NCBI GenBank assembly: GCA_014728035.1 | Contig: WJMJ01000022.1 | Span: 83,608-147,607 of the forward strand | DNA from: Promethearchaeota archaeon | GTDB taxonomy: Archaea > Asgardarchaeota > Thorarchaeia > Thorarchaeales > Thorarchaeaceae | DNA length: 64,000 nt | Direction: 5' to 3' | Part shown: in pieces, positions 1-64,000 of the stretch | Layout of the letters: each line of letters starts with the position of its first letter | Position numbering within the stretch: the first letter of the stretch is position 1 | Program-made: the position numbers and the translations under genes | Notes under the pieces: model-generated | Seen by the model: only the letters and a program-made list of their open reading frames with translations | Databases searched by the model: none | Told to the model about the DNA's origin: nothing

Positions 1-1
1 C

Positions 2-136
2 TTTGCACTTCTGATTACATCAGATGGTGTAATATTCCTTCATGCCTATGTTTCGTTTGATCCTCCAGAAGGAGGCGATCCCGGTCCACCGTTGTATCCT
101 GATGCAGAGATCAATGAAACCGTAAATCTGATGTAA
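2..136 (+). CDS. 3' end of a gene running in from the left edge (hypothetical; ...FALLITSDGVIFLHAYVSFDPPEGGDPGPPLYPDAEINETVNLM*)
   Basis: Open frame from position 2 to TAA at 134-136, translated by hand; same strand as and just upstream of the next gene. Confidence 0.5.
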   Translation, partial: FALLITSDGVIFLHAYVSFDPPEGGDPGPPLYPDAEINETVNLM

Positions 137-178
137 ACAATGGAATCAAATAGGATCAAATCTAGATAAAGAGAGAGA

Positions 179-1309
179 GTGTGTGTAGCGGTGAGCGGGA
201 ATCTAATGAAGGATTATCTGTCATTATTGATTGCCATACAGAATAATCCCTTTGGAACCACAGACGAGCTATCTAGTGAATCCGATATATCTAAACCCAC
301 AGTTATCAAAAGGTTGCGTGTTCTACAAGGTGAAAAACGACTTATCCCTGAGGAAGATCCAAAGAAGTATTTCTCAGTAAAACCCATTCTCAACTATTCT
401 GCACTTGGATTGGAACCTGTTGATATACTTGCAGAAACCTCTGACTTGCAGTCCACAGAAATTCTGGAAAATGTCGCTTACGAGCACCCTTATACTGCTT
501 ACAGAAGCAGATGTTTTGGAAATCCAAATGGGGTGTTGTTTCAATTTAGAACTCCAGCTGGCACCTCCAACCTAATTCAAGAGTTATTCGAAATACTCTG
601 GAATCGAGGAACAATATCAGGTTATCATATTCTACCCGTCAAAGATTCTATTCTACGATACACATCGATGCAACTTACTGGATGGAATGAGAATGACTCT
701 AGGTGGGAATTCGATTGGAAAAGATGGTTCAAAGCATCGACCCGCAAAAGGGTCGAGTCGCATAAGACTTCCACATCCGTGTTAGAAACTTTGACTAAAG
801 ATGATTTGCATATTCTTCGTGAACTTATGGTGGATTCCCGTAGGAAGAACCTTGAGATTATAGAACAATTAGCTCAGCGTGGAGTTGATTTTACACCTCA
901 GACTTATAGCCGTCATCAACAGATGATTAAAGACCAATGTACTCTGGGGTTTAGAGTAGCGATTGATCCTGAACCGTTTGATGTATTAACTAACTTACTT
1001 GTGATAGGAACCGCAGATTCTGAGTATCTGCAAGAACTAGTTGCAAAGACCCAATTCATACCTTTCCCATTCGAATCTACAATTAGGATATCCAACAATC
1101 ATCTGTTTTGGTATATCAGGTTAAATCAAGACCACGTTTCACCACTGCTAAATGGGCTCTTTGAAAAAATAGAAAATATGCGGGTCTGTTTCCTAGACTA
1201 CCGGAACTCGTTTCTCTACAACATCTGGCCTGATGCATTTGATGAAGAAGAAAAAGAATGGCGAGTTGATAGAGCCTTCATGATAGACCGTGTTACCGAC
1301 AGTCTATGA
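179..1309 (+). CDS. Lrp/AsnC-like transcriptional regulator with two tandem wHTH+ligand-binding modules
   Basis: N-terminal HTH (TTDELSSESDISKPTVIKRLRVL) and a second HTH (LTKDDLHILRELMVDSRRKNLEII...TYSRH), each followed by a beta/alpha domain; true start probably 191 or 206. Confidence 0.65.
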   Translation: MCVAVSGNLMKDYLSLLIAIQNNPFGTTDELSSESDISKPTVIKRLRVLQGEKRLIPEEDPKKYFSVKPILNYSALGLEPVDILAETSDLQSTEILENVAYEHPYTAYRSRCFGNPNGVLFQFRTPAGTSNLIQELFEILWNRGTISGYHILPVKDSILRYTSMQLTGWNENDSRWEFDWKRWFKASTRKRVESHKTSTSVLETLTKDDLHILRELMVDSRRKNLEIIEQLAQRGVDFTPQTYSRHQQMIKDQCTLGFRVAIDPEPFDVLTNLLVIGTADSEYLQELVAKTQFIPFPFESTIRISNNHLFWYIRLNQDHVSPLLNGLFEKIENMRVCFLDYRNSFLYNIWPDAFDEEEKEWRVDRAFMIDRVTDSL

Positions 1310-1323
1310 AGACTCAATCAACA

Positions 1324-2367
1324 TTAGTTGCCTTTTGTTACTTTGAATACTGATATTGGTGTGGCTGTTTCGAATCTTGCTGCTCCTGCTTCTTTTACCC
1401 ATTCTTCCATGGTGTCTTTGTAAAAGAACCCATAAGCTCCCTCTACGACTTTGAAATGGGCTTCACCATACTTGTTTGCGTCTGGGTAGAAATTCTGAGT
1501 GCCAAATAGGAAACCGCCAGGTTTTAGCACACGAAGCATCTCTGTGATGGCACTTTTTGGATCTGTCCAGTGTAGCACTTGGGATGCATAGACAATATCA
1601 AAGGTCTCATCATCGAAGGGGATGTTTTCAGCATATCCTGGATGAAACTCCACCGGGAATTCGTTTACTTTGTCTTTGATACTCATGTCATGTCCGTTGT
1701 GCTCGGAGACCATCTGGGCAAACTCCTCTTGTGCTATCCGAAGAAGATTCTCATCTGGATCGATTGCTACTATCTGCATTGGGGACCCATTTTGGAATAG
1801 ATCGTTTTCATAGTAGTAAGACCAGATTGCGGCTGTTCCCCGGCCGTTTCCAGAGCCTACATCTAGAAATCTTATAGGCTCTTTCAGCGCGTCTGCAAAA
1901 GCAAAAGCTGCGCGGCGAATTTGTTCATAGAGCTTGTTTGACAGTGCGTCGTCCCAGTTGAATAGATTGAGACCTCCTGTAAATTCAATGTACTTCCCTC
2001 TAAGTCTGTCAGGTATAGCTCTTGCGTGGTCAACCCAAAGTTCTTGCATGGCATCATCAAAACAGCTTGGGCATTGCCAGGCAAATTGAATCTCTTCGTC
2101 GATGAAAAGGTGGTCATCATCTTGTTCGATCACGCCATCCTCTAGCAAGATTGATAGAAGATATTCTAGGAATTCAATATCTGTATATTTGTACTCCGAT
2201 GCAATCTCCATGATAGTTTTAGGTTCTCTCAGTAAGTCGAACCAACCTTCATTTCTTAAAACTCCCAGAATATTTCCTCGAAAGAAGATGTCTATTTCTG
2301 TTCTGAGTTTTGACACATTCAAACCAAGTTTCATTAGTTCTTTCCAAGCTTTCAATTTTCTAATCAT
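1324..2367 (-). CDS. Class I SAM-dependent methyltransferase (Methyltransf_11/UbiE-like) with N-terminal wHTH-like domain
   Basis: Motif I FLDVGSGNG, post-I AIDPD, AENIPFDDETFDIV, LHW, EMLRVLKPGG; GGAGGTG SD upstream. Confidence 0.85.
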   Translation of the reverse strand: MIRKLKAWKELMKLGLNVSKLRTEIDIFFRGNILGVLRNEGWFDLLREPKTIMEIASEYKYTDIEFLEYLLSILLEDGVIEQDDDHLFIDEEIQFAWQCPSCFDDAMQELWVDHARAIPDRLRGKYIEFTGGLNLFNWDDALSNKLYEQIRRAAFAFADALKEPIRFLDVGSGNGRGTAAIWSYYYENDLFQNGSPMQIVAIDPDENLLRIAQEEFAQMVSEHNGHDMSIKDKVNEFPVEFHPGYAENIPFDDETFDIVYASQVLHWTDPKSAITEMLRVLKPGGFLFGTQNFYPDANKYGEAHFKVVEGAYGFFYKDTMEEWVKEAGAARFETATPISVFKVTKGN

Positions 2368-2381
2368 AATTTCACCTCCTT

Positions 2382-3296
2382 TTATCTTAGTAGCCCTCGC
2401 CTATCCACATAATCTAGCATATCGAAAATTTGTGAAATCTTACCTATTTGCCCCTGTTCGAGGAGATTGATTACACTTGCAGTTCCACTTAACAGTGGCA
2501 TAAGAATTTCTTTTGCAAAGGGATATTTGCGTTCAACTCGCTCCACAATAGATGGTATTCGAGGTATGAATCCAAATTCAATTTTTGAGTATAGTCGATC
2601 ATCGGAAGCCAACCTGATTAGTATCTCTGGATTTATCTTTGGATATTCTGATATTACATGCAATCCTAGAATGAGTAAACGTTTGTCAGGTATTGCATCC
2701 CGATGTGTGTTTTTTGTCAGCTCTTTAAGAAGAATTTTGATAGATGTTATAGCTGCCGCTCCCTTAGCGGTCACGCAGGCAACTCTTGAATTATTAATCC
2801 AGATTCGCAAGTCTTGATCTGCAATTGTAAAACTCATCTCCTCTGGTAGAGTTTCATATACGCGTTCTGCCTCCTCTACTTTTTTATCGAGTAACCTAGC
2901 AAGTTCTAACAATCGCACTTTCTCGCTTCCTAGCCCTTCCATGACCCACGAGTCAATTCTGTCCATAATGAATACATTCTCAAGGTAGGGGTGCGTATGT
3001 AGTGCATCAGGTTTTTGAGATACTAGCCAGAGTCTTTTTTCTTCTTCGAGCTTATCAATCTGTTCGACAAAAGCATCTTTGTGACCACGGAATAGATGTT
3101 TATGGTCCACAACTACAGTGTTAACATGACGTTCATTTCCAATCTCGTGAGCAACTCGATACGTTGTGAGTTGCATACCAAAGAATTTCTCATGTGTTGT
3201 CTTTGACTCGAATGTTGTTGGGTTTTCAGGATCAAATTTGATAGGCTCATTACATACAGCACATTGAAACTGTGTTATCTGTTGAATTTGACTCAC
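2382..3296 (-). CDS. Hypothetical protein: N-terminal CxxC/His Zn-binding domain, central longin/roadblock-like region, C-terminal winged helix
   Basis: GTG start overlaps the GTPase TAG at 3296 and follows AAGGAGGT; CAVC...H...HVNTVVVD..RG; C-terminal LLSGTASVINLL...FDMLDYVDRRGLL. Confidence 0.6.
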   Translation of the reverse strand: MSQIQQITQFQCAVCNEPIKFDPENPTTFESKTTHEKFFGMQLTTYRVAHEIGNERHVNTVVVDHKHLFRGHKDAFVEQIDKLEEEKRLWLVSQKPDALHTHPYLENVFIMDRIDSWVMEGLGSEKVRLLELARLLDKKVEEAERVYETLPEEMSFTIADQDLRIWINNSRVACVTAKGAAAITSIKILLKELTKNTHRDAIPDKRLLILGLHVISEYPKINPEILIRLASDDRLYSKIEFGFIPRIPSIVERVERKYPFAKEILMPLLSGTASVINLLEQGQIGKISQIFDMLDYVDRRGLLR

Positions 3297-3961
3297 TATG
3301 CTACCTCCTTTTTGAAGAGATGGTCCACCAGCCAACGTTTTATACCATTCATTCCTTGTCCTGTCATACAGCTAATCTCAAAATATTCAACTATCTGGGG
3401 ATTGCCATGGAGAATCGCTTCAATCAACCCTTTGTCCATGGTGCAGTTCAAATCACACTTGTTTCTGACTAGGATAAAGTCGGGAGTTGGGCTTTTTGTC
3501 TGTGATATATAATAGCCAGTCAGCAAGTCCATCCATTCAGTCAAATCAATTAATGATTGAATATTGTCACTTGCAAAAACAAGGATGACTACATCCACAC
3601 CTCCGAGAGCAGTTCGACTAATATCTTTGAGTGCATGAATAGGGGAGTCGAGCTGTCCAGAAATATCGACCATTTGACATACTCCAGTAATGTCTTCCTC
3701 TACTAGATCGGAAGCTGCTATTGCAGATAGGTCGATGAAATGTGTTCGGTGATATTCTGCTTCTCCCTCAAGCAATTCTCCAAGGCTCTTTTTCTCTCTC
3801 AGAACCGTTAGTAAGCTGGTTTTTCCAACGGCCCCAGACCCTGCCATCAGAATCTTTCTGATTCCTTTTCGCAGTTTTATTTCTTCTATCATACTCCGGG
3901 ATGTTTCAGGCTCGTGTTCTTTGGCAGTCAATTTACTCGCACTCATTTTTATCACAGGCAA
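3296..3961 (-). CDS. Ras-superfamily small GTPase
   Basis: G1 GSGAVGKTS, G2 HRT, G3 DISGQ, G4 NKCD, G5 EISC. Confidence 0.9.
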   Translation of the reverse strand: MPVIKMSASKLTAKEHEPETSRSMIEEIKLRKGIRKILMAGSGAVGKTSLLTVLREKKSLGELLEGEAEYHRTHFIDLSAIAASDLVEEDITGVCQMVDISGQLDSPIHALKDISRTALGGVDVVILVFASDNIQSLIDLTEWMDLLTGYYISQTKSPTPDFILVRNKCDLNCTMDKGLIEAILHGNPQIVEYFEISCMTGQGMNGIKRWLVDHLFKKEVA

Positions 3962-4225
3962 ATATACTCCATTATGATATAATAGTAAAATTTAGATATA
4001 AATCTTTACTATTCTACCACTTTCTATTTTTTGCAAAACTGTGCTTTTTTCTAATAGTTAGAAAAAATTGACCATAGAAATATTAGACAAAAAGAGTCGT
4101 TTTTGTATGAGTGAACTAAGGATGTATTGTGTTCTTAGTAGAGATATTTGATTGCGCATGCGAGTACTTTATAGCAGACTTCTTTTTCGGTTCCATAGTC
4201 AATACCACCAATCGAGGTCAATACA

Positions 4226-7129
4226 GTGAGTGAATTCATTAAAATCGAGAAAAAATGGCAGAAACGCTGGAAGAAAGACAAGGTCTTTGAAGCTGACCCG
4301 ATTTCAAAAAAGAATAAGTTCTTTCTCACAGTTCCCTATCCATATACAAATGGAGCATTACATATCGGTCACGGAAGAACATACACTGTTGGAGATCTAA
4401 TTGCTCGATATAAACGAATGCGTGGCTATAATGTTCTGTTTCCTATGGCTTCACACATGACAGGTACGCCTATTCTGGGTATGGTTGAAAGAATCAAAGC
4501 CGGTGATCCAAAAGCTATAGAGCAGTACACACGAGACCTGCGTTTGTATTTTGACACAGAGGATGAAGTAGAAGCTCAGTTAGCAAAATTCACAGATCCC
4601 TGGGTGACTGCAAAATTCTTTGCTGATATCATCTCTAAAGACTTTGATGCACTTGGGTATAGTATTGACTGGAGAAGAAAATTCACAACTGGCGATAAGA
4701 TATACAATGCATTCATTCGATGGCAGTATCTCAAGTTTAAAGAAAAGGGATACATCAAACAGGGAAACTATCCCTTACTATTTTGTCCAAACTGTGGCAA
4801 TCCCGTAGGAGAGGATGACCTACTAGAGGGTGAAACCGCTAAGGTAAAGGAATTTGTGGCAATAAAATTCCCGTTCGAAGATGGCTTTCTAGTACCAGCA
4901 ACCCTTCGTCCAGAAACCATCTTTGGGATAACCAACATGTGGATTAACCCAAGTGCGACATACGTTTGGGCAAATGTTGATGGCGAGAAATGGGTGGTGG
5001 CAAAAGCAGCAGTCGAGAAGCTGAAGCTTCAAGCTAAAGAGGTTGAAATCCTCGAAGAGTTTCCCGGGTCAGAAATCATTGGTAAGTCTCACAAGGCTAT
5101 TCACGAAGACAGAGATGTACCCATTCTTCCAGCTCCCTTTGTAAATCCTCAGAATGCAACAGGTGTTGTTTATTCAGTTCCTGGTCATGCACCGTTTGAC
5201 TATATTGCCTTACGTGACTTGTGGGATGACCCATCAGGATTGGATAAGTATGGTATCACGCCTGAAGACGTCCACGCTATTGAGATAATCGGGATGATTG
5301 ACATCAAAGGTTATGGCAAGTATCCTGCAAAAGAAGCTGTTGAGAAACGAGATATCAAGTCGCAGAGCGAAGGCCAAAAACTGGAAGATGCAACTCAAGA
5401 AATCTACAAAGCAGAATTCTATGAGGGCAAAATGAAGGACAACTGTGGTGAATTTTCAGGTCGTCTGATTAAAGAAGTCAAAGATGACGTGATTGCTTGG
5501 CTAAAAAAGAATAACCGCTGTGATAAATTCTATGAACCAGATACACGTCCTGTGGTCTGTAAATGCGGTACTGATGTACAAGTCGGTGTCTTTGCAGGTC
5601 AGTGGTTTCTTGATTATCAAAGCGAGGGTTGGAAGGAAACAGCTTGGAAAGCATTGAATGAGATGGATATCGTTCCTGAAACTTTCAGAAATCTGTTTGA
5701 AGCTACCTTTGATTGGTTAACACAACGTCCTTGCGCAAGGAAGCGTGGTATTGGTACTCGTTTACCATTTGACGAGGAATGGATAATTGAGTCATTATCA
5801 GACTCTACAATCTATATGGCATTCTATACAATCGCTCATCATATCAAACAAAATAAGATTAAAGAAGACCAATTGGTTCCTGAAGTCTTCGATTATGTCT
5901 TTCTAGGAAAACGGACTCCTGCTAAAATTGCTGAGCAGACTGGAATTGATGCAAAATTACTCAAGACAATGCGTAATGAGTTCAAGTATTGGTATCCAAA
6001 TGATCAACGGCACACAGCGCCCTCACACATCTCTAATCATTTGAGTTTCGCAATATTTCATCATGTAGCTATCTTTCCAGAGAAAAACTGGATACAATGT
6101 ATCAGCTTGAATGAGCATGTCAATCTGGAAGGAATGAAGATGTCCAAGAGCAAAGGTAATGTCATTCCACTTGTTGAAATACCCAAAAAATACGGGGCTG
6201 ATGTCTATCGTACATACGCGATATCAGCAGCAGAACCTGGAAGTCTCATGGACTTTCGTGAAAAGGATGTACCTGCTGTCCGTAACCGAATCAATAACTT
6301 TCAAGAGATTGTTACGAAATATTCCAAGAAAACACCAAAAGTCTATAGAAAGAAAGACAAGCCCACTTTGATGACACGTTGGCTGTTATCTAAAGTCAAT
6401 TCACTCGTAGACCAATGTACCACTGATTTGGATAACTTCCGTCTTCGTGATTATGCTATTCGAGCGACATCGGAGATGGCACGAGCAGTCAATATGTATC
6501 TAAATCGGCCTGAAGTGCCAGATGAAGAACGTGATGGTACACTGGCATATGTTGCTGATATCTGGGTCAGGTTGATGGCTCCCATGACTCCCCACATTTC
6601 TGAAGAGCTCTGGCATAAGCTGGGGCGTGATAATTATGTTTCTCTGACCGATTGGCCGAAAGCTGACAAAAAACTGATTGATTCTGCTGTGGAATCCTCT
6701 CTTGAAGTAGTTAGAAACACTCTGGCTGATGTTCGTGAAATCACCCGATTATTGAAAGATAAAACTCCATCCAAGGTGTACATGTATGTGGCACCACAAT
6801 GGATGTTTGATGCAATGAATAGTATTGAAGAGGCTAACATACCCACAATCATTGGAAAGATTATGAAGCACCTCATGTCTAATCCTGAGTTTCGAAAACA
6901 TGGCAAAGAGGTCAAGTCCATTGTTGACCGTATCGCCAAAGAGAATGGATTATGGGTACATTCAGAGAGTGCTAAGGATGAGATACAGATTCTAGAAGAT
7001 TCTACATCATTCTTAGAAACCGAATTAGGCCTAAAGGTGATTATTCATTCTGCAGAAGAACCTGAATACGATCCACAAAACAAAGCTCGTTTCGCATTAC
7101 CCGGTCGTCCCTCTCTATTGCTCGAGTAA
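4226..7129 (+). CDS. leuS: Leucyl-tRNA synthetase, archaeal/eukaryal type
   Basis: PYPYTNGALHIGH, ATLRPET editing-domain motif, KMSKS, C-terminal ALPGRPSLLLE. Confidence 0.97.
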   Translation: MSEFIKIEKKWQKRWKKDKVFEADPISKKNKFFLTVPYPYTNGALHIGHGRTYTVGDLIARYKRMRGYNVLFPMASHMTGTPILGMVERIKAGDPKAIEQYTRDLRLYFDTEDEVEAQLAKFTDPWVTAKFFADIISKDFDALGYSIDWRRKFTTGDKIYNAFIRWQYLKFKEKGYIKQGNYPLLFCPNCGNPVGEDDLLEGETAKVKEFVAIKFPFEDGFLVPATLRPETIFGITNMWINPSATYVWANVDGEKWVVAKAAVEKLKLQAKEVEILEEFPGSEIIGKSHKAIHEDRDVPILPAPFVNPQNATGVVYSVPGHAPFDYIALRDLWDDPSGLDKYGITPEDVHAIEIIGMIDIKGYGKYPAKEAVEKRDIKSQSEGQKLEDATQEIYKAEFYEGKMKDNCGEFSGRLIKEVKDDVIAWLKKNNRCDKFYEPDTRPVVCKCGTDVQVGVFAGQWFLDYQSEGWKETAWKALNEMDIVPETFRNLFEATFDWLTQRPCARKRGIGTRLPFDEEWIIESLSDSTIYMAFYTIAHHIKQNKIKEDQLVPEVFDYVFLGKRTPAKIAEQTGIDAKLLKTMRNEFKYWYPNDQRHTAPSHISNHLSFAIFHHVAIFPEKNWIQCISLNEHVNLEGMKMSKSKGNVIPLVEIPKKYGADVYRTYAISAAEPGSLMDFREKDVPAVRNRINNFQEIVTKYSKKTPKVYRKKDKPTLMTRWLLSKVNSLVDQCTTDLDNFRLRDYAIRATSEMARAVNMYLNRPEVPDEERDGTLAYVADIWVRLMAPMTPHISEELWHKLGRDNYVSLTDWPKADKKLIDSAVESSLEVVRNTLADVREITRLLKDKTPSKVYMYVAPQWMFDAMNSIEEANIPTIIGKIMKHLMSNPEFRKHGKEVKSIVDRIAKENGLWVHSESAKDEIQILEDSTSFLETELGLKVIIHSAEEPEYDPQNKARFALPGRPSLLLE

Positions 7130-7150
7130 CGATTCAAAAACCGAATCGTT
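7128..7150 (+). terminator. Stem-loop immediately after the leuS stop
   Basis: AACGATTC-aaaaacc-GAATCGTT, perfect 8-bp stem. Confidence 0.4.
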
Positions 7151-7220
7151 CACTCAAATTTCATGACTGAAAGGTATTTAATTAACTATATCATATCTTA
7201 GATATGGAGAGGTTATCAGG

Positions 7221-7496
7221 ATGGACATGATACGGGTAGTTTCGCCTCCTCACTGTAGGAAAGGACCAGCAAGATGTTCTGAGTGTAGAAAAGCAGCTCG
7301 AGTCAAAAAAATCTGCCATATTCATGTCTATACCACCACAAGTGAGAATTTCAGGCCCATAATCGAGATGGAGATTCGTGGGATTCCTGGATTTTACGAG
7401 TATGAGATAATTGAGGTCTTTGAATCTCCAAATGATGCTATCGAGTATGCGAAAAGAAATGATATCAGCAATATTGACCTTTCAATGGGACGTTGA
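7221..7496 (+). CDS. Small hypothetical protein, Cys/His-rich N-terminus (possible Zn binding)
   Basis: HCRKGPARCSEC...CH; GGAGAGG SD and TTTA TATA-like element upstream. Confidence 0.65.
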   Translation: MDMIRVVSPPHCRKGPARCSECRKAARVKKICHIHVYTTTSENFRPIIEMEIRGIPGFYEYEIIEVFESPNDAIEYAKRNDISNIDLSMGR

Positions 7497-7499
7497 ATT

Positions 7500-7955
7500 T
7501 CAATAGGTTGTATATCTCGGTTTATTATCCTTAAACCAGCTTGGAACTTCAGCATTATCTACACGGTCAGAAGATGGCATGTATGGTTTAATATCAACGA
7601 TTGGTGTATTATCGAAAGCATCTATCTGATCTATGATTATCTTCTTCGATTCTGGAACTATCCGTTTTATTGCTACAATCGATACTCCAATTGGCGTGGG
7701 TCGACGGGGTGACCGGGTGGCAAATACTCCTGACAGTTCTGCGTTTTCCTTTGGAGGTGTTCCAGTCAAGTTCATTCTGTCTAGTGTTCTATCTTTCTCA
7801 GTAATCCACCAGAGTACAATGATATGAGAGAATTTCTCCATGTTTAAGGTGGCATCCCAAAATTGATCTTCTATCTGTATGAAGATGGTATCGTCATCAG
7901 GTTTTCGTACTCTTCCAACTATCTTTGCACATAATTCAGGTTTGACGTCCATCAT
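7500..7955 (-). CDS. tsaA: tRNA (N6-threonylcarbamoyladenosine(37)-N6)-methyltransferase TrmO/TsaA family
   Basis: GVFATRSPRRPTPIG and IDAFDNTPIVDIKPY signatures. Confidence 0.9.
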   Translation of the reverse strand: MMDVKPELCAKIVGRVRKPDDDTIFIQIEDQFWDATLNMEKFSHIIVLWWITEKDRTLDRMNLTGTPPKENAELSGVFATRSPRRPTPIGVSIVAIKRIVPESKKIIIDQIDAFDNTPIVDIKPYMPSSDRVDNAEVPSWFKDNKPRYTTY

Positions 7956-8038
7956 TTTCTTGACACCAACGAATAGCTACCGACTAATGACGGGAAACTT
8001 CTCCCTCATGAAGCTTCCTCTTGTCAATATACTTCTTA

Positions 8039-8875
8039 CTAGTTAATTGGAAGTTGTATCTCTGTCATTAGTTGTTCAGGAGCTACTTCCTGGGGACTGT
8101 TAAGATACAGTTCCATTAGTGGACCGGTGATTTCATATCCGTTTTCGATTACGAACTCATGCAATCTGGCGTAACCTTGACCGATTTCCGGATATGGGCC
8201 TCGATATGTTGTAGTAGCAACTCCTGCTTCAGGAATTGTTCGTATTTGAAGGTCTTCAGCATCTATTGTGACTCGTCCAGTTATAGGAACTGCAATTTCG
8301 AAATCAGCATTCTCTGGAGTGAATTCCTTTCCATGATGAAGGAACATTATTGGTCCAACAATGCTTACCATATTTCTCTGATTTTCGGGACGGTAGATTT
8401 CCTGCATTATTCTTCCAATCATAGGAGCAATTTGCTGAATCGGGGCGGTTTTTCTTAAAGCCACCACTCGAATATCAGGTACCTGTTTAATACTGGGTTT
8501 GGTAGTTCTGATATAGAATAGTTCTAGAGATTTTTCTTTGTCTAAGAGAATCTTTCTCACGTGTTTTAGACGTTCGATTTCCTTTTCCGTTTCTTTCAAT
8601 CGTTTATCAAACAGCCTATTGAGTAATGAAGTATCCTCGCTCTCAGAAGCCTTCAACAAATCTCTTATCTCTTCCAAGCCGAAACCTAACCAAGATAGTA
8701 ATTTAATCTTGACTCCTGTTTCAATTTGTGGAATGGTATAATACCGGTAACCAGTTAGTGTGTCTTTCTCTTCTGGGATTAGAAGCCCCTTCTTATCATA
8801 GAGTCTAAGCGCTTTTGGAGTGAGCTGAGTGATAATGGAAAATCTTCCAATGGGAATCTTTGAGAGTTCAGACAT
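8039..8875 (-). CDS. MerR-family regulator with C-terminal GyrI-like effector domain (BmrR-like)
   Basis: IGRFS...LTPKALRLYDKKGLL.P...D..TGYRYY, coiled coil, YRGPY, ELYL...TEIQLP. Confidence 0.92.
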   Translation of the reverse strand: MSELSKIPIGRFSIITQLTPKALRLYDKKGLLIPEEKDTLTGYRYYTIPQIETGVKIKLLSWLGFGLEEIRDLLKASESEDTSLLNRLFDKRLKETEKEIERLKHVRKILLDKEKSLELFYIRTTKPSIKQVPDIRVVALRKTAPIQQIAPMIGRIMQEIYRPENQRNMVSIVGPIMFLHHGKEFTPENADFEIAVPITGRVTIDAEDLQIRTIPEAGVATTTYRGPYPEIGQGYARLHEFVIENGYEITGPLMELYLNSPQEVAPEQLMTEIQLPIN

Positions 8876-8909
8876 AATATCGCACTTTCCTGAGTTCTAA
8901 AAAAGGTAC

Positions 8910-8927
8910 GGGAGTTCTAGAACTCCC
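8910..8927. promoter_or_regulatory. Perfect 18-bp palindrome between the GyrI and MerR genes (terminator, attenuator or operator)
   Basis: GGGAGTTCTAGAACTCCC, followed by a T6 tract on the minus strand. Confidence 0.5.
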
Positions 8928-8935
8928 ATTTAATA

Positions 8936-9433
8936 TCATTTGACTGGTAGTTGAAGCTCGGTCTGAAGTTCTTCTGGAGCAACTTCTTGTGGATTATTAT
9001 GATAGAGTTCTCGCAGAGGACCTACAATCTTAAGTCCTCTTTTCTTCGCAAATGCAAATACCTGCCCATAGATGTCCTTGCACAAATCCGAGTACGGCCC
9101 ATAACACATCATTGACACAACCTTACCCCCTGTAATGATATGGTATTCAAGGTCTCCTTGGATTTTTGGCTCCTTACTCACCGGAACAGCTATCTCAAAT
9201 TGCATGTTCTCTGGATCGAATTCTGTATTAAGATCTATATACATCGGTGGTCCTGCAGGATGTACACCACTTCGTGCATTTTCAGACTTGCTAATCTCTC
9301 CAAAAATTTGTCCCATTGCAGGACCTATCAATTTTGATAAGTCGTTTGTTGTGATGCCTTCAAACTTCTTTCCAATGACTTTCAAATCGGATATTTTCTT
9401 GATTATTGGTTCTTCTGTTCTCATAGTAATCAT
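8936..9433 (-). CDS. Stand-alone GyrI-like small-molecule-binding protein
   Basis: FEIAVPV, YGPY, GPLRELYHNNPQEVAPEELQTELQLPV; closely parallels the C-terminal domain of the neighbouring MerR. Confidence 0.88.
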   Translation of the reverse strand: MITMRTEEPIIKKISDLKVIGKKFEGITTNDLSKLIGPAMGQIFGEISKSENARSGVHPAGPPMYIDLNTEFDPENMQFEIAVPVSKEPKIQGDLEYHIITGGKVVSMMCYGPYSDLCKDIYGQVFAFAKKRGLKIVGPLRELYHNNPQEVAPEELQTELQLPVK

Positions 9434-9484
9434 TCCGTTATTTGTTGTAGCATTTCACTACAGTATTAATCAGAACTCAAACCA

Positions 9485-9518
9485 ATATAACACACAGGAG
9501 TTTCACCTAGGTGAGAGT
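9485..9518 (-). promoter_or_regulatory. Putative MerR/BmrR operator palindrome plus TATA box for the GyrI-MerR operon
   Basis: TCACCTAGGTGA perfect palindrome at 9503-9514; TTATAT at 9490-9485 on the minus strand. Confidence 0.55.
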
Positions 9519-9524
9519 TTCGAA

Positions 9525-10331
9525 TTAGTCATCAATAATTCTCTCATGCCCAATTGGACATGTGCCATATGTACAATCATAAAATCCCTGGTCATAAACT
9601 ACTCTCGTAAGATAGTGGTTTTTACAGTATATCTTATCACATTTTGGACAATATGCATCGATGCCATCTTCAATGAAGGTGTTCTTCTCTAAATGATTGT
9701 GTACTTCTCGTATGTTCCCTTCATCAAGTAGGTCGAAGATGGAGCTGTTAAGTTGAAAATCAAGAGTCGTACTCTTTGTAATCCCCTTATAGTTAATTTT
9801 TCCACTACCATCATCTGCAATCGGCCCAAGTGTAAAAGATACCGCTAACTCTCCACATACTGCACAGAGAAGATGAAATTCCATTGGGCCCGTCTTTACT
9901 ATGGTCTTCTCAGGTGGTGATGACTTCTTTTCAGGTAGATATACTTGAATAGCTTGATGTAGGGATTCGATTACCTTTTGAAACACTTCTTTCAGATCCT
10001 CTTGAATTTTTAAAGACCTATTATTTTGAACTGTTTCTACTTCACTTAGAACCTGCTGAAATTTTTCTTCGGCCACTCTGAGAAATTGCTTTGCATTATC
10101 CGCACGTTGGTTTCTTTCTGTACCTTCCAATGATGGACATGATTTTAGTAGCTGCCATGATGATACCACACTAAAGTATAGGTCTCGTAAATCTACCTTC
10201 CATATGCTATCCATTGAATTGTCTTCTTGAGATTCAAAGAGCTTGAGGATTTCTTCTCTAACTTTGTCCAAAGCGTCTATCTCTCTTCGGATATCCCATA
10301 TTTGTGTATCATCGGGTCTTCTATCGTCCAT
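9525..10331 (-). CDS. Hypothetical protein: helical N-terminus, Cys/His-rich C-terminal Zn-binding domain
   Basis: CAVC ... CPKCDKIYCKNH ... CTYGTCPIGH. Confidence 0.7.
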   Translation of the reverse strand: MDDRRPDDTQIWDIRREIDALDKVREEILKLFESQEDNSMDSIWKVDLRDLYFSVVSSWQLLKSCPSLEGTERNQRADNAKQFLRVAEEKFQQVLSEVETVQNNRSLKIQEDLKEVFQKVIESLHQAIQVYLPEKKSSPPEKTIVKTGPMEFHLLCAVCGELAVSFTLGPIADDGSGKINYKGITKSTTLDFQLNSSIFDLLDEGNIREVHNHLEKNTFIEDGIDAYCPKCDKIYCKNHYLTRVVYDQGFYDCTYGTCPIGHERIIDD

Positions 10332-10397
10332 ATCACATACTCATAGGTGGAATGCGACTTAAAGCCTCTGGAGAATTCTTCTTTGAAATAATAAGAA

Positions 10398-10415
10398 AGG
10401 TGGGAATTCCCACCT
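10398..10415 (-). terminator. Perfect palindrome/hairpin just after the FAD-oxidoreductase operon
   Basis: AGGTGGGAATTCCCACCT, 13 nt past the stop codon, followed by a T-rich run on the minus strand. Confidence 0.5.
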
Positions 10416-10428
10416 CTTACAATCTTTC

Positions 10429-12192
10429 TCAGTATGGTGCTAATATCGTAGCATCAAACGCTTCACGTATCTTCTTAGTCAAGCTCCATAATTTTGGCAT
10501 GGTTTCACTCTCTACCATCTCTCTTTCCAATTTTGGATGATTGAAGAAATAGAAACCTTGGTTGAGAGCACGAAGCGTGAATTCACGAAGAGCTCTTGAT
10601 GTGAGGTCCTTCTCATGTTGACTGGTAGGATCGATTTGTATAACGAACTCCACACACGCAAAGTGTGGACCAGCTCCAGGAAGTATCATCAATCCCCATA
10701 GATGCTCTTTTACCGCCTCGGGGTATATCTCCTCTAAGGTTGTAGCAAACAGATCTATACATTCTTGGACTCTGCTTGGAGCAACACGTCCCGATTTGAA
10801 AAGGAGGCCCCCTTTCTTTCTCATAAGACGAGCTGTGATTTCGTTGTATTCCAGCATCTTTCCTCCTCTAATCAACCAATCGTATCGATAGTCCTCCATT
10901 CCAGAGTTCTTCATCAGGATGTATACCGATTCAGGATCGGCATCTGGATTATGGGGCCAGAAGAAATGTTTCTGATAGTCAGTTGCATCTCGTATCTTCT
11001 CGGTGTTGATTTCTTTATTCTCGAGGATGGCCTGGAATCTTCTTTCATCTAATTGCACTTTTCTTTTTGTTCCCATGAGGAATAATAGATTTACATATTT
11101 GATACCTTGAAGAGCCAGAAATCCTTTGAAGACTTCTTGGTATGATTCTCTCTCCTTGTATTTCCTTCCTTTTGTCATGACTTTGATACCCGTAATCAGA
11201 GCTTTGAGCTTGCTTTTGATTGTCGCTTCGACCCGTTCAACATCACGATTTGAATGTTGAGCTGCAAGAGCATTATCCTCTGGCACCCCAATTAACCCAC
11301 CAAATCCAATCTCCCGTTCAGCAGCTTCAGTAATGACCCTCATTGAATTCTCAATATTTGTAAATCCATGACACAGAATCTTTACTTTGTCTGGTTTCTT
11401 GTACACCTTGACGCACATCTTAGTAACAATTCCATTGCCACCAACACTCTGATGCGGGAAACCTGTCAAGTCCGGTCCCCATGCTTGTACACTTACTCTC
11501 CCACCATCTAGTTCTGGATCTGTTCTGACTCCTGGTTTTCGATGCTCTATTTTCATTCGTGCATCCACTAATGAGCCAGTCGTTACTATTTCGCCATTTG
11601 GAAGTACCATTTCTACTCCAACAGTTTCCATGGCACCATAACCATACTTTCCTGAGAAGAACTTGAAACCCGCATAGAGGTTATTTCCAACCACACTAGC
11701 TGAGCCTGGTGCTCCTGGCACATTTATTCTCAGATTGTGTTGCTCAAGTGCTGCTTGCGCTCGGGCATAGCTTACAAAAGGTTCTACTGTAATTGTGAGA
11801 CCGTCACGATCCACTTCTATTACACGATTCATCCGTTTGAAGTCTATCATTATTCCTCGAAACAGTGCAATTGCCATGCCTCCCGTATTCACATTAGTTG
11901 ACATTACATGTACTGGTATTTGATGTTTAGAAGCAATTTTACATACATGTGCAATCTCCTCAGCACTTCCTGGCAAAACAACAATGTCGGGTACACGGTA
12001 GTCTTCAACGTTGACACTACCACTTCCGGATGAGTCTTTGCTGTATGCTACTCGGATTGCCCAGTCTCTCGAAACATATCTTGATTCAATATTTGAGGTA
12101 AGGTCTTTGACAACCGCTTCTGCTAGCTCTGTATCCATCTCTTCATACTGTGAAAGTATTCTCTTTGATTCATCTAGAATCTGTTTCTCCAT
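10429..12192 (-). CDS. FAD-binding oxidoreductase (VAO/PCMH/GlcD-like, FAD_binding_4)
   Basis: PDIVVLPGSAEEI, GIMIDFKRMNRVIEVD, ITVEPFVS, GVEMVLPNGEIV, GNGIVTKM; start taken at MEKQ after GGAGGT. Confidence 0.85.
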   Translation of the reverse strand: MEKQILDESKRILSQYEEMDTELAEAVVKDLTSNIESRYVSRDWAIRVAYSKDSSGSGSVNVEDYRVPDIVVLPGSAEEIAHVCKIASKHQIPVHVMSTNVNTGGMAIALFRGIMIDFKRMNRVIEVDRDGLTITVEPFVSYARAQAALEQHNLRINVPGAPGSASVVGNNLYAGFKFFSGKYGYGAMETVGVEMVLPNGEIVTTGSLVDARMKIEHRKPGVRTDPELDGGRVSVQAWGPDLTGFPHQSVGGNGIVTKMCVKVYKKPDKVKILCHGFTNIENSMRVITEAAEREIGFGGLIGVPEDNALAAQHSNRDVERVEATIKSKLKALITGIKVMTKGRKYKERESYQEVFKGFLALQGIKYVNLLFLMGTKRKVQLDERRFQAILENKEINTEKIRDATDYQKHFFWPHNPDADPESVYILMKNSGMEDYRYDWLIRGGKMLEYNEITARLMRKKGGLLFKSGRVAPSRVQECIDLFATTLEEIYPEAVKEHLWGLMILPGAGPHFACVEFVIQIDPTSQHEKDLTSRALREFTLRALNQGFYFFNHPKLEREMVESETMPKLWSLTKKIREAFDATILAPY

Positions 12193-12193
12193 T

Positions 12194-13426
12194 TTAATTA
12201 CCTCCCATAGATTTTCTAACCAATTCCGTAAGTTCAATTACCTCTAAGGGCTTTTCACCTGATTCTAATGCCTCTTTTTTGGCACCATCCTCAAGTCCTC
12301 TTACACAGAATGGGCATGCGGTAACAAAGGTATCAGCACCTTTCTCTCTGGCTTCACTTACTCTAAGTTTAGCGATATATTCTGCATATTCTGGCAATCC
12401 TGCCTTCACGCCTCCACCTGAACCACAACATAGAGTTGCATCCTTTTCTCTATCAAGAGATACTCTTTCAGAACCTGGGATATTATCAATAACCTGTCTA
12501 GGCTCATCATATACAGCGTCAGGAAACATGTGTCGACCTAGGTGACATGGGTCATGATATGCAATCCTCATGTTCATCGGTTGATTCATTTTAAGATCTC
12601 CCGAGCTGATTTTTTCTGCCATATACTGTGTGATATGGATAGTTTCGAAGGGAAGTGGTTCTCCGAGAATTCTAGGCCAATCTTTCACTACTGTACGATA
12701 ACAGCCAGCACAGGAAAAGATGACAGTACCAGCTCCTGATTCATTGATTACTCGTACATTCTCTCTCACTAGACGTTCGACATCATCCAATTGACCGGTC
12801 CGTATCAAAGGCGACCCACAACAGATTTCTTTCGAACTCACGGAATAGTCTGCACCGGTTGAGTCAAGGATAGAGGTCGTTGCTTTGGCAATATCCTGAT
12901 ATCGATATCCAGTCGTACAACCAACAAAATAGAATACATCAGTGTCTGCTTTGTCTCGTTTTGAGTCATTCTCTATCCATGTGTTTCTTTCACCGGATTC
13001 TCCATATGGATTGTCTACTCTACGTATGCTGTCTGCAAATTTTTTCTGACTAGGCAAAGGACCGATTCCCTGCTCTACTAGTAGGGCTCGAATTCCTTCA
13101 GTTACGTGGACCGGAAGTACATTTGTATCGTTAACATAACGACACGTTGCCTCGCAAGCTCCACATGTTGTGCAAGAGAATATAATTTGCTCAAGAGCTT
13201 TCGAGTCTCTGATTGGAAATTCTTCTCTTAGTATTGCTCGAGCCAGTTCATTTCTCCCTGGTGAGAAATACGCATCAAAACCAAAATAGAGTCCTGCTGG
13301 ACAGGTATCTGAGAATTTTTCGGATTCGGTTATGGATGGTAGAGTATGATAACAGAGTCCACAATGAACACAACTAAGGGCGGATTCTAATAGTTTCTCT
13401 CTTGTAAGTTTTTGTTCTACGGTCAT
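12194..13426 (-). CDS. (Fe-S)-binding oxidoreductase, HdrD/GlpC/GlcF-like, two CCG domains
   Basis: CVHCGLC, CTTCGACEATC, YFVGC, EICCG, CAGC, YHDPCHLGR, CCGSGGG, TACPFC. Confidence 0.9.
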   Translation of the reverse strand: MTVEQKLTREKLLESALSCVHCGLCYHTLPSITESEKFSDTCPAGLYFGFDAYFSPGRNELARAILREEFPIRDSKALEQIIFSCTTCGACEATCRYVNDTNVLPVHVTEGIRALLVEQGIGPLPSQKKFADSIRRVDNPYGESGERNTWIENDSKRDKADTDVFYFVGCTTGYRYQDIAKATTSILDSTGADYSVSSKEICCGSPLIRTGQLDDVERLVRENVRVINESGAGTVIFSCAGCYRTVVKDWPRILGEPLPFETIHITQYMAEKISSGDLKMNQPMNMRIAYHDPCHLGRHMFPDAVYDEPRQVIDNIPGSERVSLDREKDATLCCGSGGGVKAGLPEYAEYIAKLRVSEAREKGADTFVTACPFCVRGLEDGAKKEALESGEKPLEVIELTELVRKSMGGN

Positions 13427-13428
13427 CT

Positions 13429-14916
13429 CTATGCACCTCCAATGTTGGATGGAATACCTCCTTCACCGTTGAACAGCATGGATGGGTGAAGGATATTTTG
13501 AGGGTCCATTACTCCTTTTAGCCGTCGCAATGATTGATAGTATGGCTGAAGCTCTGTTCTCTTATAGACAAGTTCGGAAACAATCGAGTTTCGGGGCACA
13601 TTGATTATACCTCCATTGTCCATTACAGTTTGGTACATTCCTCTGTAGAGTTGTAGTAAATCCACTTCTCCGATCATCGGTAGATTATCAGGTTGAATGT
13701 TTCTCTCTCCATAGAATATATCGTATTCGCAGAAGTAAGTTCTTCCAAGTTCGATTGAATTCATCAGGAATCCAATCTGTTCATCCTCATTTACTCCCAC
13801 ACTCTGAAGATATTCCGTTACTGCTCCTCGAACTGATGATAATCTTCCAGCAGTGGAGTAGTACTCAACTCTGACATGAGGGTCATACTCAAAATGATTA
13901 ATTGCACTGGTGGGTTTCGTAAACTCCTCTTTCAGCATTACTTCAAGTCCAGTGGTTGGTGCATCTCTTGACAAACTCAGATTGTGATCAGCAGCAGCTT
14001 CCTCCAAATCTTTTCTTTCGACTTCAATAAGGTCAGACTCGCCACCAAGTGCAAAGATTGCGTTCCATTTTGGTAAATTGTTGGTAAGCTTGTCATAAGT
14101 TTCTATAGAAGATGCAGCTAGTCCTGCAAGCATTTTGTTATCCAGAAGTAAGACTGACTGGGCTGCTTCTGTAGAAAGGGTCATTTTTCGAGTGTCTTGG
14201 ACCAGTTTTTGTAGATTATCACTCTCACAAAAGAGAAACTCGTACTCATTTAGTCTATACTTCATTTTACAGCTGGCTTGAGATACAATACCAAATGCTC
14301 CCATTCCTCCTAGGATAAGTCTTCCAACATCCATTCTTGGTGAAAATGGGCAGTCTCCTTGTGGTGTTCCCGTTTCAAGTCCATCAGACCCGGTGGCTAC
14401 CATTTCTCCATCAGTATTAGTAAACATGTAAGTAAGAAGCATCCAGTCCTGTTCATATCCATGACGATTAGCTTCAAGCAATGGATAACGTCCGTAGTAT
14501 GTACTTAGAACCGAGGTGTCCGCAGGCATCCGAATGGGTGTGATAACCCGAAATCCATCTTCTTCTAACGATTTGTTCAATTTGCGAAAAGTGAGCCCTG
14601 GTTCGATATCAACACTCATTCCATCAAATGACTTGTTGATAGATATAGTCCCATTTAGTTGACTCATATCTATTATGATACTTTGTTGTGATGATAGTGT
14701 ACTTCCATGAAAATCATAGCTCGAACTAACCGGAACCAATGCAAGTTTGTGCTTTGATGCGATTTTTACAATACTTGAAATTTCGCTTCTATCGGTTGGT
14801 TGAACAACAGCTTGAGCTTGTCCTTCAATCAACGGAAAGAAGCGGTTAATTTGAAATTTATTCAAGACCTGTTCTTCAGCTAAGAAATTACCAAGGTCTT
14901 TTCTCCATTCATTCAT
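13429..14916 (-). CDS. FAD-binding oxidoreductase (second VAO/GlcD-like subunit)
   Basis: AVVQPTDRSEI, IIIDMSQLN, VDIEPGLTF, GAFGIVS, LKGVMDPQNILHP. Confidence 0.82.
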   Translation of the reverse strand: MNEWRKDLGNFLAEEQVLNKFQINRFFPLIEGQAQAVVQPTDRSEISSIVKIASKHKLALVPVSSSYDFHGSTLSSQQSIIIDMSQLNGTISINKSFDGMSVDIEPGLTFRKLNKSLEEDGFRVITPIRMPADTSVLSTYYGRYPLLEANRHGYEQDWMLLTYMFTNTDGEMVATGSDGLETGTPQGDCPFSPRMDVGRLILGGMGAFGIVSQASCKMKYRLNEYEFLFCESDNLQKLVQDTRKMTLSTEAAQSVLLLDNKMLAGLAASSIETYDKLTNNLPKWNAIFALGGESDLIEVERKDLEEAAADHNLSLSRDAPTTGLEVMLKEEFTKPTSAINHFEYDPHVRVEYYSTAGRLSSVRGAVTEYLQSVGVNEDEQIGFLMNSIELGRTYFCEYDIFYGERNIQPDNLPMIGEVDLLQLYRGMYQTVMDNGGIINVPRNSIVSELVYKRTELQPYYQSLRRLKGVMDPQNILHPSMLFNGEGGIPSNIGGA

Positions 14917-15099
14917 TTCCTAAACCTCTCTCTCCTCGACCAAGATTCTATGTCATTATAAAATGAATCAAAGTCATGATGTGCTTTTGAGGCACTCAAG
15001 TCACATCCTTATCAAATTTACTCAAAAAATAAACTAAAACAATAAACGAATGTTACAGACTGAAAGAAATCTGAAACTTACGAATTCTAAGCTTGGATC

Positions 15100-15309
15100 C
15101 TATTCCGTTGGTTTGTATTCGCCTGTATAAAACTCGTCTAGCTTTCCCTCATCTGATGCCATTTCAGCAAGTCTTGTTCGCTCTCGTACTTGATCTTGAT
15201 TCAAGCATCTATGACATTCTCCACAGTACATCTCTCTGATGTGCCATTTATTGTAACGTTTTCTTCTTTTGGTACTACCACAATATGGGCAAGGTTCAAC
15301 ATCTGTCAT
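15100..15309 (-). CDS. Small CPxCG zinc-finger protein
   Basis: CPYCG and CGEC pairs in 69 aa; GAGGA SD upstream. Confidence 0.75.
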   Translation of the reverse strand: MTDVEPCPYCGSTKRRKRYNKWHIREMYCGECHRCLNQDQVRERTRLAEMASDEGKLDEFYTGEYKPTE

Positions 15310-15953
15310 ATCCTCACTTCTGCGTATAAACTGATAAGTATCTTGTAGATAGTCGATAGTGGACTATTTTTCTTAGTTCGCAGTAGATGACTTGTCGTTA
15401 GAAAACTACAAAGATGTGGAATGGTTTTAGAACGAAGTAGATGAACCTGATATTCCCTTCACGATTCGTTATTTGGATTGTGGAATTCTTACTTTATCTA
15501 TGAAAGCAAAACCTGAGAATCTTGAAATAAAAAATACTCGCTTAAGATCAGTAGATGGTAAAAAAATGTAAGCTTTCCCATTCCCCAACCTATACAATTC
15601 GAAACCGATTCCACACTCATTCTCATAAGTATTGATGAAGGCCCACTTTACAAATCTCCCACTACGTGCGACAAATGGGATATCTAGTGATGAGATGATT
15701 CACTGTATTTTGAAAACAGAACGACTTACCGCTGTGAAGACTAATACAGATTGACACCTCCCTCTTATAGAGGTGAACTCTGCTGAAAACTGACTCAGAA
15801 CATTATACTTATATGGTTTGCATCACAAACTGAAATTATATATGGTTTGTATAACAAACTATTATTCGGGAACGAAAGGAAAGTGTAAGGAATTAATTCG
15901 ATTGGTGTTAACCCTCGAAACTTTCGTTTTCACTGTTGGATGGAGTTCTAAAC

Positions 15954-17177
15954 ATGACAGAAAAATCAAAGGTCTACTATGGCTCTGTGATAGCTGGGCA
16001 ACCTGAGAGATTTGCAAACCCCTCAGAAAAGCTTGACAAGATACTTGAGCATTTAGACCTGAGTACTATTGAGAAGAAAGACAAGGTTGCAATTAAGATG
16101 CATCTTGGCTTCAATGATGGATACCAAACAGTACCTGTATTCTTTGTGCGTCGTATTGCTAAGGCAATCAAAGAGAAGGGCGCTTTTCCTTTTGTGACAG
16201 ACAATCCCACTGCAGTTTACAATGCAGCAGAACGTGGATATACCTCTGAAACTTGTGGATGTCCTTTGATTCCGATTGCGGGAGTCAAAGATGGCTATAC
16301 AACCAAAAAGGAGGTTGGATACAAGGGTGTTGAAGATCTTGACGCAGCTGGTGTCCTTCTAGATGCAGACGTTTTGATTAACTTAACACATACGAAAGGA
16401 CATGGTTCTTGTGGATATGGTGGTGCTTTCAAGAATATAGCACTTGGTGGTTATAGTGGCCCCTCACGATGGCACAAAATTCATGGAGTAGTTGCTTTTG
16501 ATTCGTATTTTGATAAAGAAAAAATGACAAAAGAACATATCCTCAAGTTACGTGAAGCATGTCCTAGAGATGCACCAACATGGAGTGAACAGAGAAAAGA
16601 GCCTACTATGGCTTTCTATGCCTGTGATCAATGTCATGGAGCTGAACCTAAACCCTGTGAAAAGGCTGATGATGGATTAACTGGTTGGAAGATACAGAAA
16701 GATAACTTCTATGCCTTTCAAGAGTTAATGGCACATGCATCAAAGCTAATTCTGGATTCTTTCGATAAAGAAAAAATGTTTCATCTAAACTTCATGATGG
16801 ACATCACGCCATATTGCGATTGCATGGGAATGGGAATGCCTGCTGTTATTCCTGATATTGGAATCACCGGAAGTCGTGACATTGTAGCTATTGAGTTTGC
16901 TAGTCTTGATCTTATTGGTGAAGCTGGCTTAATCGAAGGTGTTGTGAAGCAAATACCCCATAGCTATATGAGAATCAATCCTGATTTGACTACTGACCTT
17001 CATCCGTTCCAATTATTACATGGTCCATTCAAAGATCCTTACAAGGTTGCGGAATTTGGTGAAGAAATGGGACTAGGTTCTCGTGAATATGAGCTTATAG
17101 AGGTATTATCACCCAAAGAGACTGGAGAGATGGATAGCTCTGGACACACCTATGAAGGCGGAGCTACATTCTTCTAG
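15954..17177 (+). CDS. DUF362-family Fe-S protein
   Basis: KVAIKMHLG, THTKGH...YGGAFKNIALG, DITPYCDC, DIGI..SRDIVAIE. Confidence 0.85.
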   Translation: MTEKSKVYYGSVIAGQPERFANPSEKLDKILEHLDLSTIEKKDKVAIKMHLGFNDGYQTVPVFFVRRIAKAIKEKGAFPFVTDNPTAVYNAAERGYTSETCGCPLIPIAGVKDGYTTKKEVGYKGVEDLDAAGVLLDADVLINLTHTKGHGSCGYGGAFKNIALGGYSGPSRWHKIHGVVAFDSYFDKEKMTKEHILKLREACPRDAPTWSEQRKEPTMAFYACDQCHGAEPKPCEKADDGLTGWKIQKDNFYAFQELMAHASKLILDSFDKEKMFHLNFMMDITPYCDCMGMGMPAVIPDIGITGSRDIVAIEFASLDLIGEAGLIEGVVKQIPHSYMRINPDLTTDLHPFQLLHGPFKDPYKVAEFGEEMGLGSREYELIEVLSPKETGEMDSSGHTYEGGATFF

Positions 17178-17190
17178 TTTAGAATACTGT

Positions 17191-17213
17191 GACAGGTAAA
17201 TTCAGTGCCTGTC
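17191..17213. terminator. Hairpin between convergent DUF362 and TauE genes
   Basis: GACAGGTA-aattcag-TGCCTGTC (one G-U pair). Confidence 0.4.
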
Positions 17214-17219
17214 CCTATT

Positions 17220-18104
17220 CTATCTTTTATCAGTATCAACAATATCTTTCTTGTCATCTTTTCCATTTCTAGTTGCAACAACAATCAGTACTAAAAAGAT
17301 AACTACGGCAATTACACCAGCCACTGGATTTTGTACCAGTGTATCAAATATTGTATAAATACCTAATAATACCGCTGCGGTACCTACCGTTGGAATTAGC
17401 CGGTCTGGTTTTACAGCACTTACAAAATACGCTGCAAAAGGAGCTGATAGAATAGCACCAATCAGCAATGGAATCTCGAGCTGCAGAAACAGATCAAGAT
17501 TTAGTTCGGTTCTTTCTAGTAATACATAGAGTGCATAAGAGGTTCCGGTTGTAACTGCTTCTGCAGTAGCTGTAGAAGCTACCGCTTTTCTGCTCTCTCT
17601 CCCAGACAAGATTTGCCCTCCAGCTACTACTGCTCCATATCCTCCTCCACTCAAACTCTTATTTAATGAAGCGATAAATCCAATGATAGTGACTTTTCTG
17701 TAATTGAAACTCCATCTGAATTTTTGAGCCACAAGACTTCCAGTAATTATTACAGTAATGGCAACATATATTGTAATAAAAAGCTCAGAAAACGACACTG
17801 CAATACCCACTCCAACAGCTGCTCCTATCATTCCCATAGTTGACAAAATGGCTGATACCTTGAAGTCTTTGGATTCTGGGTCCGAACTAATAGTACCTGC
17901 AAGTCTATGAAGAAGAGCCGTGATGGCGGATGACACAAATTCCGAGAATAATATTGCTGGGACTACTCTATAGACTGAATATCCTCCAATTATCAGAACT
18001 GGTGCAAGAATTGTACCATATCCAAGTCCAAGTGTGGAATCAAAATATTTGCTAATGAAACCTGTTATGCACAATAATATGAATAATAGTGTAAACAAAT
18101 CCAT
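17220..18104 (-). CDS. Sulfite exporter TauE/SafE family membrane protein
   Basis: DSTLGLGYGTILAP and repeated SGGGYG, AVAST; about 9 hydrophobic segments. Confidence 0.85.
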   Translation of the reverse strand: MDLFTLLFILLCITGFISKYFDSTLGLGYGTILAPVLIIGGYSVYRVVPAILFSEFVSSAITALLHRLAGTISSDPESKDFKVSAILSTMGMIGAAVGVGIAVSFSELFITIYVAITVIITGSLVAQKFRWSFNYRKVTIIGFIASLNKSLSGGGYGAVVAGGQILSGRESRKAVASTATAEAVTTGTSYALYVLLERTELNLDLFLQLEIPLLIGAILSAPFAAYFVSAVKPDRLIPTVGTAAVLLGIYTIFDTLVQNPVAGVIAVVIFLVLIVVATRNGKDDKKDIVDTDKR

Positions 18105-18217
18105 TTTATTTCAGTCTATCATCAACACTTTTTCTAGGGATAGTATGAACATATTTTAATTTACCAGTATTGTACAATATTGGTAGATTGATGCTTTGCG
18201 ATATCCTATAGCCTATA

Positions 18218-19237
18218 TTGAGTATCACCATCAATCGAATGGGGATTACATTGGATAGAACAAAATCATATGCTTTAATCATATTTTTGATGCTTCTGTC
18301 AATAAGCGGGAACCATTCGCTATTTGTTACTTCACAACAATCTTCAACTCCTCAATCCTGTACGATTGCTACGTTATCGATTGGTGATTCTGTTCTCTTT
18401 GGTAACAATGAAGACTATTCCATGAAAGGAACTGCATTTTGGTTCGTTCCATCTGATACTGGTTATGGTGCAGTTATCTTTGGATACTATGGAAACTGGC
18501 ATCCCGCGGATGGTTTCGCACAAGGTGGCATGAATGAAATGGGCCTTTGTTGTGATGCTAATGCTCTCTCAGATGCACCTCTAAATGCTAAACCTGAATT
18601 GGAACCTGCTCCATTTGATTTCTTCCCGCCTATTCTGGAGGAATGTGCCACCGTTAATGATACGATTAACTGGTTCCAAACTCATGATTTCGGTCCAGTG
18701 GCCCATGGTCAATTTCACTTTGCAGACGCAAATGGTGATGCTGTCGTAATCAGCGCAGGCGAAAATGGTGAGTGGGCATTTTCTAGACTTGGTGATGATG
18801 AGTATCTACTCTCTACTAACTTCAATCTGGTGAATCCAGACAATGGCTGGCATCCCTGTTGGCGCTATGAAACAGCTGATGAGATGCTTTCTGAATTCAA
18901 TCACGAGGCCAATGTGACAGTAAGTAATCTGGCAGACGTAATGCAGGCAACCATTCAGACTGGTGCATATCCTACTCAATACACAAATATCTTCAATCCA
19001 AAATCACTTGACTTCTATGTCTGGCATAATGGAGATTTTTCTGAGTATAGGATATACAATTTGGCTGATGAGTTAGAGAACCTAACTGAGATCACATATC
19101 ACAAAATTCCAGTTGAACTCGGTGAGCCAGATTGGTTCTTCCCGCCACAGCTCCCAGTATTCGTTGCAATACCTGTTGGAATTGTTGCTATTGTTTCAAT
19201 TCTTATCGTCTGGTATGTAAAAAGACGACGAAAATAA
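18218..19237 (+). CDS. Secreted, membrane-anchored Ntn-hydrolase (choloylglycine hydrolase/C45-like)
   Basis: Signal-like N-terminus, then CT...LFGNNED, GGMNEMGL, HFADANG, TNF, RY; C-terminal TM helix + KRRRK. Confidence 0.8.
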   Translation: MSITINRMGITLDRTKSYALIIFLMLLSISGNHSLFVTSQQSSTPQSCTIATLSIGDSVLFGNNEDYSMKGTAFWFVPSDTGYGAVIFGYYGNWHPADGFAQGGMNEMGLCCDANALSDAPLNAKPELEPAPFDFFPPILEECATVNDTINWFQTHDFGPVAHGQFHFADANGDAVVISAGENGEWAFSRLGDDEYLLSTNFNLVNPDNGWHPCWRYETADEMLSEFNHEANVTVSNLADVMQATIQTGAYPTQYTNIFNPKSLDFYVWHNGDFSEYRIYNLADELENLTEITYHKIPVELGEPDWFFPPQLPVFVAIPVGIVAIVSILIVWYVKRRRK

Positions 19238-19247
19238 AGAAGTGATG

Positions 19248-19286
19248 TGGTTGAAGGCTAGTAGATTTGTTCTACCACTTCAACCA
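19248..19286. terminator. Long hairpin between the convergent Ntn-hydrolase and mvhA genes
   Basis: TGGTTGAAG..GTAGA-tttgt-TCTAC..CTTCAACCA, followed by T8 on the plus strand. Confidence 0.55.
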
Positions 19287-19308
19287 AATTCCATTTTTTT
19301 TGGATGTT

Positions 19309-20622
19309 CTACTTGATCATAGGGTCTGGTAGTTCAAGGCCTTCGTGAGCCTTATCTTCAAAGACTTGCTTGGCAGCGACTAGTAGGCTCTTCTCAATTC
19401 CTGCTATATTGTGGTTTGTTGCGACAATAAGGTTGGCTTTCGTGATGAGGCCTTCTTCATCAGACCAGTAATTATGAATGAGTGTACCTCGTGGTGCTTC
19501 AACACATCCAACTCCTTGTCCTTTCTGTGGTTCAACATCCGATAGTTTAACATCAGTGCTGACAATTTCGGGGTCTTTGAGAAGTATCTCAATCTCTTCG
19601 ATTGCTTGTACTAATTCGATAATTCTTGCCCAATGGTATGCAAAAGTTGCATGTATTACTCGCCCAAGTTTATCCCGCATCTCCTCTAATGCTTCATTTG
19701 CTATTGGAGTGGCCATCTTATCAGCTACATTCACTCGCGCTAAAGAGTTAGCTCTCCAGATTCCTTCAGGATAACCTACTTCTTTGTAGTAGATATGAGT
19801 GGCATAGGAGTGGTCCGAAACGTATTCACCCATGTACTTCTTGTACTGCTTTGGTTTGAAGTCTTCGACAATCTCTCCCTCTGGATTCATGATCCGAATC
19901 TTACCGTCATAAATCTCCAAGTCGCCTTTGTTATGCATCCCTACATAGTATGTTGGTGCAATAGCTAGCTTTGTAATTGGGTCCCAGTAATCCGTAACGA
20001 CCTTCTTTGCTAAATCCACGGTCTGAAGCGTCCATTCCTTGGCTTCCTTGACTCTTTCAAGGAATGTATCTCGCTTTTCTTCAGAGAATGGGTTGAGCAT
20101 ACCACCTGGAGTAGCTGTTACAGGATGAATTGCTTTCCCACCAACAGCTGTTATGAGTTCCTGCCCGAATTTCATGACTTGAAGTGCAAGTTTTCCAACA
20201 TCAGGTAATTCCTTGATGATGGTTGCGACATTACGTCTTGCTGGATCTGCAAAAGGCCCAACAACAAAATCCGGTGCAGCAAGCGCAAAGAAGTGTAATG
20301 CGTGACTACTGTATTGTTTAGCATTGATAATCAATCTACGTAATTTGATGGCTGCCGGTGGGGGTGTGACCTTCCAAGCCTCCTCTACCGCCTTGACTGA
20401 TGCAAGATGGTGGGGAACTGGACATATCCCACAGATTCGTGGTGCTATTCGTGGGGCTTCTTCTGCAAATCTACCCTCTAGGAATTTCTCAAAGAATCGT
20501 GTTGAAGATACATTAAATTGCACATCTTTGACTTTGCCATCCTTAGTCAACTTCACCGTTAGCTCGCCATGCCCCTCAAGTCGGGTAACTGGCGCAATTT
20601 TGATAGACTTTTCGTCAGTCAT
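19309..20622 (-). CDS. mvhA: [NiFe]-hydrogenase group 3c large subunit (MvhA/VhuA-type), lacking the C-terminal DPCxxC motif
   Basis: PVTRLEGHG, RFFEKFLEGR, L1 RICGICPVPH, EAPRGTLIH, ANLIVAT; ends at PDPMIK with no L2 motif. Confidence 0.9.
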   Translation of the reverse strand: MTDEKSIKIAPVTRLEGHGELTVKLTKDGKVKDVQFNVSSTRFFEKFLEGRFAEEAPRIAPRICGICPVPHHLASVKAVEEAWKVTPPPAAIKLRRLIINAKQYSSHALHFFALAAPDFVVGPFADPARRNVATIIKELPDVGKLALQVMKFGQELITAVGGKAIHPVTATPGGMLNPFSEEKRDTFLERVKEAKEWTLQTVDLAKKVVTDYWDPITKLAIAPTYYVGMHNKGDLEIYDGKIRIMNPEGEIVEDFKPKQYKKYMGEYVSDHSYATHIYYKEVGYPEGIWRANSLARVNVADKMATPIANEALEEMRDKLGRVIHATFAYHWARIIELVQAIEEIEILLKDPEIVSTDVKLSDVEPQKGQGVGCVEAPRGTLIHNYWSDEEGLITKANLIVATNHNIAGIEKSLLVAAKQVFEDKAHEGLELPDPMIK

Positions 20623-21527
20623 TTTTCTTCTCGCTCCTTGTCACGAATCTTTGAAAGGTATGATGCTCCATAATCTGTGAAATAAAAACTGCCTATTGGA
20701 TCTGGAAATGCTTTTTCCAATTCTTCAGGATCCATATCTGCAACAGCACCAAGAGCTGAGATTATTTTAGCTCCGTGGTCTTTGATTCCCGGTGGGGGTC
20801 CAAAGCATCCCTTACAGGGTGTATTTACTGTTGGACACTGAGCTCCACACATTCCAATGGTTGCAAAACCAAGACAGAGATATCCTTGGTCAAGTAGACA
20901 TTTATCAGGATCAATCTTTCCTTCATGAGCACGATAAAACTTAGTGATATTCTTTTCTTTTCGTTCCTTGGGACATTCATCACAGACCGTCTTTGTCGGG
21001 AGGTCAAATGGCTTTCCAGTTAGAAGAGCTGATAATGCTTCAAGTGTGTTCTCGCTTGTTGGAGGGCAACCCGGTAGAGGAACATCAAACTTGACAATCT
21101 CTGTATTTGGTACAATACTCTCGGTGAAACCTGGCATTTCTTCTTCAGGAATTCTACCATCTTCTACGGTATCCGCTTCCAGAAACTTTCTTTCAAGTAA
21201 TTCCTTCAATTCCCACTGATTACCAAGTCCTTGAACTCCTCCATAACACGAACAAGAGCCCCAAGCTACGAGTATTTTCGCTTTCTTCCGCATTACCTTT
21301 AGCAAGTGAAGATCTTCTTTGGTCCTGCAGCTGCCTTCTACCAACCCAATATGGATTGATCCATCGGGCATTGATTCTAAGTCTTTAAGTTTGAAATCAA
21401 CAACAGCTGGCCAATAAACAATCTCCAATTGTGGGAGGACTTCTAATAATTTGAGGTGTAAATCCACTAGTGCTTGGTCGCAGCCCCAACACGATGTTAG
21501 TTGTGCAAGAGCGATTCTCTTTACCAC
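20619..21527 (-). CDS. mvhG: F420-non-reducing hydrogenase small subunit
   Basis: SCWGC, GSCSCYGG, LPGCPP, TVCDECP, CLLDQGYLCLG, CGAQCP, CKGCFGP. Confidence 0.92.
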   Translation of the reverse strand: MVKRIALAQLTSCWGCDQALVDLHLKLLEVLPQLEIVYWPAVVDFKLKDLESMPDGSIHIGLVEGSCRTKEDLHLLKVMRKKAKILVAWGSCSCYGGVQGLGNQWELKELLERKFLEADTVEDGRIPEEEMPGFTESIVPNTEIVKFDVPLPGCPPTSENTLEALSALLTGKPFDLPTKTVCDECPKERKEKNITKFYRAHEGKIDPDKCLLDQGYLCLGFATIGMCGAQCPTVNTPCKGCFGPPPGIKDHGAKIISALGAVADMDPEELEKAFPDPIGSFYFTDYGASYLSKIRDKEREEK

Positions 21528-21529
21528 TT

Positions 21530-22000
21530 CTATTCACCTATTCCTGCTGGGTTCGGTCCGAGTTTCTTAACGGTTTCAACCATGATTTTTACACCTTCTG
21601 TAAATACGTCTCCTTCTGCAGCGCTGGCCCATTGTAGTCTTATGCGGTCAGGTTCAATGCCTGCTGCTTCCACCATCTTTTGAAGCAGTGCAAAACGTGC
21701 ACGCATCTTCAAATTGCCTGTGGAATAATGGCAGTCTCCTGGATGACAGCCAGAGATGAGTACTCCGTCTGCTCCTTGATTGAGTGCGTCTAGGATGAAT
21801 GAAGGGTCAATTCTACCTGTACAGTTCACTCGGATAATCCGAACATTCGGTGGCATTTGCAATCTGCTTGTGCCTGCCAGGTCTGCGCCTGCATAACTGC
21901 ACCAATTGCAACAAAACGCAACAATACGCGGCTCAAAACCTGAACCCTTCTTGCGTTTGGATTTCGTTGCTGTCTTGGATCTTTGTGAAGTTGCTGTCAA
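21530..22000 (-). CDS. mvhD: Hydrogenase iron-sulfur subunit MvhD (all-Cys form)
   Basis: FCCNWCSYAGADLAG, RVNCTGR, GCHPGDCHY, WASAAEG; TTG start after GGAGGT. Confidence 0.93.
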   Translation of the reverse strand: MTATSQRSKTATKSKRKKGSGFEPRIVAFCCNWCSYAGADLAGTSRLQMPPNVRIIRVNCTGRIDPSFILDALNQGADGVLISGCHPGDCHYSTGNLKMRARFALLQKMVEAAGIEPDRIRLQWASAAEGDVFTEGVKIMVETVKKLGPNPAGIGE

Positions 22001-22160
22001 GTTCGTGGGACCTCCCGCGGACAGTTTAGCTCCGGTTCGCTGTCACTCTATTAAGATTGCCGGATTGGTAGCTTATTTTCAACATTTCAGATGTCAAAAG
22101 CTATCCTTTTTAATCTGGATTGAGAAGTGTATCATGTCCATGGATATTGGAGATAATAGC

Positions 22161-22394
22161 ATGATAATGGCATTCATTATGGCAAAAGTAGACTCGCCAA
22201 AAGCGAGAGAAGTCTTAGAAAAAGTAAGAAGTCTAGATGAGGTCCAAGAGGCATTCCTCATTTATGGCGCATATGACTTGATTGTTCAGGGTCAATTCAA
22301 AAATCCAGAGGCACTGAGTGCATTTGTTGTTGACCGGCTGCGTGCAATAGAAGGCATCCATGACACTACTACAAATGTCTGTGCTACTTGTTAA
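22161..22394 (+). CDS. Lrp/AsnC ligand-binding (RAM) domain protein, stand-alone
   Basis: MAFIM...VQEAFLIYGAYDLIV...LRAIEGIHDTTT; ATG 22161 after GGAGA. Confidence 0.85.
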   Translation: MIMAFIMAKVDSPKAREVLEKVRSLDEVQEAFLIYGAYDLIVQGQFKNPEALSAFVVDRLRAIEGIHDTTTNVCATC

Positions 22395-22412
22395 ACAAAG
22401 GAGAATTCACAT

Positions 22413-22733
22413 TTGGTTACTGAAGTTCACAGCAAAAGGATATACAAGTTCAAACCTCGTTTCGGAGCTCAAGTTCAGATGACAGCAGCAGAAATAAGAT
22501 CCGCTATCTTGAATTTGGGAAGTCAAATAACTGGTGCTAAGTATACGGTTGAGGTTCTTTCAGAAAAAGACGACTCGATTGAGGTTTATTGCATAGCTCC
22601 TACTGGTCAGCTTGTCTATGAGATGGATTCAAAGTTGATGTTTAAAATTCTAAACTTCTGTGAAAAGACTAATCTTGATTTTAGTGTTGGAGAACTGAAA
22701 GCAAAGACCCCGGATATGGAAGAGTGGGAGTAG
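22413..22733 (+). CDS. Hypothetical protein
   Basis: 106-aa ORF with AAGGAG SD, co-oriented with the AsnC gene. Confidence 0.6.
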   Translation: MVTEVHSKRIYKFKPRFGAQVQMTAAEIRSAILNLGSQITGAKYTVEVLSEKDDSIEVYCIAPTGQLVYEMDSKLMFKILNFCEKTNLDFSVGELKAKTPDMEEWE

Positions 22734-22740
22734 CTTCAAC

Positions 22741-24624
22741 CTACTCCTTCTTCCTAATTTTATCTTTTTCAAGTCCTAGTCTTTCTAAGGTTTCATCGCG
22801 CGGCAGACCCGTTTCGATATCCCACCCTCTTCGTTCATAATATTCATCAAGCATCTGATTCAGTTCTACTACTTCTCCTTTATTCGGGCCAAGAGGCGCT
22901 GGCTCGTGAGTCAATCGTTTTGGTAATTGGTCGTCCTGTCTTGTTATTCCCAATCTCATATTGAATAGTCGATTAAGATTTACAATTCTCTCTCCAATTA
23001 TCTGGAGTTCCTCTCCAGTAAATTCGAGACCTGTATGAACTTTTAGTGCTAGAGCGACATCTTCATAGTAGAACTCTGGAGGAATCTGTGTTCCATATTT
23101 ACAGAGGCCAACACTCTCAATCATGACCATGAAATCCTCACATTCCTTTACCATGATGCCTTTGTATGTTGGATTCAAACGTTCAGCCATCTCAGGAAGG
23201 TATTCTTCACCAAACCTCTCTTTGATCTCATCATCAAATCCAGCTTCATCCAAAACCGGAAATGCATATAGATGGTCTGCACCCCGTGCAGCAGTAACCG
23301 CTGCCAATCCCATGGATTTCTGTGCCCTTGGTTCTTGTCCTGCAATCTCTTGCTTCTTAACTGCCATTACGAACTTTTCAGATCCTTTTCCGATTTTCTG
23401 AGCTGCTCGGAAACTCCCTTCAGCTAGGATGTCACCAAAGCCTTCTCTCAATGCTATCATCTTTGTTAGTTTGACTACGGTTTCATGATTACCCCAACCG
23501 AGATCAATGCCATCCGTGTCTTCAGCTGTGATAATTCCCTCGTCCCAAGCTTCCATTGCCCATGAGATTGTTGCACCTAATGAAATAGTGTCCATTCCGT
23601 ATTGATTTGCCAAGTGATGAGAATAGAGTACTGACTCAACATTGTCGTTTCCACAACGAGAACCAAGTGATGATTGAGACTCGAATTCTGGAGAGCCTCC
23701 CTCGTACTTGTATGGTCCTGTTGGAACTGCGGTATATCGTCCACATCTTTGTAAACAGCTCCAATCGGCCCTAGGTTTCACGAGATAGTCCTTTGTAATG
23801 GTTTCTCCACTAATAGCTTCATACCCGTCAAACACCCCTTGACGCATGTTGTAGCTCGGTAATCGTCCGATATGTTGCATCAATTCAACTAGATTCGTTG
23901 TACCATATCGTGCACGTTCAGGTGTGAATGGATTGGCTAGCATACGCTTGTAGAATTCATCCATGCGTTCGAGATACTCTTTTGGTTCTGCGACCTCTAT
24001 TTTTCCAGTTCCTCTTACCACGATAGCTTTGATTTTTTTAGAACCCATAACTGCTCCGAGACCCGACCTAGCTGATGCTCTGTCTCTATCATTCATCACT
24101 GCGGCAAATCTGACTAAATTCTCTCCTGCTTGTCCTATAGATAGTACTCTGCTCTTTCGACCATGCTTCTCTCTGAGATAGTCGTCTGTGGTAAAGACAT
24201 CGGTTCCCCATATTTCATCAGCGCTTTCTAATGTTACATTCTCATTGTGAATGTTAAGATAAACCGGTTCTTTTGATGCTCCTGTAAAGAATACTGCATC
24301 ATATCCAGCTAGCTTGATCTCTGTTCCCCAGAAACCTGCAGAATGACTCTCTCCCCAGACATTGGTTAAAGGGGAAAGGGCAGCTACTACTATTCTTGAG
24401 GCTTGTGGAAACATAGAGCCTGTAAGCAATCCTGTTGCAACACCAAGGACATTTTTCGGTGAGAGTGGATCGATGTCTGGAGAAATCTCGTCATACAATA
24501 CTCGCGATAGGTATCCTGCTCCAAGAAGGTATTTTTTGATAGTCTCTTCAGGAATCGGTTTCTTTTCCACTTCACTTTTTGTCAAGTTGACCCATAATAT
24601 CTCTCCACCTACACCTTTTATCAA
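22741..24624 (-). CDS. Tungsten-dependent aldehyde:ferredoxin oxidoreductase family protein (AOR-1)
   Basis: SPLT, GESHSAG, KLAGYD, IGQAGENLV, ARSGLGAVMGSKK, GMDTIS, RGADH, GLCKY, YYERRGWD..TGLP. Confidence 0.93.
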   Translation of the reverse strand: MIKGVGGEILWVNLTKSEVEKKPIPEETIKKYLLGAGYLSRVLYDEISPDIDPLSPKNVLGVATGLLTGSMFPQASRIVVAALSPLTNVWGESHSAGFWGTEIKLAGYDAVFFTGASKEPVYLNIHNENVTLESADEIWGTDVFTTDDYLREKHGRKSRVLSIGQAGENLVRFAAVMNDRDRASARSGLGAVMGSKKIKAIVVRGTGKIEVAEPKEYLERMDEFYKRMLANPFTPERARYGTTNLVELMQHIGRLPSYNMRQGVFDGYEAISGETITKDYLVKPRADWSCLQRCGRYTAVPTGPYKYEGGSPEFESQSSLGSRCGNDNVESVLYSHHLANQYGMDTISLGATISWAMEAWDEGIITAEDTDGIDLGWGNHETVVKLTKMIALREGFGDILAEGSFRAAQKIGKGSEKFVMAVKKQEIAGQEPRAQKSMGLAAVTAARGADHLYAFPVLDEAGFDDEIKERFGEEYLPEMAERLNPTYKGIMVKECEDFMVMIESVGLCKYGTQIPPEFYYEDVALALKVHTGLEFTGEELQIIGERIVNLNRLFNMRLGITRQDDQLPKRLTHEPAPLGPNKGEVVELNQMLDEYYERRGWDIETGLPRDETLERLGLEKDKIRKKE

Positions 24625-25118
24625 GATTCTACCTCCTTATTGTAGAGAACTTCACTATGCTCTTCATGAAGATTCAGAATTCGGTTGTCTGAATCTTTTT
24701 CTTTCAATTCTCTCTCGGTTGTTAACCATATTGCGTCTACTGGGCATCTTTCAACACAGGCTTCACACTGTATACATTTGAAGGCCTTCCCCGTATCTGG
24801 ATGGATTCTGATTGCAAAATATGGACATGCTTCAACGCATGCGCCTGTGCCATCACATTTTCTATTATTGACTATAACCACTCCTTTGGATGTACGCATC
24901 AATGCTTCATTCGGGCATGCCTCTATACAAGGAGCATCTTCACAGTTTCTACAAAAAACCGGAAAATCCAAACCTGGTTCTATTCGTTCTGCTCGTACCC
25001 TTGATCTCTCAGGACTAATGACTTTGTAAAATTTCATGCTGCACACATTGACACATATCATACATCCTGTGCATATATGGGGGTCTCCAATAACAAACTG
25101 TAGTTCACTCATATTCAT
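24621..25118 (-). CDS. 4Fe-4S polyferredoxin subunit (AorA/DmsB-like)
   Basis: CTGCMICVNVC, CRNCEDAPCIEACP, CDGTGACVEACP, KCIQCEACVERCP. Confidence 0.9.
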   Translation of the reverse strand: MNMSELQFVIGDPHICTGCMICVNVCSMKFYKVISPERSRVRAERIEPGLDFPVFCRNCEDAPCIEACPNEALMRTSKGVVIVNNRKCDGTGACVEACPYFAIRIHPDTGKAFKCIQCEACVERCPVDAIWLTTERELKEKDSDNRILNLHEEHSEVLYNKEVES

Positions 25119-26503
25119 GCTTCCTCCTCAATTGTTCTTCCTCCCATTGGCTGGTATTGACCATAACCTGGCTTAACCAATATCTTTCCGTCTTCATAGA
25201 CTGGTAATCCTCTCACTAGAGTCATCAAAGGTACACCCTTCATCTTCAAACCTTCATAGATTGTCCAATCGCATTTTGAGAGCATCATATCGGAAGTAAT
25301 CTTTTCTTCCTTTGTCTGGTCTACTATTACTATATCTGCATCGGATCCTACCTGTAACACTCCTTTTTTGGGATATAATCCAAATATCTTCGCAGGATTT
25401 TTTGATGCTACTTGTACCAACTTCTGGATAGAGATTCGGGCTTTATTGACACCCTCGGAGAGTAGAACACGTAGAATCATCTGAATTCCATCCACTCCTG
25501 ACCATGCTTGTCGAATATCATCCTTTCCTAGTTCTTTCTTTTCGATTGGACTGGGTGCATGATCACTTACTGTTATGTCTATCATTCCTCTAAGAAGCGC
25601 AGACCAAAGCTCTGCACGATCCTGTTTTGATCTTAGCGGCGGATTCATTTTGCTCCTTGGTCCGATTCTGTTCATCTCATCCCGGTGGAACACTAGATGA
25701 TGTGGACAGACCTCTGTGGTTACCATCACACCACTAAGTTTTCCTTTCTCTATTTCTCGTACCCCCTCTCGGGTGGATATGTGGGCTATGTGTAGATGTC
25801 CTCCAGTTTGTTCAGCGATACCTATAACCTGTCGAACTGCTAGTTGTTCTGCCAGATTGGGGCGTGAGAGCGAATGACTAACAGGTGCATCCCATTCATT
25901 CTTCATGTCTTTGCTGAATTCATCAAGCACTCCTTGGTCTTCACAATGAACCGTGATATGTCCTCCGTTGACTGAAACTTCACTAAGTAATCGTGTTAGT
26001 ACCCCGGTGTTTGTATAGAATGGTTCGCAAGTGAATGCTTTGAAAGCAGCTGCACCTCTTGCAATCATCTCTGGTATCACTGGATAATTGAACTCGTTCA
26101 TCATACCTACATTGAATGAGAAATCAGTTATTGAGAGTCTAGACCCATCATCTATCTTTTCTTGTAAGAGTGTAGGTGTGTCCATTTGACTGACTAAAGG
26201 CATATCGATGATGGTTGTTACTCCACCTGCTGCGGCTGCAAATGATCCTGGTGTAAACTCTTCGTGGTCAAGCATTCCTCTATCATGGATATGTGCATGT
26301 CCATCTATAAGACCCGGCAATACCAGCTTCTGTTTGGCGTCAATGACTCTATCACCTTGAGGCAGATGATTATCTGTTGCAATAATACAAATGGTTCCAT
26401 TTTTTATTCCGATACCTCCCTGGACAATTCCTGATTCGAGAACCAATTTTCCATTTGTAATGACTGTGTCAACTGGTTTATTCAAACTTGTTTCCTCCTC
26501 CAA
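25115..26503 (-). CDS. Cyclic amidohydrolase (allantoinase/dihydropyrimidinase/dihydroorotase family)
   Basis: PGLIDGHAH, AAAAGGVTT..DMP, FKAF, VHCE, HIAHIST, EVCPHHL, KMNPPLR, SDHAP. Confidence 0.9.
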   Translation of the reverse strand: MEEETSLNKPVDTVITNGKLVLESGIVQGGIGIKNGTICIIATDNHLPQGDRVIDAKQKLVLPGLIDGHAHIHDRGMLDHEEFTPGSFAAAAGGVTTIIDMPLVSQMDTPTLLQEKIDDGSRLSITDFSFNVGMMNEFNYPVIPEMIARGAAAFKAFTCEPFYTNTGVLTRLLSEVSVNGGHITVHCEDQGVLDEFSKDMKNEWDAPVSHSLSRPNLAEQLAVRQVIGIAEQTGGHLHIAHISTREGVREIEKGKLSGVMVTTEVCPHHLVFHRDEMNRIGPRSKMNPPLRSKQDRAELWSALLRGMIDITVSDHAPSPIEKKELGKDDIRQAWSGVDGIQMILRVLLSEGVNKARISIQKLVQVASKNPAKIFGLYPKKGVLQVGSDADIVIVDQTKEEKITSDMMLSKCDWTIYEGLKMKGVPLMTLVRGLPVYEDGKILVKPGYGQYQPMGGRTIEEEA

Positions 26504-26780
26504 TTGGTGGAAATAGTGCTACAGCATCTCCATCGGAAAGTTTTGTATCATAGCCATCTAGAAGTTCGATTCGTTTTCCGTTTATCATGCAGGAGAAAAA
26601 GCGTTTCAATCTCTCTCCTTCTTCATTAAAAACGGTCTCGACAAATTCTCTTCCAAATCTGTCTTTGAGTTTATCCAAAAGTTCTTTGATTGTTTCTGCT
26701 TGCAATTCAATCTTACTCACACCAGTAACACTACGAATTGTTGCAAAGAACTTGACAGTGACCTTGGCCAAATTGAACAC
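26478..26780 (-). CDS. Ubiquitin-like MoaD/ThiS/SAMP sulfur carrier with C-terminal extension (GGG-NKFE)
   Basis: VTVKFFAT, MING.....L....T.L.DGD.VALFPPIGGG; probable start TTG at 26771. Confidence 0.88.
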   Translation of the reverse strand: MFNLAKVTVKFFATIRSVTGVSKIELQAETIKELLDKLKDRFGREFVETVFNEEGERLKRFFSCMINGKRIELLDGYDTKLSDGDAVALFPPIGGGNKFE

Positions 26781-26875
26781 CTACTAGACAAATACGGAAG
26801 GCCGATTTAATAGTTAGGAAATGATTCCTCCATAGAAATATAGGGGACAAATCTCTAATTTCTACATCAAACATC

Positions 26876-27781
26876 ATGGAGTTAATACCAGTGGAGATTG
26901 TTGTTGTAGGTCATCTAAGCCGTGATCTTATTATCACACCTGAAGCTGAACGTGAAAGCTTGGGTGGAGCTCCTGCATATGCAATGATAGCACCATCTAT
27001 TGGTGCACTAGGAGCTGGGATCGTGACTCGTATCGGTACAGATTTCGAGCAATCATATCTGGATGATCTCCACGATGGGGGACTCGACCTTACTGGCCTA
27101 CGTACTAGCCAAGGTTCTTCTACACGATTTGTGAATATCTACGATGAGAAAGGAAATAGAACCCAAAGGGTCTCATCTCTAGCTCCACCAATTCATGGAT
27201 ATGATTATTTACCGCGTCATCTGGGTGCATCCATTTTCCATTTTGCACCTCTTACTTCCGAGGAGATTCATATATCCTGTATTGAAACAGCTAAGAGTTC
27301 TGGTGCTTTGGTATCGCTTGATGTTCAGGGATATCTCAGAGAGGTTCAAAATGAGGAGGTCTTGCTAACACCCTGGGACTATCCTGATGAAGTTCTTAGA
27401 TTTGTGGATATTGTAAAAGCTGAAGAAACCGAACTGGAATATCTTTCAGATGCAAAGACCGAGGTTTCAGCAATCTCCCGGATAGTTAGTTTAGGCCCTA
27501 GGATTGTAATCATTACTCGTAGCCAGAAAGGATCGACAATTTATACCAGAAATAACCATGTTGACATCCCCTTAGTTTTAGCTAACAAATTTGTTGACAG
27601 CACCGGATGTGGGGACGTATACTCGATCAGTTTTCTTCTGGAATATATGAGAACCGGGGATGTAGGAAAAGCCGGACTATTTGGAGCGACGTGTGCATCC
27701 TTTAATCTCGAAACACAGGGCCCGTACAATCTCCCTACTAGAGACCAGGTAGAGGAACGGATGAAACCCTATCATGCCTGA
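26876..27781 (+). CDS. PfkB/ribokinase-family kinase
   Basis: VGHLSRD, GGAPAY, IGTDF, LDVQG, IITRSQKGS, DSTGCGD. Confidence 0.9.
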   Translation: MELIPVEIVVVGHLSRDLIITPEAERESLGGAPAYAMIAPSIGALGAGIVTRIGTDFEQSYLDDLHDGGLDLTGLRTSQGSSTRFVNIYDEKGNRTQRVSSLAPPIHGYDYLPRHLGASIFHFAPLTSEEIHISCIETAKSSGALVSLDVQGYLREVQNEEVLLTPWDYPDEVLRFVDIVKAEETELEYLSDAKTEVSAISRIVSLGPRIVIITRSQKGSTIYTRNNHVDIPLVLANKFVDSTGCGDVYSISFLLEYMRTGDVGKAGLFGATCASFNLETQGPYNLPTRDQVEERMKPYHA

Positions 27782-27830
27782 ATGCGAAGTATTTTTCATA
27801 TGTATTTACTCACTGTAGACTCGTCATTAG

Positions 27831-29024
27831 GTGACTTGGATGCTAGAGGATTTCGACCAATTCATGGAAGATGCTGGTATTGATGCATTTGTATGTGAAG
27901 GAAACGCTTTCGAGGTTTCTGATATTGTTTGGCTAACTGGCTTTCGTTCAACGGATTCTGTAACTTACTTCAAAAACATTCACGATAAGGGAATTGTTGC
28001 AACCGGGTTCAAAACATATGATAGAGTACAGAAAGAGAGCTTCATCAAAGAGTTCCACGATCTTACTCCCATCTATAAAGATTTGATACGAGAAAAGAAA
28101 CGAGCCTATGAAAACCCAGATGTCATCTATGAAGATATTCTCAAGACTCATTTTACGGGCAGTATTATTGGTGTGCCCGACCATCTTCCTGCTAGAGTAC
28201 TTGTCGCAATCCAACAATTGGGTTATGATGTCAAAGTAGTTCCAAAGCTCTTGAAAAAAGCACGAGCAACTAAATCTCCATCGGAGATTGATATAATCAA
28301 AAAAGCTGGAAAATCTACAACATCTGCTATAGGCCGTATTGTTGAAATGATCAAAGATTCGACTATTGGCACCAATAACTCACTAGTAGTAGATGGGGAG
28401 CCACTCACTGTTGGAAGAGTAAAACTTGCTCTTGAACACTACTTATTGGACCAAGGTGCTGAGTCTGCTGAAGATGCAATTGTCGCAGTAGGAGCTAAAG
28501 CTTTTGATTGGCATTATCTTGGAAAACCAGAGGATGTACTCAAAGCACATGTTCCAATAATCATCGATGTGTTTCCACGATTAAAGTATGAGCGATATGT
28601 GGCAGATGTAACAAGGACTATTGTTAAAGGGTCTGTGAGTGAACCTGTTCAGAAAATGTTTGATGCAGTATATGATGCATTAGTATCCTCAATTGACAGC
28701 CTCTCGGATGGAGCGAAAATTGATGATGTTAACATGGCTTGTTTTGAAACTCTCAAACGTCATGGATATGATTCTAGTAGGTTGAACATTGATGCGGTTG
28801 ATGGTATGACTCATGGATTGGGCCATGGTATTGGACTGGATGTCCATGAAGAACCCAGTATGTATCGGTATGAAGACTATTTTACTAAGGGTAATGTAAT
28901 GGCTATAGAGCCTGGTGTGTATTTGAAGGGGGTTGGTGGAGTTCGCATCGAAAATGACTATGCTGTGTCTAGTAGTGGTGCTGAGAGATTAACTGTTGAT
29001 TTGGAAGATATCATTCATGTCTAA
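27831..29024 (+). CDS. Xaa-Pro aminopeptidase/prolidase (M24B)
   Basis: RATKSPSEI, IID, YVADVTRT, HGLGHGIGLDVHE, IEPGVY, GGVRIEND. Confidence 0.92.
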   Translation: MTWMLEDFDQFMEDAGIDAFVCEGNAFEVSDIVWLTGFRSTDSVTYFKNIHDKGIVATGFKTYDRVQKESFIKEFHDLTPIYKDLIREKKRAYENPDVIYEDILKTHFTGSIIGVPDHLPARVLVAIQQLGYDVKVVPKLLKKARATKSPSEIDIIKKAGKSTTSAIGRIVEMIKDSTIGTNNSLVVDGEPLTVGRVKLALEHYLLDQGAESAEDAIVAVGAKAFDWHYLGKPEDVLKAHVPIIIDVFPRLKYERYVADVTRTIVKGSVSEPVQKMFDAVYDALVSSIDSLSDGAKIDDVNMACFETLKRHGYDSSRLNIDAVDGMTHGLGHGIGLDVHEEPSMYRYEDYFTKGNVMAIEPGVYLKGVGGVRIENDYAVSSSGAERLTVDLEDIIHV

Positions 29025-29025
29025 A

Positions 29026-30111
29026 TCACTGGTAACTCAAAGCGAAATATGGACAGACAGAAATACACATCCCACAAGCTTCACAGGCCTCAGAATCTAT
29101 GTGTAATATTTTCTGCTCTCTATCTGCTGTTATTGCTCCGTATACACACGACTTTACACATAATCCACAAACGGTACATTTTTCGTGGTCAATCATTGGT
29201 GGCGGTTGTAACTTGGTGAGCTTCTTCAATGCGACGCCTCGAATTTCGTCAATTGAATCGTAATCATGAACATTAAGCCAGACTTCTGTTTCATTGGCGA
29301 TTCTACCATAGATTGTATGTCCCTCTAGTATGGCCGCAGTACATACCTGTACAGCTGAAGCACCTGCCATCACAAACTCGATGACATCTTCTCCAGAAGA
29401 TACACCTCCAACTCCTATAACTGGGATATCTACTGCTTTTGAAATGTCAGCTACACATCTTAGTGCGATAGGCTTGAGTGCTGATCCACTAAGCCATCCT
29501 TGACCCATGTCTCCTCCAAGCATTGGCTGACCTGTTTCAATATCAATTCTCAAACAAGGCCCATATGTATTGATTGCAACAATTCCATCAACATACTTCT
29601 CTAGCGATTTTGCTACTTCTGTAACATCTACTTTAGGACTCAACTTTGCGAATATTGGTGTGTTGACCGATTCCCGCAACGCCTTGGCTATCTCTACGTG
29701 TCCTCCTACATAGTGAGTACTAAACTCAATAGCTTCAACTCCGGCTTTCTCCATCTTTGGAGCTAACTTAGAGACTTCTTCTGGTGTGTATCCAACACTT
29801 GCAATCAGCGGTAGGCCAGAGCTCTTCGCAATTGCATACTCTTTCTCAATCCATTGTTCAGGTGGTAATTCGCTCCAGAGTTCCGTGTTTAACATCCCTC
29901 TTCTTGATGGAACTCTTCCTCTTCCTATCGCTGCCATATTTGGCCTTGGCACTTCAGCACCCTTGACACTAATCGTCTTTGCAACCAGTCCTCCAACTCC
30001 TCCTGTTGCAGCAGTAAGAAGTGTCATACCATCTCGTGATGTTGGTCCGGCAGCAGTCAGAACCGGATTGCGAAATTGCAAACCTGCTATTTCAACGCGG
30101 ATATTTGCCAT
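29026..30111 (-). CDS. Dihydroorotate/dihydropyrimidine dehydrogenase (PreA-like) FMN protein with C-terminal 2x[4Fe-4S]
   Basis: NPVLTAAGP, VAKT, NTELWSE, AKLSP, AINT, GWLSG..LKPIAL, IGVGGV, GASAVQVCT, two CxxCxxCxxxC. Confidence 0.87.
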   Translation of the reverse strand: MANIRVEIAGLQFRNPVLTAAGPTSRDGMTLLTAATGGVGGLVAKTISVKGAEVPRPNMAAIGRGRVPSRRGMLNTELWSELPPEQWIEKEYAIAKSSGLPLIASVGYTPEEVSKLAPKMEKAGVEAIEFSTHYVGGHVEIAKALRESVNTPIFAKLSPKVDVTEVAKSLEKYVDGIVAINTYGPCLRIDIETGQPMLGGDMGQGWLSGSALKPIALRCVADISKAVDIPVIGVGGVSSGEDVIEFVMAGASAVQVCTAAILEGHTIYGRIANETEVWLNVHDYDSIDEIRGVALKKLTKLQPPPMIDHEKCTVCGLCVKSCVYGAITADREQKILHIDSEACEACGMCISVCPYFALSYQ

Positions 30112-30220
30112 AGTTATTGTATGGAGTTCGACAACATAAGAATTAGGTATCGTTGCTTTTGATTAAAGGATGAAAATATTTATTTGCTAATAGCTTAAGA
30201 AATGGGTAAAGGGGAGAATT

Positions 30221-30574
30221 ATGTCAATTTCTCAAAAACCACATCTGACCATCGGTGATGTTGTAACCAGATTAAGGAATGATATACTAACACCAACTTC
30301 GGTTCGGAAATACATCAGAATTATTGAACGTGAATGGTTCATTTGTGAAGAGCGGAGAGGTGCATATAATCCCATTACTTTGGAATTACGAAACCTTCGT
30401 CAATTCTTGGAACGCAAAATTATTCCACTTATGGAGATGGATGAACAAAGTATGAAAGAAGGTACTCCAGAACAATTACTGGAAACCTATATCTTGCGTA
30501 GTTTGTCCGCACAAACTTTGGCACGAGTATTGATTCAAGCTAGTCCTAGAGATATTCGTGGTATGTTAGAATAG
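30221..30574 (+). CDS. Hypothetical protein
   Basis: 117-aa ORF with GGGGAG SD, fills the gap between two minus-strand genes. Confidence 0.6.
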   Translation: MSISQKPHLTIGDVVTRLRNDILTPTSVRKYIRIIEREWFICEERRGAYNPITLELRNLRQFLERKIIPLMEMDEQSMKEGTPEQLLETYILRSLSAQTLARVLIQASPRDIRGMLE

Positions 30575-30575
30575 T

Positions 30576-32513
30576 CTAGTTTGCTAACATACCTCTCTTT
30601 TCCAAATCCTTTACAACAAAGTCAAGATCAAGGCTTTCAAGGACCGATTTCTTTGGAAATCCAGTTTCTTTATCGCAGCCTCTGAACTCATAATATTCGT
30701 CTAGCATATAATCCAGATCAGGGAGTCCTCCTTTTGATGGCCCGGTTGGCATTGGTTCTTTGAGAAGTCTTCTTGGGAGAGTTTCTTCTTTTCTGGTAAT
30801 TCCCAGTCTGTGATTATATGCACGTCTGAGATGGCTAATTCTATCCGCAGCACGACGCACATATTTCACATCACCCCATTCTTCCATACCTGTAAGGGAT
30901 GGTAGAACATTAGCAAAAGTATCAAAGTAAAATATTGGTGGCCACATTGTGCCGTACTTGCAGATAACTGCAGAATCTGTAATGGCGTAGAGGTTTTCAA
31001 TATCGTATACAACCAGTCCTTTGTGAACCGGTGACATGATCTCTTGAATCTCATCAGCTTTTTCTTTTCCGAATCGACGAATAGAAATCTCTGGAAATCC
31101 TAACTCCTCCAGACTTGATAGACTTCTAAGGTGGTCTGCGCCCCGTACATTCACTGCATAGGTGAGACCAATAGATTGGTGAGCTCGTGGATCCTGTCCA
31201 GATGCTTCCAATCCTTTAGAATGAATTGCATATTTCCATGCATCTCCTCCAATAATCTCCGCAGCCTTTCGTGTGCCTTTAGATAGCAATTCTCCAATCC
31301 CTTTCTCTCTTCTTGCTATCTTTTCAATCAGAGCATTCATTGAATCAACATTGCCCCATGATAGATCAAGACCGTCAGTGTCCTTTTCAGTAAGAATACC
31401 TCTCTCCCAAAGTTCCATGGCAAAACTGATGGTCTTTCCACAGGAGATGGTATCCATTCCAAGCAGGTCACATCTATGACCTTGGTAAAATACCGCTTCA
31501 ACATCACCATTCAAGCAGTTTGATCCGAATGCCATTAGAGTTTCATATTCTGGTCCACCAGCTGGCCCCCCAGCAAATTTTCCTTCATTTACTCGGTATA
31601 CATATTTGCAACCGATTCCACATCCATGGCATGCTTCCTGTGCAACACGATATTTTTCAGCTATAAGCTCGGGGCCGATTGATTCAGCATCTTCAAAGAA
31701 TCCAGTCCAATGATTTTTAGTTGGAAGGCGTCCTATCTCATTAATCATTGCAACAAGGTCTGTAGTTCCATAATCTCTTAGACTCTTCAGGAAGTCTTTC
31801 CATAGTGGGTCATTTAGCCGTTCCATCTCTTGTTCATTAGCAGTGAGATATGCATCCATATCATGCGCTTCCAGACCAAGAGAACCTCTTGCAGCAAGTG
31901 CTTTCACATTTTTGGAGCCTAGTACTGTTCCGAGACCTGTTCTCCCAGCAGCTCGATAGTAATCAACAATTATTGCTCCGTAGAGGACTCCATTCTCTCC
32001 TGCAGGACCAATAGCTGCAGTTTCAATTGCAGGGTCTCTATGCTCTTCTCTGATCATGTCAGTTGTTTCAGCAGTTTCTCTTCCCCACAATTTAGAAGCA
32101 TCACGTAATTCTGCTTTCCCATCATTTAACCATAGGTAGACTGGTTTCGGTGACCTGCCATTGAAAATGACAAAATCAAACCCTGCATATTTTATCTCTG
32201 GCCCCAGAAAACCACCAACATGGCTCTCAGCCCATATACCCGTAAGAGGGCTCATTCCAGAGAACATCATTCTACCAGAAGGTGAGAACATCACACCTGT
32301 TAGAGGCCCAGTTCCTACTATCAAAATATTGTCCGGTGAAAGTGGGTCGGTGTCAGGTCCAGTTCTATCCCAGAGTATTTTTGAGGCAATACCTGTTCCT
32401 CCAAGATAGAGTCTTGCCCATTCTTTTTCCATCTCTTTCTTGTGAATTTTTCCTTTTGTCAAATCAACATCCAAATAGTAACCTGCATAGCCCTTGTATG
32501 GAAAGCTTCCCAT
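30576..32513 (-). CDS. Tungsten-dependent aldehyde:ferredoxin oxidoreductase family protein (AOR-2)
   Basis: SPLTG, ESHVGG, IGPAGEN, GRTGLGTVLGSKN, CHGCGIGC, GPEYET, CDLLGMDTIS, RGADH. Confidence 0.94.
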   Translation of the reverse strand: MGSFPYKGYAGYYLDVDLTKGKIHKKEMEKEWARLYLGGTGIASKILWDRTGPDTDPLSPDNILIVGTGPLTGVMFSPSGRMMFSGMSPLTGIWAESHVGGFLGPEIKYAGFDFVIFNGRSPKPVYLWLNDGKAELRDASKLWGRETAETTDMIREEHRDPAIETAAIGPAGENGVLYGAIIVDYYRAAGRTGLGTVLGSKNVKALAARGSLGLEAHDMDAYLTANEQEMERLNDPLWKDFLKSLRDYGTTDLVAMINEIGRLPTKNHWTGFFEDAESIGPELIAEKYRVAQEACHGCGIGCKYVYRVNEGKFAGGPAGGPEYETLMAFGSNCLNGDVEAVFYQGHRCDLLGMDTISCGKTISFAMELWERGILTEKDTDGLDLSWGNVDSMNALIEKIARREKGIGELLSKGTRKAAEIIGGDAWKYAIHSKGLEASGQDPRAHQSIGLTYAVNVRGADHLRSLSSLEELGFPEISIRRFGKEKADEIQEIMSPVHKGLVVYDIENLYAITDSAVICKYGTMWPPIFYFDTFANVLPSLTGMEEWGDVKYVRRAADRISHLRRAYNHRLGITRKEETLPRRLLKEPMPTGPSKGGLPDLDYMLDEYYEFRGCDKETGFPKKSVLESLDLDFVVKDLEKRGMLAN

Positions 32514-33013
32514 TACTCTGATACCTCCTGTGTCCGTATGCTTGTTGACAGCTGTTCCATTCCCTTGGCCCTTTCGCTTCTTCCTTTCTCTTCTGAAACC
32601 AATGAGATCACTCCGTACTCACATGCAGTTATACAGGCAGGATCCCCGTCGCAGAGATCGCATTTGATTGCCTTTCTGGCAACTGGATCTATCACTATTC
32701 CTCCATAGATACAAGCTGAAACACAATTTCCACATCCGATGCATTCCTCATGATTTACTGTCAAAACACCCGATGAATTCAAAATAATCGCATTCGTAGG
32801 ACAAGCTTCAGCACAGAGTGGCTCATCACACTGCAGACAGACCATCGGAATAATCAGTCCTTTGTGTTCTTTTTTGAGAATCTGTATTCTTGACCTTGCT
32901 GGGTTGAATGATGTGGCATTCCGGGTAGAGCAAGCTAATTCACAATTTCTGCAGCCCGTACAGCGTTGGGCATCAATTACTAGGAGGTTTTTCAAAGGGG
33001 GTAACTCCGTCAA
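32513..33013 (-). CDS. 4Fe-4S polyferredoxin subunit (AorA/DmsB-like)
   Basis: CTGCRNCELAC, CLQCDEPLCAEACP, CIGCGNCVSAC, KCDLCDGDPACITAC. Confidence 0.9.
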   Translation of the reverse strand: MTELPPLKNLLVIDAQRCTGCRNCELACSTRNATSFNPARSRIQILKKEHKGLIIPMVCLQCDEPLCAEACPTNAIILNSSGVLTVNHEECIGCGNCVSACIYGGIVIDPVARKAIKCDLCDGDPACITACEYGVISLVSEEKGRSERAKGMEQLSTSIRTQEVSE

Positions 33014-33142
33014 CAGGTTTTCAGTATTCCTTTTTCTTCCACTTTAATTTGTTGTTATGCTTCTAATAACCATGTCAACATGATTTATTGATTCCTTCGC
33101 CTGTATGTTTCCAAAGGAAAACTATTAGAGTCACGCATTCAC

Positions 33143-33217
33143 TTTTATAACTAGGCAAAATATGTCGGTTTGACAATCTTATCTGCAACGGTTGCAACAG
33201 CTGTCAAAAACTTGACA
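33143..33217. promoter_or_regulatory. TATA box plus clustered inverted repeats upstream of the AOR-2 operon
   Basis: TTATAAAA (minus strand, 33150-33143); TGTC-ggttt-GACA 33163-33175; TGCAAC-g-GTTGCA 33184-33196; TGTCAA-aaac-TTGACA 33202-33217. Confidence 0.45.
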
Positions 33218-33381
33218 TTGTTGGACATGACCTGATAGGAGTCTATATGTATTAATACTGAGTGAAGGTCTGGTCGAATGACATAGCATCGCTGACCACG
33301 ACTAAATCAACTCCAGTACCGCTCCTGGAGGGACAACACTTAGATGTCCAAGTTTGTTCAACTAAAAATGAACGGTAAATA

Positions 33382-35175
33382 ATGAATACTACAACTCCCC
33401 TCGACTCGACAAAAAAATCGTTTGACAGACAAAAATTTCATGAAGTAGCGGAAAGTATGCAAATCGCAGTCCTTGATTTCAATATGGACTTGGAATTAAT
33501 TTATGCAAATCCAATAGCAATGGACATTTTTGATTTTGATGAGAAAAAGTTGGATGAATGTATTTCCTTCAAGGAATTGGTGGTGCCTGAACAAGTTCAG
33601 AATATCGAAGCCACATTCAATCGACTTATCTCCGGGGAGGAACCACAATCAATGACAATTCGAGCTATCACAAGGAACGATGTTCATATCCCCTTCCAAG
33701 TTACTCCTGAACTTATATTGGAGGATGGAGAGCCAATTGGTATCATTATTTATGCAATTGACCTCTCTACCCGGGTAGCAACTGACCACGCGATGATGGA
33801 AAGAGCTGAATATTTTCGTCTCATTGTTGAATATTCTAGTTTTGCTGGTATGGTAATTATCGATGACCAGTATCACTTTGAATGGTTTAATGACAAATTT
33901 TGTGAAATCCTAGGATACTCTCGTCAAGAGTTGATTCAGAAAGATTTCCGTGAAGTGCTGCATCCTGATAGTCTTGAGCTAACCGCTGATAGATACCGTA
34001 GACGGCAACAAGGAGAATCTGTACCCCCAGTCTATGAGATCAAAGTTATCCGGAAAGATGGAAGCATCAGGGAAGTTATTCTTAGTAGCAAAATCTACAA
34101 GAGTGGTAAAGGCCTCAAATCTGTTGCTCAAGTATTAGATGTAACTGAACAGAAACAACAACGTCGAGCACTCGAAAAGAGCGAACGTCGCTATAGAACT
34201 CTTGTTGAAACTATTATTGCTGGCTTGGGTATTGATGATGCAAATGGTATAATTATCTACGCAAATGAGACCCTAAGCAGAATGACTGGATATACAACTC
34301 AGGAATTAGTTGGTATGAAAGGCTCTACGCTTGTTCATGAGCTGACACCTGATCGAATACAATCTCGTCGCGAGGGCAAATTCGAACAATATGAAGCACA
34401 TCTCGTAACCAAATCCGGAACTCTTGTACCAGTCATTGTTTCAGCATCGCCTTTGATGGACTCTGAAAATAACTTTGAAGGGTCTTTTGCAATTTTTACT
34501 GATATATCTCAACTCAAATCTGTAGAAGATGAGGTCCGTTTTCTGTTAGATTTGATTTTACACGATATTGGAAATCAACTCCAGCTAATCATTGCAGGTA
34601 GTGGACTAATAGAGGGCGATGCACCAGAGGAAATTCTCCTTCGTGCAAAAGAATACATTCTAGATGGTGCACATCGTAGCCTTGATTTGATTACAAAGGT
34701 TCGGGGTGCGGAACAAGCGAAAACTGAATCCCTTACTCCAATTGATATCACAGAGGTCATTGAATCGGAGTCAATGCTTCTCTGGAGACAACATGGAGTG
34801 ATGCCTGACATAACTGGAGTACCCAATAGTCTGATGGTCTTGGCTGATGGAGCAGTGAATCATCTCATTTGGAATATTCTGGAGAATGCAGTAAAACACA
34901 ATACCAGTTCAGACCCAGAAGTATGGATTGAAGGATTCATTGAAGATGATTGCTTTCTACTTGAAATATCTGATAATGGACCAGGTCTCGATGAGGAAAA
35001 ACGAAACCGACTCTTTGATGTTCATAGACGATATGGTGGTGTTGGTCTCCACATTGTGCGGCGATTAGCAGAGAAATATTGTTCTCTTCCAGAAGTGTCT
35101 GACCGTATTGATGGCCACCCTGGAGAGGGCTTGACAATAAGACTCAGATTTCATTTGGCTAAAGACGAACCATAA
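33382..35175 (+). CDS. Cytoplasmic sensor histidine kinase with three PAS domains
   Basis: Three PAS repeats (YANP, WFNDKFCEILGYS, YANETLSRMTGYT), H-box LHDIGNQL, N-box NILENAVKH, DNGPG, GVGL. Confidence 0.93.
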   Translation: MNTTTPLDSTKKSFDRQKFHEVAESMQIAVLDFNMDLELIYANPIAMDIFDFDEKKLDECISFKELVVPEQVQNIEATFNRLISGEEPQSMTIRAITRNDVHIPFQVTPELILEDGEPIGIIIYAIDLSTRVATDHAMMERAEYFRLIVEYSSFAGMVIIDDQYHFEWFNDKFCEILGYSRQELIQKDFREVLHPDSLELTADRYRRRQQGESVPPVYEIKVIRKDGSIREVILSSKIYKSGKGLKSVAQVLDVTEQKQQRRALEKSERRYRTLVETIIAGLGIDDANGIIIYANETLSRMTGYTTQELVGMKGSTLVHELTPDRIQSRREGKFEQYEAHLVTKSGTLVPVIVSASPLMDSENNFEGSFAIFTDISQLKSVEDEVRFLLDLILHDIGNQLQLIIAGSGLIEGDAPEEILLRAKEYILDGAHRSLDLITKVRGAEQAKTESLTPIDITEVIESESMLLWRQHGVMPDITGVPNSLMVLADGAVNHLIWNILENAVKHNTSSDPEVWIEGFIEDDCFLLEISDNGPGLDEEKRNRLFDVHRRYGGVGLHIVRRLAEKYCSLPEVSDRIDGHPGEGLTIRLRFHLAKDEP

Positions 35176-35226
35176 TTGTTATGATGTACCTTTACTAATA
35201 GACTACTCCTACCGGAGGTATATCAT

Positions 35227-36618
35227 TTGGACTCGTTTGAATCAATCCTCATCAAAAATGGCTATGTGCTGACTATAGACCCTAAGCGAAGAATTCTTCC
35301 GAAAGGAAATATCCGAATTGAAGGAAATAAGATTACTGAAGTATCAAAATCTCCTTCTAATGATGCAGAACTTGTGATTGATGCATCTGGAAAAATAGTC
35401 ATGCCTGGACTTATTGATACCCATGTGCATTTAGCTCAGGCATTAATTCGAGGATGTGCTGATGATGTATCTCTGGTTGATTGGTTGAAGAATTATGTGT
35501 GGGTTCTTCAAGGTAATTTCACCCATGCTGACGGAAAAGCCTCCGCAGAATTGTGCATGGCTGAAATGATTCGTACTGGTACTACTGGTTTCATCGAATG
35601 TATGATTCACTCAAGGTATGGATTTGATGGAATTGCCAAATCTGTTGAAAAAATCGGGATGCGTGCAGCTCTTTCCAAGATTATTATGGATTCAACTGGA
35701 TATGCTGATAGTCCTGACATCATGTACCCTGGAATGGTAGAATCAGCTGGAGACTGCCTACAGGAAACTGAGGCTATGCTTAAGAAATGGCAATGGGATG
35801 CAAATGGGCGTATTCAGGTATGGTATGGACTTAGGTCTCTTGGAGCAGTTTCTGATAGTCTGTTCAAGCAGGTTGTTCAACTTGCCCGTAAACATAAGAC
35901 CCGTATGACCATGCATCTTGGCGAAGTACCTGATGATGTCAGATATGTACAGGAAAATCATGGTACCAATCTGGTAGGATTTGCTCGCAAGCTTGGACTA
36001 CTGGGAGATGATATGGTTTTTGCTCATGGTATCCATTTTGAAGATCAAGAAATACAAGAACTAGCAGCTACCCAATCGAATATCTCTCATTGCCCTGCTA
36101 GTAATATGAAACTTGCATCAGGATTTGCAAAGGTACCAGAGATGCTTGAGCATGGGGTTCCTGTTTCCCTTGGATGTGATGGAGGACCTAGCAATAATAC
36201 ATATGACATGATTCGTGAGATGCGACTCGCAGCTCTGATACATAAACCTCGAGTTAATGATCCGACTGTTGTTAGTGCTGAACAAGTTATTGAGATGGCT
36301 ACTCTCGGTGGTGCTAAGGCTCTTGGTTTAGGTGACGAATTGGGATCTTTAGAACAAGGAAAACTTGCTGACATTATTTTGGTTGATATGCGCCATCTTA
36401 ATCTAACACCAAATACCAATCCAGTTTCTAATCTTGTATACGCTGGGTCTGGGAATGATGTTGACACAGTAATTGTAGATGGTAAGATCCTCTTACGAGA
36501 TAAGGAACATCTCACTCTCGACCGAGATGCGGTTATGGTTAAAGCAGAAAAACACGCAGTTGATTTGATAGAAAGAGCAGAAGTCGAGATAGAACCAAAA
36601 TGGCCTATCTTCGACTGA
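35227..36618 (+). CDS. Amidohydrolase, MTA/SAH/purine-deaminase (MtaD/SsnA/AtzA-like) family
   Basis: PGLIDTHVH, GTT, MHLGE, AHG, HCPASNMKLASG, LGCDG..SNN, GSLEQGKLADI. Confidence 0.9.
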   Translation: MDSFESILIKNGYVLTIDPKRRILPKGNIRIEGNKITEVSKSPSNDAELVIDASGKIVMPGLIDTHVHLAQALIRGCADDVSLVDWLKNYVWVLQGNFTHADGKASAELCMAEMIRTGTTGFIECMIHSRYGFDGIAKSVEKIGMRAALSKIIMDSTGYADSPDIMYPGMVESAGDCLQETEAMLKKWQWDANGRIQVWYGLRSLGAVSDSLFKQVVQLARKHKTRMTMHLGEVPDDVRYVQENHGTNLVGFARKLGLLGDDMVFAHGIHFEDQEIQELAATQSNISHCPASNMKLASGFAKVPEMLEHGVPVSLGCDGGPSNNTYDMIREMRLAALIHKPRVNDPTVVSAEQVIEMATLGGAKALGLGDELGSLEQGKLADIILVDMRHLNLTPNTNPVSNLVYAGSGNDVDTVIVDGKILLRDKEHLTLDRDAVMVKAEKHAVDLIERAEVEIEPKWPIFD

Positions 36619-36625
36619 TATTGAA

Positions 36626-37828
36626 TTAAGCTATTATCGCTTCTCTCTCAAAGAGCTTTGCACCTATTATGAGGAATGCGATGGTAAATGCTAATAGATA
36701 TGCCACATTTCCAATCAGCATTGCAGGTGTTGCTACACCTGATAGAACTCCGTTTAGGAACATGATTGCATGAGAGAATGGGATTAGCAAGATTGCAAAT
36801 CCAAATAGCCCTCCATATTGTAATATACTTCCAGTGAAACCAAGAATACCAATAACCATGGTGGGAACCAGTAGGATTAAGTTATTGATGGACTCGGCGG
36901 TGGCTTGGTCTTTTGCAAGACATGAAATTACCACTCCAATCCCTATTGCACATAGCAGCACTAAGAACTGACAGAAGAATATCAGTGGCAGGGTTGCAAC
37001 ATCAATCGTGTAGAGATTTATGTAATACTCCTCAGCAGATGGAGGTAGTCCCGCAGCTCTTAACACAATTGATAGATTGTAACTAAGGATGCCCACGATT
37101 GTGAATACCGAGTATATCATTGTCAGGAGAAGGCCTGCTACTAACTTTGAACCAAGAATTTTCAAACGGCTCATTGGTACGACAAGTAAAGCTTCCAAAG
37201 TGTGTCTTTCTCTTTCCCCGGCAAACGATTTGCTTACGTACGGAGCTGGTGCTAAGACGGAAGTTAGCATGACAAGAAAGATTGCCAATTGATGCCCATA
37301 AGTTGCCTCCGGACTAATGGTATACCAACTAATCTGTACATCTTTCACAATAATCTGCAGATTCTGTTTCACGAAGATATCGATTCGCTGAGCTGCCGCT
37401 GTAGCACGGAAATTCCCTGTGTTGACCCACATGACCATTGTGCTTACATTATCTGTCTGGTACTCCGCTGTGAAATTTTCCGGGATTAATACCCACACTG
37501 ATACTGTCTTGTTTTCTACCAGTGTTTCCCCGTATTCTCGATCGACCTCAATAAGCGGGTCTATCAACAGTTGTTCTTTACTTGCATTTATTGCATCAAA
37601 TAGGGCAGGCCCTAATGCTCCATCATCTTCGACAGTAATGTACACTGCTTCCGGTTCTTCTGTTGTCTGGGCGACTATAAACGATAAGAATGCTCCTTGA
37701 AAGAGCCACGCAAACATAGGACTGATGATGAAACCAAGTAGAAGCCAACGTGATCGAAGAACTGACTTGATCTCTTTTTTAAGCATCCAGTAGGTCTTGC
37801 TATCAAGTTTCAATTTTGGTATATTCAT
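36626..37828 (-). CDS. ABC-2 type exporter permease (NatB-like)
   Basis: KKEIKS, FAGERERHTLEALL..P......LGSK, multiple TM helices. Confidence 0.88.
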   Translation of the reverse strand: MNIPKLKLDSKTYWMLKKEIKSVLRSRWLLLGFIISPMFAWLFQGAFLSFIVAQTTEEPEAVYITVEDDGALGPALFDAINASKEQLLIDPLIEVDREYGETLVENKTVSVWVLIPENFTAEYQTDNVSTMVMWVNTGNFRATAAAQRIDIFVKQNLQIIVKDVQISWYTISPEATYGHQLAIFLVMLTSVLAPAPYVSKSFAGERERHTLEALLVVPMSRLKILGSKLVAGLLLTMIYSVFTIVGILSYNLSIVLRAAGLPPSAEEYYINLYTIDVATLPLIFFCQFLVLLCAIGIGVVISCLAKDQATAESINNLILLVPTMVIGILGFTGSILQYGGLFGFAILLIPFSHAIMFLNGVLSGVATPAMLIGNVAYLLAFTIAFLIIGAKLFEREAIIA

Positions 37829-37840
37829 TTTTCAACCTCC

Positions 37841-38614
37841 TTATGTTTCGTAGACCCCTTCTCCAGTGATTAATCCTGTAAACACTTCTTCAAGATTAGC
37901 TGCTTTGAATTTCTCTTCAAGCTCACTGGGTTCTCCAATTGCTACCAGTTCTCCATTATTCAGGATTCCTACTCTATCACATAGTTCCGAGACCTCATTC
38001 AGGTCATGAGTTGTAAGAATAATAGTGCGATTCTCTTCTTCGCTAAGTTTTTTCAATAGATTTCTAACAACCCGAGCACCAATAGTATCCACTCCAGTTG
38101 TTGGCTCATCCATGAATACGATCTCTGGCTGTATTATGAGGGCTCGTGCGACGAGTACCTTTCGTTTCATTCCTCCACTGAATCCCTTAACTTGATAGTC
38201 CTCTTTCTCTTTGAGTTTGACTATCTCAAGGAGTTCATCTGCACGTCTGTTCAACTCATCCTCTGGAATACCGTACAATCCGCCATAATAGATGAGATTC
38301 TCCCTTGCTGTGAGTCGTTCGTAGATGCCTGCTTCTTGAGGCAATAACGTGACACGTTCTCGTATATATTCGATATCTTCTTCCACATTTTTCCCGAGAA
38401 CCCATGCACTTCCTTTGGTCGGAGTGAGAAGGCCTACCAGCACACGGATGAGTGTAGTCTTTCCAGCACCATTTGGCCCAATTAATCCAAAGACCTCTCC
38501 CCGTTTAATCTCCAGGTCAACATCTTTCAGGGCAACAACTTCTCGTTTCTTACCCTCTTCAAAGATTTTTGAGAGGTTCTCTGTTTTGATTACTACCTCG
38601 TCTAACATCCACAC
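37841..38614 (-). CDS. ABC exporter ATP-binding protein
   Basis: GPNGAGKTT, FSGGMKRK, FMDEPT, TTH. Confidence 0.95.
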   Translation of the reverse strand: MWMLDEVVIKTENLSKIFEEGKKREVVALKDVDLEIKRGEVFGLIGPNGAGKTTLIRVLVGLLTPTKGSAWVLGKNVEEDIEYIRERVTLLPQEAGIYERLTARENLIYYGGLYGIPEDELNRRADELLEIVKLKEKEDYQVKGFSGGMKRKVLVARALIIQPEIVFMDEPTTGVDTIGARVVRNLLKKLSEEENRTIILTTHDLNEVSELCDRVGILNNGELVAIGEPSELEEKFKAANLEEVFTGLITGEGVYET

Positions 38615-38635
38615 TCACCTACAATCTTCCTGTAG

Positions 38636-39412
38636 TCAATCAATTTCTTTTATACTATCAACATATGGAAATTCAGGTTCTCCCTTCAATTCACGAAGGA
38701 ATTCGTATGCTTCATCAATCTGTCTGTCGTCTCCTTCAACGTGAAACGTCACAGACCCTTCAGCCCCATTTATTCCACCTGCAGATATGGGAACCGCATG
38801 CACATCAAACAACGCTTCAAAAGCCTCCATTTCAGTGAAGGGTACACCCTCTGAAACTGCTATTATTCCAATAGGTTCACCTAATGCGTAGTCCCATTGA
38901 TCCCGACCAAATGTTCCTACAAAATCTTCATATTCAGAAGGAATGCATTTCTCTAGACCTGCTGGCATAATAATCGGTATATTTCGTGCAGCAGCAGTTC
39001 CTAAGAACGACCCAACTGTTCCACCAGTTCCACTTGCAAGAAGAACGAGGGGTACCAAATTAGCATCAAGTGCATTGGCACTCTTGATGATTACATCATT
39101 TGGCCCCATCTCATCAAGGACATCTTTTACTTTGGTCTTCTCAAGGAGCTTACCTTTGTGAAATATTGCATCATACGCTCTTGTTTCGCTTTTAGTAACC
39201 CACAATCCATAGGGAATTGTGAGTCCTGCAATGTGTTTGGTCTTATCATACTCGCCAAGAATCTCTTCTACGAGATACGCACTGGTCGTTCCCAGTGTGA
39301 TGCACAAATATCCATGATTTAAAGCAGTCTGAACAATATCAGTTGCTAGGAGCCCTTTTGCAATGAATCGCTTACTTTCAGCGACAGTAAGCGTGACAAG
39401 CAGTTTCTTCAT
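38636..39412 (-). CDS. Conserved hypothetical protein
   Basis: 258-aa ORF co-oriented with purB and the ABC genes; LTVAESKRFIAKG, GTT, KSANALD, GGT, GLEK, AGG..GAEG look like conserved motifs. Confidence 0.7.
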   Translation of the reverse strand: MKKLLVTLTVAESKRFIAKGLLATDIVQTALNHGYLCITLGTTSAYLVEEILGEYDKTKHIAGLTIPYGLWVTKSETRAYDAIFHKGKLLEKTKVKDVLDEMGPNDVIIKSANALDANLVPLVLLASGTGGTVGSFLGTAAARNIPIIMPAGLEKCIPSEYEDFVGTFGRDQWDYALGEPIGIIAVSEGVPFTEMEAFEALFDVHAVPISAGGINGAEGSVTFHVEGDDRQIDEAYEFLRELKGEPEFPYVDSIKEID

Positions 39413-39449
39413 CCTATTCTCTCCTTAGTGGCAATATACATTTGGCATT

Positions 39450-40835
39450 TTACTTTGTTGAACTAGCTAAATCATCACGGTAAGCTTGGATCGTCTTCCT
39501 CACAAGACCCCATGAGATTGTTCTTATTGTCGAGAAATATTTTTCCAAGTCAAGGTCACTGTCTTTCAGCAATTTTGACAACTCCTTATCCTTTTTGACC
39601 ATCTCTAGTAGCCCTTTGTCTTTCTTACCTTCTTCACCAAGTAATTCCCGAATTCTCTCATGTGCTTTTGGCCGTTCTAAACCTGCTTTGGTTAATTCGG
39701 TGATAACATATTCTGACAGAATCTGATCGTTTGATAAACTGAGATTCTCGCCTATTGCTTCCTCGTCTATCTCCAGTCCTTCGATCACTCTTTTCATTTC
39801 TCGTACTATATAATCCACAAGTATGAATGCCTGAGGAAAAACAAATCGTTCTGTCGAAGAATGAGATATATCTCGTTCCTCCCAACTGATAACGTTCTCC
39901 AATGCGGGTGATACCAAACTCCTTACTATTCGGGATATCCCACTAATCTTCTCACATGTGACTGGATTACGCTTGTGAGGCATGGCCGAAGAACCAACCT
40001 GCTCTCCTTTTGCAAACGGTTCAAAGGTTTCCGCAATCTCAGTTCGCTGTAAATTTCGTAGGTCTGTTGCTATCTTATCCAATGAAGATGCTAGATTTGC
40101 TAATGCACATACTACTTCTGCATGCCTGTCTCTCTGAGTGATTTGGGTTGTCACAATGGGATAATGAAGTCCTAACTTGTGAAGTACTTTTTCTTGCATC
40201 AAGATTCCTTTTGGTCCCAGAGCTGCATGACTGCCTGTTGCACCAGCTAATTTTCCTATTATCACTCTCTCACGGGCAGCTAATAGACGCTGTCGATGAC
40301 GACGTATTTCATCTAGCCAAACCGCGAATCTAAGACCATATGTGATTGGCACTGCATGTTGACCGTGAGACCTACCTACTGCTACTAGGTCCTTTGTCGC
40401 TACAGCTTGATTGACTAAAACCATACATAATTCTTCAATTTTTGGCATGAGCACATCAAAAGCATCTTTGAATTGTAACGCCAGAGCAGTATCTTTGATA
40501 TCGTTACTTGTCAGTCCAAAATGAACCCATCTGGCTCCTGGGCCTTGACACTTCTCTGCAATTGCTTCGAAAAGTGCTGCAATATCATGTCTAGTTCTAG
40601 ACTCAATCTCCATTGTGCGTTCAAGGGTCACAGTTTCTGGAATTGCAGCAATGACAATGTCTCCTGCTGCATCTGCAGGAATCAATCCTATCTCCGATTG
40701 CACCTCTGCAACTGTTGCTTCTATCTTCAACCAGAGCTTGTGTCTGTGTTCTTCTTCAAAGATCTTAATCATCTCTGGATGACCATATCTTCCATAATCA
40801 ATAGGACATACTGGCATTTGCTCTGTTCTCCACAT
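39450..40835 (-). CDS. purB: Adenylosuccinate lyase
   Basis: TRHD, VHFGLTSND, GRSHGQHA.P, GATG, GSSAMPHKRNP, ERDISHSSTER; probable start MPVCP at 40817. Confidence 0.95.
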   Translation of the reverse strand: MWRTEQMPVCPIDYGRYGHPEMIKIFEEEHRHKLWLKIEATVAEVQSEIGLIPADAAGDIVIAAIPETVTLERTMEIESRTRHDIAALFEAIAEKCQGPGARWVHFGLTSNDIKDTALALQFKDAFDVLMPKIEELCMVLVNQAVATKDLVAVGRSHGQHAVPITYGLRFAVWLDEIRRHRQRLLAARERVIIGKLAGATGSHAALGPKGILMQEKVLHKLGLHYPIVTTQITQRDRHAEVVCALANLASSLDKIATDLRNLQRTEIAETFEPFAKGEQVGSSAMPHKRNPVTCEKISGISRIVRSLVSPALENVISWEERDISHSSTERFVFPQAFILVDYIVREMKRVIEGLEIDEEAIGENLSLSNDQILSEYVITELTKAGLERPKAHERIRELLGEEGKKDKGLLEMVKKDKELSKLLKDSDLDLEKYFSTIRTISWGLVRKTIQAYRDDLASSTK

Positions 40836-40870
40836 TTTTCCCCGATATACTCCCTGATATGGTTTGCTCC

Positions 40871-42133
40871 TTATCGGTTTGGTTCAGTAAGAACATCCGA
40901 TTCTTTCTTTGGTACGCACTCTCTTCTTTTCCCATACAGGTGCATCTTTAGAAATGCAATCATAGCTATTATGATTACAACTACATACGCAAAGATTGTA
41001 GCATAAGCCCCAAAGATTCTCCATTCTTCTCCATATCCGTAGGTGTATCCTTCCCATTCTGATAACAGGAAACCAAACAAGAAAAGAGATACCACCGACA
41101 CAGTACCAATTGAAAACTGCATTATCCAGTTTTTGAAACGTTTCTGAAGGATGGATATTAATTCAAATGAAATGAATGGAACTATCCAAATGAAATACAT
41201 GTAACTATTCGTTATGTTTCCAATGTATATTGCTAATAGAACTAATATGTATACAAAATTAATCGAACGTTTCATTTTTGGTTGGAATATCTGTATGTAT
41301 AGTATAATTGTGACGAATATCAGTATCATCATCAGCATAGATATTATTCTAAGAATCTCTTCTGATGCTCCACTAACTAACATGTAATAGATATTGAATG
41401 GATGGGCACTTGGAATTTCAATACCCACGAAAGCACTGTAGTGTAGCAATCTAGTGAGTGTGTCAATCCCCCATAGACTGTATCCAATCAGCATAATCGA
41501 CCCAAATACCGATATTTGAATAAGAAATAGTTTGGCTTTCTCTCTCATAGCTATATCTGTATCAACTAGAATTAAAAATGCCACAACTAGCAAAGGAATG
41601 AATTTGAATCCCCCCATAATTGCTCCAATGATGGAAGCGTGCGTCCTATTCTCTCTATATAGATAAAACACAGCCATCAGTCCTATCATGATAAGTGGAT
41701 CATCGTCCATATAATCAAAACAAGAATACAATGTAAGAGGATTCAGTGAGATAATTACTGTTGCAATTATCGAATAAAATTCTGATAGATATTTTTTTGC
41801 AGTTATGTAACAGATGTATGGAACTGATAGATATATGATTACAAATGATATAGCTATGGTATATGCCTCTGCATGAACACTGAGCAATGCAGCAAATAGA
41901 AGCAGCATCAATGGTGGGTGCGTTATGAAGGGGCTAATGTAGGGGCTTTCTCCTTCAAGAATTCGCATTCCTGCTACGAAGAAGTGATAGGTAATATCTC
42001 CGCCAACTACACCATTATCCACAATGAAAAGGATATAGAAACGTTCGAAGATTGATTTGGTAATAATGACATACACTGCTAGAAAAACAACGAGTCTGTA
42101 TTTGATTACTATCTCTCTTATATTCGTCCGCAA
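40871..42133 (-). CDS. Multi-pass GT-C-like membrane glycosyltransferase (GT87/DUF2029/PIG-M-like)
   Basis: Loop GD..Y......ILEGESPY....THPPL, LNPL, DD, KFIP, YMYFIW; about 10-11 TM segments. Confidence 0.65.
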   Translation of the reverse strand: MRTNIREIVIKYRLVVFLAVYVIITKSIFERFYILFIVDNGVVGGDITYHFFVAGMRILEGESPYISPFITHPPLMLLLFAALLSVHAEAYTIAISFVIIYLSVPYICYITAKKYLSEFYSIIATVIISLNPLTLYSCFDYMDDDPLIMIGLMAVFYLYRENRTHASIIGAIMGGFKFIPLLVVAFLILVDTDIAMREKAKLFLIQISVFGSIMLIGYSLWGIDTLTRLLHYSAFVGIEIPSAHPFNIYYMLVSGASEEILRIISMLMMILIFVTIILYIQIFQPKMKRSINFVYILVLLAIYIGNITNSYMYFIWIVPFISFELISILQKRFKNWIMQFSIGTVSVVSLFLFGFLLSEWEGYTYGYGEEWRIFGAYATIFAYVVVIIIAMIAFLKMHLYGKRRECVPKKESDVLTEPNR

Positions 42134-42242
42134 CTCCCTTCACCGTCTTACTAGTCTCGTACTGTGGTCTTCTCTCTGAAATCTTCATATTTTGATATAT
42201 CTTTTCCGAGAAATCTATAATGTAGTATTGCTAAATTGATGC

Positions 42243-43223
42243 TTGGTCAAGATTAGTATGATTCACTCTTATTCCGATTCAAAGATAGTTGAAAACATCC
42301 TGCAACTAACGGGATTGATTCAGGAAGCATTGAATTCGCTTACAAGGGCTACAATGAATATCAGTCTTGTACATTCACTATTATATAATGCAGGATCATA
42401 CGAATCAGCAATCGCTCAATCAGCTTGTGGTTATCTTTCATGTGGATATAGCGGATATACTTTTCCAACACAGTTTATACCTAATAGACAAGAAGTGTTA
42501 ATGGAACTCAAATCAGCCGCAAAACTATGTGATATCTTGTTTTATTCATATTCCGATAAGTCAAAATTAGGGAATGGACGGTCTCTTTGTCTGGAGGCTG
42601 CAGAAACTATTCAATCCCCACTCTTATCTCTTGGTGATGAGATTTTTGCATTTCAATCAGCACTCGGCTACATCTTACCAATATATCGTAGACTTGGGAA
42701 ACTTAAAGAGAAAAAGGTAGTCGTTTCCTGGGGTTATGATACTCGTTTTTCTCTTCCTGCAACTGCTCATGCCTTGGTGTACCTAAGTGCTGTTCTAGGT
42801 GCTGATGTAAGCATCATCGCACCAAAAGATTTCCCCCTCCTTCGTCGAGTACTTAAGAAATCAAAGAAGATTGCTGGCGAATCAGATGGGTCTGTTGAGA
42901 CCGTCGAACGTACCGAGAAAGAATATCATGATGCAGACGCAGTCTTTGCATTCAACTGGTGTAGCGTGAATGAATTCATTCGTCCTGAGAGAAATAAGGA
43001 TCTTGCGTTTCAGTATCGTGACTGGCAGATATCTAAAGATTGTTTAGACAATGCATTGTTTATGACTGAACAGCCTCAGAGATTGGATATGATTGCAGAG
43101 AGAGCTGTTATGGATAGCAGTGCAAATCTTACCTCCCATTGGTTAGAATCCAGAATTCTTGTATTGTTAGCATCAATGGATGCAATCTTTCGTCATAATT
43201 CAACAATTCGAGCTCTGGTCTGA
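42243..43223 (+). CDS. Ornithine/YgeW-type carbamoyltransferase homologue with degenerate catalytic motifs
   Basis: Overall OTC layout (KKVVVSWGY, LGADVSIIAPKDF, DADAVFAFNW, WQIS, VMDS) but no STRT, HPxQ or HCLP. Confidence 0.65.
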   Translation: MVKISMIHSYSDSKIVENILQLTGLIQEALNSLTRATMNISLVHSLLYNAGSYESAIAQSACGYLSCGYSGYTFPTQFIPNRQEVLMELKSAAKLCDILFYSYSDKSKLGNGRSLCLEAAETIQSPLLSLGDEIFAFQSALGYILPIYRRLGKLKEKKVVVSWGYDTRFSLPATAHALVYLSAVLGADVSIIAPKDFPLLRRVLKKSKKIAGESDGSVETVERTEKEYHDADAVFAFNWCSVNEFIRPERNKDLAFQYRDWQISKDCLDNALFMTEQPQRLDMIAERAVMDSSANLTSHWLESRILVLLASMDAIFRHNSTIRALV

Positions 43224-43265
43224 CCTTGACCGATTCCCATTATTTATCAGGACAGACGATAATTT

Positions 43266-44378
43266 ATGTATCCTATGTGGCGTTTCATGCGACCTGATGC
43301 AAAAAGTGTCTGGAAAGATAATGACGTGATAAGACGACTATCAAGATATCGAAAGATTATCGATGATAAGCGGTGGGCCAAATATCTCCTAGCAAAAGAC
43401 ATCATTGTATCTGAAAACCTAGAAGAATCAACGGAACAATTATGGGCAATCCATCAAGATTATTCGGATTTGTTCGATGAATATATGGAAAACGTTGATA
43501 CTGGGAGTGACCGGAAAAGTATTGATGATGATGTTACTGTTTCCTTTTTGGACCTGAAGATTGAGTTGGCAAATAGAATACTCATGAAATGTCATTTCTG
43601 CGAACGTAAATGTGGAGTAGATAGAACGAAAGACAACACCGGATGGTGTAAGCTAGATGATGTGTCAAGAGTGTCTTCTGCATTTTTGCACTCTGGTGAA
43701 GAAGCACCCTTGGTTCCAAGTGGTACCATCTTCTTCTCATCTTGTTGCTTTGGTTGTGTCTTCTGCCAGAATGATGATATATCCACCAATCCCCGATCCG
43801 GAAGCGCTGTGACACCTCCAGAATTGGCTGTTATTGCAGAACGTCTATTCTCAGATGGTGCAATCAATATCAACTATGTTGGTGGAGACCCCATACCAAA
43901 TACTCATACCATTTTGGCCTCGATGCGTTTTCAAGCATCAAATGTTACTCAGCTTTGGAACTCTAACCTATATTGCTCTATTGAAACAATGCGCTTGCTA
44001 TGCGATGTCTTTGATGTGTGGCTTCCTGATTTTAAGTATGGCAATAACGAATGCGGAATGCGTTTGTCTGGCGTAAAGGATTACTTCTCAATTGTATCAA
44101 GAAATCATCTAATGGCCTACAATTCTGGAGAGGTGATAATTCGACATCTAGTTATGCCTAACCATCTTGATTGTTGCACAATACCCATTCTCGAATGGAT
44201 TGCTGAAAATATGCCTCAATGCATGGTAAACATAATGGCACAATATCGTCCAGAACATCTCGTTTTGCAACAACCTGATAAGTATCCTGAAATTGGAAGG
44301 AGGGTGCTGAATAGTGAGATGCGACGCGCCCAAGCGAAAGCTGATGAACTTGGAATTTGTTGGAGGCCAGTAAGCTAG
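43266..44378 (+). CDS. Radical SAM protein, PflX-like
   Basis: CHFCERKCGVDR, H.GEE.PLVPSGTIFFSSCCFGCVFCQNDDIS, NINYVGGDP, WNSN.Y, LPDFKYG, IIRHLVMP. Confidence 0.9.
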   Translation: MYPMWRFMRPDAKSVWKDNDVIRRLSRYRKIIDDKRWAKYLLAKDIIVSENLEESTEQLWAIHQDYSDLFDEYMENVDTGSDRKSIDDDVTVSFLDLKIELANRILMKCHFCERKCGVDRTKDNTGWCKLDDVSRVSSAFLHSGEEAPLVPSGTIFFSSCCFGCVFCQNDDISTNPRSGSAVTPPELAVIAERLFSDGAININYVGGDPIPNTHTILASMRFQASNVTQLWNSNLYCSIETMRLLCDVFDVWLPDFKYGNNECGMRLSGVKDYFSIVSRNHLMAYNSGEVIIRHLVMPNHLDCCTIPILEWIAENMPQCMVNIMAQYRPEHLVLQQPDKYPEIGRRVLNSEMRRAQAKADELGICWRPVS

Positions 44379-44385
44379 GTCTTTT

Positions 44386-44964
44386 CTAGAAAGCACTATC
44401 TTCAATCAGTGCATTATCTATTACGATACACTCATCACAGACTTCCAGCAACTCATCCAATGTTCTTGTCATAGCTCTTCCCTGATTATCATAGCAATCG
44501 CGATAGAAGAGTTTAACCACAACTCCTGCTTGTTTGACCGATTCTATTACTGGAACAAAATCACTATCTCCCGTGACCAATATTGCTGTGCCAATCTGTC
44601 TGTCCCACGCCATTCTCATGAGATCAACAGTAAGAAGCACGTCTACTCTTTTCTGGTAGAATTCACCTGTAACGGCATTGTGTGCTGTCTTACCAAGTCT
44701 AACTTCAAATCGATGGAGTTTCGTGAGACTGCTTGCAAATCGCTCATGGTTCTCCTGTCTTCTTTCTTCCTCGTCTGTTGGCTCTTGACTCACATAAGGT
44801 GGACAATCATAGACATATGTTCTGAGCCTTTCTTTGTCTTCACAGAGATAGTCTGAAAACTTTTCAAAATCAATTCGTGGTTCATCAAAACAATATTTCA
44901 AAACCTTTCCAAAATAACCAATGTCGATAAATACTGCTGCCCTTTGCAAATTTGGTTCCTCCAA
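44386..44964 (-). CDS. NYN-domain (PIN-like, LabA/DUF88) protein
   Basis: VFIDIGY, QKRVDVLLTVD, ILVTGDSDFVP...VKQAG. Confidence 0.9.
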   Translation of the reverse strand: MEEPNLQRAAVFIDIGYFGKVLKYCFDEPRIDFEKFSDYLCEDKERLRTYVYDCPPYVSQEPTDEEERRQENHERFASSLTKLHRFEVRLGKTAHNAVTGEFYQKRVDVLLTVDLMRMAWDRQIGTAILVTGDSDFVPVIESVKQAGVVVKLFYRDCYDNQGRAMTRTLDELLEVCDECIVIDNALIEDSAF

Positions 44965-45106
44965 AGAAGAATTACCACAATTCTCTCTAGCTTTTTACTA
45001 CTATATTGTAATAAATAACCCTTGAAAACTGTTCTGTTTAGCTCAATATCACGTCCATGTCACAAGATTATAATGGATTTTCGTATATCCTCTAGTGTGA
45101 ATCAAA

Positions 45107-45343
45107 ATGTGTCTGGCAGTACCTGCACTTGTTCTCAGTATCGATGGTGACTTTGCTGAAGTTGATTTTGGTGGTGTGAAAAAGAAGGTCTGTGTATCAT
45201 TACTTCCAGAGCTTGAGGTTGGTGAGTATGTGATTATTCATACTGGATATGCAATTGAAAGTATGAAACCTGAAGAGGCTAAAAAGACTCTTGCTCTCTT
45301 TGATGAGATGGCACAACTAGCTCAAGACATGGGCGAGTCATGA
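45107..45343 (+). CDS. hypC: Hydrogenase maturation chaperone HypC
   Basis: MCLAVP, VDFGGV, GEYVIIHTGYAI. Confidence 0.95.
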   Translation: MCLAVPALVLSIDGDFAEVDFGGVKKKVCVSLLPELEVGEYVIIHTGYAIESMKPEEAKKTLALFDEMAQLAQDMGES

Positions 45344-45390
45344 ATAGGCAATCTTTTTGTGGATTGGCTAACTTTTCTTTTTTGAGGCAA

Positions 45391-46248
45391 ATGACTGACA
45401 CATTAGAATCTATAATGGCCGAGATACAGTCCCGAATCAATACTGAAGATACAGAAACTGTTGTATCTTCTGATGAAGTTCGGCAACTCATCGATAATAC
45501 TCAAGTAGTTATGCCTGCTGGAGGAAAAGGGACTCGTATTAGAGCTGAAACCCAGAGCGAAGGAATCAACAAAGTAATGATTGAAATCTCTGGAGAAAGT
45601 ATGATCGAAAAAGCCATTCGTGATTATAGTGAAATGGGCATTCAGAAATTTGCTATCCTAACTGGTTTTCTTGCTGAAGAAGTAGAAAAACATCTTGGAG
45701 ATGGCTCAAGATGGGGTGTTGAAATCAAATACTCACAGGACCCAGATGGTAAGAAAGTGGGAAATGCAGGTGCTATTCTTCACGCTCTAAATAATGGTAC
45801 TATAGACGACACGATGACTTCCATTGTTCACAATCCCGATGATGTTGTAGTCGGTCTTAATCGTCCCTACGGTGAGGTTTTTCTTGAAGGACACGCAAAA
45901 GGTCTCAAAAATGGATGTATTGCAACTTTTATCGTTGTTCCTTCATCTTATTTTCAATACTCGGGAATGATAATTGAGAAGGGCATTGTAAAAGATGTCA
46001 CCAAATATCCCCCTATTGCTATACCTGCCCACACAGGAATCACTATCTTTGATCCTGAGGTATATGATTATTTTAGGCGAATAGTTTCACTCGAAGTCGA
46101 ATCCAGCTTTGAGAATGTTATCTGTCCTGTTATAACATCCGAAAATAGGATGTTTGCAATCAATATTCCTTCTGGCTGTTGGATTCCAGTAAACAATCTG
46201 AAAGGGCTTGAAGCTGCTCGTGAAGCATTATCAAAAATTGATGCCTAA
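45391..46248 (+). CDS. Sugar-phosphate nucleotidyltransferase (NTP_transferase family)
   Basis: MPAGGKGTR, K.M, HLGDGSRWGVEIKYS, GNAGAI, NPDD, TGI; start MTDT at 45391. Confidence 0.85.
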   Translation: MTDTLESIMAEIQSRINTEDTETVVSSDEVRQLIDNTQVVMPAGGKGTRIRAETQSEGINKVMIEISGESMIEKAIRDYSEMGIQKFAILTGFLAEEVEKHLGDGSRWGVEIKYSQDPDGKKVGNAGAILHALNNGTIDDTMTSIVHNPDDVVVGLNRPYGEVFLEGHAKGLKNGCIATFIVVPSSYFQYSGMIIEKGIVKDVTKYPPIAIPAHTGITIFDPEVYDYFRRIVSLEVESSFENVICPVITSENRMFAINIPSGCWIPVNNLKGLEAAREALSKIDA

Positions 46249-46349
46249 CCTCCATAGTTGTGTGTTGTACATTTATGGTCCATCCATCAGATTCTAATAC
46301 TTGTCATGGTCAAAAAATCAATTGTCAACTAGTGGGAGCCTGAGCATAT

Positions 46350-47048
46350 TTGAAACACATCATAATCCCCACTCTTAATGAAGCGGAGAATATAGGAGTT
46401 CTTATCAAACAAATCTATCAATACTTGGACCCCTCGGATACAATGATTTTGGTAGTTGATGATAATAGTATCGATACTACTCATGACGTAGTACGAGAAA
46501 TGGCTCAAGAGTTCCCTCATGTCAAACTAATAGTCCGAAGAAATGAACGGGGTCTTGGAACTGCTGTTCGCAAAGGGGCTTCTTTAATCGATGAAGGCCC
46601 AGTTGTTGTTATGGATGCAGATTTATCTCATCATCCTCGTCATTTACCCGCAATGTTTCAGAAACTATCTGATGGGGCTGATGTTGTCGTCGGCTCTCGC
46701 TATGTATCTGGTGGGGGTATTCGTGGATGGCCTGGGAGTCGAGTTGCTGTAAGTCAAGTTGCAACATTGATTGCTAAGATTTTATTTAGAACTCCTGTTA
46801 ATGATCCCATGAGTGGATTTGTTGGATGTCGATCTCCAAAAATTCTTGTTGATGGGATTGATTATGCTGATTTCAAGTTTCTCTTAGAATTACTTGTCAA
46901 GAATAGAACATTGAAGGTGGGAGAGGTACCAATTACATTTCAAGACCGATTGAAAGGAAGTAGCAAACTCAAAGCAAAAACTATTGGTCTATATCTATCT
47001 CTGGTGTTGAAACTTATGTTAGAATCAGGCTCTCGGAATCGTCAGTAG
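46350..47048 (+). CDS. Polyprenol-phosphate mannose synthase (DPM1-like GT2)
   Basis: IIIPTLNEAENI, VDDNS.D.T, RGLGTA, MDADLSH.P, GSRY..GG, DPMSGF, EVPI.F.DR..G.SK. Confidence 0.88.
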   Translation: MKHIIIPTLNEAENIGVLIKQIYQYLDPSDTMILVVDDNSIDTTHDVVREMAQEFPHVKLIVRRNERGLGTAVRKGASLIDEGPVVVMDADLSHHPRHLPAMFQKLSDGADVVVGSRYVSGGGIRGWPGSRVAVSQVATLIAKILFRTPVNDPMSGFVGCRSPKILVDGIDYADFKFLLELLVKNRTLKVGEVPITFQDRLKGSSKLKAKTIGLYLSLVLKLMLESGSRNRQ

Positions 47049-47060
47049 GGAGATTATAGG

Positions 47061-49145
47061 TTGATAGAAAGCTTCCAGACCTCAAAAAACATTTCAATCC
47101 TGTATCTTGTTAGCTTGGCACTTTCTATTGCAACTAATTTTGTAATAATGGTCTTCATGAGGCTTGTTGGAAGTTCGATGTATCCTTTTTTCATTACAAT
47201 GTACATATGGACAGCTGCCTACATGCTTCTATTATCTGTACTTTTACGTGGCATTCGTCTCGATTACCTGTCTTCTATTCCAGAAAAATACATCCTCGCT
47301 CTAATCATTATCCTTACCATCTCATCAAGGACAATTTTTCTAGGCCTAACTGAATATATCTCATTGGACAGCTTATGGTATTTGGACTTTGGTAACTTCA
47401 TGGCACATGGAAACCTGCCTTATTCCGATTTTTATTTTCCATACCCTCCTGTATTTGGCTATTTCATCTACTTCATCTACCATTTGCTCCCTTCAGTAGA
47501 CAGTTTCAGGTTGCTCGCAACCTTTTTTGATTTGCTAGTCGTACTTGCACTTTGGAAACTTGCTAAGCAAAGAACTGACTCTCAATGGGCTAATTTTGTT
47601 GGTCTTGCTTATGCAATGCTTCCTATGTCGATTATTGAATCTGGATGGAATGGTCATTTTGAACCATTAGTTTCATTTTTCGTCATTATCTCAGTCTATT
47701 TCCTCTTTTTACATCGTGCTGTGGCTTCTGGAATCTTTCTTGGTTTAGCTACCGCGACCAAATTCTTTCCAGGATTGTTGCTTCCTGTTTTCATCTTCTA
47801 TTTCAAAACATGGAGAAAGCGTGTGGAATACGTATTCTCTTCGGTTTTGACAGCGGTTATCACAATCCTCCCATTTGTATTACCTGCTCTGTTAACACCT
47901 TCTAGTGGAGATACTGCTACCAACTCTTCTGACACTCCCAGCATGATTCGATTACTGCTGTATTCAATCTTTGATCCCACTTCTCATCCGCTTGTGATCA
48001 CACTCATATTGCTCGCTGGCATCGGCATCTTATTTGTTATAATCATCATTCAGCTTCTTAGTGGCAAAGGCAAAGAAAATGTTCTTCCATACAATATCAT
48101 TTCTGGTGTTCTTGGAATTGTTCTGATCGCAATGGGATTCATTGCAGCATGGTATCCTCTTGCTCCCGAATCGCGTCTTGTTTACTGGCGCTATCCTGCA
48201 GATGTTGGGATGGTCCGAGGAATAACCGCTTGTGCAGCAGGTCTTGTTATTATCTCAATAGCATTTCAAAGATGGCGGCATGGTACACTCAAGATTGTTT
48301 CTAAAGAAACTCTGATGATTCTCACAGCTTCTGTCGTACTATTGATGATTTCTATCGCACGAGAAGTATTCTATGGTTGGTATTTACTATGGGCTCTTCC
48401 CTTGCTCTTTCTGCTGGTTGACAAACGTTTGATGTTGATGGCATTATTAGGACTACTTCTTGTCTATCCAAGTTACACTCATGATAATTTCAACTCTCTT
48501 GGATATGAAGAAGAACAAATATGGAACGATGATTTCACATCCATTCAGGGCTGGAATAAGTATGTTAACACATCGAATTCAGGAATTCCGACCGGTGTGA
48601 TTTCAGCTGAAGCATATGTAAATGAATCAAAAGGACAATTCTATGCAGATACAACATCAGTTTCCGAAGAGTTTCCCCTTGGAAATGTTAGTATTGTCTT
48701 TAGAAAGGACTACGATTTTCGTGTTGAGCAAGAAACCGAGTTTGTAATCCGAGCAAAATGCAACTGGGATCCAGCCTTTGGTCGACTTGCAGATATTTCA
48801 TTGAACTTTATTGGACATGATTCAGAGAATAACGAGATTAACGGCAGTATCATTCCACGTACAAGTATTTTCACGAATCTCACGAACCTACTTTGGCGTT
48901 TTTCGTTCTCCTCCCTAATTGATTGCAATACTAGCTGCACAATCGATAGGCTGATTTTGACAATCTATCCAGTTCGCATTGGCGAATATCTGTTTTCGAT
49001 TGATTATATTTATACTACTCATGCAGGTCCTCTTAATCCTCGGTATATTTTCATTGGAACCACACTCATTACAATCTCGTTTATCGCATATGTATTCCTC
49101 AATATCGAACTTGCTCGAGTAGTGCGTATCAAAAAATCCCCATGA
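47061..49145 (+). CDS. GT87/DUF2029-like multi-pass glycosyltransferase with a large C-terminal extracytoplasmic domain
   Basis: D..WY.......G.LPY.DF.FPYPP, WNGHFE, LGLA...KFFP, YGWYLLW; soluble beta-rich region before a final TM helix. Confidence 0.75.
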   Translation: MIESFQTSKNISILYLVSLALSIATNFVIMVFMRLVGSSMYPFFITMYIWTAAYMLLLSVLLRGIRLDYLSSIPEKYILALIIILTISSRTIFLGLTEYISLDSLWYLDFGNFMAHGNLPYSDFYFPYPPVFGYFIYFIYHLLPSVDSFRLLATFFDLLVVLALWKLAKQRTDSQWANFVGLAYAMLPMSIIESGWNGHFEPLVSFFVIISVYFLFLHRAVASGIFLGLATATKFFPGLLLPVFIFYFKTWRKRVEYVFSSVLTAVITILPFVLPALLTPSSGDTATNSSDTPSMIRLLLYSIFDPTSHPLVITLILLAGIGILFVIIIIQLLSGKGKENVLPYNIISGVLGIVLIAMGFIAAWYPLAPESRLVYWRYPADVGMVRGITACAAGLVIISIAFQRWRHGTLKIVSKETLMILTASVVLLMISIAREVFYGWYLLWALPLLFLLVDKRLMLMALLGLLLVYPSYTHDNFNSLGYEEEQIWNDDFTSIQGWNKYVNTSNSGIPTGVISAEAYVNESKGQFYADTTSVSEEFPLGNVSIVFRKDYDFRVEQETEFVIRAKCNWDPAFGRLADISLNFIGHDSENNEINGSIIPRTSIFTNLTNLLWRFSFSSLIDCNTSCTIDRLILTIYPVRIGEYLFSIDYIYTTHAGPLNPRYIFIGTTLITISFIAYVFLNIELARVVRIKKSP

Positions 49146-49194
49146 CCGATTTGAATTGTTTTCAAAAATCGGTTAAGCAAATATATTATATGGG

Positions 49195-50496
49195 GTGATG
49201 GTTCTACCTAATCCGGTACCTAAATTGAGTGACTCGAAAAAGACTTGCCGAATATTAGCATTTGTGGAGCACTATCCTCCGTTCTTAGGCTCCGACAGGT
49301 CAGTATTTGAACTAGCTAAACGAGCTGCTCAAAAAGGAAAGAAGATTCATTTTGTTGCGACCCAACCGTTACGCTACTTAGTTGGCCAACGTCCTCCAGA
49401 TTGGGAATACACTAAGAATTGGGATGGGCCAGTTCCTAAAACCCACGAAAACATTTCTGCAAAATACTTGTTGTCAAGTAATACTCTTCTCAAAGTATGG
49501 AAAATATTCCCACCTCTTGCACTTCTTCTTACATTACTCAGTTTCACCATTAGTTCGATTCGTGAGATTAACCGATTCAAACCTCAAGTCGTTGTTGTTG
49601 CACATGCTTCTCCAATCGTTGGGGTTGTTGGTGTTCTGTCTGCAAAACTATCGCGACGTCCCATAGTTATGGGTTGTCCGGATTGGATGACAGCGTATGG
49701 AGCGGAACTTATCAAAGGCGAGCTAAATACTCTTGGCCGTGTGTTTCTGCATATTATTGAGATGACACTGTATAAATGGTCTGACAAAATCTTTGCAGCA
49801 ACGACTTTTCTACAGCGGCTTCTCATTCATCATAACATTCCGTCTTCAAAAATCACAGTTATTCCAAATGGGGTAGATGCTAAACAATTTTCACCAGAAA
49901 TTGATGCAAGTGAGATTAGAAAGCAGTATGACCTGTTCGAAAAGTCGGTCGTGATATTCTCAGGACATCTCGAAGAATGGGCTGGGGTTTCAGTGGTGTA
50001 CAATCTTGCAGAACGTCTTCATAACGAAGTTCCGAATGCTCGGATTCTCCTTGTTGGTGCGGGGGTAAATCTGAATTTACTCTTTGACCGACTGAGTGAG
50101 AATGGTTTGTCTCAAATGGTCGTATATGCTGGTTTTCATCCACACGATGAAATTCCAAAGTTCACTGCAGCTTCTGATGTTGCTTTGTGTATCTTTCCTG
50201 ATACTGCAGTATCTCATGCTGCTTCTCCCCTGAAGTTATTCGAGTATATGGGCTCTGGAAATGCCATCGTTGCCACACGAGTTGCTGGAACTGCTGAAAT
50301 ATTGCATGATGATGTCGGACTTCTTGTTCCTCCCGGAGATTCTCAAGCTATCTGTGATGCTACTATTCTTCTGTTCCTAGATGAAACGCGAAGAAAAGAA
50401 CTTGGAAGGCATGCAAGAGAATTAGTTGAGGAAAAGTATTCCTGGGATATTTTATCTGACCGCTTTTTGTCTGTTTGTGATAGTGCTATAGTTTGA
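49195..50496 (+). CDS. Glycosyltransferase family 4
   Basis: VIPNGVD, FSGHL, SPLKLFEYMGSG, YSWD. Confidence 0.9.
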   Translation: MMVLPNPVPKLSDSKKTCRILAFVEHYPPFLGSDRSVFELAKRAAQKGKKIHFVATQPLRYLVGQRPPDWEYTKNWDGPVPKTHENISAKYLLSSNTLLKVWKIFPPLALLLTLLSFTISSIREINRFKPQVVVVAHASPIVGVVGVLSAKLSRRPIVMGCPDWMTAYGAELIKGELNTLGRVFLHIIEMTLYKWSDKIFAATTFLQRLLIHHNIPSSKITVIPNGVDAKQFSPEIDASEIRKQYDLFEKSVVIFSGHLEEWAGVSVVYNLAERLHNEVPNARILLVGAGVNLNLLFDRLSENGLSQMVVYAGFHPHDEIPKFTAASDVALCIFPDTAVSHAASPLKLFEYMGSGNAIVATRVAGTAEILHDDVGLLVPPGDSQAICDATILLFLDETRRKELGRHARELVEEKYSWDILSDRFLSVCDSAIV

Positions 50497-51700
50497 GTGT
50501 AGTTCTATAATTTTCCAATGTTTGTTTTGCGCCTTCTATCCAAGATTGTTTCTTTGTATATGCGATTTGAGATTTCGAAATTTTCTGTACCAACTTCTGG
50601 TCTCTAAGTAACATTTCGATTTTCTCTGATAGATCCTTTGGATTGTCCGGCTTATACACAATTACCTCACCACCAAGGGACTCACGATTATGAAGACCTA
50701 CATCTGAAGCAATGATTGGTGTTCCATATCCTGCAAAATTATGAATTGGGCCACTAGCACCTATACTCTCCGTATACGGAACAAGTATAGCTGAAGCTGC
50801 TGAGTAATAAGTAGGGATTTCATCTTCAGGAATATAGTGTGCATCGATACGTACATTTTCCTTGAGAATGGAATCTTCTACTAGCTTTCTGATCTCCTTT
50901 AGGTATTTCTTATCGTCATCCTCAAGGGCACTCCCTGCAATAAGCAAAATTACTTCTGGATAGTCTTCTTTTAGATGCTTGACCGCTTCCACAGCTTGTT
51001 CCAATCCTTTTCCTCTTTTTATGAAACCGAAGACAAGAAGAATTTTCCGTCCATCCAATCCAAGCTGCTTTCTAGCTATAGATCCATCGAGTCTATCTTC
51101 AATTTCTCTACACGGATGGGGTATCTCCAATACTTTTCTGCATGAAATATTGTATTCTTCCAGAAATCTTCTTCTGAGTGCTGAACTCAATTTGACTGTA
51201 CTAAGCTGTATTGTATCAGTTCCCCAATCTAATAATTTCATGTAGATACTAAAGAAACCCTTTGCAAGAGGTGCAAAGAAACCCAATTTCTGATATGTTC
51301 TTACTCGATTTTCTACTTGATTCTTCATCCATGTACTATGTGATGTCACGGTTGTTTTTATTCCACATAATCTCAGCAAGAGAAGCAAGATGAGCATTCT
51401 TTCACCAAATAGCCCTCCATATACTTCTCCATGAGGCCCAAATTGAACATGAACAATATGTGGTTTGAGTTTTCTTATCCTTCTCAATAGTCTAAATGGA
51501 TAAAGGAGGTTGCGTCCTTCCCATATTGGATATGTTTGTACTCTTCCCTCTTTGTTTGGGAGCGGGTCTGCCTCTGGACCTGCGATTGCTACAATCTCAA
51601 CATCTGCCAACTCCACTAGCTTCTCTATCAACTTGGCAGTGTAGGGAGATTCCCCTGTTTTCTGTGGGGGTAATGGTGAGATTATAACTACTCGTAACAT
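50486..51700 (-). CDS. Glycosyltransferase family 4
   Basis: SPLPPQKTG, IPHP, FGFIKRGKG, PY....ASG......YGTPIIASDVG. Confidence 0.88.
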   Translation of the reverse strand: MLRVVIISPLPPQKTGESPYTAKLIEKLVELADVEIVAIAGPEADPLPNKEGRVQTYPIWEGRNLLYPFRLLRRIRKLKPHIVHVQFGPHGEVYGGLFGERMLILLLLLRLCGIKTTVTSHSTWMKNQVENRVRTYQKLGFFAPLAKGFFSIYMKLLDWGTDTIQLSTVKLSSALRRRFLEEYNISCRKVLEIPHPCREIEDRLDGSIARKQLGLDGRKILLVFGFIKRGKGLEQAVEAVKHLKEDYPEVILLIAGSALEDDDKKYLKEIRKLVEDSILKENVRIDAHYIPEDEIPTYYSAASAILVPYTESIGASGPIHNFAGYGTPIIASDVGLHNRESLGGEVIVYKPDNPKDLSEKIEMLLRDQKLVQKISKSQIAYTKKQSWIEGAKQTLENYRTTLKL

Positions 51701-51824
51701 CGTTATGTTTTTGTTTACAATCTCAACTATAGAATTTCCGGTAGATTGATTACGGTCTTCGAAATCACAGCATAACGAGTATATCTGAACCTCGCATATC
51801 GTCGAGTTAAGAGGGAGCTATAGC

Positions 51825-53384
51825 ATGACTACAGATACAACAAAGGTAGCAAGAGGAACATCCGCCTTTTTTGGACAATCTGTAACATCAGGTCTACTTC
51901 GAATATTCAATATCATGATTCTTACACGTTTACTCTTGCAAAATCAAATTGGCCAGATAGCTCTTATTGGGATTGTATATGGGTTCATCCAATTTCTTGG
52001 TGCGTTGGGATTAAATCATGCTGCTCCATTAGTTGTATCTGAAGCAGAAGAAAGAAAACAATATGGGATCATTCGAACCTTTCTGTCCCGTTCACTGATT
52101 CTAATTATCTTCAGTTCAATCTTCTTAGTAGTGCTTCTCTATATTTTCAGCCCTCTTCTTGTGGTCAATGATTTGCTCTCTGTGGAAACAGTACAAGTTT
52201 TGATGATAATTGGATTGTTTTCTTCTCTTGAGGTTTTCCTAGACTCTTTTCTTCTTGCAAGATATACTGTTCGTAATTTAGCTACTGGACGAATTCTTTT
52301 TGATTCTACCCGAGTTATCCTAAGTGTTGGTCTTGTCTTTGCAGGAGTTGGTGTGACAGGTGTTGCAATCGGGTGGTTGATTGCGGAGATATTTGCTGTC
52401 TTCTATTATGGGTACTTTGCTAGTCGTAAATTGCCCTCTAATACACAATCTGATGTCGAGTTTCGCCCAATCATTGCTTTTGCCCTCTCCAGCCTGGTAT
52501 TCCAAGGCATTGATGTGGCAATTCAAAACACGGATCGCCTAATTCTCCTGTATCAATCTGACTTAGTGGCCTTGGGTGTCTATGATGTTATGCTTAGCAT
52601 TCTATTTATGATGAGTTTCGTTTCATTAGCGATATCGACATCGCTCTATCCAGTATTTACAAAAGCAAGAGTAAGATCTGAGACCGAAAAGAGCGATCAT
52701 CTTGGAAATGCTATCGGTTATACAATACGCTACATTTTGGCTCTGCTTATTCCTTTAGCTATCATTGCTGCACTAAATGCTAATGCGATTCTTACCCATG
52801 TTTTTAGTGCATCTTATGCGACTTACCCCAATGCATGCCTGTCATTTTCTATCTTGGTCGTTTCTTATGTTGCGTGGGGTATTGTATATGCATTACATGT
52901 CATTCTCAGGTCTTTAGGAGAGGCTCGCTTTTTCGTCCTATCAGGCCTAGCTATTTTTGGGTTTGAAATTGTTGGAGCATGGTATCTAACATCGTGGTTT
53001 GGCCTCTTGGGCTCTGCATTGATTCGTGCCTGCTATATTCATTTGTTGCTGATCGCATCGATTTGGAGGTTACGTCAAAAACAAGTTCATGTCCAAGTAA
53101 ATCTTCAGAAACGATTGGCGAGAATTCTTCTAGCATCCATAATTGCTGGACTTTTAGTTTTAGTACTGCATCCTGCATCTTTATTGGAGCTCGGATTGTT
53201 TGGCATACTCTCTCTTATTGTCTATTTTGGACTACTAGTAATTGGTCGTGAGATTATCCATTTTGATATACGGGTCGCAAAAGCTATTTTTCCACTATCA
53301 TTCCACACTGCTATTGGACGTTTTGAAAGATACTACTTCTCGGAGAAGGAAGCTACTCTTGTTATGGACTCATCTTCGCCATAA
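51825..53384 (+). CDS. Oligosaccharide flippase (Wzx/MATE-like)
   Basis: VARG N-terminus, TRLL....G, TDRLIL, LGVY, LYPVF; about 14 TM segments. Confidence 0.85.
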   Translation: MTTDTTKVARGTSAFFGQSVTSGLLRIFNIMILTRLLLQNQIGQIALIGIVYGFIQFLGALGLNHAAPLVVSEAEERKQYGIIRTFLSRSLILIIFSSIFLVVLLYIFSPLLVVNDLLSVETVQVLMIIGLFSSLEVFLDSFLLARYTVRNLATGRILFDSTRVILSVGLVFAGVGVTGVAIGWLIAEIFAVFYYGYFASRKLPSNTQSDVEFRPIIAFALSSLVFQGIDVAIQNTDRLILLYQSDLVALGVYDVMLSILFMMSFVSLAISTSLYPVFTKARVRSETEKSDHLGNAIGYTIRYILALLIPLAIIAALNANAILTHVFSASYATYPNACLSFSILVVSYVAWGIVYALHVILRSLGEARFFVLSGLAIFGFEIVGAWYLTSWFGLLGSALIRACYIHLLLIASIWRLRQKQVHVQVNLQKRLARILLASIIAGLLVLVLHPASLLELGLFGILSLIVYFGLLVIGREIIHFDIRVAKAIFPLSFHTAIGRFERYYFSEKEATLVMDSSSP

Positions 53385-54410
53385 CCTGACATATTCGTCT
53401 ACCAAATTTTCCCATGTATGCTCTAATGCAAACATCTGTCCCTTTTCTGAGAGTTCCGAGTATTTCTTCTCGTTTCTAATAAGCAACGAAATTTCCTTTG
53501 CTGCACTCTCTGGATTCAAATGAATTGATAATGGAGCTCCATATGATGTTGCAGATTTTAGATAATGATACTTAAGGGATGTTCGGGCAATTGAAAGAAC
53601 AGGTGTTCCTTGTAACATAGACTCAAGAATGGACAGAAAACCCCCTGCAAAACAAATTTTTGATGCGGCTGAATATCGGCTAGGATCTTCTACTAATCCC
53701 CTGAAATGCACTGGTAAATTCATTCTTTCCGCTTTTGTTCTGATTTTGTCCTCCTCTTTCCCAGCACCACAGATAGTGAGGTCCAAGATGATATCATACT
53801 TCTCTTGTAATATCTTCATGACCTCAATATATTCGAAAATTCCTGTATCTCTCTCCAGTCTGCCAACAAACACTATCCCTTGCTTTTCTTGCACTCTGAT
53901 GATTTTCGGGGTAATTGCCCCAATTGAAATCTTGTCACACTTTACTTTGTATAATTGTTCAATGAATCTTCCAATACATATTGTTCCTTGCACAAGAAAT
54001 CTGGCTATTTTTCGTAAGATAATGAATCGAAAGGGAATTGGATCTCTTTCAAAACCATGAAATGTAGCGTAAACTGGGACTCGATTAAGGAATATCAAAG
54101 GAAGGTACCAGAGTACTAGCGGAACTGGATCATGGATATGTACTATATCGAATGTTGCAAAGTGTTCTCGGTTGGCAATAAACCACCGATAGGTTCTAAG
54201 CAGAGAACTATCATAACCAAAAGGAATGCGAATGATTTGAATCCCATCCCTCTTTTCTTTCAGAGGAATATTGGGTGTGTGTTGCGGAGCAACAACTGTA
54301 ACTTTCACGCCTCTTTTGTGCAACAATGATGATAGCTTTCGAACATGTTTTTGAACTCCACCTATTGATGGATAATATAGTGGTGAAATCATCAGAATTT
54401 TCATTATCAC
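53370..54410 (-). CDS. Glycosyltransferase family 4
   Basis: YYPSIGGVQKHV, DIVHIH, TFHG, FVGRL, ILESM..GTPV, TW. Confidence 0.88.
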   Translation of the reverse strand: MIMKILMISPLYYPSIGGVQKHVRKLSSLLHKRGVKVTVVAPQHTPNIPLKEKRDGIQIIRIPFGYDSSLLRTYRWFIANREHFATFDIVHIHDPVPLVLWYLPLIFLNRVPVYATFHGFERDPIPFRFIILRKIARFLVQGTICIGRFIEQLYKVKCDKISIGAITPKIIRVQEKQGIVFVGRLERDTGIFEYIEVMKILQEKYDIILDLTICGAGKEEDKIRTKAERMNLPVHFRGLVEDPSRYSAASKICFAGGFLSILESMLQGTPVLSIARTSLKYHYLKSATSYGAPLSIHLNPESAAKEISLLIRNEKKYSELSEKGQMFALEHTWENLVDEYVRLWRR

Positions 54411-54614
54411 ACCTTTTTATCTACCATTTGTCAGTCATTGTACGTGTTACTATTTGCACACTCACTCAAAGTCTCCTCAGTCTTGAGGGATTCCTTTTCC
54501 AGTTTCTATTATATAGTATAATCTGCTAAATCAGTCTGAAATTACACTTCCATCATAATTTTGAGATTTAGATTCAGTTATATAACCTTTCAAAATTGAA
54601 ATCAGGAACAGAAT

Positions 54615-55781
54615 ATGCAATCGGAAAAAGAAAAGCTTCCATTTCATCTCTGTATTGTCAGCCAGTGGAGATTTGATGATCTGGATAGCATCCCCGGAAA
54701 ACCAATTTCTGAAGCAATCAGATTAGCTGAAACTGTTAAGAAAGTGGTGTTTGTGTGTTATAATGAAGAGGGGAAATATTTGTCAAAGCGATTGGCACCT
54801 AATTTGTTTGTTTATACTGTTCCTTTATTGATGAGCAATTCACTTGTTCATACATTGAAAAATATGCTAACACAGTTCACAAGTATGACCTCGTTTCTAT
54901 GTAAGATCGTAGAACAACATGAAATCGATTTTATCCGCGCCGAGAATATTATTCTCGGGGGCATTCCTACCTATATCTGCAGTAAATTATCCGCACTTCA
55001 ATATGCGATCTGGTTAGCTGGATTCGAAGATCGCGTAATAAAAATTAGATATGGGGATGGAATCGTTTCAAAGATAATTCAAGGCTTGTTCACATTGCTT
55101 CGCAAGAGAATACTATCTAGTTCAGAGTTTGCTGTGGGTGTTAGTGCGGAATTATTAGAAGAATCAAAAATGTATACACAATCACCAGTTATTCTTACTC
55201 CTAACTTTGTTGACTTTGAATCCTTTAGACAAAAGGATGAATATGATGCTGGACAAGGACTGATTCGTCTTGTTTACATTGGACGACTAGAATCTGAGAA
55301 AGGTATTGATATCCTTCTTGAAGCTGTTGACATGATTAAACACCGAGATGATTTCATTCTTCATGTAGTTGGATGGGGTTCGCTTCTAGATAATGTGTTA
55401 AATGCATCTAAAAACGGCACTCCTATTGAATATCTGGGAAAAAAACCACACAAGGAGATACCTCGGGTTCTCTTTACTTCTGATATTCTGATACTTCCTT
55501 CCCTTACAGAAGGAATGCCTGCGGTTATCCTTGAAGCACTTGCTACGGGTACTCCGGTGATCGCATCCTCTGTCGGACAAATTCCATCTGTGATAAGACA
55601 TCAAAAAGAAGGTATTCTTATACAACCCAATGATGCAGATCAACTCCGGCAGGCAATTGAATCGCTATTGGACAATCGAGAAATGATTAGAGATATGGGC
55701 AGACAAACTCGCAAAAGAGCAATGGACATATCTGGAAAGTATATGGCTTTTCATAGGGCACTATTCAAAAAATTCGTATGA
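54615..55781 (+). CDS. Glycosyltransferase family 4
   Basis: PNFVD, YIGRLESEKG, LPSLTEGMPAVILEALATGTPVIASSVG. Confidence 0.9.
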   Translation: MQSEKEKLPFHLCIVSQWRFDDLDSIPGKPISEAIRLAETVKKVVFVCYNEEGKYLSKRLAPNLFVYTVPLLMSNSLVHTLKNMLTQFTSMTSFLCKIVEQHEIDFIRAENIILGGIPTYICSKLSALQYAIWLAGFEDRVIKIRYGDGIVSKIIQGLFTLLRKRILSSSEFAVGVSAELLEESKMYTQSPVILTPNFVDFESFRQKDEYDAGQGLIRLVYIGRLESEKGIDILLEAVDMIKHRDDFILHVVGWGSLLDNVLNASKNGTPIEYLGKKPHKEIPRVLFTSDILILPSLTEGMPAVILEALATGTPVIASSVGQIPSVIRHQKEGILIQPNDADQLRQAIESLLDNREMIRDMGRQTRKRAMDISGKYMAFHRALFKKFV

Positions 55782-55825
55782 AATTGAAAACCCCAGAGGT
55801 ACATTATGTTTTCTGCATCGAAAAA

Positions 55826-56593
55826 CTAATCCTTGCGTTTCAAGTCATGACCTGTAAGAACTGCTGCAATAATTCTCAAAAACTTGATTAAGATAACTCC
55901 CAATATTCCGAACGAATATTTTGTAACATTTTTTACAGCTCTTGATTCTCTGTCAGGAAAGTAAGTTACAGAAACAGGAACTTCTTGAATTCTTAATCCC
56001 TGAAACCATACATCGAGAATCATGTCATGTGTGAATGTGAAATATCCAATTAACTCCAGCTCTTCCGCAGCCTGTCGCGATAATGCCCTGAAGCCAGATT
56101 CTGCATCAGCAATTTCTGTTCTTATAATCTTTGAAATTACTTTTGCAATAATCCTATTTCCAATAATTTTGAGAAATGGCATATGTTTGAGCTTGTTTCC
56201 TTTGTGAAACCGAGACCCAATTACCAAGTCGGCTTTATTTTCCAAAACCGGTTTTATAACTCGTGGAATCTCTCGAACATCAAATTGCCCATCTGCGTCA
56301 ATTGTACAGATAACATCCGGATTCATTTTTAGTGCAACATCAATCCCATCTTTTATCGCAGATGCTACTCCCTGATTTTGTTTGTGCTTCAGAATGAAAT
56401 CCGCATTTGCCGAATGTGCAACTTCGTATGTGTTGTCGGTTGATCCATCATCGATTATAATCACTGATGTTTTAGTAAAAGGCAATGGTGTTCTTGGAAT
56501 GCTAGTAATTATTCCTCCCACTGTTTTTTCTTCATTTAGAGCTGGGATAATAACTACAACTTTTCTCTCTCTTTTTGAAGGAATAGACTTCAC
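55826..56593 (-). CDS. Glycosyltransferase family 2 (DPM/DPG-synthase-like)
   Basis: IIPALNEE, IDDGSTDNT, NQG, IDADGQF, DLVIGSRF, DAESGFRA. Confidence 0.9.
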   Translation of the reverse strand: MKSIPSKRERKVVVIIPALNEEKTVGGIITSIPRTPLPFTKTSVIIIDDGSTDNTYEVAHSANADFILKHKQNQGVASAIKDGIDVALKMNPDVICTIDADGQFDVREIPRVIKPVLENKADLVIGSRFHKGNKLKHMPFLKIIGNRIIAKVISKIIRTEIADAESGFRALSRQAAEELELIGYFTFTHDMILDVWFQGLRIQEVPVSVTYFPDRESRAVKNVTKYSFGILGVILIKFLRIIAAVLTGHDLKRKD

Positions 56594-56779
56594 TCACCAT
56601 TTAGTGCCTTGAATAGAAGCACCACTTTTTAACCTCTACTTAAGATTTATTGAATCTGTTTTTGGAACTATTTATACTTCTTTTGTCTTCATTCGCTTAG
56701 ATTTTTAAGAAGCTGTCTTTCTGTTTCATTGCGAACTCCATAATATCTGTTTTGCAAATTACGCTGTGAGGATAAAGCT

Positions 56780-57730
56780 ATGAGCCATTTTCTTGAAAAG
56801 AGAATATTAGTAACTGGTGGGGCAGGTTTTATTGCATCCCATCTAATTGATAATTTAATGCAACAGGGAGCAATTGTTCATGCTGTTGACGACATGAGTA
56901 ATGGGAAGATGGAGAATATTTCGTCTTGGATTGATAAAGATAATTTCACATTCACAGAAGCTGATATTAGAGATAAAGAGGCTGTAAGAAAATTATTGAA
57001 AGATGTGGAAATCGTCTTTCACCAAGCAGCAAAAGTAAGTGTGCCCTTTTCTGTAAAAAACCCGTATCTAGTAAATGATGTAAATATCATGGGGACGACA
57101 ATTCTTCTTTCTGAATGTGTTAAGGCTGATGTTGAGAAATTCGTGGTAGCATCTTCTTCTTCTGTTTACGGTGATACCCCTACACTTCCAAAAATCGAAA
57201 CTATGCCGTTAGACCCACTATCACCATATGCTGTTTCCAAGATGACACAAGAGCGAATGGCTATTGCTTTCAATAGTACATACGGCCTGAATACAACTGC
57301 ATTACGATATTTCAATGTTTACGGGCCAAGACAGAGAGGAGGAAGCTATGCAGGTGTTCTCTCAATATTCATTAGAAATGCACTGAAGAATGATCCTCTT
57401 CCTATTGAAGGTGATGGTCAGCAGACTCGTGATTTCACATTTATTGACGATGTTGTACAATGTAATTTGCTTGCAGCAATGAAGCCCAGTTCAGAAGGCA
57501 AAGTTTACAATGTTGGAGCTGGATCGAGAATTTCAATTGAGGATGTTGCTAAAGAAATCATAACAATAACAAACTCCACGTCCGAAATAATCTTTGGAGA
57601 CCCACGGCCTGGCGATGTACATGATAGTCTAGCAAGTATAGAAGCTGCTAAAAAGGATCTAGGATATTCCCCCCAATTCACAATAAAAACTGGTTTGGAG
57701 AAAACCATTGAATGGTACAAGAATGAATGA
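56780..57730 (+). CDS. NAD-dependent nucleotide-sugar epimerase/dehydratase (GalE/WbpP-like)
   Basis: TGGAGFIASH, HQAA, SSSSVYG, YAVSK, RYFNVYGPRQ, GDGQQTRDF. Confidence 0.93.
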   Translation: MSHFLEKRILVTGGAGFIASHLIDNLMQQGAIVHAVDDMSNGKMENISSWIDKDNFTFTEADIRDKEAVRKLLKDVEIVFHQAAKVSVPFSVKNPYLVNDVNIMGTTILLSECVKADVEKFVVASSSSVYGDTPTLPKIETMPLDPLSPYAVSKMTQERMAIAFNSTYGLNTTALRYFNVYGPRQRGGSYAGVLSIFIRNALKNDPLPIEGDGQQTRDFTFIDDVVQCNLLAAMKPSSEGKVYNVGAGSRISIEDVAKEIITITNSTSEIIFGDPRPGDVHDSLASIEAAKKDLGYSPQFTIKTGLEKTIEWYKNE

Positions 57731-57752
57731 ACTGCTGCTAGATATGAAGTAA

Positions 57753-58943
57753 TTATGCATTCGCAGCTGACTTCAAAATATTAGCAATAAAATCAACTCT
57801 TTCATTGTTAGACCATTTGAGATACTTCCTAGTTAACAATCGTCCGTTTCTTATCAGCTTCTCTCTCAACTTCGAGCTATCAAATAGCTGCCGTATTGCT
57901 TCAGCATACTCTGTTGGGTTGAGCGAATCTATCATAATACAGGCTTCATCAAACCCTAGACCAGCCGCTCCAGGGAAATTATGACAGATAACTGGACTTT
58001 CAATAATCAAAGCCTCGTGTGGCGCTTTTGCAAATCCTTCACTTACTGATGGGAATAACATCGCATCAGATATCTCATGAATTGCTAGTACCATATCACG
58101 AGGAACCCTACCCAAGAACGTAACATGTTCGGAGATGGACATTCTTTTTACCTGTTGTTCTAATCGGTTTCGTTCGATACCATCTCCAACTATGATCAAA
58201 TGAGCACTGGGGTGGTCTTCTCTGATTAGATTAAGTGCATCAATTGCAATATCTATTCTTTTTCCAGGCGAAAGTCTTGCAACCGTTACCAGCAGTTTTG
58301 ATTCGTCACTATATTGTGTTTGAATTTTTCTTTTCAGTTCTTCTGCATGCTCTCTTGTAGATTCTGGAATCTCTCTACAGTACTGCATTGAACGAAATAC
58401 GGTTTCTACCCTGCTTCTGGCATTCCTTCCAATTAGCTTTTCTGCATATCTCGCAAGGCCTTTTGTTACTGTAAGTACTTTGCTACTTCTTTTGAAAACT
58501 AGTAGGTCTCTCAAAGGCCACAATAATCTCACAGGAATTGCTAACCAATTCTGTCCATGTAATGCGAGTTCTTGAGTGAGAACGTCACTATCCCATCCCC
58601 TCATCGTGGTCACCAGGGGTGTTTTAGATGTGAGTAGATACAAAAAGGCAATATTCGCATCAGAAAGAGTATCTGAATAGATCACATCTGGAGCAATTCT
58701 TTGTAAGATCTTAGATATTGCAATTTGCCCCTTGATCAATCCTGCTTGTGTCTTTATTAGAATAATATTTTTTGACTTGTCATCTCTCTGATGACTCTGT
58801 AAGAAGCCATGTGAAAATTCGTGAGTAATGATATAGATTTTTTCAAAATGGTCAGAAAATCTTCGTAGTCGCTGTACAAATTCAGTACTTCTATGGTTAC
58901 TTAATGGAAAGGTTACCCCATGACTTAATATTGCTAAAATCAT
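57753..58943 (-). CDS. Glycosyltransferase family 4
   Basis: TVARLSPGKR, IVGDG, FLGRV, FPSVSEGF....EAL. Confidence 0.88.
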   Translation of the reverse strand: MILAILSHGVTFPLSNHRSTEFVQRLRRFSDHFEKIYIITHEFSHGFLQSHQRDDKSKNIILIKTQAGLIKGQIAISKILQRIAPDVIYSDTLSDANIAFLYLLTSKTPLVTTMRGWDSDVLTQELALHGQNWLAIPVRLLWPLRDLLVFKRSSKVLTVTKGLARYAEKLIGRNARSRVETVFRSMQYCREIPESTREHAEELKRKIQTQYSDESKLLVTVARLSPGKRIDIAIDALNLIREDHPSAHLIIVGDGIERNRLEQQVKRMSISEHVTFLGRVPRDMVLAIHEISDAMLFPSVSEGFAKAPHEALIIESPVICHNFPGAAGLGFDEACIMIDSLNPTEYAEAIRQLFDSSKLREKLIRNGRLLTRKYLKWSNNERVDFIANILKSAANA

Positions 58944-59074
58944 CTTACCTACTCCGAATTCTGATACTAATAGATATTATATTATAGCAGACTACAAACC
59001 ATAGATAATGCTTATGATATAATTGAATCTTGAAAGATTAAGTTCAAACTTGTAATGCAAAGTAGGTCGTACTG

Positions 59075-61141
59075 ATGAACAAGGACAAGCTCACTACCAC
59101 ACTTGCTAAACTTCTAGATTCGCCTTTACGTATTAGCCTTAGTGTTTTAGTATTTTCAGTCTGGCTTTTACTATCAGTAGTTGATTTGTTCTATTTTGCG
59201 TACTTTCTATTTTTCCCTTTGTTTTTTATTCAAATTGGGTATCTTTTTAGAATTGCAATCTTTGATGTTTTTCTTGCCCCAAATCAAAAACGTACACTTG
59301 CTCAAATGATGTTCTTGGATATAATGCTTGGCATCATAATCTCAGGAAGTGTTACGATTCTACTAAGCATTTTATTCCTTCTCACGAAGGTTATTACACT
59401 TCTTTCAATGGGTACTCTGTTCATCGTTCTTTCAGTTTCTGCTTGGTTTCGCAAAAAGACCTCAGATTCACAGCCTTCCGAATTTGCATCCTTCGGTTTG
59501 AACCTATCCTCCACGTCTGTGCGTTTGGGCTTAGTTGTCATTTTGTTTGGTCTGATTTTTAGCGTACTTCGACTTTTTCTAACTCCCTGGCCTATGATAT
59601 CTGGAACTGATACATTTAGTCATATGGCTGCAATCCAACAAATAATTCATGATAATGGAACTATCTACATCGTTGAAGGCTATACGTATATATTTCACAT
59701 CATGTTGGCCACCATTAGTCTAACTAGTGGCGCACATCCTCTCTGGGTGATGAATACAGTTCAATTATTCGTATATCCTCTTTCACTTGTTCTATCGTAC
59801 ATATTACTTCTTAAGATCACAGACAACGCATCTTTGTCTTTCCTAGCTACTATCTGTACATTGACGGTATACGAACATGGGGGCTTACTGGCAACATACT
59901 ATCCGTTCCCTTCTGCTATAGCTTTCATTTTTCTTTACATGTCGTTTGTTGGATGTTTCATATTACCTCGTACAAACACAAGCACTGGAATTATTCTTTT
60001 GCTTACAGCTATTACGATTGTGATGTACGTCAATGCTATTTTCGTAGCAGTTCCTCTATTAGCGTATTTGTTGGTCAATCAAGGCTTTCTTGAAAATCCC
60101 ATTTCTAAATTTCTTTCAAAATTGATTTTTGGAATTATCATCCTTGGTGGTGGGATTCTCATATTGCTATATTATTTCTTTTTCCCCCTCCTACAAATGC
60201 CTCAACCTGAAATCTCCATATTATCTACGCTGAGGTTTTCAAATAACTTTGAAAATGCATTTCTACACTTTTCATTAGGATATTCCTATTTACAGATTAT
60301 CGCATTACTTATTGGTCTGGTTATTGTTGGAGTTAATGCTTACGTATTCACTTTTCTTAGAGGCCGGAGATTCAAGAATTTCAATTATGATCTAGTGTTT
60401 CTATTGTCTTTGAGTTACTTGATTGTATTCTTTGCCCCACTACAGTATACTCATAGAATCGAGATGTATTTTCGTCCATTTTTTCTTCTTCTAATTCTAC
60501 TCCCTATTTACATTCTAGCTACAAGGAGCTATTCACTAAATGCCCCCTCTAAGATTGGCTCGAAATCTGCGAAAGTGTTATTCATCATAACTATGCTTCT
60601 AATTATACCAATTTCTTACGAGAAGACAATCACTCAGGCATCTTTTGTCTACTATGGGGAGTCACGTTCTCCTATCTACAACGAAATGATGGCCTTTCAG
60701 TGGGTTGCAAATCATACTTCTGAATCTGATTATATTCTCACTGATATGGCTACGGGTTACATGATTCGTGGTATTCTTTTCAGAAATGCATCAACATCCT
60801 TCTCATTGGATGGAAGACCAAAATCCCCTCATGGATTTCCCTCTTTAGCTGAAGATATATTCGCATTCATGAACTCCTCTGTGGATTCGGTAGAAGAAGC
60901 ATATCAGAATGTTTTGAATAATTCAATTATTCGTGAATATACAACATCTATCTCTTACATTGTGATTAGTAATCGTACATTTAATTGGATTGAACAGGCG
61001 AGGAATGGCTCTCTGATTAGAAGCGCTCAATATAAAACCGAACCTTATGAATCAGACCCATCTTGGACGAAGTTTAACAGTACGTATTTTGAGGTGGTTT
61101 TCGAAATCGGATTCGTCAGAGTGTTAAAATTCCGCTCCTGA
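59075..61141 (+). CDS. Large multi-pass membrane protein, GT-C/AglB-like architecture
   Basis: Many TM segments, loop motif GTDTFSH, C-terminal soluble domain AFQWVANHT...ILTD..TGY. Confidence 0.6.
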   Translation: MNKDKLTTTLAKLLDSPLRISLSVLVFSVWLLLSVVDLFYFAYFLFFPLFFIQIGYLFRIAIFDVFLAPNQKRTLAQMMFLDIMLGIIISGSVTILLSILFLLTKVITLLSMGTLFIVLSVSAWFRKKTSDSQPSEFASFGLNLSSTSVRLGLVVILFGLIFSVLRLFLTPWPMISGTDTFSHMAAIQQIIHDNGTIYIVEGYTYIFHIMLATISLTSGAHPLWVMNTVQLFVYPLSLVLSYILLLKITDNASLSFLATICTLTVYEHGGLLATYYPFPSAIAFIFLYMSFVGCFILPRTNTSTGIILLLTAITIVMYVNAIFVAVPLLAYLLVNQGFLENPISKFLSKLIFGIIILGGGILILLYYFFFPLLQMPQPEISILSTLRFSNNFENAFLHFSLGYSYLQIIALLIGLVIVGVNAYVFTFLRGRRFKNFNYDLVFLLSLSYLIVFFAPLQYTHRIEMYFRPFFLLLILLPIYILATRSYSLNAPSKIGSKSAKVLFIITMLLIIPISYEKTITQASFVYYGESRSPIYNEMMAFQWVANHTSESDYILTDMATGYMIRGILFRNASTSFSLDGRPKSPHGFPSLAEDIFAFMNSSVDSVEEAYQNVLNNSIIREYTTSISYIVISNRTFNWIEQARNGSLIRSAQYKTEPYESDPSWTKFNSTYFEVVFEIGFVRVLKFRS

Positions 61142-61169
61142 ATCTTCCTAATGGTACCAGAAATATATG

Positions 61170-62711
61170 TCAATCTTCTTTAGATTTACCTGAGATCAAA
61201 ATCACTTCAAAGATATCAATAATCTTGGATAGCTTTCCAGGGAGGAAATCTCTTAGAAAATCCAAATCCGAACTCCTAATTCCTCTCAATAATCTTAAGG
61301 AAAATAGGTATACAAGTAAGCCTAGAATTGCATAGATAGGGAGTATGAACAATTGACTCCATATATTTTGGAATAAAAATAACACGACTATTGCACTAAC
61401 TGAAGCGAGTAGCGGCTTTACTATAAATCTTCCAGCAAAGTTAACCTCATTTAGTGACCACAATAATAGGCCACTTAGTCCGAACTCGGCCAAAATCATT
61501 ATTGATCTAGCTATTACCACTCCCCATATTTGCAATGAATTGACCAATAGGATTGCTGTTACTATCCCACTAAGCAAAACTACAGCTTTTACGTAAAACA
61601 ATCTCTGTGTTCTAGCATGCGCCATAAGTATACTAACATATACGACTGAAGGTGATGAGATGCCGTATATTATTACAAGCAATGATAGAAATGGTGCAGA
61701 ACTAGTATAAACCCCTCCAGCAATCAATAATAGAACATAATACGACTCAAGAGCGATACCAAAGGTAATCGGGAGAAAGATAATGTATAACCATCGGATT
61801 GCTATATCTGCAGCACGTCTTGTACGATCTTTTCCACTACCAGAGAACATCTGTGAGAATTTGGGGAATAAGGCTGAGCTAACCGACATTGGTAGGTAAG
61901 AAACAAGCCCAATAACCGTAAGAACTGGTGTATAAAATCCTAGAGATGCGGATCCAATGAATAGTAACAAGACATATCGGTCTAGTGTTGAGTTCAAATA
62001 ATTCAGAATATTTGAAAGATACAATGGCCCAATGTACTCCATGAGAGCCTTATTTGTTACTCTAGATTCCCCGTCCGACAGGTATCCTTGCGATGCCCAG
62101 TAAAAACATAATGCGGCATCTAAACTATCACCTATTGCCCACCCAAATATGATTCCTAGAATGCCATATCCTTGTAGTAGAAAAATCATTGCAAAAGTTG
62201 CTCTGGATATCCCTCCAATTGCGCCTGCAGTACCTGCTTTTTTTACTCGACCTTGTCCGATAAGAGATCGATGAAAGAAGTTTTTCATAATTAATGGAAT
62301 GATGTCAAAAGCTAAGGACACGATGAAAATCGCATTGCTTGCATCACTTAAGAACAAAGATGCTAAGGGATTTGACAAAATAACAAGGAATAAGGCACTA
62401 CCCATTGAACAAAATGTTGCAGCAATGATTATTCTTTTGAAAAAAGCACGTCCTCCTGCAATACTTTTTTTCCCTCTCAAGTCCGCCAAAAATCGTATTG
62501 CAGCTTGTGGTAATGCAAACGTTCCGAATGTGTTCAGTAACATTCCTAGTATCGTGATGAATGCGAGTATTCCTAGCTCAACTGGTGACGGCAGAATACG
62601 GGCTGCGACCGAGAAATAAAGAACACTGCTTGATGCAGTGATGATGTTCATAACAAATAGTGAGGTAGCATCCCTTGCTACTTTTACATCATCACGCTCT
62701 TCTGAATTCAT
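61170..62711 (-). CDS. Oligosaccharide flippase (Wzx/MATE-like)
   Basis: VARD N-terminus, ARIL...ELG, LDRYVL, LGFY, LFPKFS; about 14 TM segments. Confidence 0.85.
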   Translation of the reverse strand: MNSEERDDVKVARDATSLFVMNIITASSSVLYFSVAARILPSPVELGILAFITILGMLLNTFGTFALPQAAIRFLADLRGKKSIAGGRAFFKRIIIAATFCSMGSALFLVILSNPLASLFLSDASNAIFIVSLAFDIIPLIMKNFFHRSLIGQGRVKKAGTAGAIGGISRATFAMIFLLQGYGILGIIFGWAIGDSLDAALCFYWASQGYLSDGESRVTNKALMEYIGPLYLSNILNYLNSTLDRYVLLLFIGSASLGFYTPVLTVIGLVSYLPMSVSSALFPKFSQMFSGSGKDRTRRAADIAIRWLYIIFLPITFGIALESYYVLLLIAGGVYTSSAPFLSLLVIIYGISSPSVVYVSILMAHARTQRLFYVKAVVLLSGIVTAILLVNSLQIWGVVIARSIMILAEFGLSGLLLWSLNEVNFAGRFIVKPLLASVSAIVVLFLFQNIWSQLFILPIYAILGLLVYLFSLRLLRGIRSSDLDFLRDFLPGKLSKIIDIFEVILISGKSKED

Positions 62712-62914
62712 TATGGAACATCCATTTCTCTTTTATCAAATCGATTTTGTTTCGAATACTTCTAATAGAATGATAATCTTCAAGTTTCCAATTTTTATTG
62801 CTGTCTTCATTTTGTTGATTATTGTCTTTTTAATAATCCATCGCTTGCCATCTTTGTGGATTCGTTGTGTCTGAAAATATTGGTAAGAATGTCAGTTAAG
62901 AACATCTGCATAGT

Positions 62915-64000
62915 TCATATCTCGTATAATTTCTGATATTGATTGCATACTTTCTCAATGCTATACTTTTGAATTGCTGCATCTCTTGCATTTTTGGATA
63001 ACATGTGATTTTTCTTCCTATCCAATGTTTCCAATATTGCCTCTGCCATCATTGTTGGATTGTTTGGTTCAACTACTCTTCCAGCTTGATTTCTCTCTAC
63101 TATATCGGATAAGCCACCTACATTAGTCGTCACAACTGGCAAGCCTGATGACATTGCTTCAATCACGACGATTCCAAATCCTTCGTAAAGGGTGTGAAAA
63201 GCAAACAAGTCTGCTGCCGCATAATATTCTGGTAGTAATCTATCAGGAACATAGCCCACAAGTTTGACTGAGTCTTCAATGTCTAGATGTTGAACGAGCT
63301 GCTGTAGTTTCTCCATCTCACGCCCCTTACCACCAATGATGAACTTCACATTCGGATCAGTAGCTAGCACTTTTTCAGCTGATAGTATTAGTTGTGAAGT
63401 TCTTTTCCGCGGATGTAATCTTTGAATCGCTAACACAATCTGGTCTTCAGAACCCCATCCCAGTTTTTTTCTGAGATGTTCTTTTTCTCCTTTTGAAACG
63501 GGAGAAAACCGTTTCGTTTCTACACAATGAGGAATTATTTCAATCTCCCCCTCGTATCCTTGCTCGTGTCCTCTCTGAGCCAATTCCTCGGTTGATGCAG
63601 TTACAACATCAGCGTATTTCATTATGTATTTCATATATTTTGCAAATCTTTTGTGTGTTGTAGTATATGGGTCATACGTTGTTGAACCAATTAGAGTTAA
63701 GATAAACTTGGAATTAGTAAGAAGTTTCGTAACCAAAACCCCCCCTCCCAGATGAAAGGGTTCAAAGAGATGCAGTATCGAAGAGTCTTCAATGTAGGGA
63801 ATCATTGAGGTCATGAATCCTAATTGACCCTGAATTATCTTATAGGGGGATTTTCCCGTAGGAGCGGTCTGGATTATCCTATAGTTTCTAGTTCGCAGCC
63901 CTTTGGTATGATGTATCTCTCCTCTTTTTGGTACGATTACCGTAGTATCTACTCTTCTCCCCATTTAATTTGCAATTCTATCAACAAGGTATTCTTGTCC
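62915..64000 (-). pseudogene. Glycosyltransferase family 4 interrupted near its 5' end by an in-frame TAA (pseudogene or sequence error); 5' end outside the window
   Basis: IIPHCVE, IQRL..RK, YEGFGIVVIEAMSSGLPVV; the frame upstream of ATG 63964 reads GQEYLVDRIAN*M with TAA at 63967-63965. Confidence 0.65.

Follow-up and report, generated by a model that had tools for sequence, protein, structure and literature searches.

Results

The window analysed here, a 64,000-nt stretch of a Thorarchaeota contig, contains three genes that share the minus strand and form one operon, in the order GTPase, partner and methyltransferase. The GTPase gene (3946..3296; public gene call P0260) has an ATG at 3946 and encodes 216 aa, the longest open reading frame being 3961..3296, with a TTG start and 221 aa. 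It is followed by the partner gene (3296..2382; 304 aa, GTG start, TAA stop) and by the methyltransferase gene (2367..1324; 347 aa, ATG at 2367). Direct reading of the minus strand confirmed the layout described in the first-pass annotation, namely three co-oriented and tightly coupled genes, a partner GTG that overlaps the GTPase TAG and is served by a Shine-Dalgarno sequence, and a methyltransferase that starts 14 nt past the partner stop. The translational coupling site (3296..3310, minus strand) comprises AAGGAGGT within the final GTPase codons, at a Shine-Dalgarno spacing of 6 nt to the partner GTG, and the TAG/GTG overlap itself (ATAGTG), in which the G of the stop codon is the first base of the start codon (1-nt overlap, computed gap -1 nt); on the minus strand the junction reads ...AAAAAGGAGGTAGCATAGTGAGTC. 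A second AAGGAGGT lies inside the 14-nt spacer between the partner TAA and the methyltransferase ATG (2368..2381, minus strand; AAGGAGGTGAAATT), which holds the Shine-Dalgarno site of the methyltransferase. An AT-rich divergent intergenic region (3947..4225), presumed to contain the promoter of the operon, is shared with the divergent leucyl-tRNA synthetase gene on the plus strand (4226..7129).

The GTPase carries the intact G1-G5 motifs reported at first reading (G1 GSGAVGKT, switch-I HRT, G3 DISGQ, G4 NKCD, G5 SC). Among 24 distinct orthologues, GQ, NKxD and the G5 SC hardly vary, and the majority of G1 and HRT positions are conserved in at least 80%. The protein scores 30.5 bits against Pfam Ras (gathering cut-off 21.6) and is, as judged from its sequence, a divergent Ras-superfamily small GTPase. 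Since the equivalents of Gly12 and Gln61 are kept, hydrolysis probably requires help in trans. Among PDB sequences, Ral and Rab27 match at no better than E ~1e-3, and comparison of the 24 orthologues revealed no CaaX-type or conserved terminal motif. We rejected an assignment to Rab sensu stricto, as the C-terminus (...LFKKEVA) has no Cys prenylation motif.

The partner begins with a beta-rich C2H2 zinc module (3060..3275, minus strand; residues 8-79), in which C12, C15, H50, H57, D64, R70 and D74 are invariant. The module matches no Pfam family. Its CxxC...H-x6-H site is invariant in partner homologues, which supports the zinc site proposed earlier for this protein. The same module is found at the N-terminus of ~740-aa TPR proteins encoded beside paralogous GTPases: in the source genome, the gene just downstream of the closest GTPase paralogue encodes a 739-aa protein that opens with this module, and in six of nine loci of such zinc-module-headed ~740-aa proteins the adjacent GTPase belongs to the same branch. 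The zinc module marks partners of one GTPase branch.

The middle domain of the partner (2718..2984, minus strand; residues 105-193) is, in our AF2 model (pLDDT 87, pTM 0.67), a longin fold. DSSP assigned strands to residues 105-112 and 117-122, a helix to 129-146, strands to 153-158, 161-168 and 171-177, and a helix to 183-193, which gives the strand-strand-helix-strand-strand-strand-helix topology of longin domains. VIA-align matched it to the VAMP7 longin domain (Z 9.3, rmsd 2.8, 106 aa) and, among others, to synbindin (8.8), BLOC-3 (8.5) and MglB (8.4). The best 50 matches were all longin or roadblock folds, the two being tied within 1 Z unit, and the fold match to these structures spans partner residues 93-220; a GATOR1 chain (8fw5_C) aligned with the longin part alone (Z 7.3). 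Foldseek returned the same longin/roadblock theme, with E values of at least 5.6e-3. The longin domain of the first-pass annotation therefore holds at the level of fold, through its DSSP topology and the VAMP7 superposition. Neither the partner nor any of its 26 homologues matched the Longin or Roadblock Pfam families at E<=1, NPR2/NPR3, which would mark a relative of GATOR1 NPRL2/NPRL3 or of the Asgard 'NPRL2-like' family of Liu et al. (bioRxiv 10.1101/2020.10.19.343400), likewise gave no match in these proteins, and the partner profile found nothing below E 0.5 among PDB sequences. A DENN domain was considered for the partner and rejected, because no strands follow residue 177 and DENND1A aligns only with residues 101-219 (Z 7.1).

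Longin domains are a platform fold used by both eukaryotic and bacterial GEFs and GAPs, and the modelled fold alone suggests that the partner could act as a GAP or GEF. The alignment of homologues contains no invariant arginine within residues 105-193, so that an arginine-finger GAP of the FLCN/NPRL2 type is not indicated. The C-terminal domain (2400..2684, minus strand; residues 205-299) is modelled as six helices without a strand, and residues 198-304 gave chance-level matches only, and no fold relative, when compared with the protein atlas. The winged helix-turn-helix (wHTH) once assigned to the partner could not be confirmed, as this purely helical domain has no beta wing. A conserved flexible tail follows, with an invariant R299 R300, and model confidence falls there; 26 of 26 partner homologues terminate at the same alignment column.

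The third protein is a class I SAM-dependent methyltransferase and apparently an active one. It scores 70.5 bits against Pfam Methyltransf_11 (cut-off 21.2) and is modelled at pLDDT 93. Its N-terminal helical/winged-helix lid (1894..2367, minus strand; residues 1-158) bears the conserved motif IPxRLRG...NLFNWDDAL...YEQxRRAAF, and its class I Rossmann core (1324..1893, minus strand; residues 159-347 plus the stop codon) has a conserved motif I, DVGSGNG, and an invariant H266 in VLHWTD; R121, D139, Y147 and R151 are also invariant. Among PDB sequences it is best matched by LahSB, a SAM-dependent enzyme that methylates peptide C-termini.

The closest structural relatives are polyketide synthase (PKS) C-methyltransferases, which match the full-length fold (residues 1-347), N-terminal domain included. 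CurJ C-MT (Z 26.3), citrinin CMeT (25.2), AprA MT2 (24.8), DszA (24.2), PsoF (21.6) and anammox AmxMT1 (23.9) align over 277-321 residues and have in common with it a His after strand 4, here the invariant His266, which may belong to a His-Glu dyad like that of PKS-type enzymes. PKS C-methyltransferases act on carrier-protein-tethered polyketide intermediates (PMC9821293). In contrast to these enzymes, with which it shares 14-19% identity, the methyltransferase is free-standing and belongs to an archaeon without a detectable PP-binding carrier protein: none was detected in the source genome (97.9% complete), and the control was found in 11 of 14 genomes. The first-pass annotation had also given the methyltransferase its own N-terminal wHTH. 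A winged-helix unit (helix-helix-helix-strand-strand) is indeed modelled there, but such an N-terminal domain is common to PKS C-methyltransferases and COMT-type O-methyltransferases, and its place within this shared lid means that it offers no evidence for DNA binding or a separate regulatory input. PADLOC returned a generic methyltransferase-core match only (mad2, residues 153-293), which leaves a defence system unsupported.

The trio is a self-contained, co-inherited Asgard three-protein module. Besides the operon structure and the folds, this analysis establishes the synteny, co-occurrence and co-duplication of its genes, as well as natural fusions. It has been found at more than 20 loci, spread over at least four Asgard families and three gene orders, and complete modules number at least 17. 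Synteny in other genomes had been named beforehand as the test on which the proposal could fail, and every partner locus whose flanking DNA was long enough did contain the triplet. Ten loci from relatives keep the order GTPase-partner-methyltransferase, with partner identity down to 29%, as do 15 of the 18 loci recovered via the methyltransferase. In G137 the order is methyltransferase-GTPase-partner; in G156 and G054 the methyltransferase is convergent and still linked. No fourth gene belongs to the set, only these three being common to 23 loci. In related loci GTPase and partner are separated, where measurable, by -17 to +25 nt; a tandem pair of GTPases at one locus additionally gave 898 nt for its distal member. 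Between partner and methyltransferase there are 2-20 nt in ~16 loci.

The methyltransferase was found in 18 of the 201 Asgard genomes searched, and 16-17 of these 18 also have the partner; the exception without a partner match is a MAG in 720 contigs. Wherever flanking DNA sufficed, the full-length methyltransferase relatives recovered by sequence search had the partner adjacent or within ~5.5 kb. Beyond these full-length, module-type proteins E-values jump from 1e-41 to 4e-8, and the methyltransferase looks dedicated to the module. In Hermod-like genomes it can sit ~4 kb from the partner (two loci non-adjacent), and the GTPase beside it is of another type, a multidomain member of the Ras family. 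With matches to the partner in just 11 of the 43 genomes sampled from its own family, the module is patchy and not a core function.

All three gene trees contain the same 7-member paralogue clade (support 80/99, 99/95 and 100/99), one genome holds both module types, and the distance matrices of the module genes correlate at 0.70-0.90. Judging by the three trees, the whole module was duplicated anciently. Natural fusions of GTPase and partner (P0157, P0031, P0012) support a direct interaction between these two proteins. Further homologues were seen in metagenomes only, including Loki-, Hod- and Odin-labelled proteins, ~610-aa fusions of the N-terminal domain, and P0195; Heimdall-labelled homologues exist as well.

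Discussion

On balance, we think it probable, if only modestly so, that a GTPase/longin switch is physically coupled to a dedicated methyltransferase. The switch would be the Ras-like small GTPase, with hydrolysis aided in trans. The dedicated partner would bind it, with the zinc module as the mark of its branch and the longin domain as a platform, while the helical C-terminal domain of the partner or its conserved tail would hold the SAM methyltransferase. The state of the GTPase would then gate where or when the methyltransferase acts on a small-molecule or protein-presented substrate. In this scheme we infer which proteins touch, that the partner is a GAP or GEF, which way control runs and what is methylated. 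Of the three-component reading in the first-pass annotation, the synteny, the zinc-longin partner and the winged helix of the methyltransferase stand, and the fusions add to it; the wHTH of the partner is unconfirmed, and the winged helix of the methyltransferase is to be read as a lid and not as a DNA-binding signal. Counting against such a coupled switch, the closest structural relatives of the methyltransferase point to metabolism over signalling, and the enzyme may simply be metabolic, its need for the two companion proteins having some unrelated cause. The lack of an invariant longin arginine, the Hermod-like loci with a distant methyltransferase and another type of GTPase, and the patchy distribution weigh on the same side.

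It is also conceivable, though in our judgement unlikely, that control runs in the opposite direction. The methyltransferase-fold protein would here report SAM/SAH occupancy to the longin partner, which would set the nucleotide state of the GTPase, and methylation would not be the output. Eukaryotic precedents exist in SAMTOR, which combines an N-terminal helical domain with a methyltransferase domain and shows SAM-dependent binding to the longin-based GAP complex GATOR1-KICSTOR (PMC10883374), and in Drosophila Unmet, an independent methyltransferase that has taken on SAM sensing (PMC10245982). Common to SAMTOR-GATOR1-Rag, Unmet-GATOR2 and the module is a link between a longin-based GTPase regulator and a methyltransferase-fold protein whose N-terminal domain is helical (PMC10883374, PMC10245982), and the coarse architecture of helical lid and class I core recurs in the protein described here, whose gene is linked to those of a longin protein and a GTPase. 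However, the tie in the module is a genetic one only, and searches revealed no homology to SAMTOR: no Bmt2 family appeared among the Pfam matches at E<=1, and SAMTOR is absent from the best 50 structural matches of the methyltransferase. Moreover, the apparently catalytic His and the substrate-lid motif are kept here, and the invariance of H266, with the conservation of charged residues in the lid, suggests selection on a genuine substrate pocket, although an active enzyme could double as a sensor. The broader proposal that the trio is an archaeal SAM-sensing GTPase switch, and an analogue among prokaryotes, or a forerunner, of the SAMTOR/Unmet-GATOR-Rag logic in eukaryotic nutrient signalling, strikes us as a little more doubtful still.

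An option that we rate lower again is that the methyltransferase modifies a component of the module, for instance the partner tail (...NRR[GR][LI][LF]G) or the GTPase, and thereby tunes the switch. The shared end column of all 26 partner homologues, the invariant R299 R300 and the drop in model confidence would suit such a target, the match to LahSB would fit, and the invariant lid arginines R121 and R151 could bind a carboxylate. In addition, the closest structural relatives take their substrates from a carrier protein docked to them (PMC9821293), yet no PP-binding carrier protein was detected in the 97.9%-complete genome. This idea is purely inferential, and several observations speak against it: members of the fold class mainly methylate small molecules or acyl thioesters, the terminus of the GTPase shows neither a CaaX-type nor any conserved motif, and the partner homologue P0195 lacks the RR tail. 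Finally, it is improbable that a real GTPase-partner switch merely shares its transcript with an unrelated metabolic enzyme, as the natural-product type of the fold and the two Hermod-like loci with a separated methyltransferase could suggest, given the near-identical phyletic patterns over 201 genomes, the survival of linkage through three gene orders, the co-duplication in all three trees and the constant proximity of the partner to full-length relatives wherever enough flanking DNA was available.

A small GTPase combined with a longin- or roadblock-fold protein is likewise found in MglA-MglB, Rag-Ragulator, GATOR1 NPRL2/3, FLCN-FNIP, Mon1-Ccz1 and TRAPP. Unlike these longin/roadblock regulators, the partner and its family (26 members) have no Pfam match and no invariant longin arginine, and the trio adds a C2H2 zinc module, an unclassified helical C-terminal domain and a methyltransferase as third component. 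Our literature search found no relevant description of a GTPase-methyltransferase operon in Asgard archaea.

Small GTPases and longin/roadblock proteins are both numerous in Asgard genomes. Matching individual GTPases to their regulators has been called difficult, since the two are seldom encoded in one operon (Tran et al. 2024, PMC10933270). In this respect, the gene order of the module itself reveals a GTPase/regulator pair, with natural fusions in support, and the C2H2 zinc module provides a sequence tag for partners of one GTPase branch. It also attaches a concrete enzymatic component with an assayable activity, and because the three proteins are small and have no obvious membrane segments, they should suit reconstitution. 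Should the methyltransferase prove to be either an input (SAM sensing) or an output, it would offer the first mechanistic access to the processes under the control of an Asgard Ras-like switch.

An Asgard operon of a LAMTOR1-like roadblock protein, a Rab-like GTPase and a DENN-domain protein (Liu et al., bioRxiv 10.1101/2020.10.19.343400) likewise combines a GTPase with a eukaryote-type regulator fold. In contrast to that operon, the partner described here is without the central and downstream DENN parts, there is no roadblock gene, and the module includes a dedicated methyltransferase; the text of Liu et al. (bioRxiv 10.1101/2020.10.19.343400) nowhere uses the word 'methyltransferase'. On the same contig, ~3 kb upstream of the trio, lies a cassette of a 7TM protein, a GTPase and a 307-aa Cys/His protein. 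In hhalign comparisons the partner profile had no similarity to the 240-aa 'LFGGLLSAIENV' protein or to the 307-aa Cys/His protein (probabilities 0.1% and 0.6%), and the zinc-module HMM did not match the latter; a zinc module shared with this cassette is a pattern seen by eye alone. The 7TM cassette is of the same general kind as the operon of Liu et al.

Results

We find that the three co-oriented minus-strand genes of the flagged stretch, encoding a small GTPase, a zinc-longin partner protein and a methyltransferase, are more than a local accident. The longest GTPase frame spans 3961..3296, but the publicly annotated product has 216 aa, which puts its start at the ATG at 3946. The partner (304 aa, stop TAA) lies at 3296..2382 and the methyltransferase (347 aa, ATG at 2367) at 2367..1324. 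The tight coupling described by the first-pass annotation is borne out by a direct read of the minus strand at the GTPase-partner junction (...AAAAAGGAGGTAGCATAGTGAGTC): AAGGAGGT lies within the final GTPase codons, the TAG stop and the partner GTG overlap by one base, and the 14-nt spacer AAGGAGGTGAAATT separates the partner TAA from the methyltransferase ATG. Strong Shine-Dalgarno sites precede both internal genes. Upstream of the GTPase is an AT-rich 279-bp divergent spacer, common with a leucyl-tRNA synthetase gene. The host, a Thorarchaeota MAG, measures 4.3 Mb and is 97.9% complete.

Synteny of the triplet, which the first-pass annotation had proposed to check, was found in relatives. 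With the partner as query, the order GTPase-partner-methyltransferase occurred in 10/10 loci, at partner identities down to 29%, and a methyltransferase-profile search of a species-representative genome collection returned the same order in 15 of 18 loci; of the other three, one ends at a contig edge and two are Hermod-like, with the partner about 4 kb off. Linkage also survives rearrangement, as genome G137 has the order methyltransferase-GTPase-partner, and in G156 and G054 the methyltransferase is convergent. All-against-all ORF clustering of 23 loci found only the three module genes in common. A convergent plus-strand gene at 179-1309, 14 nt from the methyltransferase and encoding a 376-aa protein with two HTH regions (HTH_24, AsnC-type), keeps its position in the five closest loci only. 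Of 201 evenly sampled Asgard genomes, 18 have a member of the methyltransferase family (E<=1e-30); these 18 span four families (f1, f9, f14 and f27), and the partner is present in 16-17 of them, figures given as counts and not as a test because the sampled genomes are related. The methyltransferase-bearing genome lacking the partner is an 89%-complete MAG in 720 contigs, and partner-only genomes have loci truncated at contig ends.

A tree was built for each of the three proteins, using the 17 complete modules, and one seven-member paralogue clade recurs in all three (support 80/99, 99/95 and 100/99); genome G009 has both module types, one copy of each. These trees therefore indicate that the whole module was duplicated and then diverged as one unit. 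Local duplications were also seen: two tandem GTPases precede the partner at loci L026, L006 and L007, two methyltransferases stand in tandem at L022, and two complete modules do so at G020:C4:197146-201927.

The GTPase motifs G1-G5 are intact, as initially reported (GSGAVGKT, HRT, DISGQ, NKCD and SC as G5), and are conserved over 24 distinct orthologues; the Pfam Ras match is weak (30.5 bits) but exceeds the cut-off. The partner family had no match in Pfam, NCBIfam or PDB sequences. In a whole-protein AF2 model from a 26-sequence alignment (pLDDT 87, pTM 0.67), residues 8-79 form a beta-rich zinc module, with the invariant C12, C15, H50 and H57, which we read as the predicted zinc ligands, within or beside its strands. 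Residues 105-193 form a longin domain (strand-strand-helix-strand-strand-strand-helix). In an exhaustive structural comparison, residues 93-220 superpose on longin and roadblock domains only: all 50 matches listed belong to this superfamily, including VAMP7 longin (Z 9.3), synbindin (8.8), Asgard Roadblock3 (8.8), BLOC-3 (8.5) and MglB (8.4). Foldseek also returned longin/roadblock folds, with weak E-values. The winged helix previously assigned to the partner C-terminus was not seen; residues 205-299 are modelled as six helices with a short tail after, and a structure search with residues 198-304 gave chance-level matches only, which leaves this domain outside known fold classes.

Several observations connect the partner with GTPases. 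Three database proteins are natural GTPase-partner fusions, namely P0157 (full length, 534 aa, Pfam Ras at residues 36-206) and the partial P0031 and P0012. The closest GTPase paralogue in the window's genome (31% identity, same GTPase branch) lies directly upstream of a gene for a 739-aa protein with the same N-terminal zinc module as the partner, followed by TPR repeats (Pfam TPR_12, 2e-10); this plus-strand pair is locus L035 (G000:C25:289500-296500; 200-aa GTPase at 2206-2808, 739-aa protein at 2846-5065). A same-branch GTPase adjoins such a protein of about 740 aa in 6/9 loci. R70 of the zinc module, which belongs to an [FY]R[GA]H[KR]D motif, is invariant in 26 partner homologues and present in the one 739-aa protein examined. 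Nothing but the zinc module is shared by the partners of paralogous GTPases, and we infer that it is the foremost candidate for binding the GTPase. At the Hermod-like locus L045, the gene upstream of the partner encodes a 525-aa multidomain protein whose Ras domain is canonical (Pfam 1e-41); GTPase association thus persists despite a different GTPase.

Other architectures were noted alongside. The 739-aa protein has a C-terminal region that is roadblock-like by eye. Partner orthologues at the Hermod-like loci L031 (G041), L032 (G042) and L045 (G054) have a duplicated zinc module (394-422 aa), and at L031 and L032 the upstream gene was seen as its C-terminal part only, with an 'SGFLSAMDSF' region. 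A representative-library search returned about ten proteins of 470-620 aa (P0165-P0177, P0179) joining a complete partner to an N-terminal 'ISGFLSAINTF' domain, which had no match in a Pfam search and is possibly roadblock/longin-like.

The methyltransferase model is confident (pLDDT 93, pTM 0.90) and comprises a winged-helix unit at residues 18-88 (helix-helix-helix-strand-strand), in agreement with the N-terminal wHTH first proposed, a helical cap at 105-158 and a class I Rossmann core in the remainder of the chain. Over its full length the model aligns most closely with C-methyltransferase domains of polyketide synthases and with an anammox relative that is free-standing (Z: CurJ 26.3 over 321 residues, citrinin CMeT 25.2, AprA MT2 24.8, DszA 24.2, AmxMT1 23.9, PsoF 21.6), whereas generic class I enzymes match the core only (Z 17-20). 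C-methyltransferases of this type combine the core with an additional N-terminal domain, carry a His-Glu dyad and act on carrier-protein-tethered substrates (PMC9821293); N-terminal domain and core alike superpose on the window enzyme. A classical acyl-ACP is probably not the substrate, since a search of the window's genome for PP-binding carrier proteins found none; its control was positive in 11/14 reference genomes. The family boundary is sharp, with E-values leaping from 1e-41 to 4e-8, and almost all named members bear Asgard or 'uncultured archaeon' labels. The two exceptions are P0052, filed under 'Methanobacteriota archaeon', and L028 (CAZWAO010000108.1), a contig with a full Asgard-type trio filed as an 'uncultured Ignavibacteria bacterium' MAG; both probably reflect mis-binning or wrong labels. 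In the module loci compared, the methyltransferase has 38-79% identity to the window copy (partner 29-67%, GTPase 39-76%), and its mean pairwise distance over the 17 complete modules is the lowest of the three (0.52; GTPase 0.56, partner 0.62).

Discussion

GTPases paired with longin or roadblock proteins are well known. An Asgard operon of roadblock, Rab-like GTPase and DENN has been described (Liu et al., bioRxiv 10.1101/2020.10.19.343400), and our literature search found no paper on a dedicated methyltransferase as obligatory third member, or on a zinc module as partner tag.

Operon structure, conserved linkage, co-occurrence, co-duplication, fusions and folds are observed, and from them we infer a mechanism that we modestly favour. 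The zinc module and longin platform of the partner would bind the GTPase, the partner would either regulate or read its nucleotide state, the C-terminal part of the partner would hold the methyltransferase, and methylation would be gated by the GTPase switch. The methyltransferase looks active from its sequence: 35 homologues all retain motif I, H266 (in VLHWTD) and, in the lid, the charged residues R121, D139, Y147 and R151. By analogy with SAMTOR-GATOR1 and Unmet-GATOR2, information could instead flow in reverse, the methyltransferase sensing SAM occupancy and passing the signal to the GTPase, but we regard this as unlikely. The partner C-terminus is unusually fixed, with all 26 homologues stopping at one alignment column after an invariant RR; methylation of this tail, or of the GTPase, is a further reading, to which we give little credence. 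That the methyltransferase is a passenger seems least probable of all.

Beyond the gated module that we favour, the same genome holds two further arrangements. One, at 2184-4991 of locus L036 (G000:C151:76000-84500) and some 3 kb upstream of the point where the window begins, is a cassette that encodes a 7TM protein, a 165-aa GTPase, a 307-aa Cys/His protein and a multi-pass membrane protein of 191 aa; two GTPase modules therefore lie within 10 kb. Neither HMM nor hhalign detected the partner's zinc module in the 307-aa protein, and sequence profiles gave no link between it and the partner. At L037 (G000:C25:357500-361000, minus strand), a 335-aa methyltransferase paralogue (787-1794) keeps the N-terminal lid and is probably inactive, having lost GxGxG and the His266 equivalent. 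The gene immediately downstream of it (64-786) encodes a 240-aa protein whose 'LFGGLLSAIENV' motif is of a type found in Asgard roadblock/longin-like proteins, and the two may represent a second, degenerate methyltransferase-like/longin-like pair.

What the first reader, a model, noticed from the sequence alone, without database searches (positions are those of the whole stretch)
22741..43223. Candidate tungsten-based anaerobic purine/pyrimidine degradation system
Seen, within about 20 kb: SAMP/MoaD-cyclic amidohydrolase-ferredoxin-AOR1 as one overlapping operon, a PfkB kinase, a PreA-like flavo-FeS protein, a second ferredoxin-AOR pair, a PAS kinase followed by a purine/MTA-type deaminase, purB and a YgeW/OTC-like protein. 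Established: reductive pyrimidine catabolism uses PreTA + dihydropyrimidinase. The bacterial anaerobic urate cluster uses Xdh, YgfK, SsnA, HyuA and YgeW. AOR-family W enzymes are known as aldehyde oxidisers or ring reductases (BamB), not nucleobase enzymes. Inference: the AOR paralogues may replace Mo xanthine dehydrogenase or act on N-heterocycles or their ring-opened products, with the ferredoxins possibly replacing PreT as electron partner of the PreA-like protein. This would be an undescribed archaeal nucleobase-fermenting route, possibly venting electrons through the adjacent Mvh hydrogenase.
Basis: inference. Interest (0 to 1): 0.75.

Follow-up and report, generated by a model that had tools for sequence, protein, structure and literature searches.

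The report
Archaeal purine-breakdown cluster with tungsten-type enzymes
A Thorarchaeota (Asgard archaeon) genome carries a conserved gene cluster that looks like the anaerobic purine-breakdown pathway found in gut bacteria in 2025, except that two tungsten-type "aldehyde" oxidoreductases with iron-sulfur wire subunits sit where every other version has a molybdenum xanthine dehydrogenase, which suggests an untested new job for that enzyme family.

Summary
The genes are there, with corrections. The PreA-like gene is 29026-30111 (-).

The window belongs to a Thorarchaeota MAG. The order Deam, PAS kinase, [Fd2-AOR2-PreA-like], M24, PfkB, [MoaD-hydantoinase-like-Fd1-AOR1] is kept in more than 30 Thorarchaeota genomes. 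A rearranged core (PreA-like, SsnA- or DadD-type amidohydrolases, polyferredoxin-AOR pairs, MoaD) recurs in four other Asgard families.

The amidohydrolase and the PreA-like protein are not the genome's PyrC and PyrD; those lie elsewhere.

The PreA-like protein belongs to the clade of ferredoxin-type reductases that elsewhere sit beside SsnA and xanthine dehydrogenase (Xdh) in reductive urate (2,8-dioxopurine) clusters. It is not in the pyrimidine (Pyd) clade.

Among 80 metagenomic loci of this reductase, 15 carry AOR, 32 carry Xdh and none carries both. This family (0 of 85 genomes) and family f14 (0 of 19) have no Xdh at all.

So the purine reading, and "AOR in the Xdh slot", are supported by context only. 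Both AORs look like canonical aldehyde oxidisers, and their substrate is unknown. purB, the degenerate OTC-like gene and Mvh are not part of the conserved core.

This scan has reported the same theme on other DNA. No searched paper describes it.

The parts
22741..24624 (-). AOR1: AOR-family tungstopterin-type oxidoreductase, last gene of the MoaD-amidohydrolase-Fd1-AOR1 operon
   Evidence: AFOR_N and AFOR_C at 248 and 432 bits. Best PDB matches are 9mqx_D (444 bits) and 1aor (391 bits). Glu313 and His448 equivalents are kept; the first [4Fe-4S] Cys is Asp. The orthologous clade (support 100) is also cluster-linked in families f14 and f6.
24621..25118 (-). Fd1: AorA/WOR5-B-type polyferredoxin, partner of AOR1
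   Evidence: Fer4 families. Best PDB matches are 9mqx_E, 6x6u_B and 8c0z_C, which are AOR small subunits. The gene overlaps its neighbours by 4 nt.
25115..26503 (-). Amh: hydantoinase/allantoinase-like cyclic amidohydrolase, candidate HyuA analogue
   Evidence: Best PDB match is L-hydantoinase 1gkr (273 bits), ahead of allantoinase (230) and dihydroorotase (188). It falls below most NCBIfam cut-offs. The genome's PyrC lies elsewhere. The gene is lost together with PreA-like and AOR2 in G312 and G324.
26478..26780 (-). MoaD/ThiS-like small protein, probable pterin-cofactor maturation factor (compare aorD)
   Evidence: TIGR01687 at 80 bits, ThiS at 56 bits. The C-terminus reads ...PPIGGGNKFE. 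MoaD-like genes accompany aorABC in Aromatoleum (PMC6365974).
26876..27781 (+). PfkB-family kinase (possibly nucleoside or ribose-phosphate kinase); present in the cluster only in Thorarchaeota family f1
   Evidence: PfkB at 74 bits. Best PDB match is MJ0406 (2c49) at 82 bits. Syntenic in f1 only.
27831..29024 (+).
   Evidence: Peptidase_M24 at 132 bits. Best PDB matches are prolidases at about 90 bits. Syntenic in f1 only.
29026..30111 (-). PreA-like FMN plus 2x[4Fe-4S] reductase of the UacX type, candidate oxopurine ring reductase
   Evidence: DHO_dh plus Fer4. Eight invariant Cys and a conserved EFSTHY segment in place of the DPD Cys loop. It sits in a clade (support 98) with reductases linked to Xdh and SsnA, apart from the Pyd type and from PyrD. 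SsnA is adjacent in 57 of 80 metagenomic loci.
30576..32513 (-). AOR2: second AOR-family oxidoreductase, upstream of the PreA-like gene
   Evidence: AFOR_N and AFOR_C. Best PDB matches are 9mqx_D (410 bits), 8c0z_A (384) and 1aor (383). All four cluster Cys, Glu and His are kept. The orthologous clade (support 100) is translationally coupled to PreA-like in f14.
32513..33013 (-). Fd2: polyferredoxin partner of AOR2
   Evidence: 16 invariant Cys, giving four [4Fe-4S] sites. Fer4 families.
33382..35175 (+). PAS-domain histidine kinase upstream of the deaminase (possible regulator; f1 only)
   Evidence: PAS domains and HATPase_c. Syntenic in f1.
35227..36618 (+). Deam: DadD/MtaD-type (TRZ/ATZ) aminohydrolase, candidate entry deaminase for adenine- or guanine-type substrates
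   Evidence: NF005557 at 428 bits (cut-off 522); SsnA model only 217 bits. It is the only close DadD/MtaD homologue in the genome. Orthologues at 50-53% identity lie in the f14 and f32 clusters.
42243..43223 (+). Degenerate OTC/YgeW-like ORF (peripheral; probably not catalytic)
   Evidence: Only the C-terminal OTCace domain matches, at 45 bits. NAGSYE, FAFQ and TEQP stand where the other scan note places the catalytic motifs (positions not aligned here). An intact carbamoyltransferase lies at contig C22.

Best explanation
The locus is the Thorarchaeotal, Xdh-free form of the reductive purine-ring degradation pathway (the 2,8-dioxopurine or reductive urate route). It is hard-wired to two AorAB-type tungsten-family oxidoreductase-polyferredoxin modules.

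Proposed flow:
1. A DadD/MtaD-type deaminase prepares an oxopurine from an aminopurine or its nucleoside. The PfkB kinase may deal with the sugar part.
2. The PreA-like FMN/[4Fe-4S] protein (UacX type) reduces the purine ring with low-potential electrons.
3. Amidohydrolases open the rings. These are an SsnA orthologue encoded elsewhere (contig C96) and the hydantoinase-like gene inside the AOR1 operon.
4. Ureido groups are removed by enzymes encoded elsewhere: a carbamoyltransferase and a CN-hydrolase on contig C22, and a carbamate kinase on contig C115.
5. The two AOR-polyferredoxin modules take the place that Xdh holds in all other versions. They are the pathway's pterin-dependent redox partner. 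They carry out the oxidation that Xdh otherwise does, either on the purine itself or on an aldehyde-level carbon released after reduction and ring opening. They pass the electrons through their [4Fe-4S] chains to the PreA-like reductase.

Shown: gene identities, co-conservation, clade membership of the reductase, AOR/Xdh exclusivity, and absence of Xdh.
Inferred: every substrate, the electron path, and any physical complex.
For: 1. Cluster conservation. The same order is found in 22 plus 10 Thorarchaeota genomes. Rearranged cores are found in four other families:
- f14: Fd-AOR2-PreA-like-MoaD, with the AOR2 stop overlapping the PreA-like start, plus SsnA, Deam, two OTC-type genes and Fd1-AOR1.
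- f6: SsnA-Deam-PreA-like-Fd-MoaD-AOR-Fd-AOR plus a divergent Fd-AOR.
- f32 and f3.

2. The AOR1-type and AOR2-type genes form orthologous clades (support 100) that stay in the cluster across f1, f14 and f6.

3. The PreA-like protein sits in a clade (support 98) with reductases flanked by SsnA and Xdh. These come from Hadarchaea, Zhuqueibacterota, a JGI contig and Asgard family f8. Pyd-type copies form a separate clade.

4. In 80 metagenomic loci, SsnA is adjacent in 57. AOR alone is present in 15, Xdh alone in 32, and both in none.

5. The Xdh Mo domain is absent from this genome (98% complete). It is found in 0 of 85 f1 and 0 of 19 f14 genomes, but in 29 of 31 f8 genomes.

6. Two Thorarchaeota genomes lack PreA-like, the AOR2 orthologue and the Amh orthologue together.

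7. The SsnA orthologue (50-53% identical to the cluster-linked ones), a carbamoyltransferase, a CN-hydrolase and a carbamate kinase exist elsewhere in the genome.

8. The bacterial pathway and the enzyme roles are published. The order Fd-AOR-X-MoaD mirrors aorA-aorB-aorC-aorD.
Against: - Both AORs resemble bona fide aldehyde oxidoreductases. Their best PDB matches are AORs, and Glu313 and His448 are kept. No sequence feature points to heterocycle chemistry.
- The third cluster-type AOR of f6 and f32 lies, in this genome, beside an aminotransferase and a glutamate dehydrogenase. That is an amino-acid-catabolism setting.
- In this genome SsnA is unlinked and scores just under its model's cut-off (396 against 444 bits).
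- No YgeX-type lyase was found.
- Undinarchaeales have the amidohydrolase-reductase-amidohydrolase trio with neither AOR nor Xdh, so a pterin enzyme is not obligatory.
- The AOR linkage probably arose only once or twice within Asgard. The many genomes are therefore not independent.
- Synteny within Thorarchaeota extends to clearly unrelated genes.
- The deaminase is the only DadD/MtaD homologue in the genome and could be a housekeeping enzyme.
Confidence: 0.6

Rival explanations
1. The nucleobase enzymes (PreA-like, amidohydrolases) do degrade purines using soluble ferredoxin. The AOR-polyferredoxin modules are ordinary broad-range aldehyde oxidisers, for example for aldehydes derived from amino acids or sugars. 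They supply reduced ferredoxin in general, and they stay next to the cluster by inheritance rather than by a dedicated role.
For: The AOR sequences and catalytic residues are canonical. The genome has eight AOR paralogues. The AOR3-type orthologue sits beside an aminotransferase and a glutamate dehydrogenase. Thorarchaeotal synteny also covers unrelated genes. Undinarchaeales need neither AOR nor Xdh.
Against: Two distinct AOR clades remain inside the cluster through rearrangements in at least three families, with translational coupling of AOR2 to PreA-like in f14. AOR and Xdh are mutually exclusive beside the reductase (15, 32 and 0 loci). PreA-like, AOR2 and Amh are lost together.
Confidence: 0.2
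2. The cluster is a ferredoxin-dependent reductive pyrimidine (Pyd) pathway. PreA-like would be PydA, the cyclic amidohydrolase would be dihydropyrimidinase, the deaminase would be cytosine deaminase, and an AOR would oxidise malonate semialdehyde.
For: The amidohydrolase resembles hydantoinases and dihydropyrimidinases. Canonical Pyd clusters in relatives contain an aldehyde dehydrogenase step that an AOR could replace.
Against: Pyd-type reductases of Thorarchaeota and f11 form a separate clade (support 99). They have their own dihydropyrimidinase, CN-hydrolase and aminotransferase. The window's reductase clusters with purine-type, SsnA- and Xdh-linked ones. No aminotransferase or beta-ureidopropionase gene is in the cluster.
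Confidence: 0.07
3. The module acts on another N-heterocycle or on a hydantoin- or lactam-type compound, for example hydantoins derived from amino acids, pterins or nicotinate-like rings. Ring reduction and hydrolysis would release an aldehyde for the AORs, as enamidase does in nicotinate fermentation.
For: All family matches fall below equivalog cut-offs. The reductase lacks the DPD Cys loop and has its own conserved EFSTHY motif. The hydantoinase-like gene is nearest to an L-hydantoinase.
Against: The nearest relatives of the reductase are consistently found with Xdh, SsnA, OTC, carbamate kinase, M20 and PALP genes. That is the purine set.
Confidence: 0.1

Closest known systems
Bacterial reductive uric acid / 2,8-dioxopurine pathway cluster (E. 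coli xdhD-ygfM, ygfK, ssnA, hyuA, ygeW, yqeA, ygeY, ygeX; C. difficile and C. sporogenes variants with UacX); bioRxiv 10.1101/2025.05.19.654654 and 10.1101/2025.04.24.650524
   Same: It has a ferredoxin-type FMN/FeS reductase of the UacX kind, TRZ/ATZ/SsnA-type and hydantoinase-type amidohydrolases, and a carbamoyltransferase and carbamate kinase in the genome. The reductase is clade-mate to those in full Xdh-SsnA-PALP-M20-OTC-CK clusters.
   Different: It has no Xdh-family enzyme anywhere in the genome. Two AOR-polyferredoxin modules plus MoaD take its place. SsnA is unlinked in this genome. No YgeX or M20 gene was found in the cluster. It also carries PfkB, M24 and PAS-kinase genes. The host is archaeal.
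AorABC(DE) tungsten aldehyde oxidoreductase of Aromatoleum aromaticum and related multi-subunit AORs (PDB 8c0z, 9mqx; PMC6365974)
   Same: A W-pterin subunit is paired with a four-cluster polyferredoxin and a MoaD-like gene. The operon order Fd-AOR-third subunit-MoaD is seen in the f14 relatives. Catalytic Glu and His are kept.
   Different: The FAD/NAD subunit AorC is absent. A PreA-like FMN/2x[4Fe-4S] protein stands in its operon position. The modules are embedded among amidohydrolases. The AOR1 clade has Asp for the first cluster Cys.
PreTA / dihydropyrimidine dehydrogenase and clostridial ferredoxin-dependent PydAc
   Same: An FMN TIM barrel with a C-terminal 2x[4Fe-4S] domain. It has no FAD/NAD partner, like PydAc and UacX.
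   Different: It lacks the mobile catalytic Cys loop (EFSTHY instead). It branches apart from the Pyd-type copies of related archaea.
Class II benzoyl-CoA reductase BamB (AOR-family enzyme that reduces an aromatic ring)
   Same: It is a precedent for an AOR-family tungsten enzyme acting on an aromatic ring rather than on an aldehyde.
   Different: AOR1 and AOR2 are much closer to AOR proper (391-444 bits) than to BamB (224-245 bits).

Membership tests
Reductive uric acid / 2,8-dioxopurine pathway cluster | YgfK/UacX-type FMN/FeS reductase that dearomatises the oxopurine | tested here: inconclusive
   The PreA-like protein is in the clade (support 98) of reductases flanked by SsnA and Xdh. No sequence of the characterised UacX was on hand for direct comparison. 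Activity is untested.
Reductive uric acid / 2,8-dioxopurine pathway cluster | SsnA amidohydrolase next to the reductase | tested here: not met
   The window's deaminase scores 217 bits on the SsnA model (cut-off 444) and 428 bits on the DadD model. An SsnA orthologue (396 bits, just under the cut-off) exists but is unlinked at C96:17342-18670. In f14, f6, f32 and f3 SsnA is adjacent to the reductase.
Reductive uric acid / 2,8-dioxopurine pathway cluster | Xdh-family Mo (or Se-Mo) enzyme XdhD/DOPDH that makes 2,8-dioxopurine | tested here: not met
   PF02738 finds nothing in the 98%-complete genome. It is found in 0 of 85 f1 genomes.
Reductive uric acid / 2,8-dioxopurine pathway cluster | HyuA-type hydantoinase | tested here: inconclusive
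   The hydantoinase-like gene scores 316 bits on the D-hydantoinase model (cut-off 393). Its best PDB match is an L-hydantoinase at 273 bits. It is only 28% identical to the hydantoinase of the f8 Xdh-type cluster.
Reductive uric acid / 2,8-dioxopurine pathway cluster | YgeW/YqeA (carbamoyltransferase plus carbamate kinase), YgeY (M20) and YgeX (diaminopropionate ammonia-lyase) | tested here: inconclusive
   Carbamate kinase is present (364 bits, cut-off 358). An intact carbamoyltransferase lies at C22. The window's OTC-like gene is degenerate. The best YgeX match is only 56 bits against a cut-off of 532. M20 was not searched; an M24 gene is present instead.
AOR sensu stricto (tungsten aldehyde:ferredoxin oxidoreductase, AorAB type) | AFOR_N plus AFOR_C domains with catalytic Glu313 and His448 (P. 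furiosus numbering) | tested here: met
AOR sensu stricto (tungsten aldehyde:ferredoxin oxidoreductase, AorAB type) | Four Cys ligands of the [4Fe-4S] cluster | tested here: inconclusive
   AOR2 has all four. AOR1, and its f1 and f14 orthologues, have Asp in place of the first (Cys288).
AOR sensu stricto (tungsten aldehyde:ferredoxin oxidoreductase, AorAB type) | Polyferredoxin small subunit with four [4Fe-4S] clusters, and a MoaD-like maturation gene | tested here: met
   16 invariant Cys in Fd2 orthologues. PDB matches are AOR small subunits. MoaD is in the operon.
AOR sensu stricto (tungsten aldehyde:ferredoxin oxidoreductase, AorAB type) | Tungsten content and aldehyde substrates | not testable with these tools
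   Needs purified enzyme.
PreA / dihydropyrimidine dehydrogenase (pyrimidine reduction) | Catalytic Cys on the mobile active-site loop, and a PreT/FAD partner | tested here: not met
   The loop is shortened and reads EFSTHY, with no Cys. No PreT or PyrK gene is adjacent. PyrK sits beside the true PyrD on contig C9.
Biosynthetic PyrC / PyrD | Being the genome's only copy, above the family cut-off | tested here: not met
   PyrD (329 bits) with PyrK (281 bits) lies on C9, and PyrC (335 bits) on C25. The window's PreA-like protein scores 181 bits, under the 270 cut-off.

The most novel reading that the evidence does not exclude
AOR1 and AOR2 (and the third clade in relatives) are tungsten-dependent purine hydroxylases or dehydroxylases. 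Under this reading they do on purine carbons what Mo xanthine dehydrogenases (XdhD/DOPDH) do. They exchange electrons through their polyferredoxins directly with the PreA-like ring reductase, so that purine dearomatisation runs as an internal, ferredoxin-level redox loop without any Mo enzyme. This would be the first nucleobase-acting member of the AOR family.
Probability: 0.3. Interest if true: 0.9.

Novelty: new variant of a known kind. Interest (0 to 1): 0.66.

Why it matters
- AOR-family tungsten enzymes are known as aldehyde oxidisers, with BamB as a ring reductase. A conserved place for them in a purine-degrading cluster, mutually exclusive with Xdh, gives a concrete and testable candidate for a new substrate class. 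It may also be an example of tungsten replacing molybdenum in a whole pathway, in sulfidic sediments.
- It extends a pathway described only in 2025 in gut bacteria to Asgard archaea. That would add purine fermentation to the predicted diet of Thorarchaeota.
- If the AORs prove to be ordinary aldehyde oxidisers, the result still defines an Xdh-free variant whose entry substrate must differ from urate.

Tried and rejected
- Complex prediction of Fd2 with the PreA-like protein, each as an alignment, gave no verdict (score 0.00). It counts neither for nor against binding.
No expression data were obtained and read laying was not used.
- Three literature searches linking AOR, tungsten or Thorarchaeota with SsnA, purines or nucleosides found nothing relevant. 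The Asgard paper PMC11291895 treats AORs generically.
- The context of the unlinked SsnA orthologue on C96 was uninformative.
- The idea that purB, the ABC transporter, the OTC-like gene and the radical-SAM gene belong to the system was rejected. They are syntenic only within Thorarchaeota and absent from the other families' clusters.
- The AOR 4.5 kb from the L112 cluster (36% identity) was judged incidental.
- The Mvh link was rejected as a pathway feature. Mvh is adjacent in 9 of 22 Thorarchaeota loci (some loci end before that point) and in no other family.
- No reference AOR sequences (FOR, WOR4, WOR5, GAPOR, BamB) could be brought into the tree. Placement relative to named subfamilies therefore rests on PDB bit scores only.

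Full report
**What is in the window**

The window is contig C151:83608-147607 of a 4.33-Mb MAG. The MAG is 98% complete with 8.5% contamination. Close relatives are all labelled Thorarchaeota.

On the minus strand, four genes overlap by 26, 4 and 4 nt:
- MoaD/ThiS-like, 26478-26780.
- Cyclic amidohydrolase, 25115-26503.
- Four-cluster polyferredoxin Fd1, 24621-25118.
- AOR1, 22741-24624.

Then follow, on the plus strand, PfkB (26876-27781) and an M24 peptidase (27831-29024).

Convergent with these is the PreA-like gene (29026-30111, minus). It follows Fd2 (32513-33013) and AOR2 (30576-32513).

A PAS histidine kinase (33382-35175) and a TRZ/ATZ-type deaminase (35227-36618) follow on the plus strand.

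purB (39450-40835) passes its equivalog cut-off (455 bits against 326) and looks like the ordinary adenylosuccinate lyase. The OTC-like ORF (42243-43223) matches only the C-terminal OTCace domain. It has NAGSYE, FAFQ and TEQP where another scan note places the carbamoyl-phosphate and ornithine motifs; I did not align these positions.

**Not the biosynthetic copies**

The genome has a PyrD (329 bits) next to a PyrK (281 bits) on contig C9, and a PyrC (335 bits) on contig C25. All three are above their cut-offs.

The window's amidohydrolase is closest to an L-hydantoinase (1gkr, 273 bits), then to allantoinases and D-hydantoinases, and only then to dihydroorotases.

The PreA-like protein has an FMN barrel plus two [4Fe-4S] motifs (eight invariant Cys). 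It lacks the mobile Cys loop of DPD. A shortened EFSTHY segment stands there instead and is conserved across relatives.

**Conservation**

In 22 species-level Thorarchaeota genomes the order is kept at 55-85% identity. That order is Deam, PAS-HK, Fd2, AOR2, PreA-like, M24, PfkB, MoaD, Amh, Fd1, AOR1.

Ten further genomes show that the synteny runs on through the ABC transporter, purB, the OTC-like gene and a radical-SAM gene. Within-family synteny is therefore partly plain inheritance and says little about function.

The informative evidence comes from other Asgard families:
- Family f14 has Fd-AOR2-PreA-like-MoaD, with the AOR stop overlapping the reductase start. It also has an SsnA-type amidohydrolase, the deaminase orthologue (51%), two intact OTC-type carbamoyltransferases and Fd1-AOR1.
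- Family f6 has SsnA-Deam-PreA-like-Fd-MoaD-AOR-Fd-AOR, plus a divergent Fd-AOR pair.
- Family f32 has PreA-like beside SsnA and Deam, with a MoaD-Fd-AOR run about 5 kb away.
- Family f3 has SsnA-PreA-like-AOR.

In an AOR tree, the cluster genes fall into three clades, each with support 100. The AOR1 and AOR2 types both stay inside the cluster in f1, f14 and f6.

Two Thorarchaeota genomes (87% and 91% complete) lack the reductase, the AOR2 orthologue and the hydantoinase-like orthologue together.

**What the core is**

Two 2025 papers describe a bacterial reductive urate pathway:
- XdhD/DOPDH makes 2,8-dioxopurine.
- YgfK, or the ferredoxin-type PydA homologue UacX, dearomatises it.
- SsnA and HyuA open the rings.
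- YgeW/YqeA, YgeY and YgeX finish the pathway.

Relatives of the window's reductase sit in exactly such clusters:
- Asgard family f8: OTC, hydantoinase, SsnA, reductase, XdhA, XdhB, XdhC.
- A Zhuqueibacterota contig: Xdh, reductase, M20, OTC, PALP, second Xdh.
- Hadarchaea: two amidohydrolases, reductase, XdhC, Xdh.
- A JGI contig with two Xdh, three amidohydrolases, two OTC, carbamate kinase, PALP and a nucleoside phosphorylase.

In a tree rooted on PyrD, the window's protein lies in a clade (support 98) with these Xdh-linked reductases. The copies found in canonical pyrimidine clusters form a separate clade. Those pyrimidine clusters carry a dihydropyrimidinase, a CN-hydrolase, a class-III aminotransferase and an aldehyde dehydrogenase. 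This favours a purine-type substrate over a pyrimidine-type one.

The genome also holds, unlinked:
- An SsnA orthologue (396 bits; 50-53% identical to the cluster-linked ones).
- An intact carbamoyltransferase next to a CN-hydrolase.
- A carbamate kinase.

No YgeX was found.

**AOR in the Xdh slot**

The Xdh Mo-binding domain is absent from this genome. Across 400 Asgard genomes it is found as follows:

| Family | Genomes with Xdh Mo domain |
|---|---|
| f1 | 0 of 85 |
| f14 | 0 of 19 |
| f8 | 29 of 31 |
| f11 | 20 of 22 |

I also scanned 80 metagenomic loci carrying relatives of the reductase (48-74% identity):

| Neighbourhood of the reductase | All 80 loci | 27 loci with at least 7 kb on both sides |
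|---|---|---|
| SsnA adjacent | 57 | 24 |
| AOR only | 15 | 3 |
| Xdh only | 32 | 18 |
| Both AOR and Xdh | 0 | 0 |
| Neither | 33 (mostly short contigs) | 6 |

One locus (L092) has Xdh plus a partial polyferredoxin at its contig end. It may be an exception.

This is a clean pattern of positional displacement. The caveat is that the AOR-linked reductases form essentially one clade plus one outlier. The linkage may therefore have arisen only once or twice.

**What the AORs are**

Both AORs match solved AORs best:

| PDB entry | AOR1 (bits) | AOR2 (bits) |
|---|---|---|
| 9mqx_D | 444 | 410 |
| 1aor | 391 | 383 |
| 8c0z (Aromatoleum AorB) | 356 | 384 |
| BamB | 224 | 245 |

Glu313 and His448 are kept in all cluster AORs. 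The small subunits match AOR polyferredoxins and have 16 invariant Cys. The order Fd-AOR-X-MoaD mirrors aorA-aorB-aorC-aorD of Aromatoleum, with the PreA-like protein where the FAD subunit AorC stands.

By sequence, then, these are AorAB-type modules, and nothing marks them as heterocycle enzymes.

In this genome the third cluster-type AOR lies beside an aminotransferase and a glutamate dehydrogenase. That is an amino-acid setting.

**Most likely mechanism**

I read the locus as an Xdh-free, ferredoxin-level version of the reductive purine pathway.
- A DadD/MtaD-type deaminase acts at the entry. It is the only such gene in the genome.
- The UacX-type reductase dearomatises the ring.
- SsnA and the hydantoinase-like enzyme open the rings.
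- The two AOR-polyferredoxin modules act as the pterin-dependent redox partner.

Confidence in this overall reading is 0.6.

Which reaction the AORs catalyse is open. My rough odds are:
- 0.3: they act on purine carbons as Xdh does.
- 0.3: they oxidise an aldehyde-level carbon produced by the pathway and return the electrons to the reductase.
- 0.2: they are general ferredoxin-reducing aldehyde oxidisers with no dedicated role.
- The rest: other readings.

PfkB is nearest to MJ0406, which I recall as a nucleoside kinase (82 bits). The M24 enzyme is prolidase-like. Both are additions found only in family f1, and their role is unknown. Mvh is adjacent in 9 of 22 Thorarchaeota loci (some loci end before that point) and in no other family.

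**Novelty**

The core pathway is known. The ferredoxin-type reductase without PreT is already proposed for clostridia. The archaeal host and the AOR-for-Xdh exchange are not in the two pathway papers (no mention of tungsten, archaea or aldehyde) nor in any paper found.

Earlier notes of this scan report the same theme on other DNA: other archaea, Bipolaricaulota, Chloroflexota, and a Firmicutes operon led by a purine riboswitch. I did not test those. My conclusion was reached from this window's own comparisons before I read them.

Noticed in passing
window 23764-23766 (AOR1 residue 287): AOR1 and its orthologues in Thorarchaeota (f1) and f14 have Asp where AORs have the first Cys ligand of the [4Fe-4S] cluster (D-W-S-C-L-Q-R-C). 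The f6 orthologue and all AOR2-type and AOR3-type genes keep Cys. This may be an Asp-ligated cluster with altered potential.
   Followed up: partly
window 26478-26495: The MoaD/ThiS-like protein ends ...PPIGGGNKFE, so residues follow the Gly-Gly needed for activation. This was already noted by another reader; only the C-terminus was confirmed here.
   Followed up: partly
window 42243-43223: An intact 326-aa OTC/YgeW-like ORF matches only the C-terminal OTCace domain and appears to lack the usual catalytic motifs. It evolves fast (30-38% identity among Thorarchaeota, against 60-90% for its neighbours). An intact paralogue lies at C22:1333-2415.
   Followed up: partly
L047 (G374:C26) and L042 (G058:C93): Some Thorarchaeota and an f11 genome carry a separate canonical reductive pyrimidine cluster. 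It holds a second PreA-like paralogue, a class-III aminotransferase, a CN-hydrolase and a dihydropyrimidinase, plus an aldehyde dehydrogenase and SsnA in L042. This genome lacks the second reductase, but has the CN-hydrolase at the very start of contig C22.
   Followed up: partly
L057 (G000:C37:111297-113714): A third polyferredoxin-AOR pair is orthologous to the AOR inside the f6 and f32 clusters. In this genome it lies next to a class-IV aminotransferase and a glutamate dehydrogenase.
   Followed up: partly
protein P0283: A 43%-identical homologue of the PreA-like reductase is recorded in the eukaryote Tritrichomonas musculus, annotated as dihydrothymine dehydrogenase. It was seen on long contigs, so it is probably a real parabasalid gene.
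   Followed up: no
window 22413-22733 (+): A small 106-aa ORF lies between AOR1 and MvhD. It has no family match but is conserved in three related loci (81%, 59% and 55% identity).
   Followed up: no
window 10429-14916 (-): Three co-directional genes encode FAD_binding_4, a CCG/Fer4 protein and FAD_binding_4. The set resembles a GlcDEF or D-lactate dehydrogenase with an HdrD-like subunit. It lies upstream of the DUF362, TauE and Mvh region.
   Followed up: no
L058 (Undinarchaeales, JASMDC010000004): A DPANN-type archaeon has a minimal trio of amidohydrolase, PreA-like reductase (54% identity) and amidohydrolase. Neither AOR nor Xdh lies within 10 kb.
   Followed up: no
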